DNA of 64,000 nt from a virus (lineage: Duplodnaviria > Caudoviricetes). This document shows, one piece after another, positions 1 through 64,000 of this stretch (within the stretch, counting starts at the first letter, position 1; each line of letters starts with the position of its first letter). Under the pieces are notes generated by a model, which was given only the letters and a program-made list of their open reading frames with translations, made no database searches and had not been told where the DNA came from. Both the position numbers and the translations under genes were made by a program. Location of the stretch: positions 52,724 to 116,723 of IMG/VR virus record IMGVR_UViG_3300033463_006083, one strand, 5' to 3'.

Positions 1-999
1 AAGAATTACAGGTCCTATTCAGCTATCATTTCCTCCAACTTTTCATTTTGATACATCTAATGACTGTAAATTATAACAACCTCAAAACATAGAAACATAA
101 TCTTGTACTTTATTCATATCTCAATTAGAAACATCTAAAGTTGTTAGATTTTGACAATAACCAAAAATATTATTTAAATTTTTTACATTACTTGTATTTC
201 AATTTGAAACATCTAAAGCTGTTAATGCTTGGCAACCATAAAATGCATAAGCTAAACTATTAAAATTAATAGTGTTTCATTTAGATACATCTAAAACTGT
301 AATTTTATTACAATTACTAAAAATACTAGATAAATATTGAAAATTACTAGTATCTCATTCAGATACATCTAATGCAGTTAAACTATTACAATTATTAAAT
401 AATTGATTTAAAGATTGTAATTTATTTGTATTTCAATTAGATACATCTAAAGCTGTTAAGTTTTTACACTCTTTAAAAGTTGCAAAAGCACTTGTCACAT
501 TATTTGTCTTTCAATTAGAAACATTTAAAGCTAATAAATTGGAGCATCCAGAAAATGTTTGTGCCATATCAATAACATTACTTGTATCTCAATTAGAAAC
601 ATCTAGTGTTGTTAAATTAGGACAAGTTGAAAAAGCTTGATTTAAACGTGTTATATTACTTGTATCTCAATTAGACACATCTAAGGTTGTTAAGTTTCTA
701 CAATTATGAAACATTCTAAAAACATCTGTTGCTTTATTTGTTATTCAATTTGATACATTTACACTTGTTAAATTAGAACAACTATATAGCATTTCACTAA
801 AATTTTGAATATTACTTAAATTTGGATTGACGAAATCTAATGATTCTAAAGGACACGTACCTGTACCTTGTCAAGGAAGAAATCTTGCAAGGTTAGATTC
901 ATTTAAAAAATTAACATTTAAAGTAATATTATGAATTGTTCGTACAGATGGATAAAATCCATAAGTACGTCCTGAAAAAGTAGCTCCTATATTAATCAT
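1..999 (-). CDS. DUF285/BspA-like leucine-rich repeat protein, copy 4 (runs off window edge; TGA=Trp)
   Basis: ATG at 999 after GAAGGAG RBS. Reads MINIGATFSG...; ~26-aa repeats LTTLDVSNW(D/N)TSN....F..C.N with W mostly encoded by TGA. Absent from ORF track. Confidence 0.85.
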
Positions 1000-1000
1000 A

Positions 1001-4000
1001 TTAATTTTCATCTCCTTCTTCAATAGTAATGTCTGTAAATTGTAATGTTGTATCTTTTATAAAATTAACTAAATCATTATAATTATTATAAGTTATTGTT
1101 GACGAACCTCCATTAGTATCAACATATGTTAAATTATAAATTGGAGGTGGATTATAAGTAACAACTAAATCAACATTTCCCACAGGCATTACTCCATTAC
1201 ACCAATAATTATTTCCTTGAATAGTTCAGTCAGTAATTGTTGGACTTTGAACATTATACTCTTGTTGATAATCATAAATACCAGAATATGCAGTTGCAAT
1301 TTCTGTTCCATTTTTATCACAATATTTAATATTTAATCTTCATTGTTCATTTTCAGTAGTTCAACCACTAGCTCTTAATTGATCTATTAAAGAAACTCCT
1401 ACTGTATTAGACATAATTTGTTTGCTAGATCCATAAAAAGGACTATATTGATTAGCATTCCTTAAATTTTTATAAGATACAGATACATTAGTAGCTGTTA
1501 AACACATATTACAAATATTTTTTAAAGAAGCTAGTGTTAAACTATTACAACCTCCAAACATTGCACTAAGATCTGTTGCATTAATAATATTCCAATTATT
1601 AACTAATGCAGATTGTAATTTTTGACAACCGTAGAAAGCATAACCTAAATTTATCATATTTTTAGTATCTCAACTTCCTACTGAGAAAGTTGTAACATTA
1701 TTACAACTGTAAAAAGCTCCATATATATTTTGCATTTTTCAAGTATTTCATGTACTTGTATTCATAGTTGTTAAATTTTGACAATTGTAAAAAAGATAAT
1801 TTAAATATACTACATTATTAGTTTTTCAATCATTAGGAACAATTTGAGTACTCTTTAATCTATAACATTGTAAAAAAGTTCCACTTAAATCTATAACATT
1901 TGAAGTATTTAAACCCTTGGTATTAATAGTAATTAAATTATAACAATGAGCAAAAGTTCAACATAAATTCGTTACATTACAAGTATTTCATGTATTAACA
2001 CTATTAAATATTGTAATATTAGTACAATAAGTAAATGTATCATACATACTTGTAACATTTGAAAGATTCCATCATTGAGTATCAATTCTTGTCGCAGCGC
2101 GGCAATTATAGAAAGCTTGATCTAAATTTTTCATATTTAAAGTATTTCATGTAGATCCATTAATTTCATTAAGTACTAAACAATTTTTAAATGTACAAAA
2201 CATAGTATTTATATTACTCATATTTCATAATAAAGTATTAATATTAACCAATTGTTTACAATTGAAAAAAGCTTGCGAAATATCAGTAACTTTATAAAGA
2301 TTTCAATTATTAGTGGTTAAATTTACAAATGCTTGACAATTATAAAAAATACGATTTAAATCTGTAGCATTTATAAGATTTCATTGTGAAACATCAATAG
2401 ATGGCATTTGATAACATTGTAAAAAAGCAGCTTGTAAATTTTGTACATTTTCTAAAGTTCATCTTCCAGTACTTAAGGCGGAAGTAAGACTTCATAAATG
2501 AGCAAAAGTTCAAGTTAAATTTGTTACTTTAGACATATCTCAAGTTCAAGTGTTTAATTTAGTCAATTTAGAACAATGATAAAATGTTTGTTCCATATTT
2601 TCCAATTCATCAAAATCTCATCCTGTTGTATTTAATGCAGATAAATTATTACAATTATAAAAACATTCTCCAATATGTTTAACTTTAGGAAATTTTCAAT
2701 GAGAAGTATTTAATGTTAATAAATTTTGACAATTATAAAAACCGGCATAAAAATTAGTACAAAATTCAGGATCCCAACTTGACGTATTTAAACTTGTAAT
2801 TTGATAAGCTTGGCAAAAAAGTCCTGCTAAATCAGAAACTCCTTTAATGTTTCATTGTGATGTATCAATTGATGTTGCTCCTCATAAATGAGCAAAAGCT
2901 CATTCTAAACAGTAGGCATTGCTAAAGTTTCAATTATACACATTTAAACTTGATAAACTGTTACATTTATAAAAAATACCATAAAAATTTTGTCCATGAT
3001 AAACATTTCAATTAGCAACATTTAAACTTGATAATAATTGACAACCTCAAAATACATCAGCAAAATTTGTAACATTTGAAGTGTCTCAAGTTGATAAATT
3101 TAATGTTGTAAGATTATAACAATTATTAAACATAGAAGCCATATTTGTCAAATAAGAACTTGATTTTCATTTTGCAATATTTAAAGAAGTTAAATTTCGA
3201 CATTCATCAAAAGCAAAATCTATATTTTTTACATTTGCTATATTTCATTGAGATAAATTTAAAGTTTTTAAATTATATGAGCCTCTAAAGGTAGAATTTA
3301 ATTGTTCTACATTTGCAGTATTTCAATTAAATAGATTTAATCCTGTTAAATTATAACAATAAGCAAATGTATTTGTCATATTTTTAACCTTAGAAACATC
3401 TCAATTAATAAGATTTAAACTTGGACATGATATAATTCCATAAAATGTACCCCTTAAACTTTTTACATTACTTGTATCTCAATTAGATACATCTAAATTA
3501 GGCAATGCATAACAACCATCAAATAAATATGCAAAACTTTCAACATTAGAAACATTTCAATTAGATACATTTAATTCAGCTAATTTAAAACAATTAAAGA
3601 AACAAGAATATAAATTTGTTACATTTGATGTATTTCAATTAGAAGTATCTCCTATAGTTGTAAGATTAGTACAATTATCAAAACTACTTATTAAAGAAGT
3701 AACATTATTAATTTTTCAATTTGAAAGATTTAAACTTGTTAATTTACGACAATTTTCAAAAGCATTTGCCATAGAAAGCACGTTTATAGTATTTCAATCA
3801 GAAATATCTAAATATTGTAAATTTTGACAATTAGCAAATAGCATTTTTAAACTTGCAACATTATTTGTTTTTCAATTACCTATATTATTAACATATTGTA
3901 AATTATGACATTCATTAAAAAGCATTTGTAAGTTTTGAGAATTATCAAAATTTCAATTATCTATATTAAAAACAGTTGGCATATGACAACCATCAAACAC

Positions 4001-5101
4001 TGAACCAAAATTAGTAACATTGTTAGTATGCCAATTATCCACTTTAAAATCTATTAAATTATAACAACCATCAAAAATACTACTTAAATTAGATACTTTA
4101 TCAATATTTCAGTTAGATACATCTAAATGCACTAAATTACGACAATTTCAAAACATATGAGAAAGACTTTCTACATTTGTAGTATCTCAATTAATAAGAT
4201 TTATATTTCTTAAATTATAGCATGCGCTAAAAGTCTTGTTCATATTTGTAACATTACTTGTATTTCAAGTAGAAACATCTACATCGGTTAATTTACTACA
4301 TTGTTCAAAAGTTCCTGTTAAATCTTTAACATTATTTATATCTCAACTAGCAAGATTAAATTCTATTATATTAGAACAAGCTCCAAATGTTTCTGCCATA
4401 TCTGTAACATTAGAAACATTCCAATTTGATACATCTAAATTCTTTATATTTCAACATTCTGCAAATAAACCATGTAAACTTTTTACATTATTAACAATTC
4501 AATTTGAAACATCTAATGTTTTTACTTTTCGACATCCATAAAAAGTATTTGCTAAATTTTGTAAATTATTTAATTGTCAATTTGAAAGATTTAATTCTCT
4601 TAAATTATAACATCCTTTAAAGGTATTTGATAAATTATTAATTTTACTAACATTTCAATTAGATACATTTAAATGCTGTAAATTTTGACAATTATAAAAA
4701 GCATCTTCTAGATTTGTTAAATTACTAGTATTTCAATTTGAAACATCTAAAAATCTTAATAAAGAATCATTTCAAAAAAGATTACTAATACTTGTAATAT
4801 TACTCATATTCATTTGAGAAAATCCGCCAAGAGTTTTTAGAGATGTAAAATTTGCAAAAGAATAGTTTATATTAACAATATTATTTAAAGAATTTTGACT
4901 ATCCCCCAATAACATAAGCTCGGTATTTATAGGAGCCCCTTCTTGTTGATTAATATCATCTGTAAAAATATCTAAACGATTATTTAAAGATTTAGATCAA
5001 TCTAAATCTAATATTAGATTTTTACAATTTGGAATAGTAGAATTCATACTATTAAGTGATGATAAAAATAAATTTTTATAATTAAAAGGTGTTGCACTCA
5101 T
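1001..5101 (-). CDS. Large DUF285/BspA-like LRR protein (~1366 aa) with C-cap and extra C-terminal domains (TGA=Trp)
   Basis: ATG 5101 with AAAGGAGG RBS; TAA at 1001. Track ORFs 1001..1189 and 1361..1657 share the frame, as do spot-checked TGA codons at 4733, 3167, 2459 and 1748. Roughly 40 repeats of ~78 nt. Confidence 0.85.
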
Positions 5102-5192
5102 TACAATTACCTCCTTTTTCATTTTTTATCTATAAATATATGATTTTTCTATTAAAATAATAAATTACTTTAGACCAAAATAAAAAAGAGAG

Positions 5193-6338
5193 CTATTTAC
5201 TCTCTTCTTCATCAATAGTATAAACATACCCTTCTTTACCAAGAACTCCAGATTTTTCATCAAGCTCTTTAACCCAATCAGGAAGTCTATCTCTTATTTC
5301 ATCAAATTCTTCTTTTCCTCTGTAATCTTCAGTTTTTATTTTTTCTAAAAATTGAAAGAAAGTAATTTGAGGAATAATACCAATCATATCTTGAGAATGT
5401 CCTGCATATTGCATTGTATACATACTTTTTAAAATATTCTCATCAATTTGATCTTCAATTTGTTTATAACAAGAGTGATAAAATCTTTTAGCATTAAATA
5501 AATTTTCTTCTGCAAACATAGGTTTTTGCTCTAAACATTGAACATATGTAAAATATTGACCTATCATCATTTCAACAGTAAACTTCATAATACTACCATT
5601 AAAAGGGTTTTTCTTTTTACAAAATTTAATTGCATTAATAGACGCGGCAGTTGCTCCTACTTGACATAAATCTCAATTATAAAGTGGAGTACCATTATTC
5701 TCTTCAATACCAATTCGAGTGATAGAATGTTCAGAGCCTTTTCGCCATAAATAAACTATTTTTTCAACAAAATTAATTTTTACTGGGAAACCTTCAATAG
5801 AAAGACGGACTTTCCAATTTAATTCCCCATCCTCCATAGCTCTTAATTTTGAAAATCTAATATCATTTGATTTTAAAAATTGTAAATTATATAATCTTCC
5901 AAATACTCAAGGATGTCCTTCATCCATTCTTGGCATCATACGAACTTTCATAGGATTTGGATCAACTTCTTGACAAAATATCCCTCTTACTTCAATACAA
6001 TCAGGTGTAATTCCATCTCTTAAGTTTTCAAGAGACATTGGATCATAAAATACATCATCTGCATCTATCCAAGTTATTCATTCAGTTTTTGCGGCGTCCG
6101 CACATCTTTGACGTGCTAATCCAGGTCCTGTATTTACTTCGCAATCTAAAATTGTAATATCTAAATCAGGAAATCTTTCTTTAACAAAATCATAGCTATC
6201 ACCTGGATTATCATTTGCAATTATTATCGCAACATCATTTTTAATAGATTGAATTTGAATAGAAGAAAGACAATCACAAATATGAGGTTGTGCTTTAAAA
6301 GCTGGTATTCCTACCGTTATTAATTTTTTATTTGACAT
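5193..6338 (-). CDS. Family 2 glycosyltransferase (GT-A fold), ~381 aa (TGA=Trp)
   Basis: Track ORFs 6078..6338 and 5193..5588 are in one frame. N-terminal ITVGIPAFK, N.GPGLARQ, then EWITWIDADD (DxD motif) once TGA is read as Trp. Confidence 0.85.
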
Positions 6339-6361
6339 ATCTTTTTTCTCCTTCTAAAATT

Positions 6362-6390
6362 ATTATACAATATTTTTTAAAAAAAGTCAA
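6362..6390 (-). promoter_or_regulatory. Sigma70/SigA-type promoter for the glycosyltransferase
   Basis: TTGACT-17 nt-TATAAT on the minus strand, ~24 nt upstream of the ATG at 6338. Confidence 0.75.
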
Positions 6391-6393
6391 AAT

Positions 6394-6419
6394 AAAAAAG
6401 AGTAGTTTTTACTACTCTT
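6394..6419 (-). terminator. Intrinsic terminator after LRR gene 6418..9492
   Basis: AAGAGTAG/CTACTCTT stem followed by a T-run on the minus strand. Confidence 0.65.
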
Positions 6420-9400
6420 AATTTGTTTTTCATCCTGCTGCAGTTAATTGTGTTATTAAATCTTGTCCTACTGTTGTAACATTAATTTGTTTATTTGTTG
6501 TATAAAGTGGACTTCTAATGTTCGTATTCATTAAATTTTTATAAGTAGTAGTCATATTTGTTAAATTTAAAGCAAATTTTGCAATACTCACCAAACTATC
6601 AGTAGTTAAATTATTACATAAGCCGAAAGCGTTATTTCAAGTTATTAAAGATGGTAAAGATGCATTTGAAATATCTAAATTTACTAAATTAATACATCCT
6701 CTAAAAGTGTTATATCAATTTGCCATGTTTGGTAAATTTCAATTACATATATTAACATCTGTTAAATTTTCACAACCTGTAAAACAAAAAGGCATTGAAG
6801 TTGCATTTAAAAATGTTAAATCAGGAATATTAATATCTTTTAAATTGAAACAAAGACCATAGCTGTCATATAAAGAAGTAACAGTATCTAAATTTCAATT
6901 TAATAAAAAATTAAGATTTGTAATATTAGAATTAAAAAAAGTATATGCTAATCATCACACATTATTAGTTTTTCAACTGTCTAAAAAATAAAAATTAAGA
7001 TTTCAACAATTTCTAAAACTATTAGAAAGATCCATAACAGAAATAGTATTTAATGTTTCTGCTCCATATAAATTTTTTAAATTAAAACAATTAGAACAAA
7101 AATCAGTTAAGTTAGTATAGGTAGATGAAAAATTCATATTATCAATATTAACATTAACTAATGATTGTGCATTATTTAATAAAGGTAAAGCATTTATACT
7201 ACTATAATTATTTCAAGATCAATTTGACATATCTAAATCCGTAAGATTAGTTAATCCATCAAAAAACCTATTTCCATCTCAACTAAAACTATTTGAAACA
7301 TTTCAATTTGCAATATTTAATCTTTGTAAGTTAGTGCAGTAACTGAATATATTTCCATTATTAGCGAAATCAGTAATATTACAAAAATTTAAATCTTGTA
7401 AATTTACCTCTACTAAATTCGTACAATTCCTAAACATAGCACTAATATTAATTGCTTTTTGAAAATTTCAATAATTTTTTAAATTATCAATTGAAATTAA
7501 ACTATTACATCCAGAAAAAGTAAATACAAAAGAAAGAACATTACCAGTATCTCAATTAGCAAGAGGATCAAGATTTTTAAAATATATAGTATCTGTAAAA
7601 GTTTGTAATAAAGTATGTACATTAGAAGTATCTCAATTAAGAATATCATCAAAATTAAAATTTTTACAATTTTGAAACATACCTCCTAAAGTAATTGGTA
7701 TTCAATTTTTAATACCTTTTACAGTGTTTAAATTATTACAACCATGAAATAAAAAATTACACTTATTAGCAACCTGTTGAAAGTTTAATGTTTCAAGATT
7801 CAATTCAGTTATATTTTGACAACCATCAAACATTCACTCTATACTAACTGCATTACTTCAATTTCAATTAGATAAATCCAAGACAGAAAGATTATTATCA
7901 TAATAAAACATATATGAAAAATCTTGTACCTTATTAACTTTTCAGTTAGATACATCAATTGTTTTTAAACTGTTACATCAATAAAGAAACCTATGTAAAT
8001 TAATTGCATTATTAAAATTTCAAGTAGATAAATTTAAGGTAGTTAAATTTGTACAAGTACTAAACATCTGTGCGAAATTTTCTCCCGAAGAAACATCTCA
8101 ATCATTAACATTTAAACTATGAATATAATTATCTCCATAAAAAGTAGATGAAAAATTATTAACTTTTGACACGTCTCAATTATTAATATAAATATAATCT
8201 GCTCATATTCTTGAAAGACTTGAAGATAATTTTGTTAAATTACAAGTATTCCAATCATCAATATTTAAAGTAATTAAACGTTGTAAATTATTAAAAACCC
8301 CTTGAGGAATATATGTTAAATTGCACACATTTCAATTTGGAATCTGTAAATTAGTTACATATTGACATTCTTTAAAAACATTATTCATAGAAGTCATTGG
8401 ACTGAAATCTCAATTAGGCATACTAATTTTACTAATAATAGCATTATACCATAAATTATCTATATTTTTTATATTAACAGCAGTTCAATTTTCTATGTTA
8501 AATCTCAAAATATTATCCATATTTAAATTACTAAAAAAATTATAAAGACTAACACCATCTAATACTCAATTATTTGCATACAATCTTTTCATATTATTAT
8601 GTATTAATCTTCCTATAGAAGAATTTGTAATATGCCAATTTTCTGCGTAAATTATATTAGGATATGATCCACTCATAGAAGTATTTATAATGGTTCAATT
8701 ATTCATGTCAAATCGTACATTATTACCAGATCCAACTAAACTTGTAACATATGCATTGTTAAATACTCAATTTGATAAATTAATATTTGAATTTGTTAAT
8801 CAACAAAAAACACTAGCAGCATAATTAAGATTGTTTGTATTTCATTTTGAAAGATCTAAATTTCAATTATTTCATGGACAAAAAGGGGTGTATAAATTTT
8901 TAAGATTACTAACATCTCAATTAGAAATATCTGGTGGCTGTAAATTATGACAATAATTAAAAGTATAATACATATTTGTTAAATTGCAAGTATTTCAATT
9001 TGAAACATCTAACATTGTTAAATTATTACATCTAGTAAAAGTACCTTGTAAATGTGAAATATTACTAGTATCTCAGTTGGATACATCTAAAGTTGTTAAA
9101 TTATTACAATAAGAAAAAGTATATCATAAATTTTCTAAATTGCTAGTATTTCAATTTGAAACATTTAATGTTGTTAAATTTACACAACCCGAAAAAGTGC
9201 TCTTCAAATTTTTAATATTACTAATATCTCAATTAGCAACATCTATTTCATTTAAAAAATAACAAGTGTTAAAAGTTTGATCAAGATGTTCTATTTTAGA
9301 AAAATTATTCAAAATAATTTTTTTAGTATTAGCTCCATATGGACCAATATAAGAATTTTCTTCTTTCGGAATTAAGAAAAAATCATTCATAGATAAATCT

Positions 9401-9492
9401 TGAGCTTTTTCTCAGTTTAAATCTAAAAATCAATTATTACAATTATCTAAATAATTTTCTATTAAAATATTTTTATAATTATATTTTTTCAT
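6418..9492 (-). CDS. DUF285/BspA-like LRR protein (~1024 aa; TGA=Trp)
   Basis: ATG 9492 after GGAGGTG; TAA at 6418; length divisible by 3. Starts MKKYNYKNIL..NCNNWFLDLNWEK, has NW-containing repeats, ends ..QDLITQLTAAGWKTN. Absent from ORF track. Confidence 0.8.
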
Positions 9493-9511
9493 TGTATTAT
9501 TTTACACCTCC

Positions 9512-11749
9512 TTATTCTGTAAAACTAATTTTAAATTGAAATTTATTTGTTGTAGAAGTTGAATTATTATAAATTCTATATTTAATTTCAATAAAATGTT
9601 CTTCATCATCTAAATCTGTATAAACGACTTTTTGTACTGCGGTAGATGAAGCTGTTCCAGAAAAACTTTTTTTAACATTTGTACTTTGTTCAGAACTATA
9701 ATAATTTCGTACTAAAGTCTTATCAACATTAGATAAAATTCCAAAATTATTAGTAGAAGAAGTGGTTTGATTAATACAACTAACAACTAATTTTCCTGTA
9801 TTTGTTTTAAATTTTACTTTACAAAGAGCATAACTATAAGATTTTCCAGTATTACCACTTGTATAATATCCAGTATTTGAATTTAACGTAAAATCATAAG
9901 GCGCATAATACAAACCAGTTTTATCAATAGGCTCAACAACATACTCTCCATCTATATAAGGAACAGATGTAATTTCAACATTTTGAGAAACTGTATTTTG
10001 TTCATCATCTTCTAAAGTAATATTTATTACTTCATTTCCCTCTCCAATACCTGAAAATTCAATAGAAATACAAGCATTGGTTTTATCTAAAGTAGAATTA
10101 ACTGTATAAATAGAAGTTTCTTCAGGAGACACACTTATAGAAAAATTATTAGGATGATCATCAACTTCAAAACCTCCATATAAAATATTTAATGTTTTAG
10201 TTCTTGTATTCATAATAGTATAATTATTAATAATTTCTCATGTTAAATTTTGACATACTCTAATATTTGTTAAATCATTACGACTATTTAAAAACATCTT
10301 TTTCGTAAGAACATTAGAAACATATATATTACAATTATTCATAAGCCCTTCAAAAGCATACTTACATTTTAATCAATTGGTAGAATATATCGTATCAAAC
10401 TGACAATTATTTAAATAAAGATTTTGTAAATTATTACAAAAACTAAAAGCATATCATAAATCAGCAACATTTTGAACATTTCAATTAGATAAATTTAATT
10501 CAGTCAAATTATCACAATAACGAAAAGCTCCATATAAATCAATTAAATTATTTGTTTGTCAATTAGAAACATTTAACTCAGTTAAATGATTACAACCAGC
10601 AAAAGTCCAACTTAAATTTGTTAAATTACAAGTATTTCAATTTGAAACGTCTAAATTTGATAAATTATTACATCAATAAAACATATATGCAATATTATTT
10701 AATCTAGATGTATTTCAATTTGAAACATCTAAAGTTGATAAATTATAACAGGAAAGAAAAGTATCTACCGCAGATTGTAATTTACTAGTATTTCAATTTG
10801 AAACATCCAAATCTCTTAAATTCTCACAATAGTAAAAAGCATAATTTAAATCAATTAAATTATTTGTTTGTCAATTAGAAACATTTAAAGTTGTTAAATT
10901 ATTACAATAATAAAAAGTTCCATCTATTAATCTTAAATTACAAGTATTTCAATTAGAAACATCTAAATTTGTTAAACCACTACAAGAAGCAAAAGTATTA
11001 TATAAAACTTTACAATTAGAAATATTCCAATTAGATACATTTAAATTTGTAAAGCTTTGACAACCTTCAAATGTTCGATTTATACTTTTTAAATTACTAG
11101 TATCTCAATTTGAAACGTCTAAATCTGCTAATACTCAACATCATAAAAAAGTATTATTCATATACTTTATGTTACTAATATTCCAATTAGAAACATCTAA
11201 ATTTGTTAAATTAGAACAACTATGAAAAACACTATTAAACATTTGTGTGCTTTGTAAATTTCAATTTGATATATTTAAATCTGTTATATTATAGCAATAC
11301 ATAAAAACATTATCTCAATTTTTAATTTTACTTACATTTCAATTTGAAATATCTACATTTCTAAAATTATTACAACCATAAAAAATTCCATTAAGATTAT
11401 GTATATTTTGTAAATTTCAATTGCAAAGATTTATATTATTTACCATATAGCAATTAGCAAACATATAATCTAAATTTGTAACATTTTTCATATCTCAATC
11501 TTGAAATTCAATATTATCTAACTGATAACAATAATAAAAAGCACGAGATAAAGAAGTATTTTTAGGAAAACCACTCTGAACATTAATATTTAAATTTGTA
11601 AGACCTGACATACCATTAAACATGAACTCTAATCCAGTAGAATGTTTTCAATTTAAATTTAAAATAATATTAGGACAATTTCAATCAAATAATGCATGCT
11701 GATATGTATACCTAGCATCCATTAATAAATTATTATATTCATATAGCAT
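9512..11749 (-). CDS. DUF285/BspA-like LRR protein with a beta-rich C-terminal domain (~745 aa; TGA=Trp)
   Basis: ATG 11749 after GGAGG. In frame with track ORF 9512..10213 through TGA at 10238. About 15 regular LDVSNW repeats. Confidence 0.82.
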
Positions 11750-11756
11750 ATTTTTC

Positions 11757-12617
11757 CTAACCTCCTTCTTCCTCATCTTCTACAATTTCATCTTCTATTA
11801 TTAAATCAGCTAAAGCGTTTGCATAAGGTTGTAATAAATTTTGAACTTCACTAACAGAATTACAATAGGTTACAGTATATTCATCTTCTGCATTTGCACG
11901 ATAACTAACTTTAAATCTGACCGTTGCCTCAGGAGGTTCTTGATTAAACACTAAAACTCCATCAAAATAACTATTATAAGTATTGTTTGTATTCATAACT
12001 AAATTTTCAACTAATTGTTGATTAAAGATAATTTTTGGATAAATTTTTCCTACAATATATTCATTATAAACTATTGGACCTTGTGACATAGTAATAGAAA
12101 TATCTGTAGCTGTTAACATAGTTGGAGAATTAGTTTGATCAGTAAGTTTTTCAAAATCATCATATATTTCTGTTATAAAAGTTTGTCCATTATCTTCACT
12201 ATATGTTAATTCAAAAATATCTTGACTTTCTAAAATTTTTAATTTTAATAAAGCCACTCCATTTAAATCTGTATCACTTACTCTTGGTGTTAATACTGCA
12301 ACAGTAGGTTCTGATGGAGTAATAAATATATCTGTGGCGGTTATTATATCATTAGAATTCATTTTAGTTACTAATAAATCAAAATCATTATACATTTCTG
12401 TTGTAAAAGTCTGTCCACCATCATTACTATATTTTAAAACAAAAACATCTTCATTATTATTATTATTATTATTATTAGTTTCTGTTTTAGCTTCTAATCA
12501 CTGAGTTCCATCATATATATAATATTTATCTAAAGTTATATTATAATAACAATCTTCTCTTACAGGATTTTCAGGTGCCATATATAAATTAGGCACTATA
12601 GGTACATCATCATACAT
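11757..12617 (-). CDS. Acidic hypothetical protein with internally repeated LxYSxDxGQTF.TE.Y.DF module (~286 aa)
   Basis: ATG 12617 after AAAGGAGG. One TGA (..YDGTQW..) joins it to track ORF 11757..12395. Short poly-Asn tract. Confidence 0.75.
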
Positions 12618-12706
12618 ATTAATACCTCCTTTATTAAAATATGAAAAAATGCTCCTCTCTATTATTTATTTTAGCCCAAAATAAAAAAGAAAGCAAGTTG
12701 TTACAC

Positions 12707-13144
12707 TTACTTTCTAGGTATCTTCATAAAATAACAATAAACTTTTTCATCTATTGCATCTTCATCTTTTATAAAATCTTTACTAAACTTAGCATACCAT
12801 TCTACATTTTCTTCAAATAAATCATGATAATCATTATATGCTGAATTCATTACAATTCAAAAATCAACAGGTCTAATTTCAGAATATCCATAAGAATTCC
12901 TAACACCTTCAGTGTCAGCTAATTCTCATTTTTTACCATATGGTTCCATACATTCAATAATTTCTCTTGCTTTATCCTCTGTTAAAACGCGGCCTTCCGC
13001 AATCTCATATAATTTTTCTTCAACTTTTTCTAATTCTCTATCTCCAACCATATCAATAATATATTCCATATAATCAGACATTTCATCTATCTTTTTTGAA
13101 TCACCAGAACTAATGATTTTATTTATATATTTTTTGTAGTCCAT
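12707..13144 (-). CDS. Uncharacterised protein, last gene of the six-gene operon (~145 aa; TGA=Trp)
   Basis: Track ORF 12926..13150 continues through TGA: ..PYGKKWELADTEGVRNSYGYSEIRPVDFWIVMNSAYNDY..KVYCYFMKIPRK then TAA at 12707. Confidence 0.75.
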
Positions 13145-13331
13145 CTTCAATTTTTTCCACCTTTCTTAATACTTCATTTAACAATCTATTTTGATATTCT
13201 AATTTATGTTCCATATCAAAAATAATTGTATCTAGCTTTCTACTTTGAGATTCATTTTCTTCATACGAATGAAGTGATATATATGACAATAATACAGTTA
13301 ATAAATCTAATGCATCAAGATTTTCTTTCAT
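13119..13331 (-). CDS. Small hypothetical protein (hydrophobic N-terminal helix plus coiled coil)
   Basis: Track ORF; TAATG coupling to the upstream gene. Confidence 0.65.
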   Translation of the reverse strand: MKENLDALDLLTVLLSYISLHSYEENESQSRKLDTIIFDMEHKLEYQNRLLNEVLRKVEKIEDGLQKIYK

Positions 13332-13687
13332 TATACACTTCCTGCAGGTTCTGTCAATTGTCCTCTAGGTTTTACACAAGAGGTAATTACAAATTGACCA
13401 TTTTCATAATTATCATTTCCGCTACCATACATAATAGGATATCTTACTCTTGTATTTAATTGATTTGCATACATAGTATTTCCAGCTTTACATAAAACAG
13501 GAATATCTCCTACATTAGTTCTTATAAAAACAGGTAAATTCGCGGCCGCAGCTACATTATTGCATATAACGAGTCCATAAGTTTCTGTATTAACTAGATT
13601 TTTTACTGCTCTATTAGGAATTAAAATTACTTCCTCCTCAGTAGTTTCTACAGTTGAGCAAAAAATTGTTTGACAGTAATTATTCAT
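13331..13687 (-). CDS. Cys-containing beta-rich hypothetical protein
   Basis: Track ORF with AAAGGAG RBS. Confidence 0.7.
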   Translation of the reverse strand: MNNYCQTIFCSTVETTEEEVILIPNRAVKNLVNTETYGLVICNNVAAAANLPVFIRTNVGDIPVLCKAGNTMYANQLNTRVRYPIMYGSGNDNYENGQFVITSCVKPRGQLTEPAGSV

Positions 13688-13770
13688 TTTTCAATCTCCT
13701 TTCTCAACAAAAAATAGCGGAAGCACCTGGCCTCCGCATGTCGACTTGCAAAAGCAAGGATTAAGTTAAA

Positions 13771-14340
13771 CTAGTATAAAGAATTACATCCACAACCAGT
13801 ATAGCAAGGTGGATTTAATACATATCTACCTTGTAAATTTAAAATTGTGTCTGTTGAGTTTTGTACAGCAGCAGTTAAAGTAGCTGTTTGATTTGCATTA
13901 GATAAAGCATCTCTTGTAGTTTGAAGTTTATCACTTAATTCTCTGATATAATTATCTTGAATCATTTGTCTTGTAGCAGCATTTTCAGTTGTTACTAAGT
14001 TTCCAATTGCGGCAATACTATTGCTAATTTGTTGTTGAATATCTTTCATAGCAACTAAATTACTATAATTGCTTGTTAAAACAGTATCAGTTAATGCGCA
14101 TTGACCTTGAGCTAATCCTCTAATAGCATTATCTTGTGATTGAAAATATAAACTATTTTGAAGATCACTTTGTCCTAAAGCTGTTGCTCCATTATTCCAG
14201 AAACCACCATTTCCGCCAAATAATAGAATGAAAATAATAATTAATGAGAAAATTCCCATAGAACCACCAAATAATCCATCGTTATTATCTCTTGTTAATG
14301 CTAATACATCTGCAGCTGACATTCCAGTATTATCGTTCAT
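13771..14340 (-). CDS. Gly-rich single-TM protein with coiled coil and Cys-rich tail (CYTGCGC)
   Basis: MSAADVLAL..GGSMGIFSLIIIFILLFGGNGGFW.. then Q/N-rich helices; RBS GGGAGG. Confidence 0.75.
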   Translation of the reverse strand: MNDNTGMSAADVLALTRDNNDGLFGGSMGIFSLIIIFILLFGGNGGFWNNGATALGQSDLQNSLYFQSQDNAIRGLAQGQCALTDTVLTSNYSNLVAMKDIQQQISNSIAAIGNLVTTENAATRQMIQDNYIRELSDKLQTTRDALSNANQTATLTAAVQNSTDTILNLQGRYVLNPPCYTGCGCNSLY

Positions 14341-14391
14341 CTTCTTCCTCCCTTTCCTTAAAATATTTATAATAAAAAGCTAGTCACGTGC

Positions 14392-14610
14392 CTATCTTCT
14401 ATTACCATTAATTAAATTAATCATTTGCACAAATTGTTCTTTTGAAATTCCTTTTTCATTACACATTTGCGCAATACTTTCCGCTTGTTTTTCTGTTGGT
14501 TGGCTTTTAATTGTATTAAAAAGTTGTAATTGTTGCGGATTTAGTAGACTTGTTAGCGCTTGCTGTGGTTGACTTGATAGTAGCATCTGTGATAGTATGT
14601 TCTGCATGTT
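14392..14610 (-). CDS. Small Gln/Asn-rich protein
   Basis: Track ORF 14392..14616 (MINMQNILSQM..PQQ..NPQQ); the exact start is uncertain. Confidence 0.6.
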   Translation of the reverse strand, partial: NMQNILSQMLLSSQPQQALTSLLNPQQLQLFNTIKSQPTEKQAESIAQMCNEKGISKEQFVQMINLINGNRR

Positions 14611-14986
14611 TATCATCCAATCTCTCCTCCAATTCTTTTATTTTCTTTTCTAATTCTTCAATCTTAATATCTTTTTCATCTTTAGGAACTATAATATTAT
14701 AAACTTTAGATATATTTCCATCTACTTCCTTAATAGATATTTTAGAATTTGGTTCATCAATAAACAGAGTTTTTTTAGATACTATAATATTAGATATATC
14801 TTCATTAGGTTTAACATATCGTATATCCGTATCTGAATTACTACCTGTCGCATTAATAATATTTTGAACAGGCGGCTGCGTATTAATTCCCATATTTTGA
14901 GTATATTGAGCTATCATATTTTCAATATTCTCTTTTTGACGATACAATTGATTCATCAATCCCGCATTATTGTAATTATAAGGCAT
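14516..14986 (-). CDS. Hypothetical protein, first gene of the six-gene operon
   Basis: ATG 14986 (MPYNYNN..) after GAAAGGAG. N/Q-rich N-terminus, beta-rich middle, coiled-coil end. Confidence 0.7.
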   Translation of the reverse strand: MPYNYNNAGLMNQLYRQKENIENMIAQYTQNMGINTQPPVQNIINATGSNSDTDIRYVKPNEDISNIIVSKKTLFIDEPNSKISIKEVDGNISKVYNIIVPKDEKDIKIEELEKKIKELEERLDDKHAEHTITDATIKSTTASANKSTKSATITTF

Positions 14987-15018
14987 ATTTAATCTCCTTT
15001 CCATTTTTTAAACAATAT

Positions 15019-15058
15019 AAAAAAGCCAGGCATTAGGAAAATAGACCTAATGCCTGGC
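15019..15058 (-). terminator. 13-bp GC-rich hairpin plus T-run upstream of the six-gene operon (possible attenuator)
   Basis: GCCAGGCATTAGG / CCTAATGCCTGGC perfect stem followed by TTTTTT on the minus strand. Confidence 0.7.
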
Positions 15059-15182
15059 TATGATATTTCGTTATAATTTATCTATCCATTTGTTTCAATC
15101 CATTTCCCTTTATCAGAGTTTTCTCTCTGACATATATATTTTATTTTTAATTTAAATAAATTATCAAATTTGTCCCAAAATT

Positions 15183-18100
15183 TTATGCATCTGTGCTATC
15201 GTTAGTAATATATAATGTATGAGTATTAGGATCTAGTCTAGTTCTAATACCACCTGTTACATTATAATCTGAATTAGGAACAGTCATTGTTGATTGTCCT
15301 GTTTCAATAGTAATATTACCATATCCTAATAACGAAGTACCATTAATTGTTTTAATATTTGTCCCACTAACTAATTCTGCTTGTTTTTCATCCCAATAAG
15401 TAATTTTTGCATCTGTAATATCATATGCTGGACTTGCAGTAAATACAGGATCAGTTTCAGAAGTAATAAATCCACTGTCATTTGTTAAATCACTTACTTT
15501 TGTTGGAATTGTAGGAAGATTAATTAAATCATTATAATCTCCTGTTGTGGCAACACTAGCTAAATCAGAACTTAATGTATAATAAGTTAAATTATTAACT
15601 GCATTTGTAATATATCCCGCATTATTAGTTAAATCACTCGTATCAGTAGGTAAATCAGTCATTCTAGCTAATCTAACTGAGCCAGCATCTTTACCAGTTC
15701 CAGATGTAGAATCTACATATACATCTCCTTGATATCAAGCTTCTCCTGTTCAAGTTAAAGTATGTGCATTTGATCTTGCGTCATCCGCAGTACCATTACC
15801 AACTATATGAGCATATACATTTGACCCACTAACTATATTATATTTACCTTGAACATGTTGATTATTACTCAATGCTTCTGTATAATATCCTTCAGCATGT
15901 GAATAAATTCCACTTGCCACAGTATTATTTCCTTCAGCATGTGAATAATCTCTTGAAGCTATACTATTATTTCCTTCTGCATGTGAATAAGTTCCTGAAG
16001 CTGTACTACTATTTCCTTCTGCATGCGCACCCATTCCACTTGCAGTTGTATTATTTCCTTCAGCATGTGCTTGTGCTCCGCTAGCTTCAGTAGTTCAACC
16101 TTCTACATGAGAATAATTACCAGAAGCTTCTCCTGATGCTCCTTCTGCATGTGCAGCAGTTCCAGATGCAAGAGATGAAAAACCTTCTGCATGAGAATAA
16201 TCACCAGAAGCTTTTGTTGAAACTCCCTCTGCAACAGCACCATTTCCAATAGTATAATTTGTTCCTTCTGTAGAAGAACCAATTGTTCTAACACTTCGTG
16301 GTTGACTGCCATTAATCCAATTACTATTTGCTAATGATGGATTTGAACCAGCTGTTACATGTCCTTTATTGTCAACAGTAACAGATGTATATGTTCCAGC
16401 AACAACTCCTGATGTAGCATGAGATAATGTTCTAGTACCACTAGTTGTAATTGCTAAATTATCATCAATAACAATTGGACCAGTTGCATTTAAAGTAATA
16501 CTTGTAACAGTACCACTTGGTTCGTCACCAGATGGAATCAATATCCAGCCAGTTCCATTACTAATAAACATATCTCCTACTTTTGCATTTTGACTTGCAT
16601 AAGTACCATCTGTAATAACTTTATATGTAAAACCACTATTTGCAGCTGCAGCCGCAGGTAAACTAGTTATCGTTCCTCCTGACCCTAAAGAACCTTTAAA
16701 TACCATAAAACCAGGAAGTGCGGCAATAGCTGAATCTACATAAGCTGTAGTTGCAACTTTAGTTGAGTTATCTCCACTTTGTTGAGTCGTAGCCGTAACA
16801 CCATTTGTAATAGCACCAGTTAATATTGAAGCTGGTACTGAAGTAATATTAGCTTGACCTGATGTAGCAACACTAGTACCATTAACCGCTACTTCTGTAA
16901 TAGTACCTGTATTAGTTGTATATCCTTGATTAGTTGCGGCAGTAACTCTACCATAACTATCAACTGTAATTCCTTGATAGGTTCCTGCAGTAACACCTGA
17001 AGCATCTAAAGCTATCGTTCCTGTCGTCGTGATATCTCCACCCGTAAGACCAGTTCCCGCAGTTACTTTAGTTACGGTTCCTGTATTAGTTGTATATCCA
17101 CTATCATTTGTAAATGCACTTATATTAGTTGGAATATCGCTTGTTTTAGCAAGTTTAGAAGAACCAGAAGTTTGACTTGTTCCTCCTACATAAACATCAC
17201 CTTTATATCATGCATTACCATTCCAATCAACAGTGTGAGCATTTGAACGAGCTGATGTTCCTGTTCCATTACCAATTATATGTGCATATGTATTATTACT
17301 ATCTAATATATTAAATTTACCTTCTACATGTTGATTTTGTCCAGTTGCTGTTGTGTAACGACCTTCAGCATGTGAAGTTTGACCACTTGCTGTAGTATAA
17401 TATCCTTCGGCATGAGATCCATTAGTTCCACTTGCTGTAGTATAATACCCTTCAGCATGTGCTTGTGTTCCGCTTGCGGTTGTTGTATTACCTTCGGCAT
17501 GAGACGCACTACCAGAAGCCTTAGTTCCAGTACCTTCCGCAAAAGCATAAGTTCCAACTGAATAACTTGAACCATCTGCCATAGCATAAATTGTTCTTAA
17601 ACTACCTGAGGCATTTGCATTTACTAAATTACTATTTACTTCGCTTGTTAAAAATCCACTATCATTAGTTAAATCACTAACTTTAGTAGGAACAGTAATA
17701 TTAGCAACTGCATCTGTATTTGAATTTGCTGTAAAATCAACTATTTTAGTTCCATTTTTTTGAATTGTTAATTTTGCATCATTAACAACAGGAATTGTAG
17801 GTTTATTTGTTAAATCTTCATAGTTTCCACTAAAATCACTTTTAGCATTTCACGCAGTTCTTTCTGCGGCAGTTATAAATTTATGAGTTTTATTAGTATC
17901 ATCAACTAAATCACTGCTTAATTTATTTGAACTTGTTATTTCTGACTGTAAACCACTAACTAATCCACCAACAGGAATATCAATTGTATTACCATTTTGT
18001 AAGGTTAAAATAATCTTTTTATTTGTTGAATCATATTGACCACTGACAACAACAGATTCAAGAGGTAAATCAATAGTACTTGAATTTAACACTGTACCTG

Positions 18101-18683
18101 CACTATTTTTTAATTTTGCAGTAATCTTATAATCTGTAGTATTTACAGATAGTTCTATTTTATTACCTGTAGCAGTTTTTAATTCATAATTAGTTAAATT
18201 ATTAACATCTTTTGTAATAAAACTAGAAACATCTGGTATGTCGCTAATATTTGCCTTACCATTTCAATAATTAATATTTGTATTTGTGATGGTTGCAGCA
18301 GGACTTCCTCAATATCCAGAATCCACACGTTCATAATGTGCATTACCATTAGGATCGTTTGCTGCGGTTACAAAGTAATAAAGTTGATATTTTTTGTCAT
18401 TGGCTGTCCCAGAAGAAAGTTTAAGCGCATATAAAACATCATCTTTCCCATTCGCAACAGAAGGTAAACTATTAACAAACAATAATGCCATACCATTTCT
18501 TAAAGTAATATCATCAGGAGGTGTAATCATATCCATACTATTAACTATTGTTCATGAAAGAACGCCTTCTTGTGAAATAGAAGGAACAAAAATATCACCT
18601 TTATCACCTTTCGCATAAAGGTCTACCTCAAGATAATTTTTCCCCTCAATAGGATTACTCATAACAGAATTATTATCATCCAT
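15183..18683 (-). CDS. Tail fibre/adhesin with YadA-head-like SHAEG repeats (~1166 aa; TGA=Trp)
   Basis: Six track ORFs (15183, 15750, 16095, 17208, 17850, 18309) share one frame. ATG 18683 after AAAGGAGG. 14-aa xHAEG..T.ASG repeats and KVSDLTNDSGF repeats. Confidence 0.82.
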
Positions 18684-18809
18684 GCTATAAAACCTCCTTT
18701 TATATTTTTATATCATTTTTCTTTTTCTCACTATAATAATATTTAAAAATACATAAGATAAATAAATTATTTTAGACCAAAATAAAAAAGACAATGTTTC
18801 CATCGTCTT

Positions 18810-21800
18810 TTATTTTCCTTCTTTTCAATGACTATCAATTTTTTTATATAATTTTTCAACCCTTTTTCAAGCTCCATCTTTTTTATAAAGTAGATGTCCT
18901 TTATTTCAAATTTCATTATTTCCTGCAAACAAATCAGCTTGATTATTGGCATTTATAAAAAAAGTATCTGTAATAACATCATATAGACCAACCTTATTAT
19001 CACGAATTCTTTTACAAGGGAAAAAATCTCTTATTATTGATTGTGTTGCAGTATCAATAATAGTTAAATGATAAAGTTTTAAATTTGCGGCAGATCCCGC
19101 AACAGGATATGTTGTTGAAGGATATTTATAGTTTCTTCCAAAAATATATAAATTGCAATCAGGACCTCCATAAGCATTTAATGACTGTTCTTTTATAAAG
19201 CCATCAATTTTTAAGCTTTGAACGTTTTGTTGAATAATTAACGAAACACGATGCCTTGTAGTATTTGCAACAATATCACTTTCAATAACACCATAATCGG
19301 TTGTGGTTGGACTTTCTGAACATGGATATTCAACTGTAAAACGATTATTTGTATTTATGGCTAAATGAAATTGAGGATTTCAAGTCCAAGTTCCTTCAGA
19401 GTCTCCATAAGCTGCCCCAATAATTGTTTGTCATCCATTTTGTCAAGCTCCAATTGTACTTGTAAATTGAATATCTGCTTCAATATTTAAATGACTATTG
19501 TAATCATTAGGATTAATACCCGTATCAATTCATTGTGCTGCTTGACTTTGAATATAATCTAATTTTTGATATTCTTCATAATTTCAACCATTTTTTATCA
19601 TAATATTAGGAGAACTTCCTTTATATGTTTCAATATTTAATGCAGATGATCAATTTGTACCACCATTATTTTTTGAAGATATAAAGAAAATATATTTTGT
19701 TCAATTATCTAAATTTTCTATTTCCGCACTAGTGTTAGTTCCTAGATTTTGAGAATCTCAAGAGTCTGTATCATCTATTCTAACTCATAATTCTACATAA
19801 CTTGAAATTGTATTAGAATCTGGACCAGGAATTCCAACTTGATTATAATTAGCAATAGCTCCAATTGCATATCACCAATTTCCAAAACCAATAGAACCAT
19901 CTATATAAGAACCAGATTCTATTGTATATGGATCTAAATTAGTTCTCTCTAATCCACCTCAACCATTTCCACTTCAACCAATGTGAATACCCTCATAACC
20001 AGGTACTTTAGTACCTTGTCCAGTTCCAGTGTAAATATTACATGGTGAATCTGATTGTTTTCATCTGTTATACTCTTCTGAAAAATTTGGATAGCATAAC
20101 ATAAATTCAAATTTTCCATCATTACGTTTGTATGTATTATCATCTAATAAATATAAACGAGAATATTTATTTTCAGTTTGAGTATTTTTACATTCTTCAA
20201 CAGTACTAAATAATACAGTTCCTTCTATATTATTATGATAAAAAATTCTTGCTCAACAAGAATTATCACTTAATTTTTTAATTGCCATATCATAAATAGG
20301 TTTAGCAGGTTTTTTCCTTCAATATAAAGTATAATTTGTAATATTTCCATTGGTATCTCCAGTAGCAGAGCAAGATAAATCTGTTGAATTATATTTTACA
20401 TTTGTAGCATTAACATTTAAATTTTTAGGAATGTTAACTAAAGTTGTTTTTTCAACTCCAGAACTTGTACTTGAAAGTGTCTGTGCAGAATTTTTTGCTT
20501 CCATATATAAGCTATATTTTATTCCAGGTGTTAATCCTGTTAAAATATCCGTTCTACTAGTTCCAGAACCAGCAACAGTATATGTATGTTCTGAACCTCC
20601 TTGTGGAGTATAATGCAATATAAAAATTGGATTAACAACACGTTCACAAGAACAGGAAAAACGAATTTTAGTTCTAGTTACTTGTCCAATAGACAATTGT
20701 ACTGAACTTGGTTGATCTTCTTCCCAAATAGCATACATAGTGTAAGTACCTGTAGGAGTATAACTACCTGTAGTCCCTGTTGTTGCAGAAGAACTTGTAT
20801 TTCATCCTTTAAAAGTATAACCACTTCTAGTAGCTATTGGTAAAGTAATACTTGAATAAGAACCAGTAGAAGAACTAAATTGTGCATATAATGTTTCACT
20901 TGCAGATGGAGTATATGAACCTCCTGAAGTTCCTCGTTTTGTTCCACTGGATGATTGTGTCCATCAACCAGTCAATGTATATGTAATAGTTGCAGTAGAG
21001 TTTAAACTTGTTGTACTACAAGACCCTCCATTTGCGTTAAAAGTAACTGTTCTAGTTGCTGTCCCATTAGATTTTGTTGCGTTTGGTAAAGAAATTGCAC
21101 TGTAGGTTCCAGTACTACTACTTCATTGTGCGTATAATGTTTCACTTGCAGATGGAGTATAGGAACCACCATAAGTACCTCTCTTAGTGCCTGCGGATGC
21201 TTGAGTCCATCAACCAGTTAAAGAATATGTAATGGTTGCCGTTGAAGTTTTTGAAGCAGTGCTACAAGTTCCTCCATTTGTTGTCGCATTAAAAGTTACT
21301 GTTCTAGAAGAAGAACCATTAGACTTCGTAGCGTTAGGAAAGTTAATTGAACTATAACTACCAGTACTACTACCTCATTGTTGATATAATGTTTCTACAC
21401 CACTAGGAGTATAAGAACCTCCATTGGCACATCTTTTAGTACCACCTGATGTATTTGTATATCAACCATTGCCACTATAAGTAACAGTAGCTGAAGATGT
21501 TAAACTAGACGAACCTGCAGTTCCACCATTACCATTAAAAGTAACTGTTCTGGAGACACTAGTGTTTGACCTGCTTGCTGAAGGAGTAGTTATTGCTCCA
21601 TTCGAAGTTGAAGAATTTCATTGGGCAGTCATTGTTGTTCCTTCATTTGCGGAGTACGTACCACCGCCACCATAAGTAGCTCCATTTGTAGCTTGTCATG
21701 AACTAAAACTATAAGAGGTTGTGTTAACCGCAGTTTTTGAAGTAGGACTAACAGAACCTCCATTGGCATTAAAATTAACCGTATATCCGTTAGCAGTTGT

Positions 21801-22286
21801 ACTGTTTCGTGAAATAGCACTTGCTAAAGTTAAATTTGTTCCATATGTTTTAGTTTGAGCACTTGGAGTAGAAGATCCTCCGTTTGCATTGTAAGAAACT
21901 GTATATGTCGTATAAGACATAGGGATATCAAAATTAAAAGTTAATGTATTTGGAGTAGAAGCACGTGCCTGAACTGTAAAATTTAAAGTTACACTATTCC
22001 CAGTTAAACCGGTTCAAGTTAAAGTTTTACTTAATAAAGCATCTTGATAGCTAGTATTATTAATACGCACATGTTTAACAACAGCACTTTGTCCAGATCC
22101 ACCACATGTAAAAGTTCTAGTTTGATCAATATCATAATATGCACCATAACCAGCTGATGTACTACTATAAGCTTTAAATTCTAGTTTAGTTAAACTAACA
22201 GTACCATTTTGAGCGGTATATGTTATACGAGCAACACCACCTCAGTTTTTTCCACTAAAGGTAACTCATTTTTCCAATGTAGCCAT
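18810..22286 (-). CDS. Multidomain virion adhesin-like protein (~1158 aa): Listeria/Bacteroides (InlB B-like) repeats, FN3-like, fibrinogen-like and lectin-like domains (TGA=Trp)
   Basis: ATG 22286 after AGGAGG; TAA at 18810; in frame with track ORFs 20319 and 21696. Repeats VTFNANGG...GW...TLYAQW; WARIFYHNN segment; C-terminal LDYIQS..QWIDTG...PCKRIRDNKVGLYD. Confidence 0.75.
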
Positions 22287-22299
22287 ATCCTTTTACCTC

Positions 22300-24093
22300 C
22301 TATGAATCTATTAATACAAATAAATCTCCATCTTTTCCTAGTGAATCGCTAGGTTCAGTTGAACCACTATAAACAGTTGGAATTTCATCAATTGTAATTA
22401 ATTTTTTACTACCTGCATCTTTATTCGTTCCAGATGCAGATTTTACATATATATCTCCTTGATACCATGCATTTCCATTTCAATCAACCGTATGAAGATT
22501 TGATGGTATTTGTGAAGTTCCATTACCTATGATATGAGCATATAAATTTGAAGAGTCTTCAATATTATATTTACCTTCAACATGTTGATTACTTCCTTTA
22601 GCAGTCGTATAATATCCTTCTGCATGAGAATTATCCCCTTCAGCTTTAGTGCCTTTACCTTCTGCAATTGAATTTTTCCCAATAGTATAAGAAGCATTTT
22701 CTTCTAAAGAATATATATTTCTTAAACTTCCTTCAGAATTTCCATTTCTCATATTTAATATATTAATTTTATTTTTAATAACTTCTTGAACAACACCTTT
22801 TAAATTTAGTGGGTATTGAATAGTAATAGGAATTTCTAATTGAGTTCCAATAAATTTTTCAGTTCCTTCTGTTCCTATTATATAATTAGTATTTTTATTT
22901 AAAATTTCATCTTTTGTATATTCTTGCGGATCTTCATCATAATAATAAACATATTGATTATCATAAATATATGACCAAGTAGAATGAGTTTTTATTGTTG
23001 GCAATTGACTAACATTAGCTCTTTTGATACGTTTATACATTTTTCCTTCTTTATAATTAATTTCATCCGCATAATTAGGAACTGCTAATAAACCATTAGG
23101 AAAAATTATTGTATTATTATTATCTTTTAAAGTATATTCTATATCAAAAACAAAATTATCTTCAATATATTCTTCATATTTTGTATCTTCATCTCCAGCT
23201 TCAGTTAAATGACAACATAATTTATCAATACTGTTTGTTGGTACTACACATAAATATCCATTAGCAGGTGGTGTATAATATTGTAAAAAAGTTGAATCAC
23301 TTAATGTTTGTCCTCCTGGAATTGCAGTTGTTGTAGGAGAAAGTAATGTTAATCCACGAGAAGATGTTGTTGGAGCAGTAGCATTTCAAGCAACTCTATA
23401 AATTGAATTCTCATTTGCATCATAAATTGTATAAGTATTATTACCTAAACATTCAAATCATATAATACCATACGTATTTGTTGAAGCATCTGGTTTACCC
23501 GATGTAACATTCCCACTTGCATTAATATAATAATTTTGAATTCTTTTAGTTGTATCATTTTTATTAAATTGATTAAATTTTACACTTGTTAATTTTGTAG
23601 GTTTTGCAATAGTAATAGTACCAATATATTCAGGAATAAAATGTACTATAATACTATCTCCATTAGAAGCAACTCCTGTAATAGTAATTCCAAATGTTGA
23701 AGCCATATTTACAATTGTTCCGTTACGCTTTCAAGAACCTTGATCATAAATAAAAGTATAGTCTCCTTCATTATTTTGTACTGCACTTCTAAAAGTTGCA
23801 ACATTAATTGTTGCTGTAATTGTAGTAGATTCAATATCCATTGTACATTTTTCTTCAATAGTTGTACAATTAACACTACCTCTAATACTATTTATAGTAG
23901 CTTCTCCATTTAAAACATTTTCACTACCACCAGTTTTTCTATAATTAAATTTAGTATCACTTACAATTTTACTACTAGAAACTAAATTATTTGCAAATCC
24001 AACTGTAGTAGTAGGATATACACCAACAGGATCTATTGCAGGATAAATCTCATTCTGCTTTGCTTCATCACTATAAAAATGAATTTCTGCCAT
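22300..24093 (-). CDS. Tail fibre/baseplate-associated protein with one HAEG module (~597 aa; TGA=Trp)
   Basis: Track ORFs 22480, 23458 and 23731 share the frame; TAG at 22300; RBS AAAGGAGG. Confidence 0.75.
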
Positions 24094-24107
24094 AATTTAG
24101 CCTCCTT

Positions 24108-24866
24108 TTAATGAATGTCATAAAATAATCCAGTTGTTATTTTATCTCCATCTATTCTTCCTATTCCCTTTGTTTCATTTTGATTTTTTGTATAAGTTAC
24201 TCCCGTTCCATAAAAAAAGCTATCACCAATTGAATCAGTACCACCAGTAAGATAATAAGTAACATTATTTTCTTTTGCCTTAATAATTACACTATTTGCA
24301 TTAAAACGCTCAAAATGTCCAAAATCTTCATCTTCTTCTGGTAATACATAATAATATAAATCATGAAATCTTTTATCTATTTCTGAGTATGATTCTTGTA
24401 ATTCTGCGGGAATTGCATAAAATGTTGTATCACTTGGATCTGTAATAGATTCAAGACTTTCAACAATTTGTATATCTAATGGACCAGGAATTCCTTGTGG
24501 ACCAGTAATATTTTGAGTAGTTGGATTGGTATAACCTTTATCATTAGTCCAAGAAATATTTCCATTTTCATCTACACTAGGAATAAAAGTTGCACCATAT
24601 CCAGATACTGTAAATACTGTTCTAATAACATCATTAGTATATATATATTCTGTCTTTGTTCATAAATATCTTTTATTTCCTGCAACGGGAACTGTATCAG
24701 ATCAATCAGGAGAATCCTCATCAGGAGGATTAACTCCATCATTACTAGTCATATATGTTGTAATTGAAGTGGCAACACTTATACCATCTTCTCCACGAGC
24801 ATAAATTTCTACATTTAATTGATCATCTATTAAGGGTCTTTCACCCATTGTAGTATCATTAACCAT
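24108..24866 (-). CDS. Minor tail/fibre protein with a short collagen-like GPQGIPGP segment (~252 aa; TGA=Trp)
   Basis: ATG 24866 after GGGAG. Contains PDWSDTVP...RYLWTKTEY and GATFIPSVDENGNISWTND. Absent from ORF track. Confidence 0.7.
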
Positions 24867-24868
24867 AA

Positions 24869-25237
24869 TTATAAGCTCCCTTCTGTAATTTTACTTGCTT
24901 CAGGGTAAAGAACAAATAATTTTGGTCCATCTATATCATAACCAATTAAAGTTGTATTATTATTTAATTCAATCTCATATCAAAATCTCTTATATCCTGA
25001 CTTAAAAGGTTCACATAAACTTTTAGTTTCTGCTGAAGTTAAAGATATATCCGCAACATCACTTGCTTCGGTGAGATCAATTCTTTTTGTTAATAAAGTA
25101 TTTTCAAGATTATTTTCTTCACAAATTGATAAGATAATTCAATCTCCAGCCTTAAAGTCACCTGTCCTATTAACTAAATGAAGAGTTAGAGCATCTCCTC
25201 TATTAACATAAACATTTTTATTAATTATTCTATACAT
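24869..25237 (-). CDS. BppU-like baseplate protein (~122 aa; TGA=Trp)
   Basis: ATG 25237 after AAAGGAGG. MYRIINKNVYVNRGD...ISLTSAETK...FWYEIELN pattern. Absent from ORF track. Confidence 0.6.
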
Positions 25238-25257
25238 AATTTTCCTCCTTTTCTCTC

Positions 25258-28134
25258 CTAAGCATCTTGTCCATTATTTGTTATATATAAAGTATTTGTA
25301 TTATCATCAAGTCTAACTTTTAATACCCCAGCAACAGTAGAACTTGCATTTTCAACTGTTACATTAGATACTGCTGTTTGTACAAAAGCTGTTGTAGCTA
25401 TTTTTGTAGAGTTATCAGTAGATGTTTGAGTTGTTGCAGTAACACTACTTGGAATAGCTCCACTTAATTGTGTTGCATCAAGAGTAGAGCTTGATGTTAA
25501 TGGAGTAATTGTATTACTTCCAAGAGTAATTGTTCCATTTTCTATTTTTGCATCAGTAATACCATAACCACTCAATGTAGTCGGATTTGTTCCAGCTGTG
25601 ACATGTCCTTTTGCATCTACCGTTACACTATTATATGTTCCTGCAGTTACACCTGAAGTATCATGTTTTAAAGTTAATACACCACTACTTCAAGTACCTG
25701 TAATACCATCACTACCTACAACTTTTGTATAGTTTTCACGAACTGTAACTGTCCAACCTGCAGTTTTATCTAGTTTATATACATATGTTTGATCACCTTG
25801 TTGATTATTACTGTGTGAACTTACGCTTCTATAATATTGAAATTCTACATTTGTTGGATTTGTTTCATCATTAACATATGCCATAAATGCTAATCTTGTT
25901 TGGCTTCCAGTTGCTGGGTTACTATTACTACTTGCTCTAGTATAAACAACATGTTTTGCAGTATAAGCTGTAAGAAAATCGTTTCAAGTAGAACTTCCAT
26001 ATTTTAAAATTGTCATACCTGACATAAAATTAGCATCATTTGTTAATTCACTTGTTTTAGTAGGTACTGTAACACTATTACTACCTAAAGTAATTGTTTG
26101 ACTTGAAATACTTGCATCTGTAATTCCATAACCTGCCAATGTTGTTGGATTTGTTCCAGCTGTAACATGACCTGTATCATTAACAGTTACACTTGTATAA
26201 GTACCCGCAGTTACACCAGAAGTCGCATGTGAAATTGTGCGGCTGCCGCTTGTAGTAATTGCAGCACTACTATCTATTGCAATAGGACCTGTAGCATTTA
26301 ATGTAACACTTGTTACTGTACCTGAAGGCTCATCACCTGAAGGAATTAATTCCCAAGTATTTGCATTAGAAGTTTTTGTTAAACATATAAATGTATCCCC
26401 AACTTTTGCAGTCTTAGATGCATATGTGCCATCAGTAATTACTTTATAAGTATCTCCAATATTTGCACTACCATCAACAGGTAAGGCAGTAATTGTACCT
26501 CCAGTACCTAAACTACCTTTAAATACCATTGGTTCTGGTAGATTATCAATAGCAGTATCAACATATGCAGTTGTAGCTATCTTTGTAGAATTATCTCCTT
26601 GGGTTTGTGTAGTTGCGGTAACCGCACTTGGAATAGCTCCTGTTAAAATACTTGCAGGTACAGATGTAATATTTGCTACTCCAGAAGTAGCTATCGATGT
26701 TCCATTTACTGAAACACCTGTAATAGCATCTCCTTCTTTTAATAATTTTTTACTACCACTATCTTTATTAGTTCCACTAGTAGAACCTACATATACATCT
26801 CCAGCATATCAAGCATTTCCACTCCAATCTACAGTAGCAGCATTTGATCTTGCATTGTCAGCAGTACCATTTCCAATAATATCTAAATATGTTTCATTAG
26901 ATTCAGAAATGTTATATCTACCTTGAACATGTTGATAATCACTTGCTGCAATAGTGTATTCTCCTTCAGCATGAGATTTTTGCCCTGATGCAACAGTTCC
27001 ACTACCTTCAGCATGAGCTGCATAGTCAGAAGCTGTAGTATAATAACCTTCTGCATGACCATATTTTCCTGATGCTGTACTAGAACGACCCTCAGCATGA
27101 GCATATTCATTTGATGCAGTAGTTGAACGACCTTCCGCATGAGAATAAGCACCAGATGCTTCAGTATTATATCCTTCTGTATGAGAAGCTTGTCCTTGTG
27201 CAATTGTACTATAACCCTCTGCATGAGCAGCCCATCCTTTGGCTATTGTATTATATCCTTCAGCATGGCTGCCAAAATTAGCAGCAAGAGTGTCATTTCC
27301 TTCCGCATGAGCACCTCTTGCAGAAGCTACATTTCCTCTTTTGAAAAAATAAATTGTATTTCCAACAGAAAAGACACTCATATCAGTATCTGATGATAAA
27401 GTAATTTCATCATCTTCTTGATTTATAGTAGTAACAAGACGATTATATCCATAATCTGCAGTACTAGTTAAACTTACATAGCATCCAATTAATGTAAGAT
27501 CTGGTTCTGTAGTAAGACCTAAAACATTAGAATTCTTTGAAGAAATAATTGCCGAACCAAAAGAAGTGTTAGTATCTCCATATCCTTCAGCATGAGCTCC
27601 TTCTCCACACAAAGCAATTGAATAGCTACCCTCAGCATGTGTAGCATAATCTAAAGCTTTTGTAGAATTTCCTTCTGCATGAGAATGACTTCCATCTGCT
27701 CGTGTACTTGCTCCTTCAGCATGTCCATTTGCTCCATTAGCCTGAGAATAATATCCCTCTGCATGAGATCTTGCCCCAATAGCTTTAGCACCATATCCTT
27801 CTGCATGAGTTGCTGTATTTCCTGCTGTAGTTTGAATTCCTTCCGCATGAGCACCATATCCTTCTGCTTTTGAATCTTGTCCTTCAACAAAAGCATAATC
27901 TCCAATAGTGTAATTATCATTTTCTACAAGAGTACCTATTCCTCTTAAACTTCCTGTAGCTGAGCCATTAACTAAATTATCATTAATTTCAGTTCCAGCA
28001 ATTTCAATTCTATTTGAAGAATCTTTATCCAAATAAATCTTTTTAGTATCAGTAGTTACAATAAATTGTCCTTCTGTAACAGGGAGGCTACTCAATTGAT
28101 TATCTTCAACTTTATACGGTTTAAAAATTGCCAT
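25258..28134 (-). CDS. Tail fibre/adhesin paralogue with long SHAEG repeat head (~958 aa; TGA=Trp)
   Basis: Track ORFs 25258, 25690, 25984 and 26809 share one frame; TAG at 25258. Shares blocks with 15183..18683. Confidence 0.82.
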
Positions 28135-28170
28135 AAAAATTCCTCCTTTTATTTCTTAATATTTTTCATT

Positions 28171-29550
28171 TTATATTGAACTACTAATTGTTTGCCATTC
28201 TAATAAATTTTCTGCATAATTTTTAGCACCATTAATTGTATCAGCGCTACCAGCATCTGAAGAGCTACCAATTAATGTAGTTTGAACATTACTTGCACTA
28301 CCAGCAGCATCATAATCTGTTGTTGCAGTATATGCGGCAGTACCTAATCCATAAACACTAACTGCATCTCCTTTTACTTTAATAGTACCATTTGTTGTCC
28401 CCGTTGTGATATCTGCTTTTTGTAAAGCACTATCTGCGGCAGTACCTTGTGCAGCAGTTGCATAATCAGTACTTGCTGTATATGCAGCGCTACCTAAACC
28501 ATAAACGCTAACTGCAGTACCATCAACTTTAATTGTACCATTTCCGCTTGTAGAATCTCCAGTTGTTACACTTTGAACTGCACTGTCCGCTTTTGCTCCT
28601 TGAGCCGCAGTAGCATAAGCATCTGTATTTGTATATGCTGCAGAACCTAAACCTTTTACACTAACTGCAGTATAATTAGTTCCGTCTACAGTATATTTAA
28701 TTTCACCATTATTAGCACCTTGAGCAATACTTTGAACAGCAGTTCCTGCCTTAGCTAATTCTGCAGTAACCGCATCCGCTAATTTAGCACTTGTTACAGC
28801 TTTTGCATCTAATTTATCAGTTGTAACGGCTCCATTCGCCAATTCAGTTGTTCCAATACTACCAGCTACAATAGTTGCACTAATTACATTATTACTATCG
28901 ATAGCTAATTGTACTTGTGTTGCATTTTGTTGTGCAGTATATACATCAACTAAATCTTTAGCTGCAATATATAATCTATCACTTGTCGCATTTGCGATAA
29001 TTAACTTAATATATTTTCCTGCATCTGAAGCACTTGCAGTTCCACTTCCTTTAATAAGAGATGTAACATCAATAAGTCCATCATATAATTTACCGGTTGT
29101 GCTATCATAAGTAATATCAACTACAGTACCGCTTGATACTACCATATCTTTAGGAATATCAATATTAGCACTTAAACCAGTTGCAGTTTGAGCAATTGCA
29201 TATCTTTTTGAATAAGGGTCTGTTGTTTGACCTGAAGTTTCTGTAACAGTAACGGTGTAATCAGTTGCCGCAGGAACACTTACATAAAGACCTTCTTCAC
29301 CTGAACCTGTTTGTAAACTAATATTATTTCCTGTTTTTGCAGAAATTTGAACATTAATTTTATTATTATCAGTTACTACAATGGAATCATCTTTTGCAAT
29401 TACTTGAGTTAAATAACCAGGAACATCTGTATTAGATAATTCAATAGTACCTAAATAAAATTTGCTACTATCTGTTAAATAATAAAAACAATCAGTGTCT
29501 TTGCTTAAAGTTGCATATTGAGCGGCTGTACACTTATAAAATTTAATCAT
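28171..29550 (-). CDS. Tail fibre-like protein with GLGSAAYT...YATAAQG..ADSA repeats
   Basis: Intact 459-aa track ORF; three to four internal repeats; A/T/G-rich. Confidence 0.75.
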   Translation of the reverse strand: MIKFYKCTAAQYATLSKDTDCFYYLTDSSKFYLGTIELSNTDVPGYLTQVIAKDDSIVVTDNNKINVQISAKTGNNISLQTGSGEEGLYVSVPAATDYTVTVTETSGQTTDPYSKRYAIAQTATGLSANIDIPKDMVVSSGTVVDITYDSTTGKLYDGLIDVTSLIKGSGTASASDAGKYIKLIIANATSDRLYIAAKDLVDVYTAQQNATQVQLAIDSNNVISATIVAGSIGTTELANGAVTTDKLDAKAVTSAKLADAVTAELAKAGTAVQSIAQGANNGEIKYTVDGTNYTAVSVKGLGSAAYTNTDAYATAAQGAKADSAVQSVTTGDSTSGNGTIKVDGTAVSVYGLGSAAYTASTDYATAAQGTAADSALQKADITTGTTNGTIKVKGDAVSVYGLGTAAYTATTDYDAAGSASNVQTTLIGSSSDAGSADTINGAKNYAENLLEWQTISSSI

Positions 29551-29581
29551 AATTTTATCCTTCCTCTCTTTTTAACATTTT

Positions 29582-30013
29582 TTATAAATCTTCCCAAATA
29601 GCTCCACCAACTATTGTATCATATTGATTGGTTGCGCCATTTCAACGATATAAAGTAGTTTCTTGAACGTAAAGAGTATCACTCTCTCCTTCAACAGGCA
29701 AACCACTATCTGAGAAAATTAAATTGGATTTTTGTCCTGTCATTTGAGTCCATAATCCATTATAATAACTCCATAGAGCGTTTTCTTGTCTTACGTAATA
29801 GAAACCTTCTATAGGAAAAGGAAGATTCTTTCTGGTATTTTCATCTGGCACCGTCATAATCGCGGCATAAGTTGTTCTTTTTTTATTTGTATCTAAATAA
29901 ATATTTCTATCATCTGTTGTAAAAATTAATTGCCCATCTCTAATTTTTATATCATTAAGTTTTTTAGATGTTGTGGCAATAAATTTCATTATTACTTTAT
30001 TTGGTATAGCCAT
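29582..30013 (-). CDS. Small tail-fibre N-terminal/adaptor-like protein (~143 aa; TGA=Trp)
   Basis: Track ORF 29642..30013 extends via TGA (LYRWNGAT..) to TAA at 29582. Confidence 0.7.
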
Positions 30014-30094
30014 AATAACATCCTCCTTCTAAACATATTCGAAAAATAGGACAATTTACTTGTTAGCTTTTGACCATAATAAAAAGCAAATAAA

Positions 30095-30121
30095 AAAAGC
30101 TAGTTATTAAATAACTAGCTT
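30095..30121 (-). terminator. Intrinsic terminator after the NlpC/P60-like lysin
   Basis: AGCTAGTTAT/ATAACTAGCT stem plus T-run on the minus strand. Confidence 0.7.
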
Positions 30122-30125
30122 AATT

Positions 30126-30980
30126 TTATAAATATTTTGTTCAATTATTTGGCAAATAAACTGTTTTACCATCATATAAAACTTTATCCCAAGTATATCC
30201 ATCTGATTTACCTACTGCTTTACCAAGTAGTTCACATTTAGTTCCCTTTGGAATAACTTTATATTTAGGATTTTTAAATCCATATCCATTTAATCTACAC
30301 CATACTCCTGTAGTTAATTGAATATATTTTTTAGTTTTTCCGCTTATAATTTCATTAACTCTATTTTGAACTTCACGATAATTATATCCTGCGGCTTCTA
30401 ATCTTTTCTTTCTGTCTTCACCATTTCCCCATTTACCAGCAATAACTTCTTGAGCTATCTCATCAATGGTTTTTTTACTAGGATCTTGATCACTATAATC
30501 AATATATTTTAATTTTCCATGATAAGTCCAACGTAAATTTTTAACGCCTTTATAATATCTATAACCATTTTTATCAATATCACTAATTATAGCTTTTCCA
30601 GTTCCCCATCCAGTTGTATCTTCAAATACTTTACCGTTACCTAAATAAATTCCTGTATGATTATATTTAGTTCCTCTCATACATAAATATTCTCCAGGTA
30701 CTAAATTACTAAAGTTGGTGCTTACATTGGTGCATGTTTCATAAACGGAATTACAAGTAAAATCAGGTACACCATTTGACTTATAAACAGTTCCACCTCT
30801 AAATAAATTTTTATCAGCTTTAAAACCCCATAAAATAGATTTTACAGATACAACACAATCAAATTGCCATTTACCATTTTTTAATGTTGATCATCCAGAC
30901 CCACTATGGTATACATTTGGAACATCATTAACAAGCCATTTTAATTTGTCAATAAATTGTTTACTTTTAAATACTGCCAT
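30126..30980 (-). CDS. Endolysin: NlpC/P60-like Cys-His peptidase, Cpl-7-type binding repeat and SH3-like domain (~284 aa; TGA=Trp)
   Basis: ATG 30980 after AAGGAGG; TGA at 30891 and 30141; TAA at 30126. Motifs WQFDC.., HTGIYLGNG, IDEIAQEVIAGKWGNGEDRKKRLEAAGYNY..VQ.RVN. Confidence 0.8.
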
Positions 30981-31065
30981 AAAACATCTTCCTCCTTATT
31001 TATATTTGAAAAATTGCATATTTTACTTGTTACTATTTGTCCTTGCTTAAAAATTTATACAAAAT

Positions 31066-31091
31066 AAAAAAGACTAGTTATAAACTAGTCT
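31066..31091 (-). terminator. Intrinsic terminator after the M23 lysin
   Basis: AGACTAGTT/AACTAGTCT stem plus T-run on the minus strand. Confidence 0.65.
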
Positions 31092-31908
31092 ATTTATTCA
31101 TTACTTTAATAGCATCAATAGTTTCACCTATATTACCAGCATAACCATTTTTACTATCTTTAGTGTTATATCCAGTTACATATCCTAACCAACGATTAGA
31201 ATTTTTCAAATGAACTTGATATTTATATTTGTCTGTTTTTATAGCAACAGCATCAACATCGTTAGGTAAATTACCCGCATAATCGCTAAATGATTTTACT
31301 GCAGGCAACCATTTTTTCTTAACTTTATCATGTACTTTATATTCAGTTACATCTTCAATGCGGAAACCGCTTATTCCATGACCTAAATTTCCTGCATAAT
31401 CATTTGCATTAATTTTTACTTTAGGTAACCATCTGTTCGCATTATTATCATATGTTTGATAATATTTTACATTTGCGCCAGGTAAATCCGCATCTAAATA
31501 TGGTTGAGGATTGATTCTTGTATCATTTGAAGTTCTTACTTCAAAATGTAAATGAGCTCCAAATGAATATCCTGTATTTCCCATATAACCAATTTGTTGT
31601 CCCTTAGATACATATTGTCCTTTTTTTACATATACTTTTTCCATATGTGCATAAAGAGTATAATATCCATTAGGATGTTTAATTTTTACGCAGTTACCAT
31701 AACTTGCATTTCCAGTTGCTTTTGGATTGTTTTTATATCCTGTTTGACAAAAAACTACAGTTCCTTCAGTATGAGCTTTAATTGGGCAAGTTGCACAAGC
31801 CCATTTAACTAAATCAATACCTCTATGACTTGTAGCTGAATAATATTGTGTAATACGATAATCTGTACAATCTAAAACTCTACATCCTGTTAGTTTAGTT
31901 ACTGCCAT
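31090..31908 (-). CDS. Endolysin, M23 family metallopeptidase with C-terminal WLP-type repeats
   Basis: HRGID, YGN.V.I.H, TLYAHM, GNTG.S.GAHLHFEV motifs. Confidence 0.88.
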   Translation of the reverse strand: MAVTKLTGCRVLDCTDYRITQYYSATSHRGIDLVKWACATCPIKAHTEGTVVFCQTGYKNNPKATGNASYGNCVKIKHPNGYYTLYAHMEKVYVKKGQYVSKGQQIGYMGNTGYSFGAHLHFEVRTSNDTRINPQPYLDADLPGANVKYYQTYDNNANRWLPKVKINANDYAGNLGHGISGFRIEDVTEYKVHDKVKKKWLPAVKSFSDYAGNLPNDVDAVAIKTDKYKYQVHLKNSNRWLGYVTGYNTKDSKNGYAGNIGETIDAIKVMNK

Positions 31909-32230
31909 CTTCTACTGGTTCCTCAGCAGTTTGTTCTTCTGCCTCAGCTGGCTCAGTATCTTCTGTTTCATTAAATTCTGTAATGAATTCTTCAGGATTT
32001 TGAAGCTCGTGTCCAATATCTCCTAAATCTTCTTCTTTTTCTCTTAAATCAAATAATTTTCCACCAACTAAATATAAACTGATAACACCAGCTACTACGA
32101 TAACACTAGCAGTGATTTTATCAATACTCCAACCCCAAATTTGGGCTAATCCTAGTAATAATGCGTTAATCATATTTAAAGCATTAACAGCATATTTACT
32201 AAATTTCTTGATTTTTTCCATCTTTGTCAT
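31895..32230 (-). CDS. Probable holin
   Basis: Two hydrophobic helices and an acidic tail; overlaps the lysin start. Confidence 0.65.
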   Translation of the reverse strand: MTKMEKIKKFSKYAVNALNMINALLLGLAQIWGWSIDKITASVIVVAGVISLYLVGGKLFDLREKEEDLGDIGHELQNPEEFITEFNETEDTEPAEAEEQTAEEPVEDGSN

Positions 32231-32235
32231 TAGAT

Positions 32236-32460
32236 TTATTCCTCCTCTTCTTTTCTATCTTCCTCAACTTCTTGTTCTTCTGAACCAGTTTCTGAAGTTC
32301 CAATAGAGGCTGCCGCCATTTTGTATTGATCGATTTGTTGATTATAATTTTGAGTAACTTCATTTAACAAATCTTTCATTACATAATAAACTTCTTCAAC
32401 TGTTAACTGCGAACCATTAATAAGACGAACAAGTTGTTGTTTGAAGCTGTATAATTTCAT
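32236..32460 (-). CDS. Hypothetical protein
   Basis: Track ORF with AAAGGAG RBS. Confidence 0.65.
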   Translation of the reverse strand: MKLYSFKQQLVRLINGSQLTVEEVYYVMKDLLNEVTQNYNQQIDQYKMAAASIGTSETGSEEQEVEEDRKEEEE

Positions 32461-32482
32461 ATCCTTTTATCTCCTTTCTATA

Positions 32483-32773
32483 TTAAACATCTATTGCACC
32501 AGAATATTTTTCTAGTGTTTTTAGATATTCATAAGCATCATCAACAGTAAGTGTATCATCATAATCAATTTCTTCCTCAGATTCTGCAATATACACAGTG
32601 TCTGTTTGAATACTATATTTAGGTTTATTTTTATCTCTTTCTCTTTCCTCTTCATTAACATAAGAATAAACTCTAATTATCGTTTGTTTATTTACAACAT
32701 TTTCTATATCATATATTCTATGATATTCAGTAGGAATACCATTTGATTGAATAATTAATTTTTTTAAAGCCAT
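32483..32773 (-). CDS. Small protein downstream of the tail spike gene (possible fibre chaperone)
   Basis: MALKK.I...NGI..EYHRI...AYEYLKTLEKYSGAIDV; function inferred from position. Confidence 0.6.
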   Translation of the reverse strand: MALKKLIIQSNGIPTEYHRIYDIENVVNKQTIIRVYSYVNEEERERDKNKPKYSIQTDTVYIAESEEEIDYDDTLTVDDAYEYLKTLEKYSGAIDV

Positions 32774-32775
32774 AT

Positions 32776-35700
32776 TTATTCTCCTTTTATCTCATCTATT
32801 TCAGCTTGCATTTCTTGAAGTGCTTTTCAAGTCATCATAACTGCAGAATATAAATCAACTGCATCTCGATCATGAGTTAATGCTTTTTCTGCATAGTGAT
32901 AATTTCCACCTTCATCAGGAATAATCATTCCTACATGTTTCTTATCTCCATCATCTTCAAATTTCCAATTAAAATTAACAATATCCGTATTTAAAATTTG
33001 ATTTAAACAACCATCATCTGCAACAATATTTTTCTTTTTAGATTCAAGAGAACCGTTGTTATATGAAGCAGCTCATACTCCCGTAGCCTTCATATATGCA
33101 GAATTGCTACCTTTTCAAATTCCTATATATGAACTATCATCTGATGATGTAAATTTAATAGATTTATTATTTGCAGTTACAGTATCTATTTCAAGTTTAA
33201 TTGTTCCTGCACTATTTGAAACTTTAACATTTCCTGGGATAATCTTAGTATAATTAAAACTACCCGAAGATCCCGCACCTCTTGCTATAATAGAATCTTT
33301 ACCAACACAATTTCTCGCATTCGTAAAAGTAGTATCATCTGTAAAATCAAAATCTCCAACAATAAAACCATTTTTACACTCTTCATTACTACCTTCAAGT
33401 ACAATTGAACCTTTATTAAATTGACCTCCAGCAATCTGAATACCTTCTGTTTTTACATTACCTGTATTACTAACTTCAAATTTACCGAATTTTACAGAAC
33501 CATCATTATTTAAATAAAAGTCATTTTTATCATCATATTTAATTGCTCCATCATTAATATATCATTTTCCAATTTGACCAGACGTAGCTTCAATATTACC
33601 TTTAATAGAAACATTTCTTGCAACTAACTCTCCAGCTTCAGATACTTTAAAAGCGCTACCTTGCGCATTTTCACCTGCAGCTCCAAGAGCAATTCCATTA
33701 GTTCCAATATAGAATCCTGATACATTTGCATCAATATTTACTTTGTCTCCAGAATAAATATAACTATACTCTACATAAGGATTTTCACCAATTTTAATTT
33801 TATTTCTTCCGCTACCAAAAGAACCCGCAGTAGCTTTAACTTCACCAGTTAAGTCCACCTCTGTTGCGGTTAATTTACCATCTTTATCAATAACAAACTT
33901 TCTATTTCCAAATCTAATTTCAGGAGTCGCTAAATCTATCAATAGACCGCTACCATCTAAAACAGAATCTACGTAACTACCACCATAAATTAATGCTTTT
34001 GAATCTCCTAAATTAATTCCTGGACCTGGGTCAAGAATAATTTGACCAGTACCCGCGCGTCCAAAGATAGCCTTTCCAGTATCAGAATCTAAAAATAAAG
34101 TTCTCTCTCCATGATGATATCCTAATAAACCAGATTCAATATCATCACTATCTTTTTCTCTAACAGAACCCATTAACAATCCTGTAAAACTATTATCCGC
34201 TTCCTTATGTCCAGCTCCTATTTGGGGAGTTAAAATAATACCTCCATCTTCATTTAAAGAAATAGAATTTCCATCTCATCCATTTAATGCAGAATGTCTG
34301 TATCTATCTAAATAAAGATATAAAGGAATATGTATTCTTCCAATTTCTATATTATCAATATCTAAAATTTTGACTTCTAATGCATTTGTAACATTTTGTC
34401 CGTCATAAATATCATTTGGTTTTAAAAATTTTTCATTTTTATTTAAAGAATTATCATTTTCAATAATAAAATTATAGTCATTAGCAAATATACCTATTGC
34501 ATAGTTAAAAATTCTACCATGTCTATATCATTCATAATTTACAGCATATTCATTATTAATTATTGAAATATCTTCAAGCAATCCATTAATTTTTTTAGTA
34601 ACTCTAATTGTAAATGGAGTTGAATTACTGTAAGCAGGAAAACGTCCATCATCACTATATTTTACAAATCTAAAACCAGTATTTTTCTTTAATTCAATAG
34701 CATAATCATTTTCTAAAGATACTAATTTAACAGTAATTACTGGTAACATAGCATAATGTACAACATTATTATATAAAATTTCTGCTTTTACAATATTCGC
34801 GGCATTCTCTTTATATCCCAAGTCTCTAAAATGATAACCGTTTTCATCATAAACAACTTTTATAGAAGACTCATCTTCTTTTATATCATTATAGGTATTT
34901 CTCAATATTGACCAATCTATATGAATATCTTCTGTAGAGTCAGAGCCACTAAAAAATAACTCTCCGTCTTTTCAAAGTTCTACCTTAAATCATTTATCAG
35001 TATTGTAATAATTATAATTTTCACTGCGTTCATAATTTAAACAGCCAAAATTAAAACTACCATTAACAATCATTGGATAGCAATTATTTTCATAATTTTC
35101 ATCATCTGGTGAATTAGGTACAATTTTACAAACAATATCAGTTCCATTTGTACCAGGTTCTCCATCTTTTGTGAAAGTAAAAGTTGTTTTTTTCTTTAAA
35201 AACAAACCTTTGTATATAACATTTAATTCAATGTTATTGTTATATAATTTATTCTCATCATAATTATCTGCTAACTCATAATTAAGAGTCATCTCATTAC
35301 TATCTTTTGCAATAATTAAAGTATTATCTTTAGGAATAATTCATTGAACACGACAAGTATTTAAAGCATCTCCAGATACAATTTTTCCATTGTTATCATA
35401 TAACATTACCTTAAGAGGCTCTAATATAATAGGATTATTTAAAGATTGATTAGTTGGAGCAATACCATTTACTGTATAATGAAAAGTTTGAGTACCATTT
35501 AAAATATCAATATAATATTCTCCCTCAGTTTCTTTTTTATTGTATACAATATAGCTTGCTGTTCCCAATAAAATATTGTTATTTTTAATAACCGCACATT
35601 TAAAAATTGCCTGATCAATAACCTTTGTTAAATCTAAGTCATATAAAGTATTAGCTTCTACTCTTTGATTATGTTTTTCTATAATCGTTAATAAACTATC

Positions 35701-37191
35701 TAATTCTTCTTGGCTTGCGGCTGCCAAAGCCAATCCTGTTTCAACTCTAGATAATAACTCATCATATTTAGCTTTAGCTGTATTATAAATTTCGTTTTCT
35801 TCTATCGTTTCTTCTAATTGATGATATATATTATCACTATCAATATATCCTCAATTATATGTATAGGTGTCTTCATTATTAGAAATAATTTCTTCATTAT
35901 TAATTAAACATTTTAATATTGGATGTCCATGATCAAAATAAAAAGTATCTCCTTCACTACATTCAATACTTAAATTATATATTGCAGCATAATTAGGAAT
36001 CATAACTGATTGTGCGGCAATCACTTTATTCTTTTTAACCGCAACACATTTAATAATAGTCTCTTGAGATAATAAATCTGCTTTAGTAATTATCATTAAA
36101 TTATTACTAATATAATATTTTTTATCATCTGTAATATTATAATCATTTAAACATTCCCATCCAGGACCGCCTTCTAAACAATATTCAGGCGATGTATTTG
36201 TAATAGATACATTTTCTTTAAATCAATAGGTTTGTATATTGTCATCTGTTACATATTGATTTTTATATAAAATTTTTGCATTTAATTTCATTTTTGTAGT
36301 ATCTGCATCATATCCATCAAAATATTTTTTTCCATCAATTTGAATTTGTAAATCATATAAATCTTGAATATTAGTATCTGTTTCATTTAATAAACTAAAT
36401 TCAAAATTTCTTGCAAATATATCATTTTCTTTTGCCACTTCTTGAAAAGGAAAATCTTTTGAAAATAAATATATTTTTTTAATACCTACGAAATTATCAA
36501 CATTAATTTTAAAAATTTTATATTGACGAACAAAAGAAGAAAGACTATAAGGATCTCCCTTCATTTGATTAATATCTAAAACAAAAGAATTAGTAATTAT
36601 TTCTTGTGTTGAGTCATTTAAAAAATCTATATCAAAAATAAGACCATAATTACCATTTTTGTGTTGTAATAAATCTAAATCAGTTTTAAATTCAGCACCA
36701 CATAAAATATTATTTTTATCTGTTATATTCTTCTCAATAAAATCTATATCTATATTAATATTATTTTCATTAGTATCTCTATCATAAAGAACGCATTCAT
36801 CATATTCTTTGTATGAACAAAGTCCGAATTCTTGAGATGCAGAAATACAATTACCACTTGTATTTAAATACTTATCCTCTTCTTCAACAATATTAGTATA
36901 CTCTATTTGATTTTTATCTGCGGCACTTATAATCATTTTATCTAAATTAAAATCTCCATTAGGAACTAAAATATTTACCAAAGTTCCAGATGGATAATAA
37001 ATTTCTGTATTATTTGAAAAAGCTTCAAATTCACTATCTTGATATTTAACAATATATTTTCCCAATAAACTGTTTACCGAATCAACAATAGTGGCTTGAA
37101 TAGTTCTATCATATCCAGCCTTATTAATTGCATTTGTAGTAATTGTTTCAATAGCATCTAATATTCTATTTTCATAATCTGTACTATTCAT
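32776..37191 (-). CDS. Large tail tip/central spike protein with a C-terminal S74-like intramolecular chaperone (~1471 aa; TGA=Trp)
   Basis: Six track ORFs (33562 to 36223) share one frame; TAA at 32776. C-terminus SLESKKKNI...FNWK..KHVGMII...VDLYSAV..TWKALQEM. Confidence 0.8.
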
Positions 37192-37276
37192 TTTAAGGCC
37201 ACACTCCTTTTTTCTCTAATTTCCTTTAAAATATATTAAGATTTATTAAATATTATTAATTATCTTAGACCAAATA

Positions 37277-37295
37277 AAAAAGAAGATAGCTTTCA

Positions 37296-37304
<9 letters not shown>
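37277..37304 (-). terminator. Intrinsic terminator at the end of the tape measure gene
   Basis: AGAAGATAG/CTATCTTCT stem plus T-run. Confidence 0.6.
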
Positions 37305-45641
<8,337 letters not shown>

Positions 45642-45747
45642 ATCCTTTTGCCTCCTTTTACTTTCTTCCAAATAAAAAAATTCCTCTTTATCTATTATGA
45701 TAAAAAGGAATGATTTATTAACCTAAAATACCCATGCAAAAATATTA

Positions 45748-46278
45748 TTATTCTATTTCTCTTCCACCATTTGCAGCTTTTGCAAAATTAAGCACCTCTT
45801 GATATTTATTTTTATCAAAAGAATTAACAATTTGTTGTGCGGCCTCTGCATTTCTAGGTAAGTCATCTATTATTTTAGTAATAATTGCGGCAGCAGTTGT
45901 ATTATATCTCAATTCATTTTCAATTTTTTCATTAACCATATTTAAAAGTCCATTATATTCATTTTCATCCATTGCCGCAATAACTTGATTTATAATTCCA
46001 TTGCTTTGTAATGTATCATATAATTTATACTCATCTTCTCTTTGTTTGTCTGTAAAAGTAATATTTGTATATAAATATATTAAATTAAGATGAAAAAACA
46101 TATCAACTTTAATAGGATTATATAATTTTCCTTCTTTTGCTTTTTGTAAAGTAATATCAATTAAATCTATTTTATCTTGAATAGGTAAATATTGAATAAT
46201 TTCTATATCAGTATTTTCAATTTTTTTAATTTCTTCTTTTGTTTTTAACTTTAAACTTGAATAAGTAATTTTTGTCAT
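45748..46278 (-). CDS. Probable tail assembly chaperone
   Basis: Intact ORF immediately upstream of the TMP, with RBS. Confidence 0.6.
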   Translation of the reverse strand: MTKITYSSLKLKTKEEIKKIENTDIEIIQYLPIQDKIDLIDITLQKAKEGKLYNPIKVDMFFHLNLIYLYTNITFTDKQREDEYKLYDTLQSNGIINQVIAAMDENEYNGLLNMVNEKIENELRYNTTAAAIITKIIDDLPRNAEAAQQIVNSFDKNKYQEVLNFAKAANGGREIE

Positions 46279-46307
46279 ACTTATTTCCTCCTTTTTTCTC
46301 TAAATAT

Positions 46308-46336
46308 ATTTTACAAGATATTTTTTATCTTGTCAA
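46308..46336 (-). promoter_or_regulatory. SigA-type promoter
   Basis: TTGACA-17 nt-TAAAAT. Confidence 0.6.
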
Positions 46337-46339
46337 ATT

Positions 46340-47533
46340 TTATTTAACTGACTTCGCATTTAAATGCAATGTACCAAATACATTAGCGTAATGACGATTT
46401 TGTTGAAGCTGCTCTAAAATTAAACTTGCAGTATCTTTAACATAAATTTCAGTACTATTAGGAACATTATATATTAAATATTTTGCAAATAATGGATTGT
46501 TTTGCTCGTCTAATAAACCTAAACCTGATAATTCATATATAAAACGCATATGTGTAAAATGTTCAGAAACTCTTTCTGGACTAGCACTTGGAGTTTTATT
46601 TGTTTTTACAATAATTTGCAAACCTCTATAAACAATATCTCTTTGATATTCTCATTTATTTCCAGGAAATACAATGTTCAATTCTGCCGTCAATGATTTT
46701 AATATATTAGTTTGTCCTAGTTTTAATCTTGTTAATCAAGTAGAACCTTCTTTTGGGTCTTTATAGTTTTTAATTGTAAAAGTAGCATCTTGTAAATATT
46801 TTATAACTTCTGATAAAAATTTATTATTAATAGTTAATTTACCATTAACTGAAAAATTACCTGCAGCAATATCTATTTTTCCACTTTTTTCTTCTTGAAT
46901 TTGATCTGTACCAACAGTAAATTTATGTTTAGTACTTTCTTCTATTCTTTTTTTTAAACTGTCTGAAAAAAATTTATCAAGGTCATTAACAATACTATCT
47001 GTAATTTTAACATTGTCAACATGGGCAGAACTTTTTCCCATCATGATTTCTTGTGGATAAACCTTGTCTCCATTTTTTTCTTTTAAAGACATTAAAATAG
47101 CAGCCATTTCCTCTTCTACAATATCATCAACATTTTGATTATGTGTAGTAACATGTTCTCTACGGAATAAAGTTTCTGCTTTAATAGCTCCAAGTCCATT
47201 TGTGTTTCCTCTCAAATTTTTTTGTTGTGAAAAAATATCATCAATAAATTGTTTATATCAATCACTTAAGTCATTTTCACTTAAAACAAGTCTATCCATC
47301 ACAGGAACAGAGTTTGGATTATTTTTAAAGCTTTCTGTTTGTTCATTTAAATATCTTGCAGTATTTTTAATATCTTGTAAAAATTTTTGTAATATATCTG
47401 CACCTTTTTTATCTTGCTCTTTTTGAATTCGTTCTACTAATTTAGTATGAACATCTTTTAAAAGAACATTATAACTAGGATAGCCATATTCATACGTTCG
47501 TTTTTTATTATATTGTTGTCCTGGACTTGCCAT
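46340..47533 (-). CDS. Hypothetical protein in the tail module (~397 aa; TGA=Trp)
   Basis: Track ORFs 46340, 46736 and 47258 share one frame. Confidence 0.7.
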
Positions 47534-47560
47534 AATTTATCACCTATTTTTCTATAAAAT

Positions 47561-47588
47561 AAAAAAGAGGAGGTATAAAAACCTCCTC
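47561..47588 (-). terminator. Intrinsic terminator after the major tail gene
   Basis: GAGGAGGT/ACCTCCTC stem plus T-run. Confidence 0.7.
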
Positions 47589-47674
47589 CTCCATTCAAAC
47601 CCTTTTTAAAATTCCCTTATTTTTTATAAAGAAGATAAGGTACTATAAACTTCTCTTATAAACTAACTAAAATA

Positions 47675-48610
47675 TTAAATTGATCCGTATGGTTCTCCGT
47701 TAGTAGTAACTGAGTCATAAGCTGTTTGATCAATTTGAATTCCAGCTTCATGTTTCATAACTGTATCAATTTCTTTTTCACTAGCATTTGGATCATCAAC
47801 AATTTGGAATACACATAATACTTTATGTTTGTTATCAAAATAAGTATATCCAGGGAATGCATCCATTGTGAATGTAAATGTTGAAGGATCTCCTGTAGAA
47901 GCCATAGAGAATGTAAAGTTAGATTGAATTTTTACATTTGGTAATGTAATTTCTGCAGGTAAATCTTTTCCTGTATTTTGATCTCTGAATAATGTAGAAG
48001 CTTCAACATAGTAATATCCACCAAAGTTTTCTGCATCAATTTGTAATTCAGATACTTTTGTAGAATCTTTAACAACATAGAAATCAACAAATACTGTTGC
48101 TCCTTTATTAGCAGTAGCTCCTTCTAATTTTTTACCATCATCAGAAACTGTTAATCCATCAATGATGTCTCCTGTAACAGATCCATCTTTTTCAGTAATC
48201 ATAACGAATACTGGAGCAGTTTCATCAATCTCTTCTTCAGATGCTAATGCATCAGTTAAATCGATAACACCATCAGCACTAACGTTAGCTGCAGAAGTAG
48301 TGTGAACATGAACTTGAATTCCTTCTTTTTTGAATAATCCAGCACCTGATAATACTGAGAATCCAATTGGAGATAATAAAGCGTCTTCAACTGTGAAAGT
48401 TAAAGTTTTTTCACCTTCCCATGCAAGTAAACGGGTATTTCCTCTACCACCTTGTGCATATACAGTAGTAGCTGCACCTTCAACAGTAGAAGTTTTTGCT
48501 GTATCGATATATAATACTGGTTGTCCAGCTTTAAATTCAGTAGTTCCAATTTTAACAGCTGATTTAGCTTTGAAAACTACATTACATATTTCTCTTACAC
48601 CAAATTTCAT
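47675..48610 (-). CDS. Major tail (tube) protein
   Basis: Intact 311-aa ORF (MKFGVREIC.V.FK..., YAQGGRGN.RL.AWEGEK, GDPSTFTF.MDA) between neck genes and TMP, with its own terminator. Confidence 0.75.
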   Translation of the reverse strand: MKFGVREICNVVFKAKSAVKIGTTEFKAGQPVLYIDTAKTSTVEGAATTVYAQGGRGNTRLLAWEGEKTLTFTVEDALLSPIGFSVLSGAGLFKKEGIQVHVHTTSAANVSADGVIDLTDALASEEEIDETAPVFVMITEKDGSVTGDIIDGLTVSDDGKKLEGATANKGATVFVDFYVVKDSTKVSELQIDAENFGGYYYVEASTLFRDQNTGKDLPAEITLPNVKIQSNFTFSMASTGDPSTFTFTMDAFPGYTYFDNKHKVLCVFQIVDDPNASEKEIDTVMKHEAGIQIDQTAYDSVTTNGEPYGSI

Positions 48611-48683
48611 AATTTTCCTCCTTTTATAAATTTTTAATTTGTCCTTTTACCACTTAATAAGAATCGCTTAATTCTTATTACTA

Positions 48684-49466
48684 TTATCATTTATTATTAG
48701 AGTTTGTTAAGACTCCGTTTTCATCAACATCAGAGTGAATATCTTCCATCCAGTCATCGACATCTTGTAAATCCTTTGCTCCTGCCAACTGTGCTTTAAG
48801 ATGGACATCTCAAGCAATTTTCATTTGGTATCTTTTAAATTCATCAAATAATTGATAAATTGTATAATTAAGCAAAGAATTCATGTCTTTATTTTCTCCT
48901 ACTGCAAGAATTGAAACATATCTACTCAAAATAGCAATTTTTTGATTATCTTTTCCCTTTGCTGCCGCCAATTTAGCTTGACGATCACGCAGCTTATCAG
49001 CAATTTGCCTTGCCAATCCTCCAGACGGGTTATAATCTTTTTCGCCGCCGCCCAGACAAAGTATTTCGTTCAAAAGCCTAATAAAATAATCATAATTATC
49101 TTTATTTAACTCAACGGTTATATCATCTTGTTTAAAAATAATTTTCAAATTCTTAGTATCTACTTGAACTTGATAAGTAGGAAATAATAGAGATAATACC
49201 ATTTGGGCACAAGTTTTATTTATTTGTACACTTGGATTTTTTTCTCTCATTATTGACATTATTATTTCAAAATTACTTATATTTTCTAAACGATTTCTGT
49301 CCTCACTATTTAATCTATCTTTTGTAAATCGTAAAAATTCACATCCTGAAAAAAATTTATCCTCACCTATATAAGCTATTTCTTTGATTGTTGGTGGATG
49401 TAATAATAAATTGACTTCATCAATAGGGATATCATTTCCAGATAATAACAATAATTCATTAATCAT
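48684..49466 (-). CDS. Conserved tail-module hypothetical protein (~260 aa; TGA=Trp)
   Basis: Likely ATG 49466 (MINELLLLSG) overlaps the upstream stop. Continues through TGA 48810 (..AWDVHLKAQLAGAKD..DDWM) to TAA 48684. Confidence 0.7.
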
Positions 49467-50049
49467 TTTCTTCATCTGGAATACGGTCATCAGAACCATG
49501 AACCGCTCTATAAGATAATGTATATCCTGATAAAACTTCATCTAACACTAATTCATTACAACCCATAAAATTTAACTCTCCAATTCCAGTTAACTTAGAA
49601 TTATTTAAAATACCATCTATATATCCAGCAATTTTTAAAGGTCTAATTTGAAAATCGTCCATTGTCCAATAATCAGTATGACAAACTATATCAAAATGAA
49701 CTGTACAATCTCTAAATTGCGGATTGCGAGCATTTGGAGTGAAATTATCAAAAGAAATAATAATATAACTTTTAATTTTTTCATGCTCTGGCATTGCAAT
49801 TTTTGGAGCTAATTTTATATAACCTTCTTCTATTAAAGTTGCTAAAGTAGTACTTCTTACTTTATCAATATATTCTTGCTTAGTTTGATTAGATAAACAA
49901 TCTCTAGTTGGTATTACTAAAAGTCTAAGTAATTGACGATTTTGAGGTTGATTTTCAAAAAATAGTTTAGTTAAAATTCTTTCTATATCTTTTTCAACAG
50001 AAAGAAATGATGAGCTTAAACTAGGAATTTCAATAACATCTCTTCTCAT
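49459..50049 (-). CDS. Probable tail terminator/completion protein
   Basis: Intact ORF; position; FDIVCH..W...RP..IAGYIDG pattern. Confidence 0.55.
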   Translation of the reverse strand: MRRDVIEIPSLSSSFLSVEKDIERILTKLFFENQPQNRQLLRLLVIPTRDCLSNQTKQEYIDKVRSTTLATLIEEGYIKLAPKIAMPEHEKIKSYIIISFDNFTPNARNPQFRDCTVHFDIVCHTDYWTMDDFQIRPLKIAGYIDGILNNSKLTGIGELNFMGCNELVLDEVLSGYTLSYRAVHGSDDRIPDEEND

Positions 50050-50070
50050 AATATCCAGCTCCTTTTATCT

Positions 50071-51033
50071 CTATAATGACTTAATAACAACATTTTTAGT
50101 TGCTAATATTTCATTATCTTTTACATAATTTAATTCAATATTTCCGCTTTTTGCAGAAGTAATTGAAATTACAACAGAAGTATCTGTTTGTTCTATTATT
50201 CTAGCTTTTGAACCAATAATAACCCAATTGCCGCCATCTATACCATCAATAGTATAAGTAACTTTATCAAAAGGATAAACTGAATCATTACCAGAAATAA
50301 TATATTCCATATTTTCATCTATTGGTTGCGTATTATTTTCATTTTCTTCACCTGCTATATTATCAGCAGTTTCAAACTCATTAGTAAATGCTTCTTTTAA
50401 ATATATAATTAACATAGTTTCAGAAGTAATATCATTTACCATTTGAACTTCTCAAAGTCTATTATTAATAGTTACTTTTTTAAATCTATGAAAGAAATCT
50501 TCTGTTTCTTCATTTCTCGTTATATATAAAACAACCTCATATCCCATTTCACTCCAAGAATTCAATCCTTTTGTATGTCATAATGCGTCTTTAGACCATT
50601 TTCCAAGATAGCCATAATAAGAATAGCCATTAATCATGACTTCATCTTCAGCTTTTCTTATGGTACCTCTAAAATAAGCATTCTCTTCTAAAATTTCTTG
50701 AATAACAATTCATCTTGTATTTGTCTCTTTTCAAGTAAATACATCTCCTACTTTCATCCCAATATAAGAATACTTTTCAGTAGTAGAAGGCAAATTTAAA
50801 CATACATCTTCATAAGGGATTGAAATAATTTTATCATCATAATCTTCTTTAAGTTTATCATGATTTATTAAACATCTAAACTCTCTACCATCTTCTAAAA
50901 TTGCGGTTTGACCTTGATAAGAGTACCAAAGGGCTCTTCTTAAACTTCATAACTTATCATTATTCATTCTAGACTCTTGATTAGGTCCACCATAATAATC
51001 AATTCTATTTTTTAAATTATCTAGTGCTGACAT
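50071..51033 (-). CDS. Probable head-closure/neck protein with a C-terminal Ig-like domain (~320 aa; TGA=Trp)
   Basis: ATG 51033 in frame with track ORF 50071..50442. KLWSLRRALWYSYQ, FRCLIN, GDVFTWKETNTRWIV. Confidence 0.65.
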
Positions 51034-51343
51034 TTTCCTTCACCTTATTCATTAAATTTAAACACTCAAAAATAGTTCTTCTAAAATCGAAAAAACTATC
51101 TTTTGCATTCAATGTAAATAGCCCTTCTAATTTACAAAGTAAAGAAAAAAGAATGTCTCCATCCATTTCTCCCATTAATCTATTCATTCCCGCAATTTCT
51201 TCTATGATAGTAGATAAAAGAGTTTGTCAGTTATTATCTTCTTCCTCTCTCATAGGAAGTAATTTATAAACTAAGTTAATTAACTGCTTTAATCTATTAG
51301 AAATATCTTTATTATCTATTTCAATATCATACTTTAATAACAT
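51017..51343 (-). CDS. Hypothetical protein (~108 aa; TGA=Trp)
   Basis: ATG 51343 after AAGGAGG. YKLLPMREE..NW...LCKLEGL...FRRTIFECL; TAA 51017. Absent from ORF track. Confidence 0.75.
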
Positions 51344-51353
51344 AAAGACCTCC

Positions 51354-51953
51354 TTAGATAATGTTTAAGATAACATCAGCTTCGCGGTCATCTTTAACTC
51401 TAATCTTATTAGGTACATTCATAACATCTCCAAAGGTAGATCTGTATATCCCATTTTCATCTGCAAGTCTTCTTTTATAAAGTCTTTGTAAATGAAATCC
51501 TTCTCTCTCATAATCTTTTTTTATCACAAGTAATTTTTGCATATGATTAGCTTGAGATGTAAATTTAAAGTCTGTACCACTATATTTCATTCTAGTGTTT
51601 TCAATACTTGCTAATTGTTGTCCTAACCATTCAACTATCATATAGGTTGATAAAATATTTATTTCTTCCGCAGTTAACACATTATTAAAAAAGCCTTCAT
51701 CATAAATGAAGACTGGGACTTCGATATTATCACTATCCACTCCTTGATAAGTTCCTTGATCAATAAAAGATTCATTTTCATAAGCATTTAAATTTACTCT
51801 AGGAAATTCAAATTTGTGAATAGCTGTCATTAACATTTCTTGTAACATTCTAAATGTATCAAGTTCTGTTAATTCCATATACATCTCATCGGTAATCTTA
51901 GATAAAAAACTATCATAAACAATAGAGAAAGGTGTAGTAGTTATTGCGTCCAT
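51354..51953 (-). CDS. Probable head-tail adaptor
   Basis: Track ORF, start refined to ATG 51953 after AGGAGG; TPF..VYD.FL.KITD and SQANH patterns; position after the capsid genes. Confidence 0.6.
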   Translation of the reverse strand: MDAITTTPFSIVYDSFLSKITDEMYMELTELDTFRMLQEMLMTAIHKFEFPRVNLNAYENESFIDQGTYQGVDSDNIEVPVFIYDEGFFNNVLTAEEINILSTYMIVEWLGQQLASIENTRMKYSGTDFKFTSQANHMQKLLVIKKDYEREGFHLQRLYKRRLADENGIYRSTFGDVMNVPNKIRVKDDREADVILNII

Positions 51954-51971
51954 ATTACACCTCCTTGCCAT

Positions 51972-52532
51972 CTACTTTGTAATTATAATAGGCTTAGCTT
52001 TACGACCAGTTTCTGTAGTTTTTGTTGTAACTGGTGTTGCTCTTCTCTTAGAAGTTGTTTCCTCTACAGGTTCATCTTCTAAAGCAGCCTTTTTCATTTC
52101 AACAGCTTTATCAACATTAAAATTTGTCTTTTTTAAAATTTCATCTCTCATAGCAACATTATTAACAGGTAATTCAACAGCTTCTTCTTTTACTAAATCA
52201 ATAACACCTTTTGGCGCAAAATCTAAAGTATCTTGCAGTTGTTCTAAAGTACCTTCTGTTAATAAAGTTCTAACGGTATCTTTTGTATAATAATACTCTG
52301 GTTCAACATTTCCTAAAAGCTCTTCTGCGGCTTCTTTATCTTGAATAATTAAATAATCTTTTAATAAATTTAACCCACCTTTTACCCAAGCAAGTTTTTC
52401 TAACTCTTCAAAAGTGATTGTTTTAGTTTCTCCGCCAGAAAAAGTTCTATGTAAGTTTAAATCAGGAATTGTATAACCTACAGTACCATTATCTCTATTA
52501 GTTAATTTTATTTCACGATTTTTCTCAACCAT
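51972..52532 (-). CDS. Hypothetical protein downstream of the major capsid gene
   Basis: Intact ORF with RBS and an upstream TTGAAA-17-TATAAT (52565..52593). Confidence 0.7.
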   Translation of the reverse strand: MVEKNREIKLTNRDNGTVGYTIPDLNLHRTFSGGETKTITFEELEKLAWVKGGLNLLKDYLIIQDKEAAEELLGNVEPEYYYTKDTVRTLLTEGTLEQLQDTLDFAPKGVIDLVKEEAVELPVNNVAMRDEILKKTNFNVDKAVEMKKAALEDEPVEETTSKRRATPVTTKTTETGRKAKPIIITK

Positions 52533-52684
52533 AATATTAACTCCTCCTTTTATCTCCTAATTTAATTATATCAAATTTTTTAAATTTTTTCAACTATAAA
52601 AAAACTGGAGGAAGATTAATTATAATTAATCTTCAATAGCCTAATTATAATATTTCTTCCTCCAAAGTTTAATTATCTAAAAAA

Positions 52685-53728
52685 TTAGATTGATGCTTCA
52701 CTATCTAAAGAAGTGTTCTTATATACACAAATATCGTTAGTTACTAATGTAGCAACACCGAATTTTTTGTAAACTCTGATTTCTTTAGACCAATCATGAT
52801 TGTCTACTTCTTTAACAGCAGTAGGTCCTTCGAATGCGATCTTAACTGGTTTTTCATTTGCTCCAGTAGGAATAATCCAAGCATATGCAGGATTGATAAC
52901 TTTAGTTGTGTTAGTTTCATCTTCATAAGATTGTTCTAATACAATAACATTATGTCCTTTATAGTTAGCTAAATAACCATTATTCCATCTTTCATCTTTC
53001 ATTCCATTAGATCTCCATCCAGCTTCTGGAACCATAGTTGCAGCAAATTCATATGTACAGTAAATAGTTGATTTTCCTCCGTATGCATCTGCAATTGAAA
53101 CTAATCTATCCATTTCAGCTTCAACGAAATCATTTTGAGTTGTTTTATTTCCATCTTGTAGACTTTCAACTGTAGCAATTAATGCTTTTGCGATTTCTCT
53201 ATAAACAGCTTCATCTAATCCTTCCATAACGATTTCAAGTAAATCAGCAAAATCTACTCTTCCATCTAAGAATTCTTCGAAACCGATTTGAGCAGCTCCA
53301 CCATAAGCTTCAGTTTGAACTTCTAATACTCTTCCATCTAATTTGAATACTTCGTATACTCCAGCTAATCCAACTCTTGTAACGAATCTTTTTGCTCTTC
53401 TTCTAGCAGCAGTAGTGATTTTTTGAACGAAAATTGGTTTGTCACCTTGAGCAAAAGTTTTTACTTCAGCGAACATTCCATATTGTTCTAATACTTTTTT
53501 AGGTAATACATCACTAATTGTTTGTTCGATTAATTCGAAAATAGTATTTTTATTTTCTCTATATAAAGCGTAACTTCCAGCTAATTCATTTAATTCATTT
53601 CTTAAAGTTTCATTTAATGCTGAATAGCTTAAATTTGTATCTCCAAATGAATACGCTACTTTTGAAGAAGGGTCTGCGTTAGCAACTGCTTTTGCTAATT
53701 TAATTAATTCACTTTTAACTAATGCCAT
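52685..53728 (-). CDS. Major capsid protein
   Basis: 347 aa, follows the protease/scaffold and decoration genes. Codon usage is biased (TTC, AAC, ATC, GCT) as for a highly expressed gene; terminator downstream. Confidence 0.8.
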   Translation of the reverse strand: MALVKSELIKLAKAVANADPSSKVAYSFGDTNLSYSALNETLRNELNELAGSYALYRENKNTIFELIEQTISDVLPKKVLEQYGMFAEVKTFAQGDKPIFVQKITTAARRRAKRFVTRVGLAGVYEVFKLDGRVLEVQTEAYGGAAQIGFEEFLDGRVDFADLLEIVMEGLDEAVYREIAKALIATVESLQDGNKTTQNDFVEAEMDRLVSIADAYGGKSTIYCTYEFAATMVPEAGWRSNGMKDERWNNGYLANYKGHNVIVLEQSYEDETNTTKVINPAYAWIIPTGANEKPVKIAFEGPTAVKEVDNHDWSKEIRVYKKFGVATLVTNDICVYKNTSLDSEASI

Positions 53729-53745
53729 AATTCTCTATCCTCCTC

Positions 53746-54258
53746 TTACGCGATTCTTTGAATCTTAACAGCTTCTTGACCATCTGCCATTGTATAAACT
53801 TTTACAACTTTGAATTGAATATCGCTGTCTCCGCCTTTCTTTAAATATCCTGTGTTACTGTCGATTTTTAATACGTTACCAACTTCTAGGTCTTCCATTT
53901 CTGTAATTCCTTTATTAGAAGTAGCAGCAGCATATAAACAGTTAGTAGTATAGATATCTCCTACATTTGTTTTGAATACTCTTGGGTAAATAGCTCCGTC
54001 AGAACTATCAGAAGCTTTAAGAGCAAAATCTTTGTAAGTTTCTCTATAACCATCGTATAATTTAACTTCGTTGAATACTAACATCCATTCTCCAGCACCT
54101 GTTAAATTTACTTCTCCAGTTGCATAGTCATATTTAACGAATTGTCCATTTTCTAATGTTGTTAAATCTGCATTTGCAGGTAATTGAGCGTAAATTTGTC
54201 CAGTTCTTTGAGCTGATAAATGATTAGGTTCAACTTGTCCGTAACCTATTCTTTCCAT
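53746..54258 (-). CDS. Probable capsid decoration/minor head protein
   Basis: 170 aa between scaffold and MCP; VEPNHLSAQRTGQIYAQLP. Confidence 0.65.
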   Translation of the reverse strand: MERIGYGQVEPNHLSAQRTGQIYAQLPANADLTTLENGQFVKYDYATGEVNLTGAGEWMLVFNEVKLYDGYRETYKDFALKASDSSDGAIYPRVFKTNVGDIYTTNCLYAAATSNKGITEMEDLEVGNVLKIDSNTGYLKKGGDSDIQFKVVKVYTMADGQEAVKIQRIA

Positions 54259-54274
54259 AACTTATCCTCCTCTT

Positions 54275-55696
54275 TTAATTTTTGCTATTTTGAGTATTTA
54301 TGCAAGCAGAAATCCATGCAGGAATTTCACTACCTTCATTATTATCAATATTGAAAGTAGCAACTGCAGAGTTTTCTTCTTCTACTTTATTATTATTTTC
54401 GTCTAAATTCTCTTTTTCAAAATTAACCTTATTTTTTACACAAATTACACATAATTTTGATTCGATTTCTTCTAGACTATACTCTGACATATGTTCTTTT
54501 ACATCTTTTTTATCTTCATCAGATAACATATAGAAACTATCAATTAAATTTTGTTTCTTTTCCATTTCAACATTCTTTTTGAATTCTACTAATTCATCAT
54601 ATTTTGCTTTTAATTCTTCATATTCTTCTAAAGAATATTCTTTCTTTTTAGTTTCTACATCATCAGAATTATCTAAAGGTTCTTTGTCTTCAGATTCTTC
54701 TTCTTCATTTTCAGATGTTTCTTCTTCATTTTCAGAATAATCAGAAGGAGCATCTCCCTCAGCTTCTTCTTCAGTTTCAGATTCTTCTTCTTCTGAATTT
54801 TCCTCTTCGCTTTCAGTTGTTTCTTCTTCTTCCTCTTTTTCTTCAGACTCAGGTTCAGTTTCAACTTCAGCTTCTGTAGAAGTAGTTTCTGTTTCAATAG
54901 AACTTTCAGTTTCTTCAGCTTCAACTGTTTCAGCTTCAGTATTTTCAACTTCTTCTTCAACAGCTTCAGTAGTTTTAACTTCTTCTTCCATGTTTTTTCC
55001 TCCTTCTAATGCATATTTTAAATCTTGCATCATAGTATATAATGTTTGTTTAAAACTATCATCCACTTTACTGAATGAATTGCTTACTTGAGGGGCAGTA
55101 ATACTAGCACCTTCAAAACAAGGTTCAACATCTTCTCCTAGAATACATAATTTAGAAAATATCGCATCGTTAATTATAAAAAAGTCCATACCATTATTAA
55201 CATTAGTTGACCAATGTCCATCTAAAGAACTTTCATCAAGTTCCATAGACTGATTATTTCCTTTTTCAATAACTCTTTTTGCTTCTTCATATTGACCAGT
55301 CCATAGATAACCAGTAGTCATTAAATATTTTCTTGTTATTTTATTGCCAAAATCATCAGTATCTTCAAAATCTTGAAACCATACTTTTGCATCTGGTGCA
55401 ACAAAACCATAAGGCTTTGTTAAACAATTAAATTTAACTCCCTCATCATCTAAAATAACTTGTTCTCCATGATCTGCAAAATCTTCTTTATCTTCTTTGT
55501 AGTATCCAACAATAGGAGCTCCTCTTAAAGTCTTTGCCATATCTTTGGCAACGTCTTCGCTTATATAACTATGATTTCTATTCTCTCCAACATATAAAAC
55601 CTTAATCTCACATTTAGACATTAAAGGATTAATATCTAAAGGTTGAAGATTAATAAATTCAGGAGAGCTAATTGTTGCTATTGATTGGTGCATCAT
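54275..55696 (-). CDS. Prohead protease/scaffold
   Basis: N-terminal GENRN.SYI, G.PIVG, QSMEL, LCILG..VEPCF; long Glu-rich scaffold-like C-terminal half. Confidence 0.78.
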   Translation of the reverse strand: MMHQSIATISSPEFINLQPLDINPLMSKCEIKVLYVGENRNHSYISEDVAKDMAKTLRGAPIVGYYKEDKEDFADHGEQVILDDEGVKFNCLTKPYGFVAPDAKVWFQDFEDTDDFGNKITRKYLMTTGYLWTGQYEEAKRVIEKGNNQSMELDESSLDGHWSTNVNNGMDFFIINDAIFSKLCILGEDVEPCFEGASITAPQVSNSFSKVDDSFKQTLYTMMQDLKYALEGGKNMEEEVKTTEAVEEEVENTEAETVEAEETESSIETETTSTEAEVETEPESEEKEEEEETTESEEENSEEEESETEEEAEGDAPSDYSENEEETSENEEEESEDKEPLDNSDDVETKKKEYSLEEYEELKAKYDELVEFKKNVEMEKKQNLIDSFYMLSDEDKKDVKEHMSEYSLEEIESKLCVICVKNKVNFEKENLDENNNKVEEENSAVATFNIDNNEGSEIPAWISACINTQNSKN

Positions 55697-55775
55697 ATCA
55701 TATTCCTCCTTGTTAAAAACTTCTTTTAACTATAATTATATTAAATTTTAGTAAACCCAATTATTATTTTTTGAC

Positions 55776-57401
55776 CTAACTTTGAGATTCCTTATTTTGT
55801 ATAGTTTTTTCAGTCACTTCTTCACCTTTAGATTCATTTGTAGGTCTTCCAGCTTCCCCTTCTTCAGAAGAAACCTTTCCGCCTCTTTCTTGTCTATTTT
55901 TCTCATTAACTCTATTTAATACATCAGAGTTCATTGTACTAGACATCATAGGTGGAATAAATACATTAACTAAGTCTAAAATATCATTTTCAAAGTATGC
56001 ATTTGCTAAAATAGAACTTTGAGTTTGACCAAGAGCAATTTGAGGTAACATTTTACTGAAACCAACTTGCATTTGTTCTTTATATAACTTAGCCATTTCT
56101 TTATAATTATAAATAGTTGTTGTTAAAAGTTGAACTCTATAAACAACTTTTTTATTTTTTCTATTAAACTTTTGAATAATTTCATTTAAAAAATCTTCAA
56201 ATTGAACAAGTAAATTATACATAGAAGCTTCATCATTTAAAATTGATTTTTCAAGAGCAATATTACCATCAGTATTAAATTGCATTTGAGAAATACCAGC
56301 TTCATTAAATACTGTTCTTTCTACTTTTCCTAAATCATCAACAGTAGTTGTAGTATTTCTATCTGCCATATCCGCAACATCAACATCTGCAAAAGTAGTT
56401 AATACATCAATTCCAATTGCTTTTGATAACATATTAACTGCATTATTATGAAGTTGTTGAGCTTCATCTACATCAAATACTAAATCACCATTTTTATCAA
56501 CTGGCATCTTTTGAATTATTATTTTTAATAATTTTTGAGCCATTTTTCTTCTATCTAAATCTTGTGCGGCATCTAAGTCAATAATAGCAGGAATTACCGC
56601 AATCATAATAGGAAAATCTTCTCCATTAATATTAAATTTAATTGTTTTAGTTACATCTAATAAATATCAACCATTTTGATCTCCAAAAAAGTCTGGTTGT
56701 AATTTACCTTCTTTAAATAATCTATAGCCTTGTCTAAATTCTTTTGGAAATAAATTTAATACTTTCATTCTTTGAGTTGTATCTTTAAATACATCATCAA
56801 AATATTTCATATTAAATTCAACCGCAGGTCTATTATTTACTTTATATCTAGATCTACAATATTTTACAGGTAGCTCTTGAATTTGAAGTTTTTCGCCTTC
56901 TTCAATAAGATATCCATAATAACATCCATTTTTAACAACTTTTAAAGCCATTTCTCCAAATAATCTTTTTACTTGAAAATCTTCTAAATAATTTAATACC
57001 TTATAGAAATTTGTTAATGCTAATTCCTCAGTTCTTTGTTTTTCATCATTTACATATGGAGTTACCATCCAATCATATCTATACATATAAGCTAAATATC
57101 TACATAATCTATTATAAATACCACTAGTTCTATAAAAGAAATTAGATACTTCTCTCATAAAAGGAACATTATTTTCAGCGATAGCTCGTAAAACTGTCTC
57201 TTTGTCTGCTAATCTTTTATCTATTCTGTGTAAAGAGCCTAAAGTTAATACTGCATCTTCTAAAGTTTTTACACCAACTTTTATTTTAGAAAAGTCAACA
57301 GGTCTATATTCATCAGAAATCCCCATCTCTGACATATCAGGACGCATAGAAAAACCTTTAGATTTTATTTCTTGCATTCTATTACTTATCATTTTAGACA
57401 C
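55776..57401 (-). CDS. Portal protein (~541 aa; one TGA=Trp)
   Basis: Track ORFs 56667..57401 and 55776..56606 join through TGA 56667 (..NGWYLLD). C-terminal EAGRP; lies between terminase and protease. Confidence 0.8.
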
Positions 57402-57412
57402 CTCTCTTCTTA

Positions 57413-57781
57413 CTAAAATCCTCCAAGTGCATAGTAAGAATTCATAATATAATCATAACTAATTAAACTTTCATCTGTATAAGGTATTGCAATTAAAATA
57501 ATATTATGTTTACGACAATATTCTCTTTTAAGTAAATCATTATATTGTTGTCTCTTTAATCCACTCTTGCCGCCAAATTTACTCTTTGCAATATAATGTT
57601 GTATTCCTTGATACTCGAGTAAAAACATTAATTGATTATCATCATCGAAAATTGCAAAATCAAATCTTAAAAGTCTACCATTTGAGCTATATAAATCAGG
57701 AAAAGAATATTCTTCTTGAAAATTGACTCCATTAGCTCGTAAAATATCTTCGATTTTAATCTCTCCACGACTAGCTCTCAT
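57413..57781 (-). CDS. PD-(D/E)xK / Vsr-like endonuclease
   Basis: SRGE..I..IL, EYSF.DL, LRFDFA, EYQG.QHY, D..KREYC..HNI.LI.IPY. Confidence 0.75.
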   Translation of the reverse strand: MRASRGEIKIEDILRANGVNFQEEYSFPDLYSSNGRLLRFDFAIFDDDNQLMFLLEYQGIQHYIAKSKFGGKSGLKRQQYNDLLKREYCRKHNIILIAIPYTDESLISYDYIMNSYYALGGF

Positions 57782-57877
57782 TCTCACTATCTCCTTATAT
57801 ATTAATATACACGGACTTTGTTTTCTATATTTGTATAAAAAATTAAATAATTAAATGATTAATTTTTGACCATACAC

Positions 57878-59632
57878 CTATTTGTTTGTAAAAAACATCA
57901 TTTCCGCAATATTTCTTTTCTTCTTTCTTTTATTTCTATCTTCTTCTTGTTTAATATAATATAAACCATATTCAAATGCGGAAAACTTATCTTTTGGAAT
58001 TCCTCTACTAGATTGTTTTAAGATAATATTTGCACCTTCATTTTCTTCAACTAAATTTAACATTTGTTCTCTTAAAATAGTTGTAAGAGTAAAAGGCTGC
58101 AAGTATTCTTGCCTTTGTGCGGAATCCATATTTTGACCTATTTTAGTAGATAATAATTTTACTTTTGCTTGATTTTCATCTATTAAAAATTTAATTTTTC
58201 CGCTACCTAATTGCATTTGAACATAAGTATGAGCTTCGGTATTTATTGGTAAATTAGCTTTAATTAAATACATTGCTCCTTCTTCAACCCCTAGACCTTT
58301 TATATTTTTATAAGACTCAACAACATCATCTGTTGTTCCTCCAGCAACTCCAAATGCAGGAAGTTCTTCTCCTGTTTCTGGATCAACTTGTGCTTTTGTC
58401 ATAAAATCAACAAATCCAACACCAAGTCCATTAGCATCGATTGCCGCAATTTTAGCTTTATATTTATAAAATAACTTTTTAATATTAATAGCTTGAGTTT
58501 CAAAATCTTCAGCTTCATAACTATATAAATTAACTAAAGTTTTTAATGCAGCTCCTTGAGGTTGTGGTGTCACTTTAAACACACAAACTTCAGTTGTGCA
58601 TTTTAAACGACCAACATCGACTCCAAGTACATAATAAGCATTTTTACTACTTCTACCGCTATGTTCATACTCGGGCTGTAATAAAACTCTATATTTATCA
58701 AATCTTTCTGCAGAGAAGAAAGCGTTTTCCGCATCTCCACTCCACTCAGACTCATATTCTCTTGAAAATGAACTATCATTATAAGTTCCATCTAATTTTA
58801 AATTTGTAATAAAATTTCGAGGTTGTAATCCTTCAAGAACTGGAACTCTTCAAGTTCCGCCTAAAACTATTGCTTCTCCAGGTTCAATAATTTCTTGAAT
58901 TAAAATTTGAATTAATTTTTCATAAGCAAAACCATTTTTCCAACCAGCTGTAGTAACATAAATTTGAGATTTATTTGCAACCTCCTCTTCATGTCTTGAA
59001 CCATCTGAAAGACGTCTATCAACAACCATTGTTGGAATGATAACTTCATTTAATAATGTTTTGTCAATTAAGATACACTCTTCCATTAAACCACCAGTTG
59101 CACGTTTACCACGAGAACTTTGTTGAGCAGCCATAATATCAAAAACACTACCATTTTTAAATTTATAAGTTACTTCATTTTTACTAGATTTAGTTTGACC
59201 TCTTGTTCAGTCAATTTCATTTTTTAAACCAGGAATTAAACTACATAATTCTTCTACTTTTTCTCTTGTAATTCCAGCAGCTTGTTCCTTACCGCCAGTT
59301 GTAACAAAGAAGTGTGAACCAGGATAAAGAATACATTTTATCATAGAACCTAAAACCGCTAAAAATGATTTAGAATAACCACGAGGGAAAGTCGCATAGG
59401 AATATCTATGACGCATAATTGCTCTTAAAAATATTCTTTGATATAAATACAAATGAAAGTTTTCAGGATTACTTCCGCATAAAAATTCAACAAAAATATC
59501 TGGATAAGCACGTCAAAAAGCAACGTATTGTCTTAATACTGGAATTTGTGCTTTAATTCTTTCTTCAGAAATCCCAACCTTTTTAGAAAAGGTCTTAGAT
59601 TCTGATAATTTCATTAAATCCGCCAATGCCAT
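57878..59632 (-). CDS. terL: Terminase large subunit (~584 aa; TGA=Trp)
   Basis: Track ORFs 57878, 58850 and 59207 share the frame; ATG 59632. FWRAYPD (TGA), Walker A-like FPRGYSKSF, Walker B-like GLMEE, YVTTAG, FSREYESEW, LGVDVGR, IDANGLG, KDKFSA. Confidence 0.9.
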
Positions 59633-60834
59633 TATTGATCACCGTCGCTTATCATTTCCGCATCAAGTTCTTTTTGTCTTTCAACTTCATCAAGATACTC
59701 AACATAATCTTCATCTTGTAATTCATAATCTTCATTTTCCGCAGCTTCATTCATCTCTTTTTGAATTTGAATTTTCTTTAAAGCATCTTCAATTTGTTGA
59801 CCAAAACCTAAATCTTGAGTAACCAATTTATGTAAATAATTATTCATATCTTTTAATGTAGCATCAACTTTATCTTGTGGAACATCTGTAACATATTTAG
59901 GGATAAAACCTTCTCTTTCACACATAGATATAATTTCACCAACACTATCAACAAAATCATTTTTCTCGTCTTTATTTTGAGCTGCTGTAAATTTTGCAGA
60001 CTTTCTTAAAGAATCATAAACTTTTGATAATTTTTGATAACCATCTAAATCACCAATATCTAAAGCTTGGTTCATCTTTAAATTTGTTTTACAAATAAAT
60101 AATAATGTATTAATTGTATCTGCATCTTGAATATCAAATGAACGAGTCATCTCATTATACATTTTTTCTAATTGAACCCATTCATTAGGTTTATATAATC
60201 TTCCTCATTTCATAGCAAGGAATATTTTATCATCTTGAGTTAATTCAGCTCCTGGGTCTCCAAGTTCTTCTTCAGACATAAAATCATCTTCATTGAAACC
60301 TACAGAACCTGGATTTTGGCCAGTTTGTCCAATTGCGGGCTCTGGTGCATCCGCATGTCGGGTTGCAACTGTAAGCATAGTCTTATATTCAGCTTCAGAA
60401 ATTTCACCTTTATCAAACCTTTCTTTGGCCTCTTGCTCTCTTTCTCGAGCCTCTTCCTCTGACTTAGCAGCTGCCGCCGCATATTGTTCTTGTAGCATCT
60501 CAGTATCATCTCAACCATATTGACGCCATTGTTTTAATTTCATTTTAGATAAATATCTACCAAAAACAGAACCACTTTTTAATTTTGTCGGGTCTTTTTC
60601 ATAAATTCTATCTCTTAAAGTATTTCATTCCGCAGGAATGTATGGAACATCCATCTTTTTTAATAATCAAGTATAAGTTTTTTCATCAAAATTATCAATG
60701 TGCATAGTCAAACACTCTTTACACATTTCTGTTTTAGTACCATCTTTATAAGTGAAAAAACTATTTTCACCCATTCATTTTCTACACTTTTCACAAAAAA
60801 ACTTATCTTTTTCTTCTGTTATGATTGCCGCCAT
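59632..60834 (-). CDS. Zn-finger protein upstream of TerL, putative terminase small subunit (~400 aa; TGA=Trp)
   Basis: ATG 60834; CEKC...CKEC; in frame with track ORFs 60205 and 59632; TAATG-coupled to terL. Confidence 0.65.
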
Positions 60835-60836
60835 TA

Positions 60837-61925
60837 TTACTCACCTGCTTCCTCTTTAGCTTTCCTATTTCTACATTCTTTACAAATAGAATAAAAACCA
60901 TCTTTTGAAGTTTTATTCTTTGAGAAATAAAGATTGTGAGCTAATTTAACTTGACCACATCTAGAGCATCTTTTCCACTTGCCCTTTTCAACCATTGTAT
61001 AATATCACTCAAGGTAATTTTTAACAGCTCTTTCCGCAATCAATTTAGGTATCTTATTACGCCATAATGAACTAATATATTCAACAGAATGTTTAATACC
61101 GTATTTTAATTCAAGTAGGAATTGGATTTCCGCATTACTCCTACCATCTATTTTATAAATTAACAAGTCGTAATATAATGGATAATCATCTTCAAGCGCA
61201 TCATCTATTAAATTATCCAAATCTAACATCATGTAATAACAATCACTTTCAAACCTACCTCAGCATTCTTGCTTTAACGCAGAATAGTTGCACAATAGTA
61301 TTGAAATATGTTTAGGATTAAAAAATGAACAAATACAATCACTAACTGGCATTCCGCTTTCATTAATTGTGATGTGCTCATCAAATCTAGTGTAAACAAA
61401 AGACTTAACCGCATTAGATGCAAACACTGGTTGTCTAACCATATTTTTAATTGTGTATTGCTCTTGATACATTTCAATTAGCATCTTTTTTAATTTATAT
61501 TTATTTTTACCTGTAGCTTTTTTCTCTTGTCTCTTAACACTTTCAATCGAGTCCTTAAGATCTGCTAAAGCAGGGATCTCCGCAACATCCTTAGGAGTAA
61601 TTGATACTTTAGGAGTTAATAAAACATTTTTATCATTTTCTATTGTTATATTATAAAGACCGTCTTCACCATTTTCAAATTTACTTACTAAACCTTGATA
61701 TGAAGTTTCTCTCTTATTTATCGTTATTAATCTATTATCAGTCATTATTTCTTTTTTCTTTTTTTCATCTTTATCCATTGCCATTATTATATAATTACTT
61801 AATATCTCAATGTATTTTTCAGTTAATTGATTAGGAGAAGCATTTCTAACAATTTCTTCAACAAGCTTTTTTCTTTCCGCAGGATCTTTTAAGCTATAAT
61901 CTAGTTTCTTTAAATCCATTAGCAC
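60837..61925 (-). CDS. HTH plus C-terminal Zn-finger protein, putative transcription regulator (~362 aa; TGA=Trp)
   Basis: Track ORFs 61260 and 61005 join. GRSNAEIQ..L...HSVEYISSLW (HTH-like), then WKRCSRCGQVK...FSKN..SKDG..SICKEC; TAA 60837. Confidence 0.7.
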
Positions 61926-61971
61926 TATTCTCCTTTTCTAAGTTTAATCTTTTTTGACCTTCTATAATAAT

Positions 61972-62000
61972 ATTCTAATTCAAAATTTTTCTTTTGTCAA
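61972..62000 (-). promoter_or_regulatory. SigA-type promoter for the regulator/terminase operon
   Basis: TTGACA-17-TAGAAT. Confidence 0.65.
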
Positions 62001-62019
62001 CCTTGGTTTTTACATCTTT

Positions 62020-62048
62020 TTGACAATTATAAAAAAATATTATATAAT
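62020..62048 (+). promoter_or_regulatory. Consensus SigA promoter, divergent
   Basis: TTGACA-17-TATAAT. Confidence 0.8.
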
Positions 62049-62095
62049 ATTATTAGAAAAAGAGAAAAGAAAAAAATAAAAACAAGAGGTGTATA

Positions 62096-62368
62096 ATGAA
62101 AGTAAAGTTATACCTAACGTGATTAAAAATAAAATTATTCTGGACAAGAGTAAAGAAGTATGCGTGAGTTGCGGCGGCTGTCGCCTTACTTGTGGCGGTC
62201 ATGTGGTTAATATTTGCACGACCTGGTGCTTCCGCATACTATTATATAGATTGAAATGATAATCACGGAGTTGCAACTGATTGTTGAGTTGAGAAAAGTG
62301 GGTTGTATTGCACAAAGCAGTATGGCGGCACTGTTGCGGTTAAGCAATTCTGTGAAGTTAATGAGTAG
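62096..62368 (+). CDS. Small membrane-anchored or secreted protein (90 aa, four TGA=Trp)
   Basis: GAGGTG RBS. MKVKLYLTWLKIKLFWTRVKKYAWVAAAVALLVAVMWLIFARPGASAYYYIDWNDNHGVATDCWVEKSGLYC..; TAG. Absent from ORF track. Confidence 0.72.
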
Positions 62369-62748
62369 ATACACCGTAATTCACTTTCCTAGGTGTGTAT
62401 AGATTTTTTGAGAAGAAGGTTCTGATAACTCCTTCTTTTCGTTTGTCCTAAAAATAGGGGTGGGTCGTGTACCGAATTTGAAAATGGATTTGGAAAGATA
62501 TGTGTCGAGGTAAACGCCCTTTGTAGAATTAATCTAGATTTTTCCCAAAATACTACCGCCCACCAAAACATTACGTTCCGTAGCAGGCGGAAAGAATTCC
62601 TGGCGTTGATTAAAATCGCAGGAGCGTAAAGAATTGAAGCGATGCGAATTAGTTGACAGAATTTGACATTACAAATTTTCTCGTTTGACATTTGAACTTT
62701 ACACAATTAGACAATTTTCCTAAAAATAAAAATAATTATTAAAAAGTA

Positions 62749-62777
62749 TTGACAAACAATTATTATTATGTTATAAT
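62749..62777 (+). promoter_or_regulatory. Consensus SigA early promoter, cassette 1
   Basis: TTGACA-17-TGnTATAAT followed by TAAAGTGTAA. Confidence 0.85.
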
Positions 62778-62805
62778 TAAAGTGTAATAAAGGAGATGTG
62801 GTAAA

Positions 62806-62970
62806 ATGGAGCAACCAATGTTATTTGATAAAGATGAATATTTAGATACAACAATTGAATTAAAAAAGATGATTAAAACAATAATTGATTGTTATGAAGA
62901 TGAAAATAGTTTAATGTATTGTGATACTGAAACAATGTTAAATTTAATAAAAATGTTAATTTTTTATTAA
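62806..62970 (+). CDS. Small early hypothetical protein (54 aa)
   Basis: AAGGAG RBS; ATG..TAA; lies directly after the promoter. Confidence 0.65.
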   Translation: MEQPMLFDKDEYLDTTIELKKMIKTIIDCYEDENSLMYCDTETMLNLIKMLIFY

Positions 62971-62977
62971 AAACCTA

Positions 62978-63006
62978 TTGACAAACCTTAACAACTATGC
63001 TATAAT
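62978..63006 (+). promoter_or_regulatory. Consensus SigA early promoter, cassette 2
   Basis: TTGACA-17-TGnTATAAT followed by TAAAGTGTAA. Confidence 0.85.
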
Positions 63007-63038
63007 TAAAGTGTAAAAAGGAAAGAGAGTTGATTAAA

Positions 63039-63179
63039 ATGATAAAATATTTCATTAAAAATATAAATAAAAAGGTCGTATTTGAAAGCACTGACTATTG
63101 TAAGACTTTAGAAGTTTATCAACAATTACATCAAAATGCAAATGATTATTACATAACAACAAATTGGAAAATAAGATAA
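63039..63179 (+). CDS. Small early hypothetical protein (46 aa)
   Basis: ATG..TAA after the promoter and a purine-rich leader. Confidence 0.55.
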   Translation: MIKYFIKNINKKVVFESTDYCKTLEVYQQLHQNANDYYITTNWKIR

Positions 63180-63237
63180 ATAATAAATAAATAAATAAAA
63201 CAATAAATAATAATTAAATAAGAAAGGAATTGATATT

Positions 63238-63747
63238 ATGTTAAAATTATTTTTAGATTTAGATGGAACATTAGCAAAGTTCAATAGTAAGAAAAATGCA
63301 TTAGAAAGATTTGACAAAGAGAAAGGTTTTTTCTCAAGTTTAAAACCATTTAAAAACATTGAAATTATTAATGAAATTGCTAAAAACAATAATGTAGAGG
63401 TTTACATAATAAGCGCTACTCCAAACGAGCAAGCAGACAATGATAAAATGATTTGGATAAAAACTTATCTAAAAAATATCAAACAAGAAAACATTTGTTT
63501 TTGTAGATTAAATGAAAACAAAGCAAAAGTAATCAAAGACAAACTAAACATTACAATTGACAAAGAATGTATTTTGTTAGATGATTACACAAAGAATTTA
63601 ATTGAATGGAAAAATCTAAATGGAATTGGAATTAAAAGATTAACTTCAAAAGCAGACAATTCAAGAAAGATTTGGAAAGATTATTCAATTAGAAATCTAA
63701 TTCAATTAACAAAAACACTTGACAAAATTGCAATAGAGAATTGTTAA
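63238..63747 (+). CDS. HAD-family 5'(3')-deoxyribonucleotidase-like protein
   Basis: FLDLDGTL (motif I), IISA, K..W, K, LLDDY..NL..W...G.GI. Confidence 0.8.
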   Translation: MLKLFLDLDGTLAKFNSKKNALERFDKEKGFFSSLKPFKNIEIINEIAKNNNVEVYIISATPNEQADNDKMIWIKTYLKNIKQENICFCRLNENKAKVIKDKLNITIDKECILLDDYTKNLIEWKNLNGIGIKRLTSKADNSRKIWKDYSIRNLIQLTKTLDKIAIENC

Positions 63748-64000
63748 GTGCAATGCGGACACCGATGCTACACGAGAAAGGTCTCACCTTAGAGAGTGAG
63801 TGAGCATCATTTCCGCATGACATCAACACAGCAAATGAAATAAAATAAAAAATAAATAAAAATAATAATTAATAATACAATAATAATGTAAAGTAATTTA
63901 CATTATTTTTAATGTAAACTAAATGTCAACTCGGCGGCTCGGCGTGGGCTGTGGCGAGCCGCATTTTACACTAGACTTTACATGTAAACTTTTGTCAACC

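Follow-up and report, generated by a model that had tools for sequence, protein, structure and literature searches.

Probable phage-imposed reading of UGA as tryptophan in the late genes of a large tailed phage with its own tRNA(UCA)

The window analysed here is the whole 64-kb stretch of DNA at the end of a phage contig that measures 116.7 kb and has a completeness of about 78%. It very probably represents the late arm of a large, virulent, tailed phage in which UGA is read as tryptophan by a tRNA(UCA) of the phage itself. Charging of this tRNA by the host TrpRS and its competition with host RF2 are presumed, and the host would be a walled, low-GC, standard-code member of the Bacilli. The virion, fibre, LRR and lysis genes in the window are those of the late arm of such a phage, which on its TerL sequence groups with Enterococcus phage H1, Geobacillus virus E3 and phAss-1. 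TGA-recoded phages have been published before, from gut metagenomes, and the pattern is that of the "Agate" type described there. The phage cleanly illustrates the published model, in which a phage imposes a code change on a walled, standard-code host, but qualifies it in two ways: TGA is avoided in the most abundant virion proteins and in two lysis genes out of three, and all that can be recognised of a code-change apparatus is one tRNA, whose second arm is unusual and conserved.

Coding density and the meaning of TGA

Coding density was calculated as the greedy, non-overlapping coverage by ORFs of at least 100 aa. In the window it rose from 0.503 under table 11 to 0.930 when TGA was taken as sense, compared with 0.539 for TAG and 0.675 for TAA as sense; the corresponding values for the whole contig were 0.575, 0.888, 0.599 and 0.715. 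The same gain with TGA as sense was found at 18 of 51 related loci. Under table 11 the longest ORF in the window was 473 aa, versus ORFs of 2791, 1471, 1373, 1166, 1158 and 1024 aa with TGA as sense, which confirmed the claim of a preliminary description that ORF fragments fuse in frame across TGA. Among genes of at least 80 aa overlapping the window, 27 of the 39 on the minus strand carried at least one in-frame TGA (251 TGA and 88 TGG in total), and 12 were TGA-free, including capsid-type genes, the M23 lysin and the candidate holin. The 108 ORFs called under table 4 ended at TAA (79) or TAG (29) as had been described, an outcome guaranteed by construction under that table, and no gene needing TGA as a stop was found. 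That the TGAs are true stops, in decayed or fragmented genes, in a faulty assembly or with occasional read-through, is extremely improbable: nothing beyond the table 11 reading itself spoke for it, and it is opposed by 319 in-frame TGAs within frames open for up to 2791 codons, by the same gain at the 18 related loci and by the TGG that relatives carry at the same positions. Annotation of the late arm requires table 4; table 11 leaves half of the window seemingly non-coding and shreds the largest proteins, so standard pipelines would mis-annotate this phage and its many relatives.

Genes whose window positions are written below with two dots lie on the minus strand. Four encode DUF285/LRR proteins: one of 673 aa whose N-terminal part falls in the window (1..1023; whole gene, contig 51725-53746; 25 TGA, 1 TGG), and others of 1373 aa (1001..5122; 51 TGA, 6 TGG; Pfam DUF285, 506.5 bits), 1024 aa (6418..9492; 44 TGA, 3 TGG) and 754 aa (9512..11776; 21 TGA, 3 TGG). 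At the exact S-N-W sites of these four genes the W codon was TGA 34 times and TGG 3 times; both codons do occur there, as had been noticed, but to say that they alternate was too strong. The window also encodes a family-2 glycosyltransferase (5193..6338; 3 TGA, 4 TGG), fibre-like proteins of 1166 aa (15183..18683; 8 TGA, 4 TGG) and 958 aa (25258..28134; 3 TGA, 4 TGG), and a Listeria-Bacteroides-repeat (Flg_new) protein of 1158 aa (18810..22286; 29 TGA, 5 TGG). Beyond a gene at 32776..37191, there follow a tape-measure protein of 2791 aa matching PHROG tape-measure families (37296..45671; 18 TGA, 8 TGG) and a TGA-free capsid-region protein (52685..53728; phrog_4088; 4 TGG).

For 51 TGA positions, 800 aligned cells were obtained from relatives. 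TGG stood opposite TGA in 410 cells and TGA in 160 (together 570 of 800), Tyr came next (77), and no signal of Gly, Ser or Cys was seen in these cells. Because of this distribution, the aligned sequences indicate that TGA is Trp, in agreement with the preliminary description. The majority residue was W at 21 of the 51 positions and TGA at one, and 16 of the other 29 lay in the poorly aligned tape-measure protein. TGG occupied 224 of 352 cells in relatives without a coding-density gain and 39 of 69 in TAG-recoded relatives; TGA or TGG occupied 233 of 272 in TGA-recoded relatives, and GenBank standard-code phages gave W 11, F 9 and Y 7 of 63 cells. TGG control positions behaved in the same way across these groups. 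The single TGA of the portal gene (55776..57401; codon 245) was opposite TGG or TGA in 45 of 46 relatives. In the large terminase gene (57878..59632; TGA at codons 40, 142 and 261) TGG or TGA filled 110 of 158 cells, the rest being mostly Tyr or Phe with no Gly, and in the gene of a phrog_3314 protein (59632..60834; 5 TGA) they filled 196 of 242. Together with the gene of a sigma-factor-like protein (60837..61925; phrog_5767; 2 TGA) and the gene at 50071-51033, these genes showed 0 Gly, 0 Cys and 2 Ser among 692 cells opposite TGA. It had been proposed to look for Gly or random residues opposite TGA in TerL, portal and tape-measure homologues: TerL and portal pointed to Trp, and the tape-measure protein did not, with Trp in 0 of 34 cells opposite TGA versus 6 of 20 opposite TGG, in alignments of only 20-32% identity.

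The phage tRNA(UCA)

A tRNA-Trp-like tRNA(UCA) was called by both ARAGORN and Rfam (tRNA, 60.6 bits) at contig 1856-1951, 50.8 kb ahead of the window on the same contig, within a 17-tRNA array at the contig end opposite to the window; the window itself holds no tRNA gene. Its acceptor begins with A1-U72, its discriminator is G73, and its anticodon stem-loop matches the one in the tRNA-Trp(CCA) of this phage except for a single change, C34 to U. It also bears a conserved second hairpin, with a covarying stem of 5-6 bp and the loop U-CCA-AA, which copies the Trp CCA anticodon loop.

Some features of this tRNA could suggest a residue other than Trp, namely Gly as in table 25, Ser by way of the long variable arm, Sec or Cys. 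With the bacterial code, ARAGORN names this tRNA SeC, and its long extra arm and G73 also occur in tRNA-Ser. Such a reading is very improbable, given the counts in the five informative genes and the usual 7-bp acceptor, 5-bp T stem and tRNA-Trp body of the molecule. Furthermore, a preprint (bioRxiv 10.1101/2025.10.30.685624) reports from mass spectrometry that other phage tRNA(UCA)/TrpRS pairs, AP1 and HF2, place Trp at UGA. Table 25 was ruled out by the 0 Gly in those five genes, and a tRNA-Sec identity was rejected on the stem lengths, the tRNA-Trp body and the 0 Cys.

A six-frame search of the whole contig yielded no RF-1 domain and, for TrpRS, no class-Ib aaRS domain; a further code-change gene could lie in the absent portion of the phage genome, because the contig is about 78% complete. 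The earlier statement that the window has neither a tRNA-Trp(UCA) nor a release-factor gene stood for the window, and the suggested search of the rest of the contig yielded the tRNA(UCA) outside it but neither a TrpRS nor an RF gene. Among relatives with the same tRNA type, trpS was absent in 34 of 34, 11 of them at least 90% complete. Of 27 relatives, 25 had no RF domain, among them each of the five TerL-clade records in this set (one complete) and the four TerL relatives with the two-armed tRNA. The phage itself would thus supply the UGA decoder, a tRNA(UCA) derived from tRNA-Trp; since it has no TrpRS or RF gene, the host TrpRS would charge this tRNA, which would compete with host RF2.

A possible, rather than probable, role of the second hairpin is that of a handle for a code change by one RNA gene: it may show the CCA identity element to the host TrpRS, and the true UCA arm would read UGA on the ribosome. 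If so, the tRNA would keep identity on one arm and decoding on another. No description of this hairpin was found in the literature, and the portion of the preprint by Borges et al. that was available (bioRxiv 10.1101/2021.08.26.457843) does not describe the structure of the Agate suppressor tRNA.

TGA in early, late and lysis genes

The preliminary description had TGA read as Trp across the genome, but the recoding was concentrated in the late arm. The 35 genes of the replication (early) arm contained 10 TGA versus 101 TGG, and the 42 late-arm genes 272 TGA versus 92 TGG (Fisher p = 7e-37 between arms), TGA-free genes occurring in the window as well. For Lys, Glu, Gln and Leu, A-ending codons made up the same share of the codon pair in both arms (0.83-0.92 vs 0.86-0.94). 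The nearly TGA-free replication genes would be translatable in a naive cell, and most late genes would be completed only once the suppressor tRNA is active, a presumed timing. TGA was present in 8 of the 35 early-arm genes, three times in RNase H, which implied that suppression acts partly before or outside the late phase, or that those genes are not early.

In the lysis cassette, one lysin (30126..30980; 8 TGG) joins a CW_7 wall-binding repeat (78.9 bits; match to PDB 5i8l, E 3e-22) to a weakly supported NlpC/P60-like domain (18 bits vs a cut-off of 23; Spr/MepS E about 0.5). With in-frame TGA at codons 30 and 280, this lysin cannot be made without UGA suppression. The second is an M23 peptidase of the endolysin type (31090..31908; 99.7 bits, cut-off 28.7). 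Next to it lies a candidate holin of 111 aa (31895..32230), which combines a hydrophobic segment with an acidic tail and matched no family and no PHROG. Of the two lysins and the holin described earlier, the M23 and CW_7 assignments were solid, but NlpC/P60 fell below its cut-off and the "holin" is only a short ORF with a hydrophobic segment. Preferential recoding of the lysis genes was not seen (TGA/TGG of 0/4 for M23, 0/2 for the candidate holin and 2/8 for the CW_7 lysin), and the tail protein upstream of the cassette was TGA-rich (11 TGA vs 3 TGG). Borges et al. proposed that lysis genes are those held back by recoding; the TGA-free M23 lysin and candidate holin do not fit this idea. That TGA is avoided both in the most abundant virion proteins and in two lysis genes suggests that suppression carries a cost or is incomplete, rather than merely serving to time lysis.

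Host and known systems

The TerL relatives infect Enterococcus, Geobacillus, Alicyclobacillus and Bacillus. Contig JAEDHQ010000011.1 of a "Bacilli bacterium" MAG carried the same tRNA type together with TGA-containing ORFs, and this MAG has both prfB (483 bits) and prfA. Related phage DNA was present in four further genomes of its GTDB order, a link that runs through binning. In this candidate host order 97 of 106 genomes had prfB (RF2) above the cut-off, at least 8 of them with the in-frame TGA at its frameshift site, and a PBP transpeptidase was found in 67 of 106 genomes and not shown in 39. A class-wide control, made unlike the order search with a TerL protein query, matched 2 of 400 scored genomes, both at 29% identity. 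No host link by CRISPR spacer or prophage was found, the short near-exact matches not being spacers. Indirect evidence makes a member of the class Bacilli that is walled, low in GC and standard in code the most likely host, and the walled, Bacillota-type host proposed before was supported by the M23 and CW_7 lysins, the hosts of the TerL relatives and the PBPs of the order.

Whether the phage imposes suppression or its host is a walled code-4 lineage had been left undecided. Imposition by the phage on a walled, standard-code host is most likely, because the phage has its own tRNA(UCA), its replication arm avoids TGA with other A-ending codons free, and the candidate host order has RF2. A host that itself uses table 4, from the Mycoplasmatales or an undescribed walled code-4 lineage, with a phage that merely matches it, is unlikely. 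It would accord with the DUF285 family, named after Mycoplasma, with the 29% G+C of the genome, with the 39 order genomes lacking a PBP, and with the existence of walled code-4 bacteria (two Eggerthellaceae genera listed in the gTranslate preprint). However, such a host gives no reason for the replication arm to avoid TGA, and capsid-type genes avoid it too; the close relatives are TAG-recoded or show no gain under either recoding, and prfB, with its in-frame TGA, speaks against it in the order. A phage of a table-4 host would have TGA for Trp in all gene classes and would need neither a tRNA(UCA) of its own nor wall hydrolases, and this phage departed from each.

The phage also differs from the table-4 bacteria themselves. 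According to the gTranslate preprint, these (Mycoplasmatales and reduced endosymbionts) likewise read UGA as Trp through tRNA-Trp(UCA) in AT-rich genomes, but lack prfB and have TGA in all gene classes, whereas the phage is poor in TGA in its replication arm and encodes a tRNA of its own as well as peptidoglycan hydrolases. The Jade phages with a "code-change module" (bioRxiv 10.1101/2021.08.26.457843; AP1 and HF2 pairs in bioRxiv 10.1101/2025.10.30.685624) also read TGA as Trp via a phage tRNA(UCA), but have their own TrpRS and RF1, neither of which is on this contig; the contrast extends to the 11 near-complete relatives of the same tRNA type without trpS. The TerL of phAss-1 (proposed Phassvirus, OQ749652) was 42.6% identical over 93% of the query. 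Both phages are large, with suppressor tRNAs and stop-codon recoding, and PMC10607447 assigns Enterococcus phage EF1 to the wider group that includes phAss-1. However, the recoded stop of phAss-1 is TAG, read as Gln (NCBI "code 15 clade"; coding density 0.51 to 0.94 with TAG as sense), and not TGA; phAss-1 also has 39% G+C instead of 29%, and a predicted host in Clostridia according to that source.

The pattern is like that of the Agate phages as described by Borges et al. (bioRxiv 10.1101/2021.08.26.457843). These are virulent, with a clade mean of 154 +/- 27 kb and a TGA-recoded lineage of about 127 kb; ten long relatives of the present phage measured 105-165 kb, nine of them 105-136 kb, and one of 131.6 kb has terminal repeats. 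A difference from Agate is that two genes of the lysis cassette, for the M23 lysin and the membrane-protein candidate, lack TGA here. Shared with them are TGA as Trp, in-frame TGA in structural and lysis modules with replication genes in standard code, a suppressor tRNA without TrpRS, relatives within one clade that use table 11, 15 or 4, and a strongly recoded tail protein upstream of the lysis cassette.

TGA as a tryptophan codon

Read with translation table 11, the window had no ORF longer than 473 aa, and with TGA as a sense codon ORFs of 2791, 1471, 1373, 1166, 1158 and 1024 aa were obtained. Coding coverage, calculated from non-overlapping ORFs of at least 100 aa, rose from 0.503 under table 11 to 0.930 with TGA as sense in the window, and from 0.575 to 0.888 in the whole contig; the corresponding values were 0.539 and 0.599 with TAG as sense, and 0.675 and 0.715 with TAA as sense. 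In-frame TGA occurred in 27 of the 39 minus-strand genes of at least 80 aa (251 TGA versus 88 TGG), and the Trp codon at the S-N-W sites of the DUF285 repeats was TGA 34 times and TGG three times. The increase in coverage and the codon counts indicated that the in-frame use of TGA is real and far beyond chance.

To read the codon, the called genes were translated with TGA as X and aligned with six-frame translations of relatives (phage records related through the large terminase, TerL), and the codon opposite each X was recorded. Against Enterococcus phage H1 alone, which uses the standard code and has a cultured host, 45 positions aligned, with W at 12, F at 6 and Y at 6; G, S or C was opposite TGA at none of the 45. 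When the comparison was widened to five GenBank records and, from IMG/VR, 50 relatives of the terminase, 51 TGA positions gave 800 cells, of which 410 held TGG, 160 TGA and 77 Tyr, the remainder being scattered residues. TGG was opposite TGA in 224 of 352 cells at loci without a coding-density gain and in 39 of 69 cells at TAG-recoded loci, and at TGA-recoded loci 123 cells held TGA and 110 held TGG out of 272. The phage's own TGG codons, used as control, behaved in the same way (TGG in 367 of 486, 325 of 372 and 46 of 76 cells at no-gain, TGA-recoded and TAG-recoded loci, respectively).

In TerL, TGG or TGA was found in 110 of 158 cells and Gly in none, and in the portal protein TGG or TGA was found in 45 of 46 cells, so that the glycine or random residues named in the preliminary description as evidence against a Trp reading did not appear in these two proteins. 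The tape-measure protein had Trp opposite TGA in 0 of 34 cells. Three distant records were all that it aligned with, at identities of 20-32%, and opposite its TGG codons W occurred in only 6 of 20 cells, so that these alignments were too weak to bear on the code; judged from the alignments, the result is uninformative, not contrary. The CW_7 Trp aligned to the solved Cpl-7 repeat is encoded by TGG and therefore adds nothing on TGA. The codons opposite TGA in the relatives thus bore out the proposal that TGA is read as Trp, not Gly.

Genome layout and uneven use of TGA

The contig of 116,723 bp, of which the window is bases 52724-116723, had 29.3% G+C and no N, and its completeness was 78% (CheckV); a terminal repeat was looked for on the contig and none was found. 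The minus strand held almost all of window 1-62315, where four DUF285/LRR proteins, a glycosyltransferase, several fibre-like proteins, a Listeria-Bacteroides-repeat protein, the lysis cluster, a tail protein of 1471 aa, a tape-measure protein of 2791 aa (37296-45671), capsid-region proteins, the portal and the large terminase were identified by Pfam and PHROGs. A sigma-factor-like protein encoded next to the terminase genes (60837-61925; phrog_5767, E 6.6e-51) has a C-terminus that is rich in Cys and resembles a zinc ribbon, and it may drive late transcription. Long poly-Asn runs were also observed, with about 24 N in the tape-measure protein and 8 N in the protein heading the LRR locus (11757-12617). 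Outside the window, the plus-strand replication arm carried gyrB, gyrA, NAD-dependent ligase, RNase H, DnaB, RecJ-like, UvrD-like, PolIII alpha, and NrdD with its activase, and an array of 17 tRNAs was located at contig 138-5454.

Within the tRNA array, the minus strand of contig 5077-5348 gave a strong partial match to OLE RNA (RF01071; 100.1 bits, gathering score 50; model positions 281-595 of 616). The tRNA regions of 6 of 15 relatives (L073, L083, L085, L086, L090 and L093) likewise contained OLE-like matches that exceeded the gathering score. OLE RNA is known from anaerobic or extremophile Bacillota and is not known from phages. The relatives' tRNA regions also contained a full-length ROOL RNA (151.7 bits) and phage-borne tmRNA genes, the sites of the two kinds being L086 3625-4261, L080 5530-5937, L085 987-1411 and L086 6634-7007.

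The preliminary description had TGA read as Trp across the genome, which was not the case. The early arm of plus-strand replication genes (35 genes of at least 80 aa) contained 10 TGA and 101 TGG, versus 272 TGA and 92 TGG in the late arm of minus-strand virion, fibre, LRR and lysis genes (42 genes; Fisher p = 7e-37). The excess of TGA in the late arm persisted when the four DUF285 genes were set aside (131 TGA versus 79 TGG). Base composition did not explain the gradient, since the A-ending fraction of Lys, Glu, Gln and Leu codon pairs was alike in both arms (0.83-0.92 early, 0.86-0.94 late). PolIII alpha had 19 TGG and no TGA; the exceptions were eight early-arm genes with TGA, and RNase H had three, at internal positions. 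Twelve of 39 late-arm genes were free of TGA, including those of the capsid region (52685-53728 and 54275-55696), a virion protein (47675-48610), the M23 lysin and the holin candidate. The probable high-copy virion genes (window 52685-53728, 54275-55696, 47675-48610 and 28171-29550) lacked TGA, whereas in the large low-copy LRR and fibre genes TGA made up as much as about 92% of Trp codons, which suggests that suppression is costly or incomplete.

TAG is a stop codon in the contig, because reading it as sense added almost nothing to coding density; a long in-frame continuation followed only 1 of the 27 TAG-ended genes of at least 80 aa. A first scan for TAG-spanning alignments proved to be an artefact, mostly of non-coding frames of closely related DNA, and TAG recoding was rejected. 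A tRNA with the amber anticodon CUA was present at contig 138-214 (minus strand); no orthologue was found in five relatives, where the nearest sequences were tRNA-Arg(UCU) and tRNA-Lys(UUU). At window 51972-51974, the TAG ending gene 51972-52532 is continued in frame, without spacer, by the next gene (51354-51971). In relatives this codon was a stop in 8 (6 TAA and 2 TAG) and sense in 14, which have one fused protein; the gene may be split here, or the stop may be read through.

A two-armed suppressor tRNA(UCA)

No tRNA was found in the window. The preliminary description had proposed a search of the rest of the contig for tRNA-Trp(UCA), release factors and TrpRS, and of these only the tRNA was recovered. 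It is 96 nt long (contig 1856-1951) and lies near tRNA-Trp(CCA) at 1657-1730. The two tRNAs have the AGGG acceptor start, the D loop and the discriminator G73 in common, and a single base, C34 to U, separates their anticodon stem-loops. The identity elements of bacterial TrpRS are G73, A1-U72 and the anticodon. The 26-nt "variable region" of tRNA(UCA) folds as a 5-bp hairpin with the loop CUCCAAA, identical to the anticodon loop of tRNA-Trp(CCA) from the same phage.

Since the TerL-centred loci of the relatives held no suppressor tRNAs, their parent records were searched. BLAST of the tRNA against ten parent records recovered complete or nearly complete copies from four, and each copy had the CUCCAAA loop. 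A pattern scan of the viral collection, with the D arm and UCA anticodon loop as sole criteria, returned 55 loci; when the site on the present contig was included, the total was 56. An ordinary variable loop of 5-6 nt was present at 20 sites and a hairpin of 26-29 nt at 32, and the variable region was not parsed at four, three of them with the same loop motif. The hairpin loop was CUCCAAA at 19 of the 32 sites, GUCCAAA at 11, and GUCCAUA and CUUCCAAAA at one each.

Pairing was evaluated in an alignment of 31 distinct long tRNAs. In the cloverleaf-plus-arm structure 96.7% of cells paired, versus 37-48% in slid controls. Five of six pairs of the extra arm changed on both sides (in 18, 16 and 8 sequences at three core pairs), and U, C, C, A and the final A of its loop were invariant. 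The extra arm occupies the place of a type-II variable arm, so we infer from the linker pattern that the genuine anticodon arm is the one with UCA. The likeliest function of the extra arm would be that of a CCA handle for the host TrpRS.

Neither an RF-1 domain nor a class-Ib synthetase domain was found in six frames of the 78% complete contig, and because the contig is incomplete the relatives were also checked. trpS was absent from all 34 records with the two-armed tRNA, 11 of which are at least 90% complete. An excess of trpS expected as a contrast in phages with the plain short-loop tRNA(UCA) was not obtained; the counts (0 of 20 versus 0 of 34, with only two short-loop records near complete) do not discriminate. 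Of 27 relatives' records, 2 had an RF domain. The five of these records that belong to the TerL clade, including a complete genome with terminal redundancy, had none, and neither did the four TerL relatives with the two-armed tRNA. Records G489 and G492 (parents of loci L074 and L078) encoded, besides the two-armed tRNA, a protein of 344 aa in which an RF-1 domain was recognised (about 100 bits); this protein may be a release factor of the phage, of the kind that the recoded Jade phages are reported to have. In the TerL clade the tRNA is the sole recognisable code-change part. The host TrpRS would charge the phage tRNA(UCA), which would then compete with host RF2.

Host and relation to known recoded phages

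The lysis cluster encoded an M23 peptidase (99.7 bits) and a lysin with a CW_7 repeat (78.9 bits; Cpl-7 module 5i8l, E 3e-22), whose NlpC/P60-like domain was weakly supported. The M23 and CW_7 lysins imply a host with peptidoglycan, and the preliminary description was right on a walled host. The known hosts of TerL relatives are Enterococcus, Geobacillus, Alicyclobacillus, Brevibacillus and Bacillus. A scan of one genome per species for the two-armed tRNA pattern gave a single match, in a "Bacilli bacterium" MAG (JAEDHQ010000011.1), where it lies on a contig of 41.7 kb with ORFs that contain TGA; this MAG also has prfA and prfB (the latter at 483 bits, cut-off 370). Four more genomes of its GTDB order (106 genomes, 0.7-2.5 Mb) contained long stretches related to the phage head module: the module was syntenic in G016, G046 and G053 at 25-61% amino-acid identity, and one virion-protein gene was found in G023 (44%). 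In a class-wide sample of 400 scored genomes there were only two TerL matches, both at 29% identity.

The preliminary description had left two possibilities, a phage that imposes UGA suppression or a walled host lineage with code 4. prfB exceeded the cut-off in 97 of the 106 genomes of the order, at least eight of them having the one in-frame TGA that is characteristic of the prfB frameshift site, and a PBP transpeptidase was present in 67 of 106, including all five with phage-like DNA. The other 39 genomes of this order (that of G011 in GTDB) had no PBP transpeptidase, though almost all had prfB; incomplete bins, or a mixture of walled and wall-less members in the order, may account for this. 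In the available text of the gTranslate preprint, the listed table-4 prokaryotes are recognised by the presence of tRNA-Trp(UCA) and the lack of prfB, a pattern opposite to that of the candidate host order. These data point to a walled, standard-code, low-GC host among the Bacilli, on the basis of binning and not of spacers or integration, and the choice resolves towards suppression imposed by the phage and away from a code-4 host. The proposed host prediction by CRISPR spacers gave no link: a DNA search of the 106 genomes returned matches of 28-31 nt at 94-96% identity, with no repeat arrays there, and one match site lay in an intergenic, promoter-like phage stretch.

In the text available from the preprint of Borges et al. 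(bioRxiv 10.1101/2021.08.26.457843), the "Agate" phages are TGA-recoded, about 127 kb and virulent, with TGA aligned to Trp in terminases; suppressor tRNAs occur in 35% of code-4 genomes, phage TrpRS and RF1 are rare and confined to Jade phages, and some clades mix tables 11, 15 and 4. At the level of description, these features match those found here. The terminase clade here likewise holds TAG-recoded relatives and relatives without coding-density gain side by side, and phAss-1, a TAG-recoded member, is filed by NCBI under "code 15 clade". Differently from the Borges account, as far as that text goes, two of three lysis genes were TGA-free here and the tail protein just upstream was TGA-rich. 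Insertion of Trp at UGA by phage tRNA(UCA)/TrpRS pairs was shown by mass spectrometry in a later preprint (bioRxiv 10.1101/2025.10.30.685624). The tRNA architecture found here is not described in the consulted text of these two preprints, and no description of a two-armed tRNA was found in the literature, the supplementary tRNA tables aside. The phage belongs to an already known kind of recoded phage, and its two-armed suppressor tRNA, located outside the window, is the most interesting part of the find.

What the first reader, a model, noticed from the sequence alone, without database searches (positions are those of the whole stretch)
1..12617. Array of four giant paralogous DUF285/BspA-like LRR genes with shared caps: a candidate variable-receptor system
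Seen: about 10 kb encodes four LRR proteins (>333, ~1366, ~1024, ~745 aa), nearly invisible in the standard-code track. The 26-aa framework (L..LDVSNW.TS....L...F..C..) is fixed while the residues between differ in almost every repeat. Three share an N-cap (Y.N......NC.N..L(D/N)L(N/D)W). Two share a C-cap (LT..SL..I....L..TN....YKNL.N.N..SP.Y...KQI...TVG..LI.QL.A.GW). Inference: a phage-borne repertoire of cap-repeat-cap binders, architecturally reminiscent of VLR or internalin solenoids. No signal peptide is evident and the units sit behind the putative late-promoter motif, so they may be virion-displayed receptors or intracellular binders such as anti-defence decoys.
Basis: partly seen in the sequence, partly recalled or inferred. 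Interest (0 to 1): 0.8.

Follow-up and report, generated by a model that had tools for sequence, protein, structure and literature searches.

The report
Recoded phage's four LRR adhesin-like genes
Four large leucine-rich-repeat genes, readable only when TGA means tryptophan, sit with a glycosyltransferase in the tail-fibre region of a cattle-gut phage; they look like bacterial surface adhesins put to the phage's own use, not like a self-diversifying receptor system.

Summary
Under table 4 the minus strand of window 1-11776 encodes four DUF285/BspA-type LRR proteins. They are A (673 aa, starting left of the window), B (1373), C (1024) and D (754). A GT2 glycosyltransferase lies between C and B, and a non-LRR gene (P0006) is coupled upstream of D.

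The contig is a 116.7-kb TGA-recoded tailed phage with its own tRNA-Trp(UCA). Its lysins (CW_7, M23) point to a walled Gram-positive host.

All 59 canonical 26-aa repeats are distinct on a fixed framework. B, C and D share the N-cap. A, B and C share the C-cap, so three genes carry it, not two. The cap is family-wide (1103 database matches). B continues into a MucBP-fold domain, which is the architecture of a tested Lactococcus adhesin.

The variable-receptor reading is not supported. The contig has no reverse transcriptase and no long identical repeats. Contigs from two independent studies are colinear with the array at about 92-96 % identity.

Relatives keep the GT2 next to, or fused with, an LRR protein in the receptor-binding slot after the tape measure.

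Best reading (about 0.5): late-made adhesin-like proteins, probably virion-borne accessory binders linked to glycosylation. This is a new member of a known kind whose function is untested.

The parts
1..1023 (-). LRR gene A, N-terminal 341 codons. The full gene is 673 aa and continues left of the window (genome 51725-53746). It has its own type of N-terminus and a C-cap at its far end. The start is probably the ATG at window 1011, by comparison with P0007.
1001..5122 (-). LRR gene B, 1373 aa: N-cap, about 34 repeats, C-cap, MucBP-fold domain, small bbab terminal module. 51 in-frame TGA.
4994..5086 (-). N-cap of B (NC.N..L[DN]L[ND]W type)
1337..1612 (-). Last repeat and helical C-cap of B
1151..1345 (-). 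MucBP-fold beta domain of B (model residues 131-195)
   Evidence: (weak Pfam, 17.9 bits); counterpart P0007 scores 48.7 bits
1013..1141 (-). C-terminal ~45-aa bbab module of B, also present 3x in P0006
5160..5198 (-). Terminator T-tract plus shared element TTTTTTATTTTGGTCTAAA upstream of B
   Evidence: family D15
5193..6338 (-). GT2-family glycosyltransferase (381 aa, DADD motif), 55-68 % identical to homologues in seven other phage contigs
6362..6419 (-). Terminator hairpin (6419-6398) followed by a sigma70-like promoter TTGACT-17-TATAAT (6390-6362) in front of GT2
6418..9492 (-). LRR gene C, 1024 aa: N-cap, regular then degenerate repeats, C-cap (6421-6672). 44 in-frame TGA.
9512..11776 (-). 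LRR gene D, 754 aa: N-cap (11645-11743), about 14 repeats, then a non-LRR all-beta C-terminal domain (9515-10369) of unknown kind. No C-cap.
11757..12617 (-). P0006, 286 aa, non-LRR, three copies of the ~45-aa module. Overlaps the start of D by 20 nt, so it is co-transcribed and probably translationally coupled.
12661..12715 (-). Terminator hairpin plus shared element TTTTTTATTTTGGGCTAAA upstream of P0006. Start of the unit P0006-D-C.

Best explanation
The locus is a set of four old paralogous DUF285/BspA-type LRR genes plus a GT2 glycosyltransferase. It is organised as three late transcription units (P0006-D-C, GT2, B-A) inside the tail-fibre and host-recognition region of a ~117-kb TGA-recoded siphovirus-like phage of a walled Gram-positive gut bacterium.

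Shown: the proteins are non-secreted cap-repeat-cap solenoids. At least B ends in a MucBP-fold domain, which is the domain plan of Gram-positive surface adhesins. They can be translated only after the phage's tRNA-Trp(UCA) has switched the code, because almost every repeat carries a TGA.

Inferred: they act outside the cell after lysis as carbohydrate- or surface-binding adhesins. Most likely they are mounted on the virion as accessory receptor-binding or adhesion proteins that widen or strengthen attachment to host wall glycopolymers or gut mucus. The neighbouring GT2 works in the cytoplasm on the same module, for instance by glycosylating fibre or LRR proteins before assembly.

The repeats differ because they are ancient and only the framework is constrained, not because the locus diversifies itself.
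For: Identity and code. DUF285 scores lie far above the cut-off. Long ORFs exist only under TGA=W. W9 is TGA in 82 of 90 motif instances. The genome carries a tRNA-Trp(UCA). Early plus-strand genes have 0-1 in-frame TGA. None of 42 late genes ends in TGA. LRR genes have TGA:TGG of 141:13 against 132:79 in the other late genes, odds ratio 6.5, p 8e-11.

Context. Fibre genes lie upstream, and a PHROG 'tail protein' (2.5e-10) lies downstream, on the same strand.

Adhesin architecture. The B C-terminus model has pLDDT 86.8. Its best solved matches are the MucBP adhesins YwfG (4e-5), MUB, LBA1460 and lmo0835, all at probability 1.00. Counterpart P0007 has Pfam MucBP at 48.7 bits. A Lactococcus protein with DUF285+MucBP+Big_3 contributes to adhesion to mucin-coated and bare polystyrene (PMC5071367; abstract and passages read).

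The cap as a distal end of longer phage proteins. In P0019, P0022, P0024, P0046, P0071 and P0082 the DUF285 repeats and the cap close long proteins. The N-terminal halves of three of them hit PHROGs 13589 and 38337, and the same three of the 7 N-terminal halves tested match a gene of relative L004.

GT2 linkage. In 4 of 7 GT2-anchored relatives an LRR_5 protein is adjacent to the GT2 (L001, L002, L007) or fused to it (L004). In the other 3 the neighbours are fibre-like proteins, one with a Peptidase_G2 chaperone domain. In L004 the fusion follows tape measure, tail protein and a 1130-aa ORF.

Export. No export signal is present.

Precedent. Goslar virion-associated DUF7941 proteins carry LRR/beta-helix or carbohydrate-binding domains behind a shared N-terminal module (bioRxiv 10.64898/2026.04.21.720040; passages read).
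Against: There is no direct evidence of virion incorporation and no RNA or protein data. No recognised virion-attachment domain was found in A-D or P0006. LRR solenoids are usually monomeric whereas fibres are trimeric (general knowledge). In Butyrivibrio phage Bo-Finn the DUF285-type gene lies between the replication genes and the small terminase, not in a tail module.

PHROGs 13589, 38337, 17273, 9915, 22899, 3649 and 29123 are all 'unknown function'. Gene C shows only generic LRR similarity to the relatives' GT2-linked LRR_5 proteins (E 1e-5 to 1e-6), so the GT2 linkage here is positional, and a terminator separates C from GT2. The sequence-level MucBP score of B is below the Pfam cut-off (17.9 against 23 bits).

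The strong TGA bias could simply follow the very low GC of these genes (22-25 %).
Confidence: 0.5

Rival explanations
1. Soluble late proteins that are not part of the particle. They are released at lysis and bind host surface or debris, for example to mask receptors and stop progeny from adsorbing to dead cells, or they bind the surrounding matrix.
For: No virion-attachment domain was recognised. There is no export signal, so release would be by lysis. The adhesin-type MucBP fold is present. Expression is late and TGA-locked.
Against: The genes are embedded between fibre and tail genes rather than next to the lysis genes. In other proteins the same LRR and cap form the distal end of long phage-type proteins.
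Confidence: 0.15
2. The LRR proteins are partners or acceptors of the glycosyltransferase. The solenoid either recruits the substrate for GT2 or is itself glycosylated in the cytoplasm, and the locus is primarily a glycosylation system. This is not exclusive of the best explanation.
For: L004 carries an LRR_5-GT2 fusion, and L001, L002 and L007 have the two genes adjacent. The GT2 is conserved at 55-68 % identity. A further dehydratase, GT2 and GT4 set lies 7 kb to the left, and both of its glycosyltransferase genes carry in-frame TGA. The LRR proteins hold 159 N-x-S/T sequons, at 3.7-5.1 per 100 aa against 2.9-3.2 expected from composition. Glycosyltransferases need nucleotide sugars and so act before lysis (general knowledge). 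Phage glycosyltransferases suggested to glycosylate the capsid are in print (PMC11256854, abstract in a search listing only).
Against: In 3 of 7 relatives the GT2 has no LRR neighbour. The DUF285 genes here are not orthologues of the linked LRR_5 proteins. Sequon enrichment is modest and is part of the family framework. No test of binding or activity was possible.
Confidence: 0.15
3. Intracellular binders of host proteins, such as anti-defence decoys or take-over factors.
For: There is no signal peptide. LRRs commonly bind proteins (general knowledge).
Against: Their timing is the latest possible: 141 in-frame TGA make them untranslatable before the code switch, whereas early genes avoid TGA. 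MucBP is an extracellular adhesin domain. The genes lie in the tail region.
Confidence: 0.08
4. Passenger genes recently taken from a TGA=W mollicute or other bacterium, with no role for the phage.
For: These genes have the lowest GC of the genome, 22-25 % against 27-35 %. DUF285 is named after Mycoplasma. TGA use is extreme.
Against: The reading frames are intact up to 1373 aa. The array is kept colinear at 92-96 % identity in two other studies. Counterparts with the same N-termini and caps occur in other metagenome contigs. No lipoprotein or signal sequence is present. This cap subtype was not found in one genome each of 185,579 bacterial and archaeal species by two peptide patterns (weak because W was back-translated as TGG).
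Confidence: 0.07
5. A self-diversifying variable-receptor system, of the VLR-like cassette-assembly or DGR-like mutagenesis kind.
For: The framework is fixed with variable residues between. Several paralogues share caps.
Against: PF00078 finds nothing on the contig. The repeat units are only 60-73 % identical as DNA, and no copy exceeds 84 %. The array is colinear in contigs of two independent studies, with divergence close to that of the flanks. The paralogues are 27-37 % identical.
Confidence: 0.03

Closest known systems
BspA-family / DUF285 (PF03382) LRR proteins annotated in phages and giant viruses
   Same: Same Pfam family and 26-residue repeat. 95 phage records hold a tblastn match to gene C, several at multiple places per record. 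[quoted passage not shown] Aureococcus virus is reported to have 38 DUF285 proteins (PMC10720644, passages read).
   Different: None of these has a tested function. Here the genes form a four-gene block with a GT2 inside the tail region, one carries a MucBP fold, and all are TGA-recoded.
Lactococcus lactis IBB477 AJ89_07570 (DUF285 + MucBP + four Big_3), a cell-wall adhesin
   Same: DUF285 followed by MucBP. [quoted passage not shown]
   Different: The bacterial protein is exported and wall-associated and has Big_3 domains. The phage proteins have no signal or anchor and far more repeats.
Listeria internalins (InlA, InlB)
   Same: Cap-LRR-cap solenoid used for adhesion. InlA is the best solved match of the D model, but weakly (E 6e-4, TM 0.13-0.19). 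MucBP domains occur in Listeria surface proteins (lmo0835 among the hits).
   Different: The repeat is 26 aa, not 22. The coil has three short strands. The C-cap is helical rather than an Ig-like inter-repeat domain. There is no signal peptide and no LPXTG or GW anchor.
Lamprey VLRs and DGR variable proteins
   Same: Fixed scaffold with variable surface residues.
   Different: No cassette donors, no reverse transcriptase, a stable array. Concave-strand positions 5, 7 and 8 are conserved.
Goslar (Chimalliviridae) DUF7941 'fibre cloud' proteins
   Same: Several paralogous virion-associated proteins share an N-terminal module followed by carbohydrate-binding, hydrolase or LRR/beta-helix domains, and are proposed for host recognition (bioRxiv 10.64898/2026.04.21.720040, passages read).
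   Different: No DUF7941 here, and a different phage lineage and host. Virion association was measured there and is untested here.
TGA-recoded gut phages (the 'Agate' and other clades of bioRxiv 10.1101/2021.08.26.457843)
   Same: Standard-code early genes, TGA=W late genes, a suppressor tRNA, low GC, an animal-gut source, and a size near the ~127 kb cited for Agate.
   Different: Clade membership was not tested, because no Agate sequence was at hand. The passages and section 8 that I read do not mention LRR genes. The supplements were not seen.

Membership tests
DUF285 (PF03382) / BspA-type LRR | Score above the Pfam gathering cut-off (25 bits) | tested here: met
   157.9, 506.5, 240.2 and 278.2 bits for A (window part), B, C and D. 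27 matches in the genome, all inside these genes.
DUF285 (PF03382) / BspA-type LRR | Tandem repeat of about 26 residues with the L..LD.SNW.TSNV....F..C framework | tested here: met
   Spacing is 26 in 59 repeats, with W9 100 %, F21 97 % and C24 90 %.
Exported bacterial surface LRR protein (lipoprotein or LPXTG type) | N-terminal signal peptide or lipobox, or a C-terminal wall anchor | tested here: not met
   Maximum hydropathy over 15 aa in the first 60 residues is 0.17-0.71, and no 19-aa window exceeds 1.44. No anchor family was found in Pfam.
MucBP (PF06458), for gene B | Pfam score above 23 bits | tested here: not met
   17.9 bits, E 0.0055. Counterpart P0007 scores 48.7 bits.
MucBP (PF06458), for gene B | MucBP fold | tested here: met
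   Model pLDDT 86.8. Foldseek probability is 1.00 to YwfG, MUB, LBA1460, lmo0835, PEPE_0118 and Spr1345, and to a viral 'MucBP domain-containing protein'.
Internalin family | 22-residue LRR, Ig-like inter-repeat domain after the LRR, signal peptide | tested here: not met
   26-residue repeat, helical cap, no signal. Only weak fold similarity to InlA.
Diversity-generating retroelement target | Reverse transcriptase and a template/variable repeat pair nearby | tested here: not met
   PF00078 gives 0 matches on the contig, which is estimated 78 % complete. No near-identical repeat pair was found.
VLR-like cassette-assembled receptor | Donor cassettes and rearranged or variable arrays among individuals | tested here: not met
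   Contigs from two independent studies are colinear over 877-10564 and 657-15220. Contigs cannot show rare variants.
TGA=W recoded phage with code switch | In-frame TGA at Trp positions in late genes, few in early genes, TGA not used as a stop, a suppressor tRNA | tested here: met
   (stops: TAA 30, TAG 12, TGA 0 of 42 late genes).
Phage receptor-binding protein or tail fibre | Physical presence on the tail, a baseplate-attachment domain, binding to a host receptor | not testable with these tools
   Only position is available: between fibre and tail genes, with the LRR-GT2 fusion in the post-tape-measure slot of L004.
GT2 glycosyltransferase (PF00535), for 5193-6338 | Pfam score above 23.3 bits and an acidic DxD-type motif | tested here: met
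   51.4 bits. DADD is invariant in 6 of 6 aligned homologues. Donor and acceptor are unknown.

The most novel reading that the evidence does not exclude
LRR solenoids capped by a phage-specific helical cap, some extended by MucBP domains, form a so-far unrecognised class of virion-mounted adhesins in gut and rumen phages. A conserved, sometimes fused, GT2 glycosylates them in the cytoplasm. The one-TGA-per-repeat layout acts as a >140-fold translational lock that ties their synthesis to the code switch. Such particles would stick to mucus or to several wall glycopolymers through interchangeable LRR surfaces.
Probability: 0.25. Interest if true: 0.65.

Novelty: new member of a known kind. Interest (0 to 1): 0.42.

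Why it matters
BspA/DUF285-type LRR genes are common in phage and giant-virus genomes, yet none has a demonstrated role. This locus gives a concrete, testable case. The adhesin-like domain plan (LRR, cap, MucBP), the position in the host-recognition region, and a glycosyltransferase that relatives keep beside or fused to an LRR protein together point to binding and glycosylation at the particle surface.

It is also an extreme example of stop-codon recoding. Four genes hold 141 of the 273 in-frame TGA codons counted in the 42 late genes, nearly one per repeat. That makes them a sensitive reporter for when and how the code switch happens.

It matters practically as well. Standard-code gene calling shatters these genes into fragments, and 66-aa pieces of the cap are already in public protein sets. 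Their abundance in viromes is therefore probably underestimated.

Tried and rejected
Searches for closer relatives that carry the array mostly failed.
- The search for related loci in viral contigs found nothing with P0006, the 699-aa downstream gene, gene A, P0007 or P0024.
- The three-sequence cap alignment gave one weak partial locus, L011, which I did not analyse.
- tblastn confirmation under the standard code probably breaks at every TGA, so these blanks are weak.
- The 5-sequence version found nothing in the genome collection.
- The search for homologous proteins on the cap region found nothing among proteins of 370-1178 aa, whereas the profile search without a word index found 1103.

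Other blanks and steps not completed.
- No RNA holder was listed for the region.
- Joints reported by read laying inside the array have sides of 31-37 letters at 80 % likeness, and I set them aside as cross-matches between repeats.
- The C-terminal 290 aa of D were modelled only at low confidence, and D had no PDB sequence match.
Only the repeat register and the DSSP strands were used.
- Counterpart comparison (A-P0007 48 %, C-P0009 36 %, B-P0010 39 % identity) shows that only framework positions are conserved. The repeat register between such distant proteins is uncertain.


Full report
WHAT IS THERE

Read with table 11, window 1-14000 has no ORF longer than 233 aa. Read with table 4 (TGA=W), the minus strand opens into a continuous gene set. 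In the direction of transcription the set is as follows.
- P0006: 11757-12617, 286 aa.
- D: 9512-11776, 754 aa.
- C: 6418-9492, 1024 aa.
- A GT2 glycosyltransferase: 5193-6338, 381 aa.
- B: 1001-5122, 1373 aa.
- A: 1-1023, which runs off the window.

The window is the last 64 kb of a single 116,723-bp virus record. In that record A is 673 aa. A, B, C and D all match Pfam DUF285 far above the cut-off. All 27 DUF285 matches in the genome fall inside these four genes, and every internal stop is TGA.

THE PHAGE

The same strand carries, from right to left: a sigma-factor-like gene, terminase, portal, capsid-region genes, a 2791-aa tape measure, a 1471-aa tail protein, two endolysins, several fibre genes, the LRR block, and then three more late genes including a PHROG 'tail protein'.

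The endolysins have a CW_7 wall-binding repeat and an M23 peptidase domain. I therefore infer that the host has peptidoglycan and is probably a Firmicute. The nearest terminases in named phages fit this: Enterococcus H1 and Geobacillus E3 at 43-45 % identity, and SPbeta-like Bacillus phages at about 30-33 %.

The left arm encodes 17 tRNAs, including tRNA-Trp(UCA) and a CUA-anticodon tRNA. Early plus-strand genes have 0-1 in-frame TGA, while late genes have many. No late gene stops with TGA: the stops are TAA 30 and TAG 12 of 42. This is the pattern described for TGA-recoded gut phages in bioRxiv 10.1101/2021.08.26.457843 (section 8 and passages read). The DNA is held by bovine-gut and other gut metagenome runs.

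THE REPEATS AND CAPS

I extracted 59 canonical 26-aa repeats, and all are distinct. W9 (100 %), F21 (97 %), C24 (90 %), L4, S7, L1 and N8 form the framework. Positions 22, 18, 19, 25, 3, 15, 23 and 2 are the most variable, at 2.9-3.6 bits.

The model of D gives three short strands per coil, at repeat positions 2-5, 10-12 and 16-18. Positions 5, 7 and 8 would face the concave side in a classical LRR strand, yet they are conserved (D/N, S, N). The variable residues lie in three stretches (2-3, 15-19, 22-25).

B, C and D share the N-cap. A has another N-terminus, which it shares with database protein P0007. A, B and C share the C-cap at 55-60 % identity. D instead has a ~290-aa all-beta domain that stayed unassigned. 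Overall the paralogues are 27-37 % identical.

THE CAP IS FAMILY-WIDE

A profile of the three caps finds 1103 representative proteins at E<=1e-3 and 127 at <=1e-10. Many carry the cap at the extreme C-terminus, and there are 66-aa fragments of the kind that standard-code gene calling would produce.
- P0007, P0009 and P0010 are counterparts of A, C and B, with the same N-termini, the same cap and, for P0007 and P0010, a MucBP-type tail. P0007 scores 48.7 bits for MucBP.
- In six other proteins the DUF285 repeats and the cap close a long protein.
- Of the 7 N-terminal halves I tested, three (P0022, P0024, P0082) belong to PHROGs 13589 and 38337, both of unknown function, and match a gene of relative L004.
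- Between counterparts only the framework positions are conserved (W9 0.91, F21 0.84). The variable positions are near random at 0.10-0.19.

THE ADHESIN PLAN

With a nine-row alignment, the last 244 aa of B fold confidently (pLDDT 86.8). The model shows the last coils, a helical cap, a beta domain and a small bbab module. Copies of that module occur three times in P0006.

The best solved matches are MucBP adhesins of Gram-positive bacteria: YwfG (4e-5), MUB, LBA1460, lmo0835, PEPE_0118 and Spr1345, all at probability 1.00. The best viral match is a 'MucBP domain-containing protein' of an uncultured siphovirus.

[quoted passage not shown] The phage proteins have no signal peptide, TM segment or anchor.

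NOT A DIVERSIFYING SYSTEM

No reverse transcriptase is found on the contig, which is estimated 78 % complete. As DNA the 78-nt units are 60-73 % identical to each other, and no repeat copy exceeds 84 %.

Contigs from independent studies are colinear with the array.

| Run and record | Window span | Differences | Gaps | Divergence |
|---|---|---|---|---|
| X3 record 15 | 877-10564 | 479 | 12 | 4.9 % |
| X7 record 24 | 657-5636 | 188 | 6 | 3.8 % |
| X7 record 25 | 5743-10667 | 393 | 13 | 8.0 % |
| X7 record 26 | 10645-15220 | 142 | 14 | 3.1 % |

X3 records over 10850-12761, 14400-16752 and 16723-17903, mostly flanking the array, differ by 4.2-4.4 %. Gene order and size are therefore stable, with at most a modest excess of divergence over gene C in one relative. 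Contigs cannot show rare variants, so within-population microdiversity remains untested.

TRANSCRIPTION UNITS AND THE TGA LOCK

An exact 19-mer, TTTTTTATTTTGGNCTAAA, stands upstream of P0006, of B and of the fibre gene at 15183-18683. Together with near matches there are 7 hits at up to 3 mismatches against 1.2 expected, and 0 of 100 shuffles reach 7. A further copy stands before the 166-aa gene to the left of the window.

The 5' part of the element is the T-tract of a terminator hairpin. GT2 has its own hairpin and a sigma70-like promoter matching 11 of 12 positions. D overlaps P0006 by 20 nt, C follows D after 19 nt, and A overlaps B. The units are therefore P0006-D-C, GT2, and B-A.

The LRR genes carry 141 TGA against 13 TGG, whereas the other late genes carry 132 against 79 (odds ratio 6.5, p 8e-11). 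W9 itself is TGA in 82 of 90 motif instances. These are also the most AT-rich genes of the genome, so the bias may be compositional.

THE GLYCOSYLTRANSFERASE LINK

Seven viral contigs carry a GT2 homologue at 55-71 % best-segment identity (55-68 % over the five aligned). All seven use the standard code.
- In L004 the GT2 is fused to the C-terminus of an LRR_5 (BspA-type) domain in one 1050-aa ORF.
- In L001, L002 and L007 a homologous ~900-aa LRR_5 protein lies directly upstream. The LRR_5 protein of L001 (the one compared) matches the L004 LRR domain at 5e-31.
- In L003, L005 and L006 the neighbours are fibre-like proteins, one with a Peptidase_G2 chaperone domain.
- In L004 the fusion follows tape measure, tail protein and a 1130-aa ORF, which is the usual place of siphovirus receptor-binding genes (the 'usual place' is general knowledge).

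Gene C is not an orthologue of those LRR_5 proteins (E 1e-5 to 1e-6), so the slot is conserved while the LRR subtype differs. Glycosyltransferases need nucleotide sugars, so I infer that the GT2 acts in the cytoplasm before lysis. A further dehydratase, GT2 and GT4 set lies 7-10 kb to the left, and both of its glycosyltransferase genes carry in-frame TGA.

VERDICT

The best-supported reading is a block of late, adhesin-like LRR proteins. They are probably virion-borne accessory binders, functionally tied to a conserved glycosyltransferase, in a TGA-recoded phage of a Gram-positive gut bacterium (confidence about 0.5). Every functional step is inferred.

The variable-receptor interpretation is not supported. 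BspA/DUF285 LRR genes are already widely annotated in phages, so this is a new member of a known kind. Three features deserve a bench test: the MucBP extension, the LRR-GT2 linkage, and the one-TGA-per-repeat layout.

My six literature searches found no functional study of a phage DUF285 protein. Supplements were not seen.

Noticed in passing
own genome left of the window, G000:C1:138-5454 (locus L009): An array of 17 tRNA genes on the minus strand. It includes tRNA-Trp(UCA), which is unusually long at 96 nt, beside a normal tRNA-Trp(CCA). It also includes a CUA-anticodon tRNA, although TAG still ends 12 of 42 late genes.
   Followed up: partly
window 18810-22286 (-): A 1158-aa late gene with Listeria-Bacteroides repeats (Flg_new, 3.7e-17) and 29 in-frame TGA. 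This is a second bacterial surface-protein domain type in the fibre region.
   Followed up: partly
own genome G000:C1:42402-45650 (+), locus L008:1403-4648: A sugar module on the early strand: a Polysacc_synt_2 dehydratase (1e-64), a 405-aa GT2 and a GT4-type glycosyltransferase. The two transferases carry 11 and 6 in-frame TGA, unlike their standard-code neighbours.
   Followed up: partly
L005:8363-10642 and L006:8368-10642: In two relatives the GT2 gene is split into two ORFs (185 and 203 aa) by a 220-aa ORF whose N-terminus looks like a GIY-YIG homing endonuclease. The motif is recalled and was not tested.
   Followed up: no
window 18771-18789 (-): A third exact copy of the 19-mer TTTTTTATTTTGGTCTAAA, between the Flg_new gene and the 1166-aa fibre gene. 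This suggests a repeated terminator-promoter cassette that punctuates the late region.
   Followed up: partly
window 5743-10667: In run X7 the contig over the GT2 3' part, gene C and the end of D differs by 8.0 %, against 3.1-3.8 % for the contigs on either side. Run X3 does not show this excess, at 4.9 % against 4.2-4.4 %.
   Followed up: no
window 37296-45671 (-) and 11757-12617 (-): Long poly-asparagine runs: 23 N in the tape measure and 8 N in P0006.
   Followed up: no
window 60837-61925 (-): A sigma-factor-like gene (PHROG 5767, 6.6e-51) with a C-terminal zinc-ribbon/HNH-like stretch stands at the head of the late strand. It may read the shared upstream element.
   Followed up: no
window 12707-13150 (-): A small gene matching DUF7841 (6e-8) stands just upstream of the P0006-D-C unit.
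   Followed up: no
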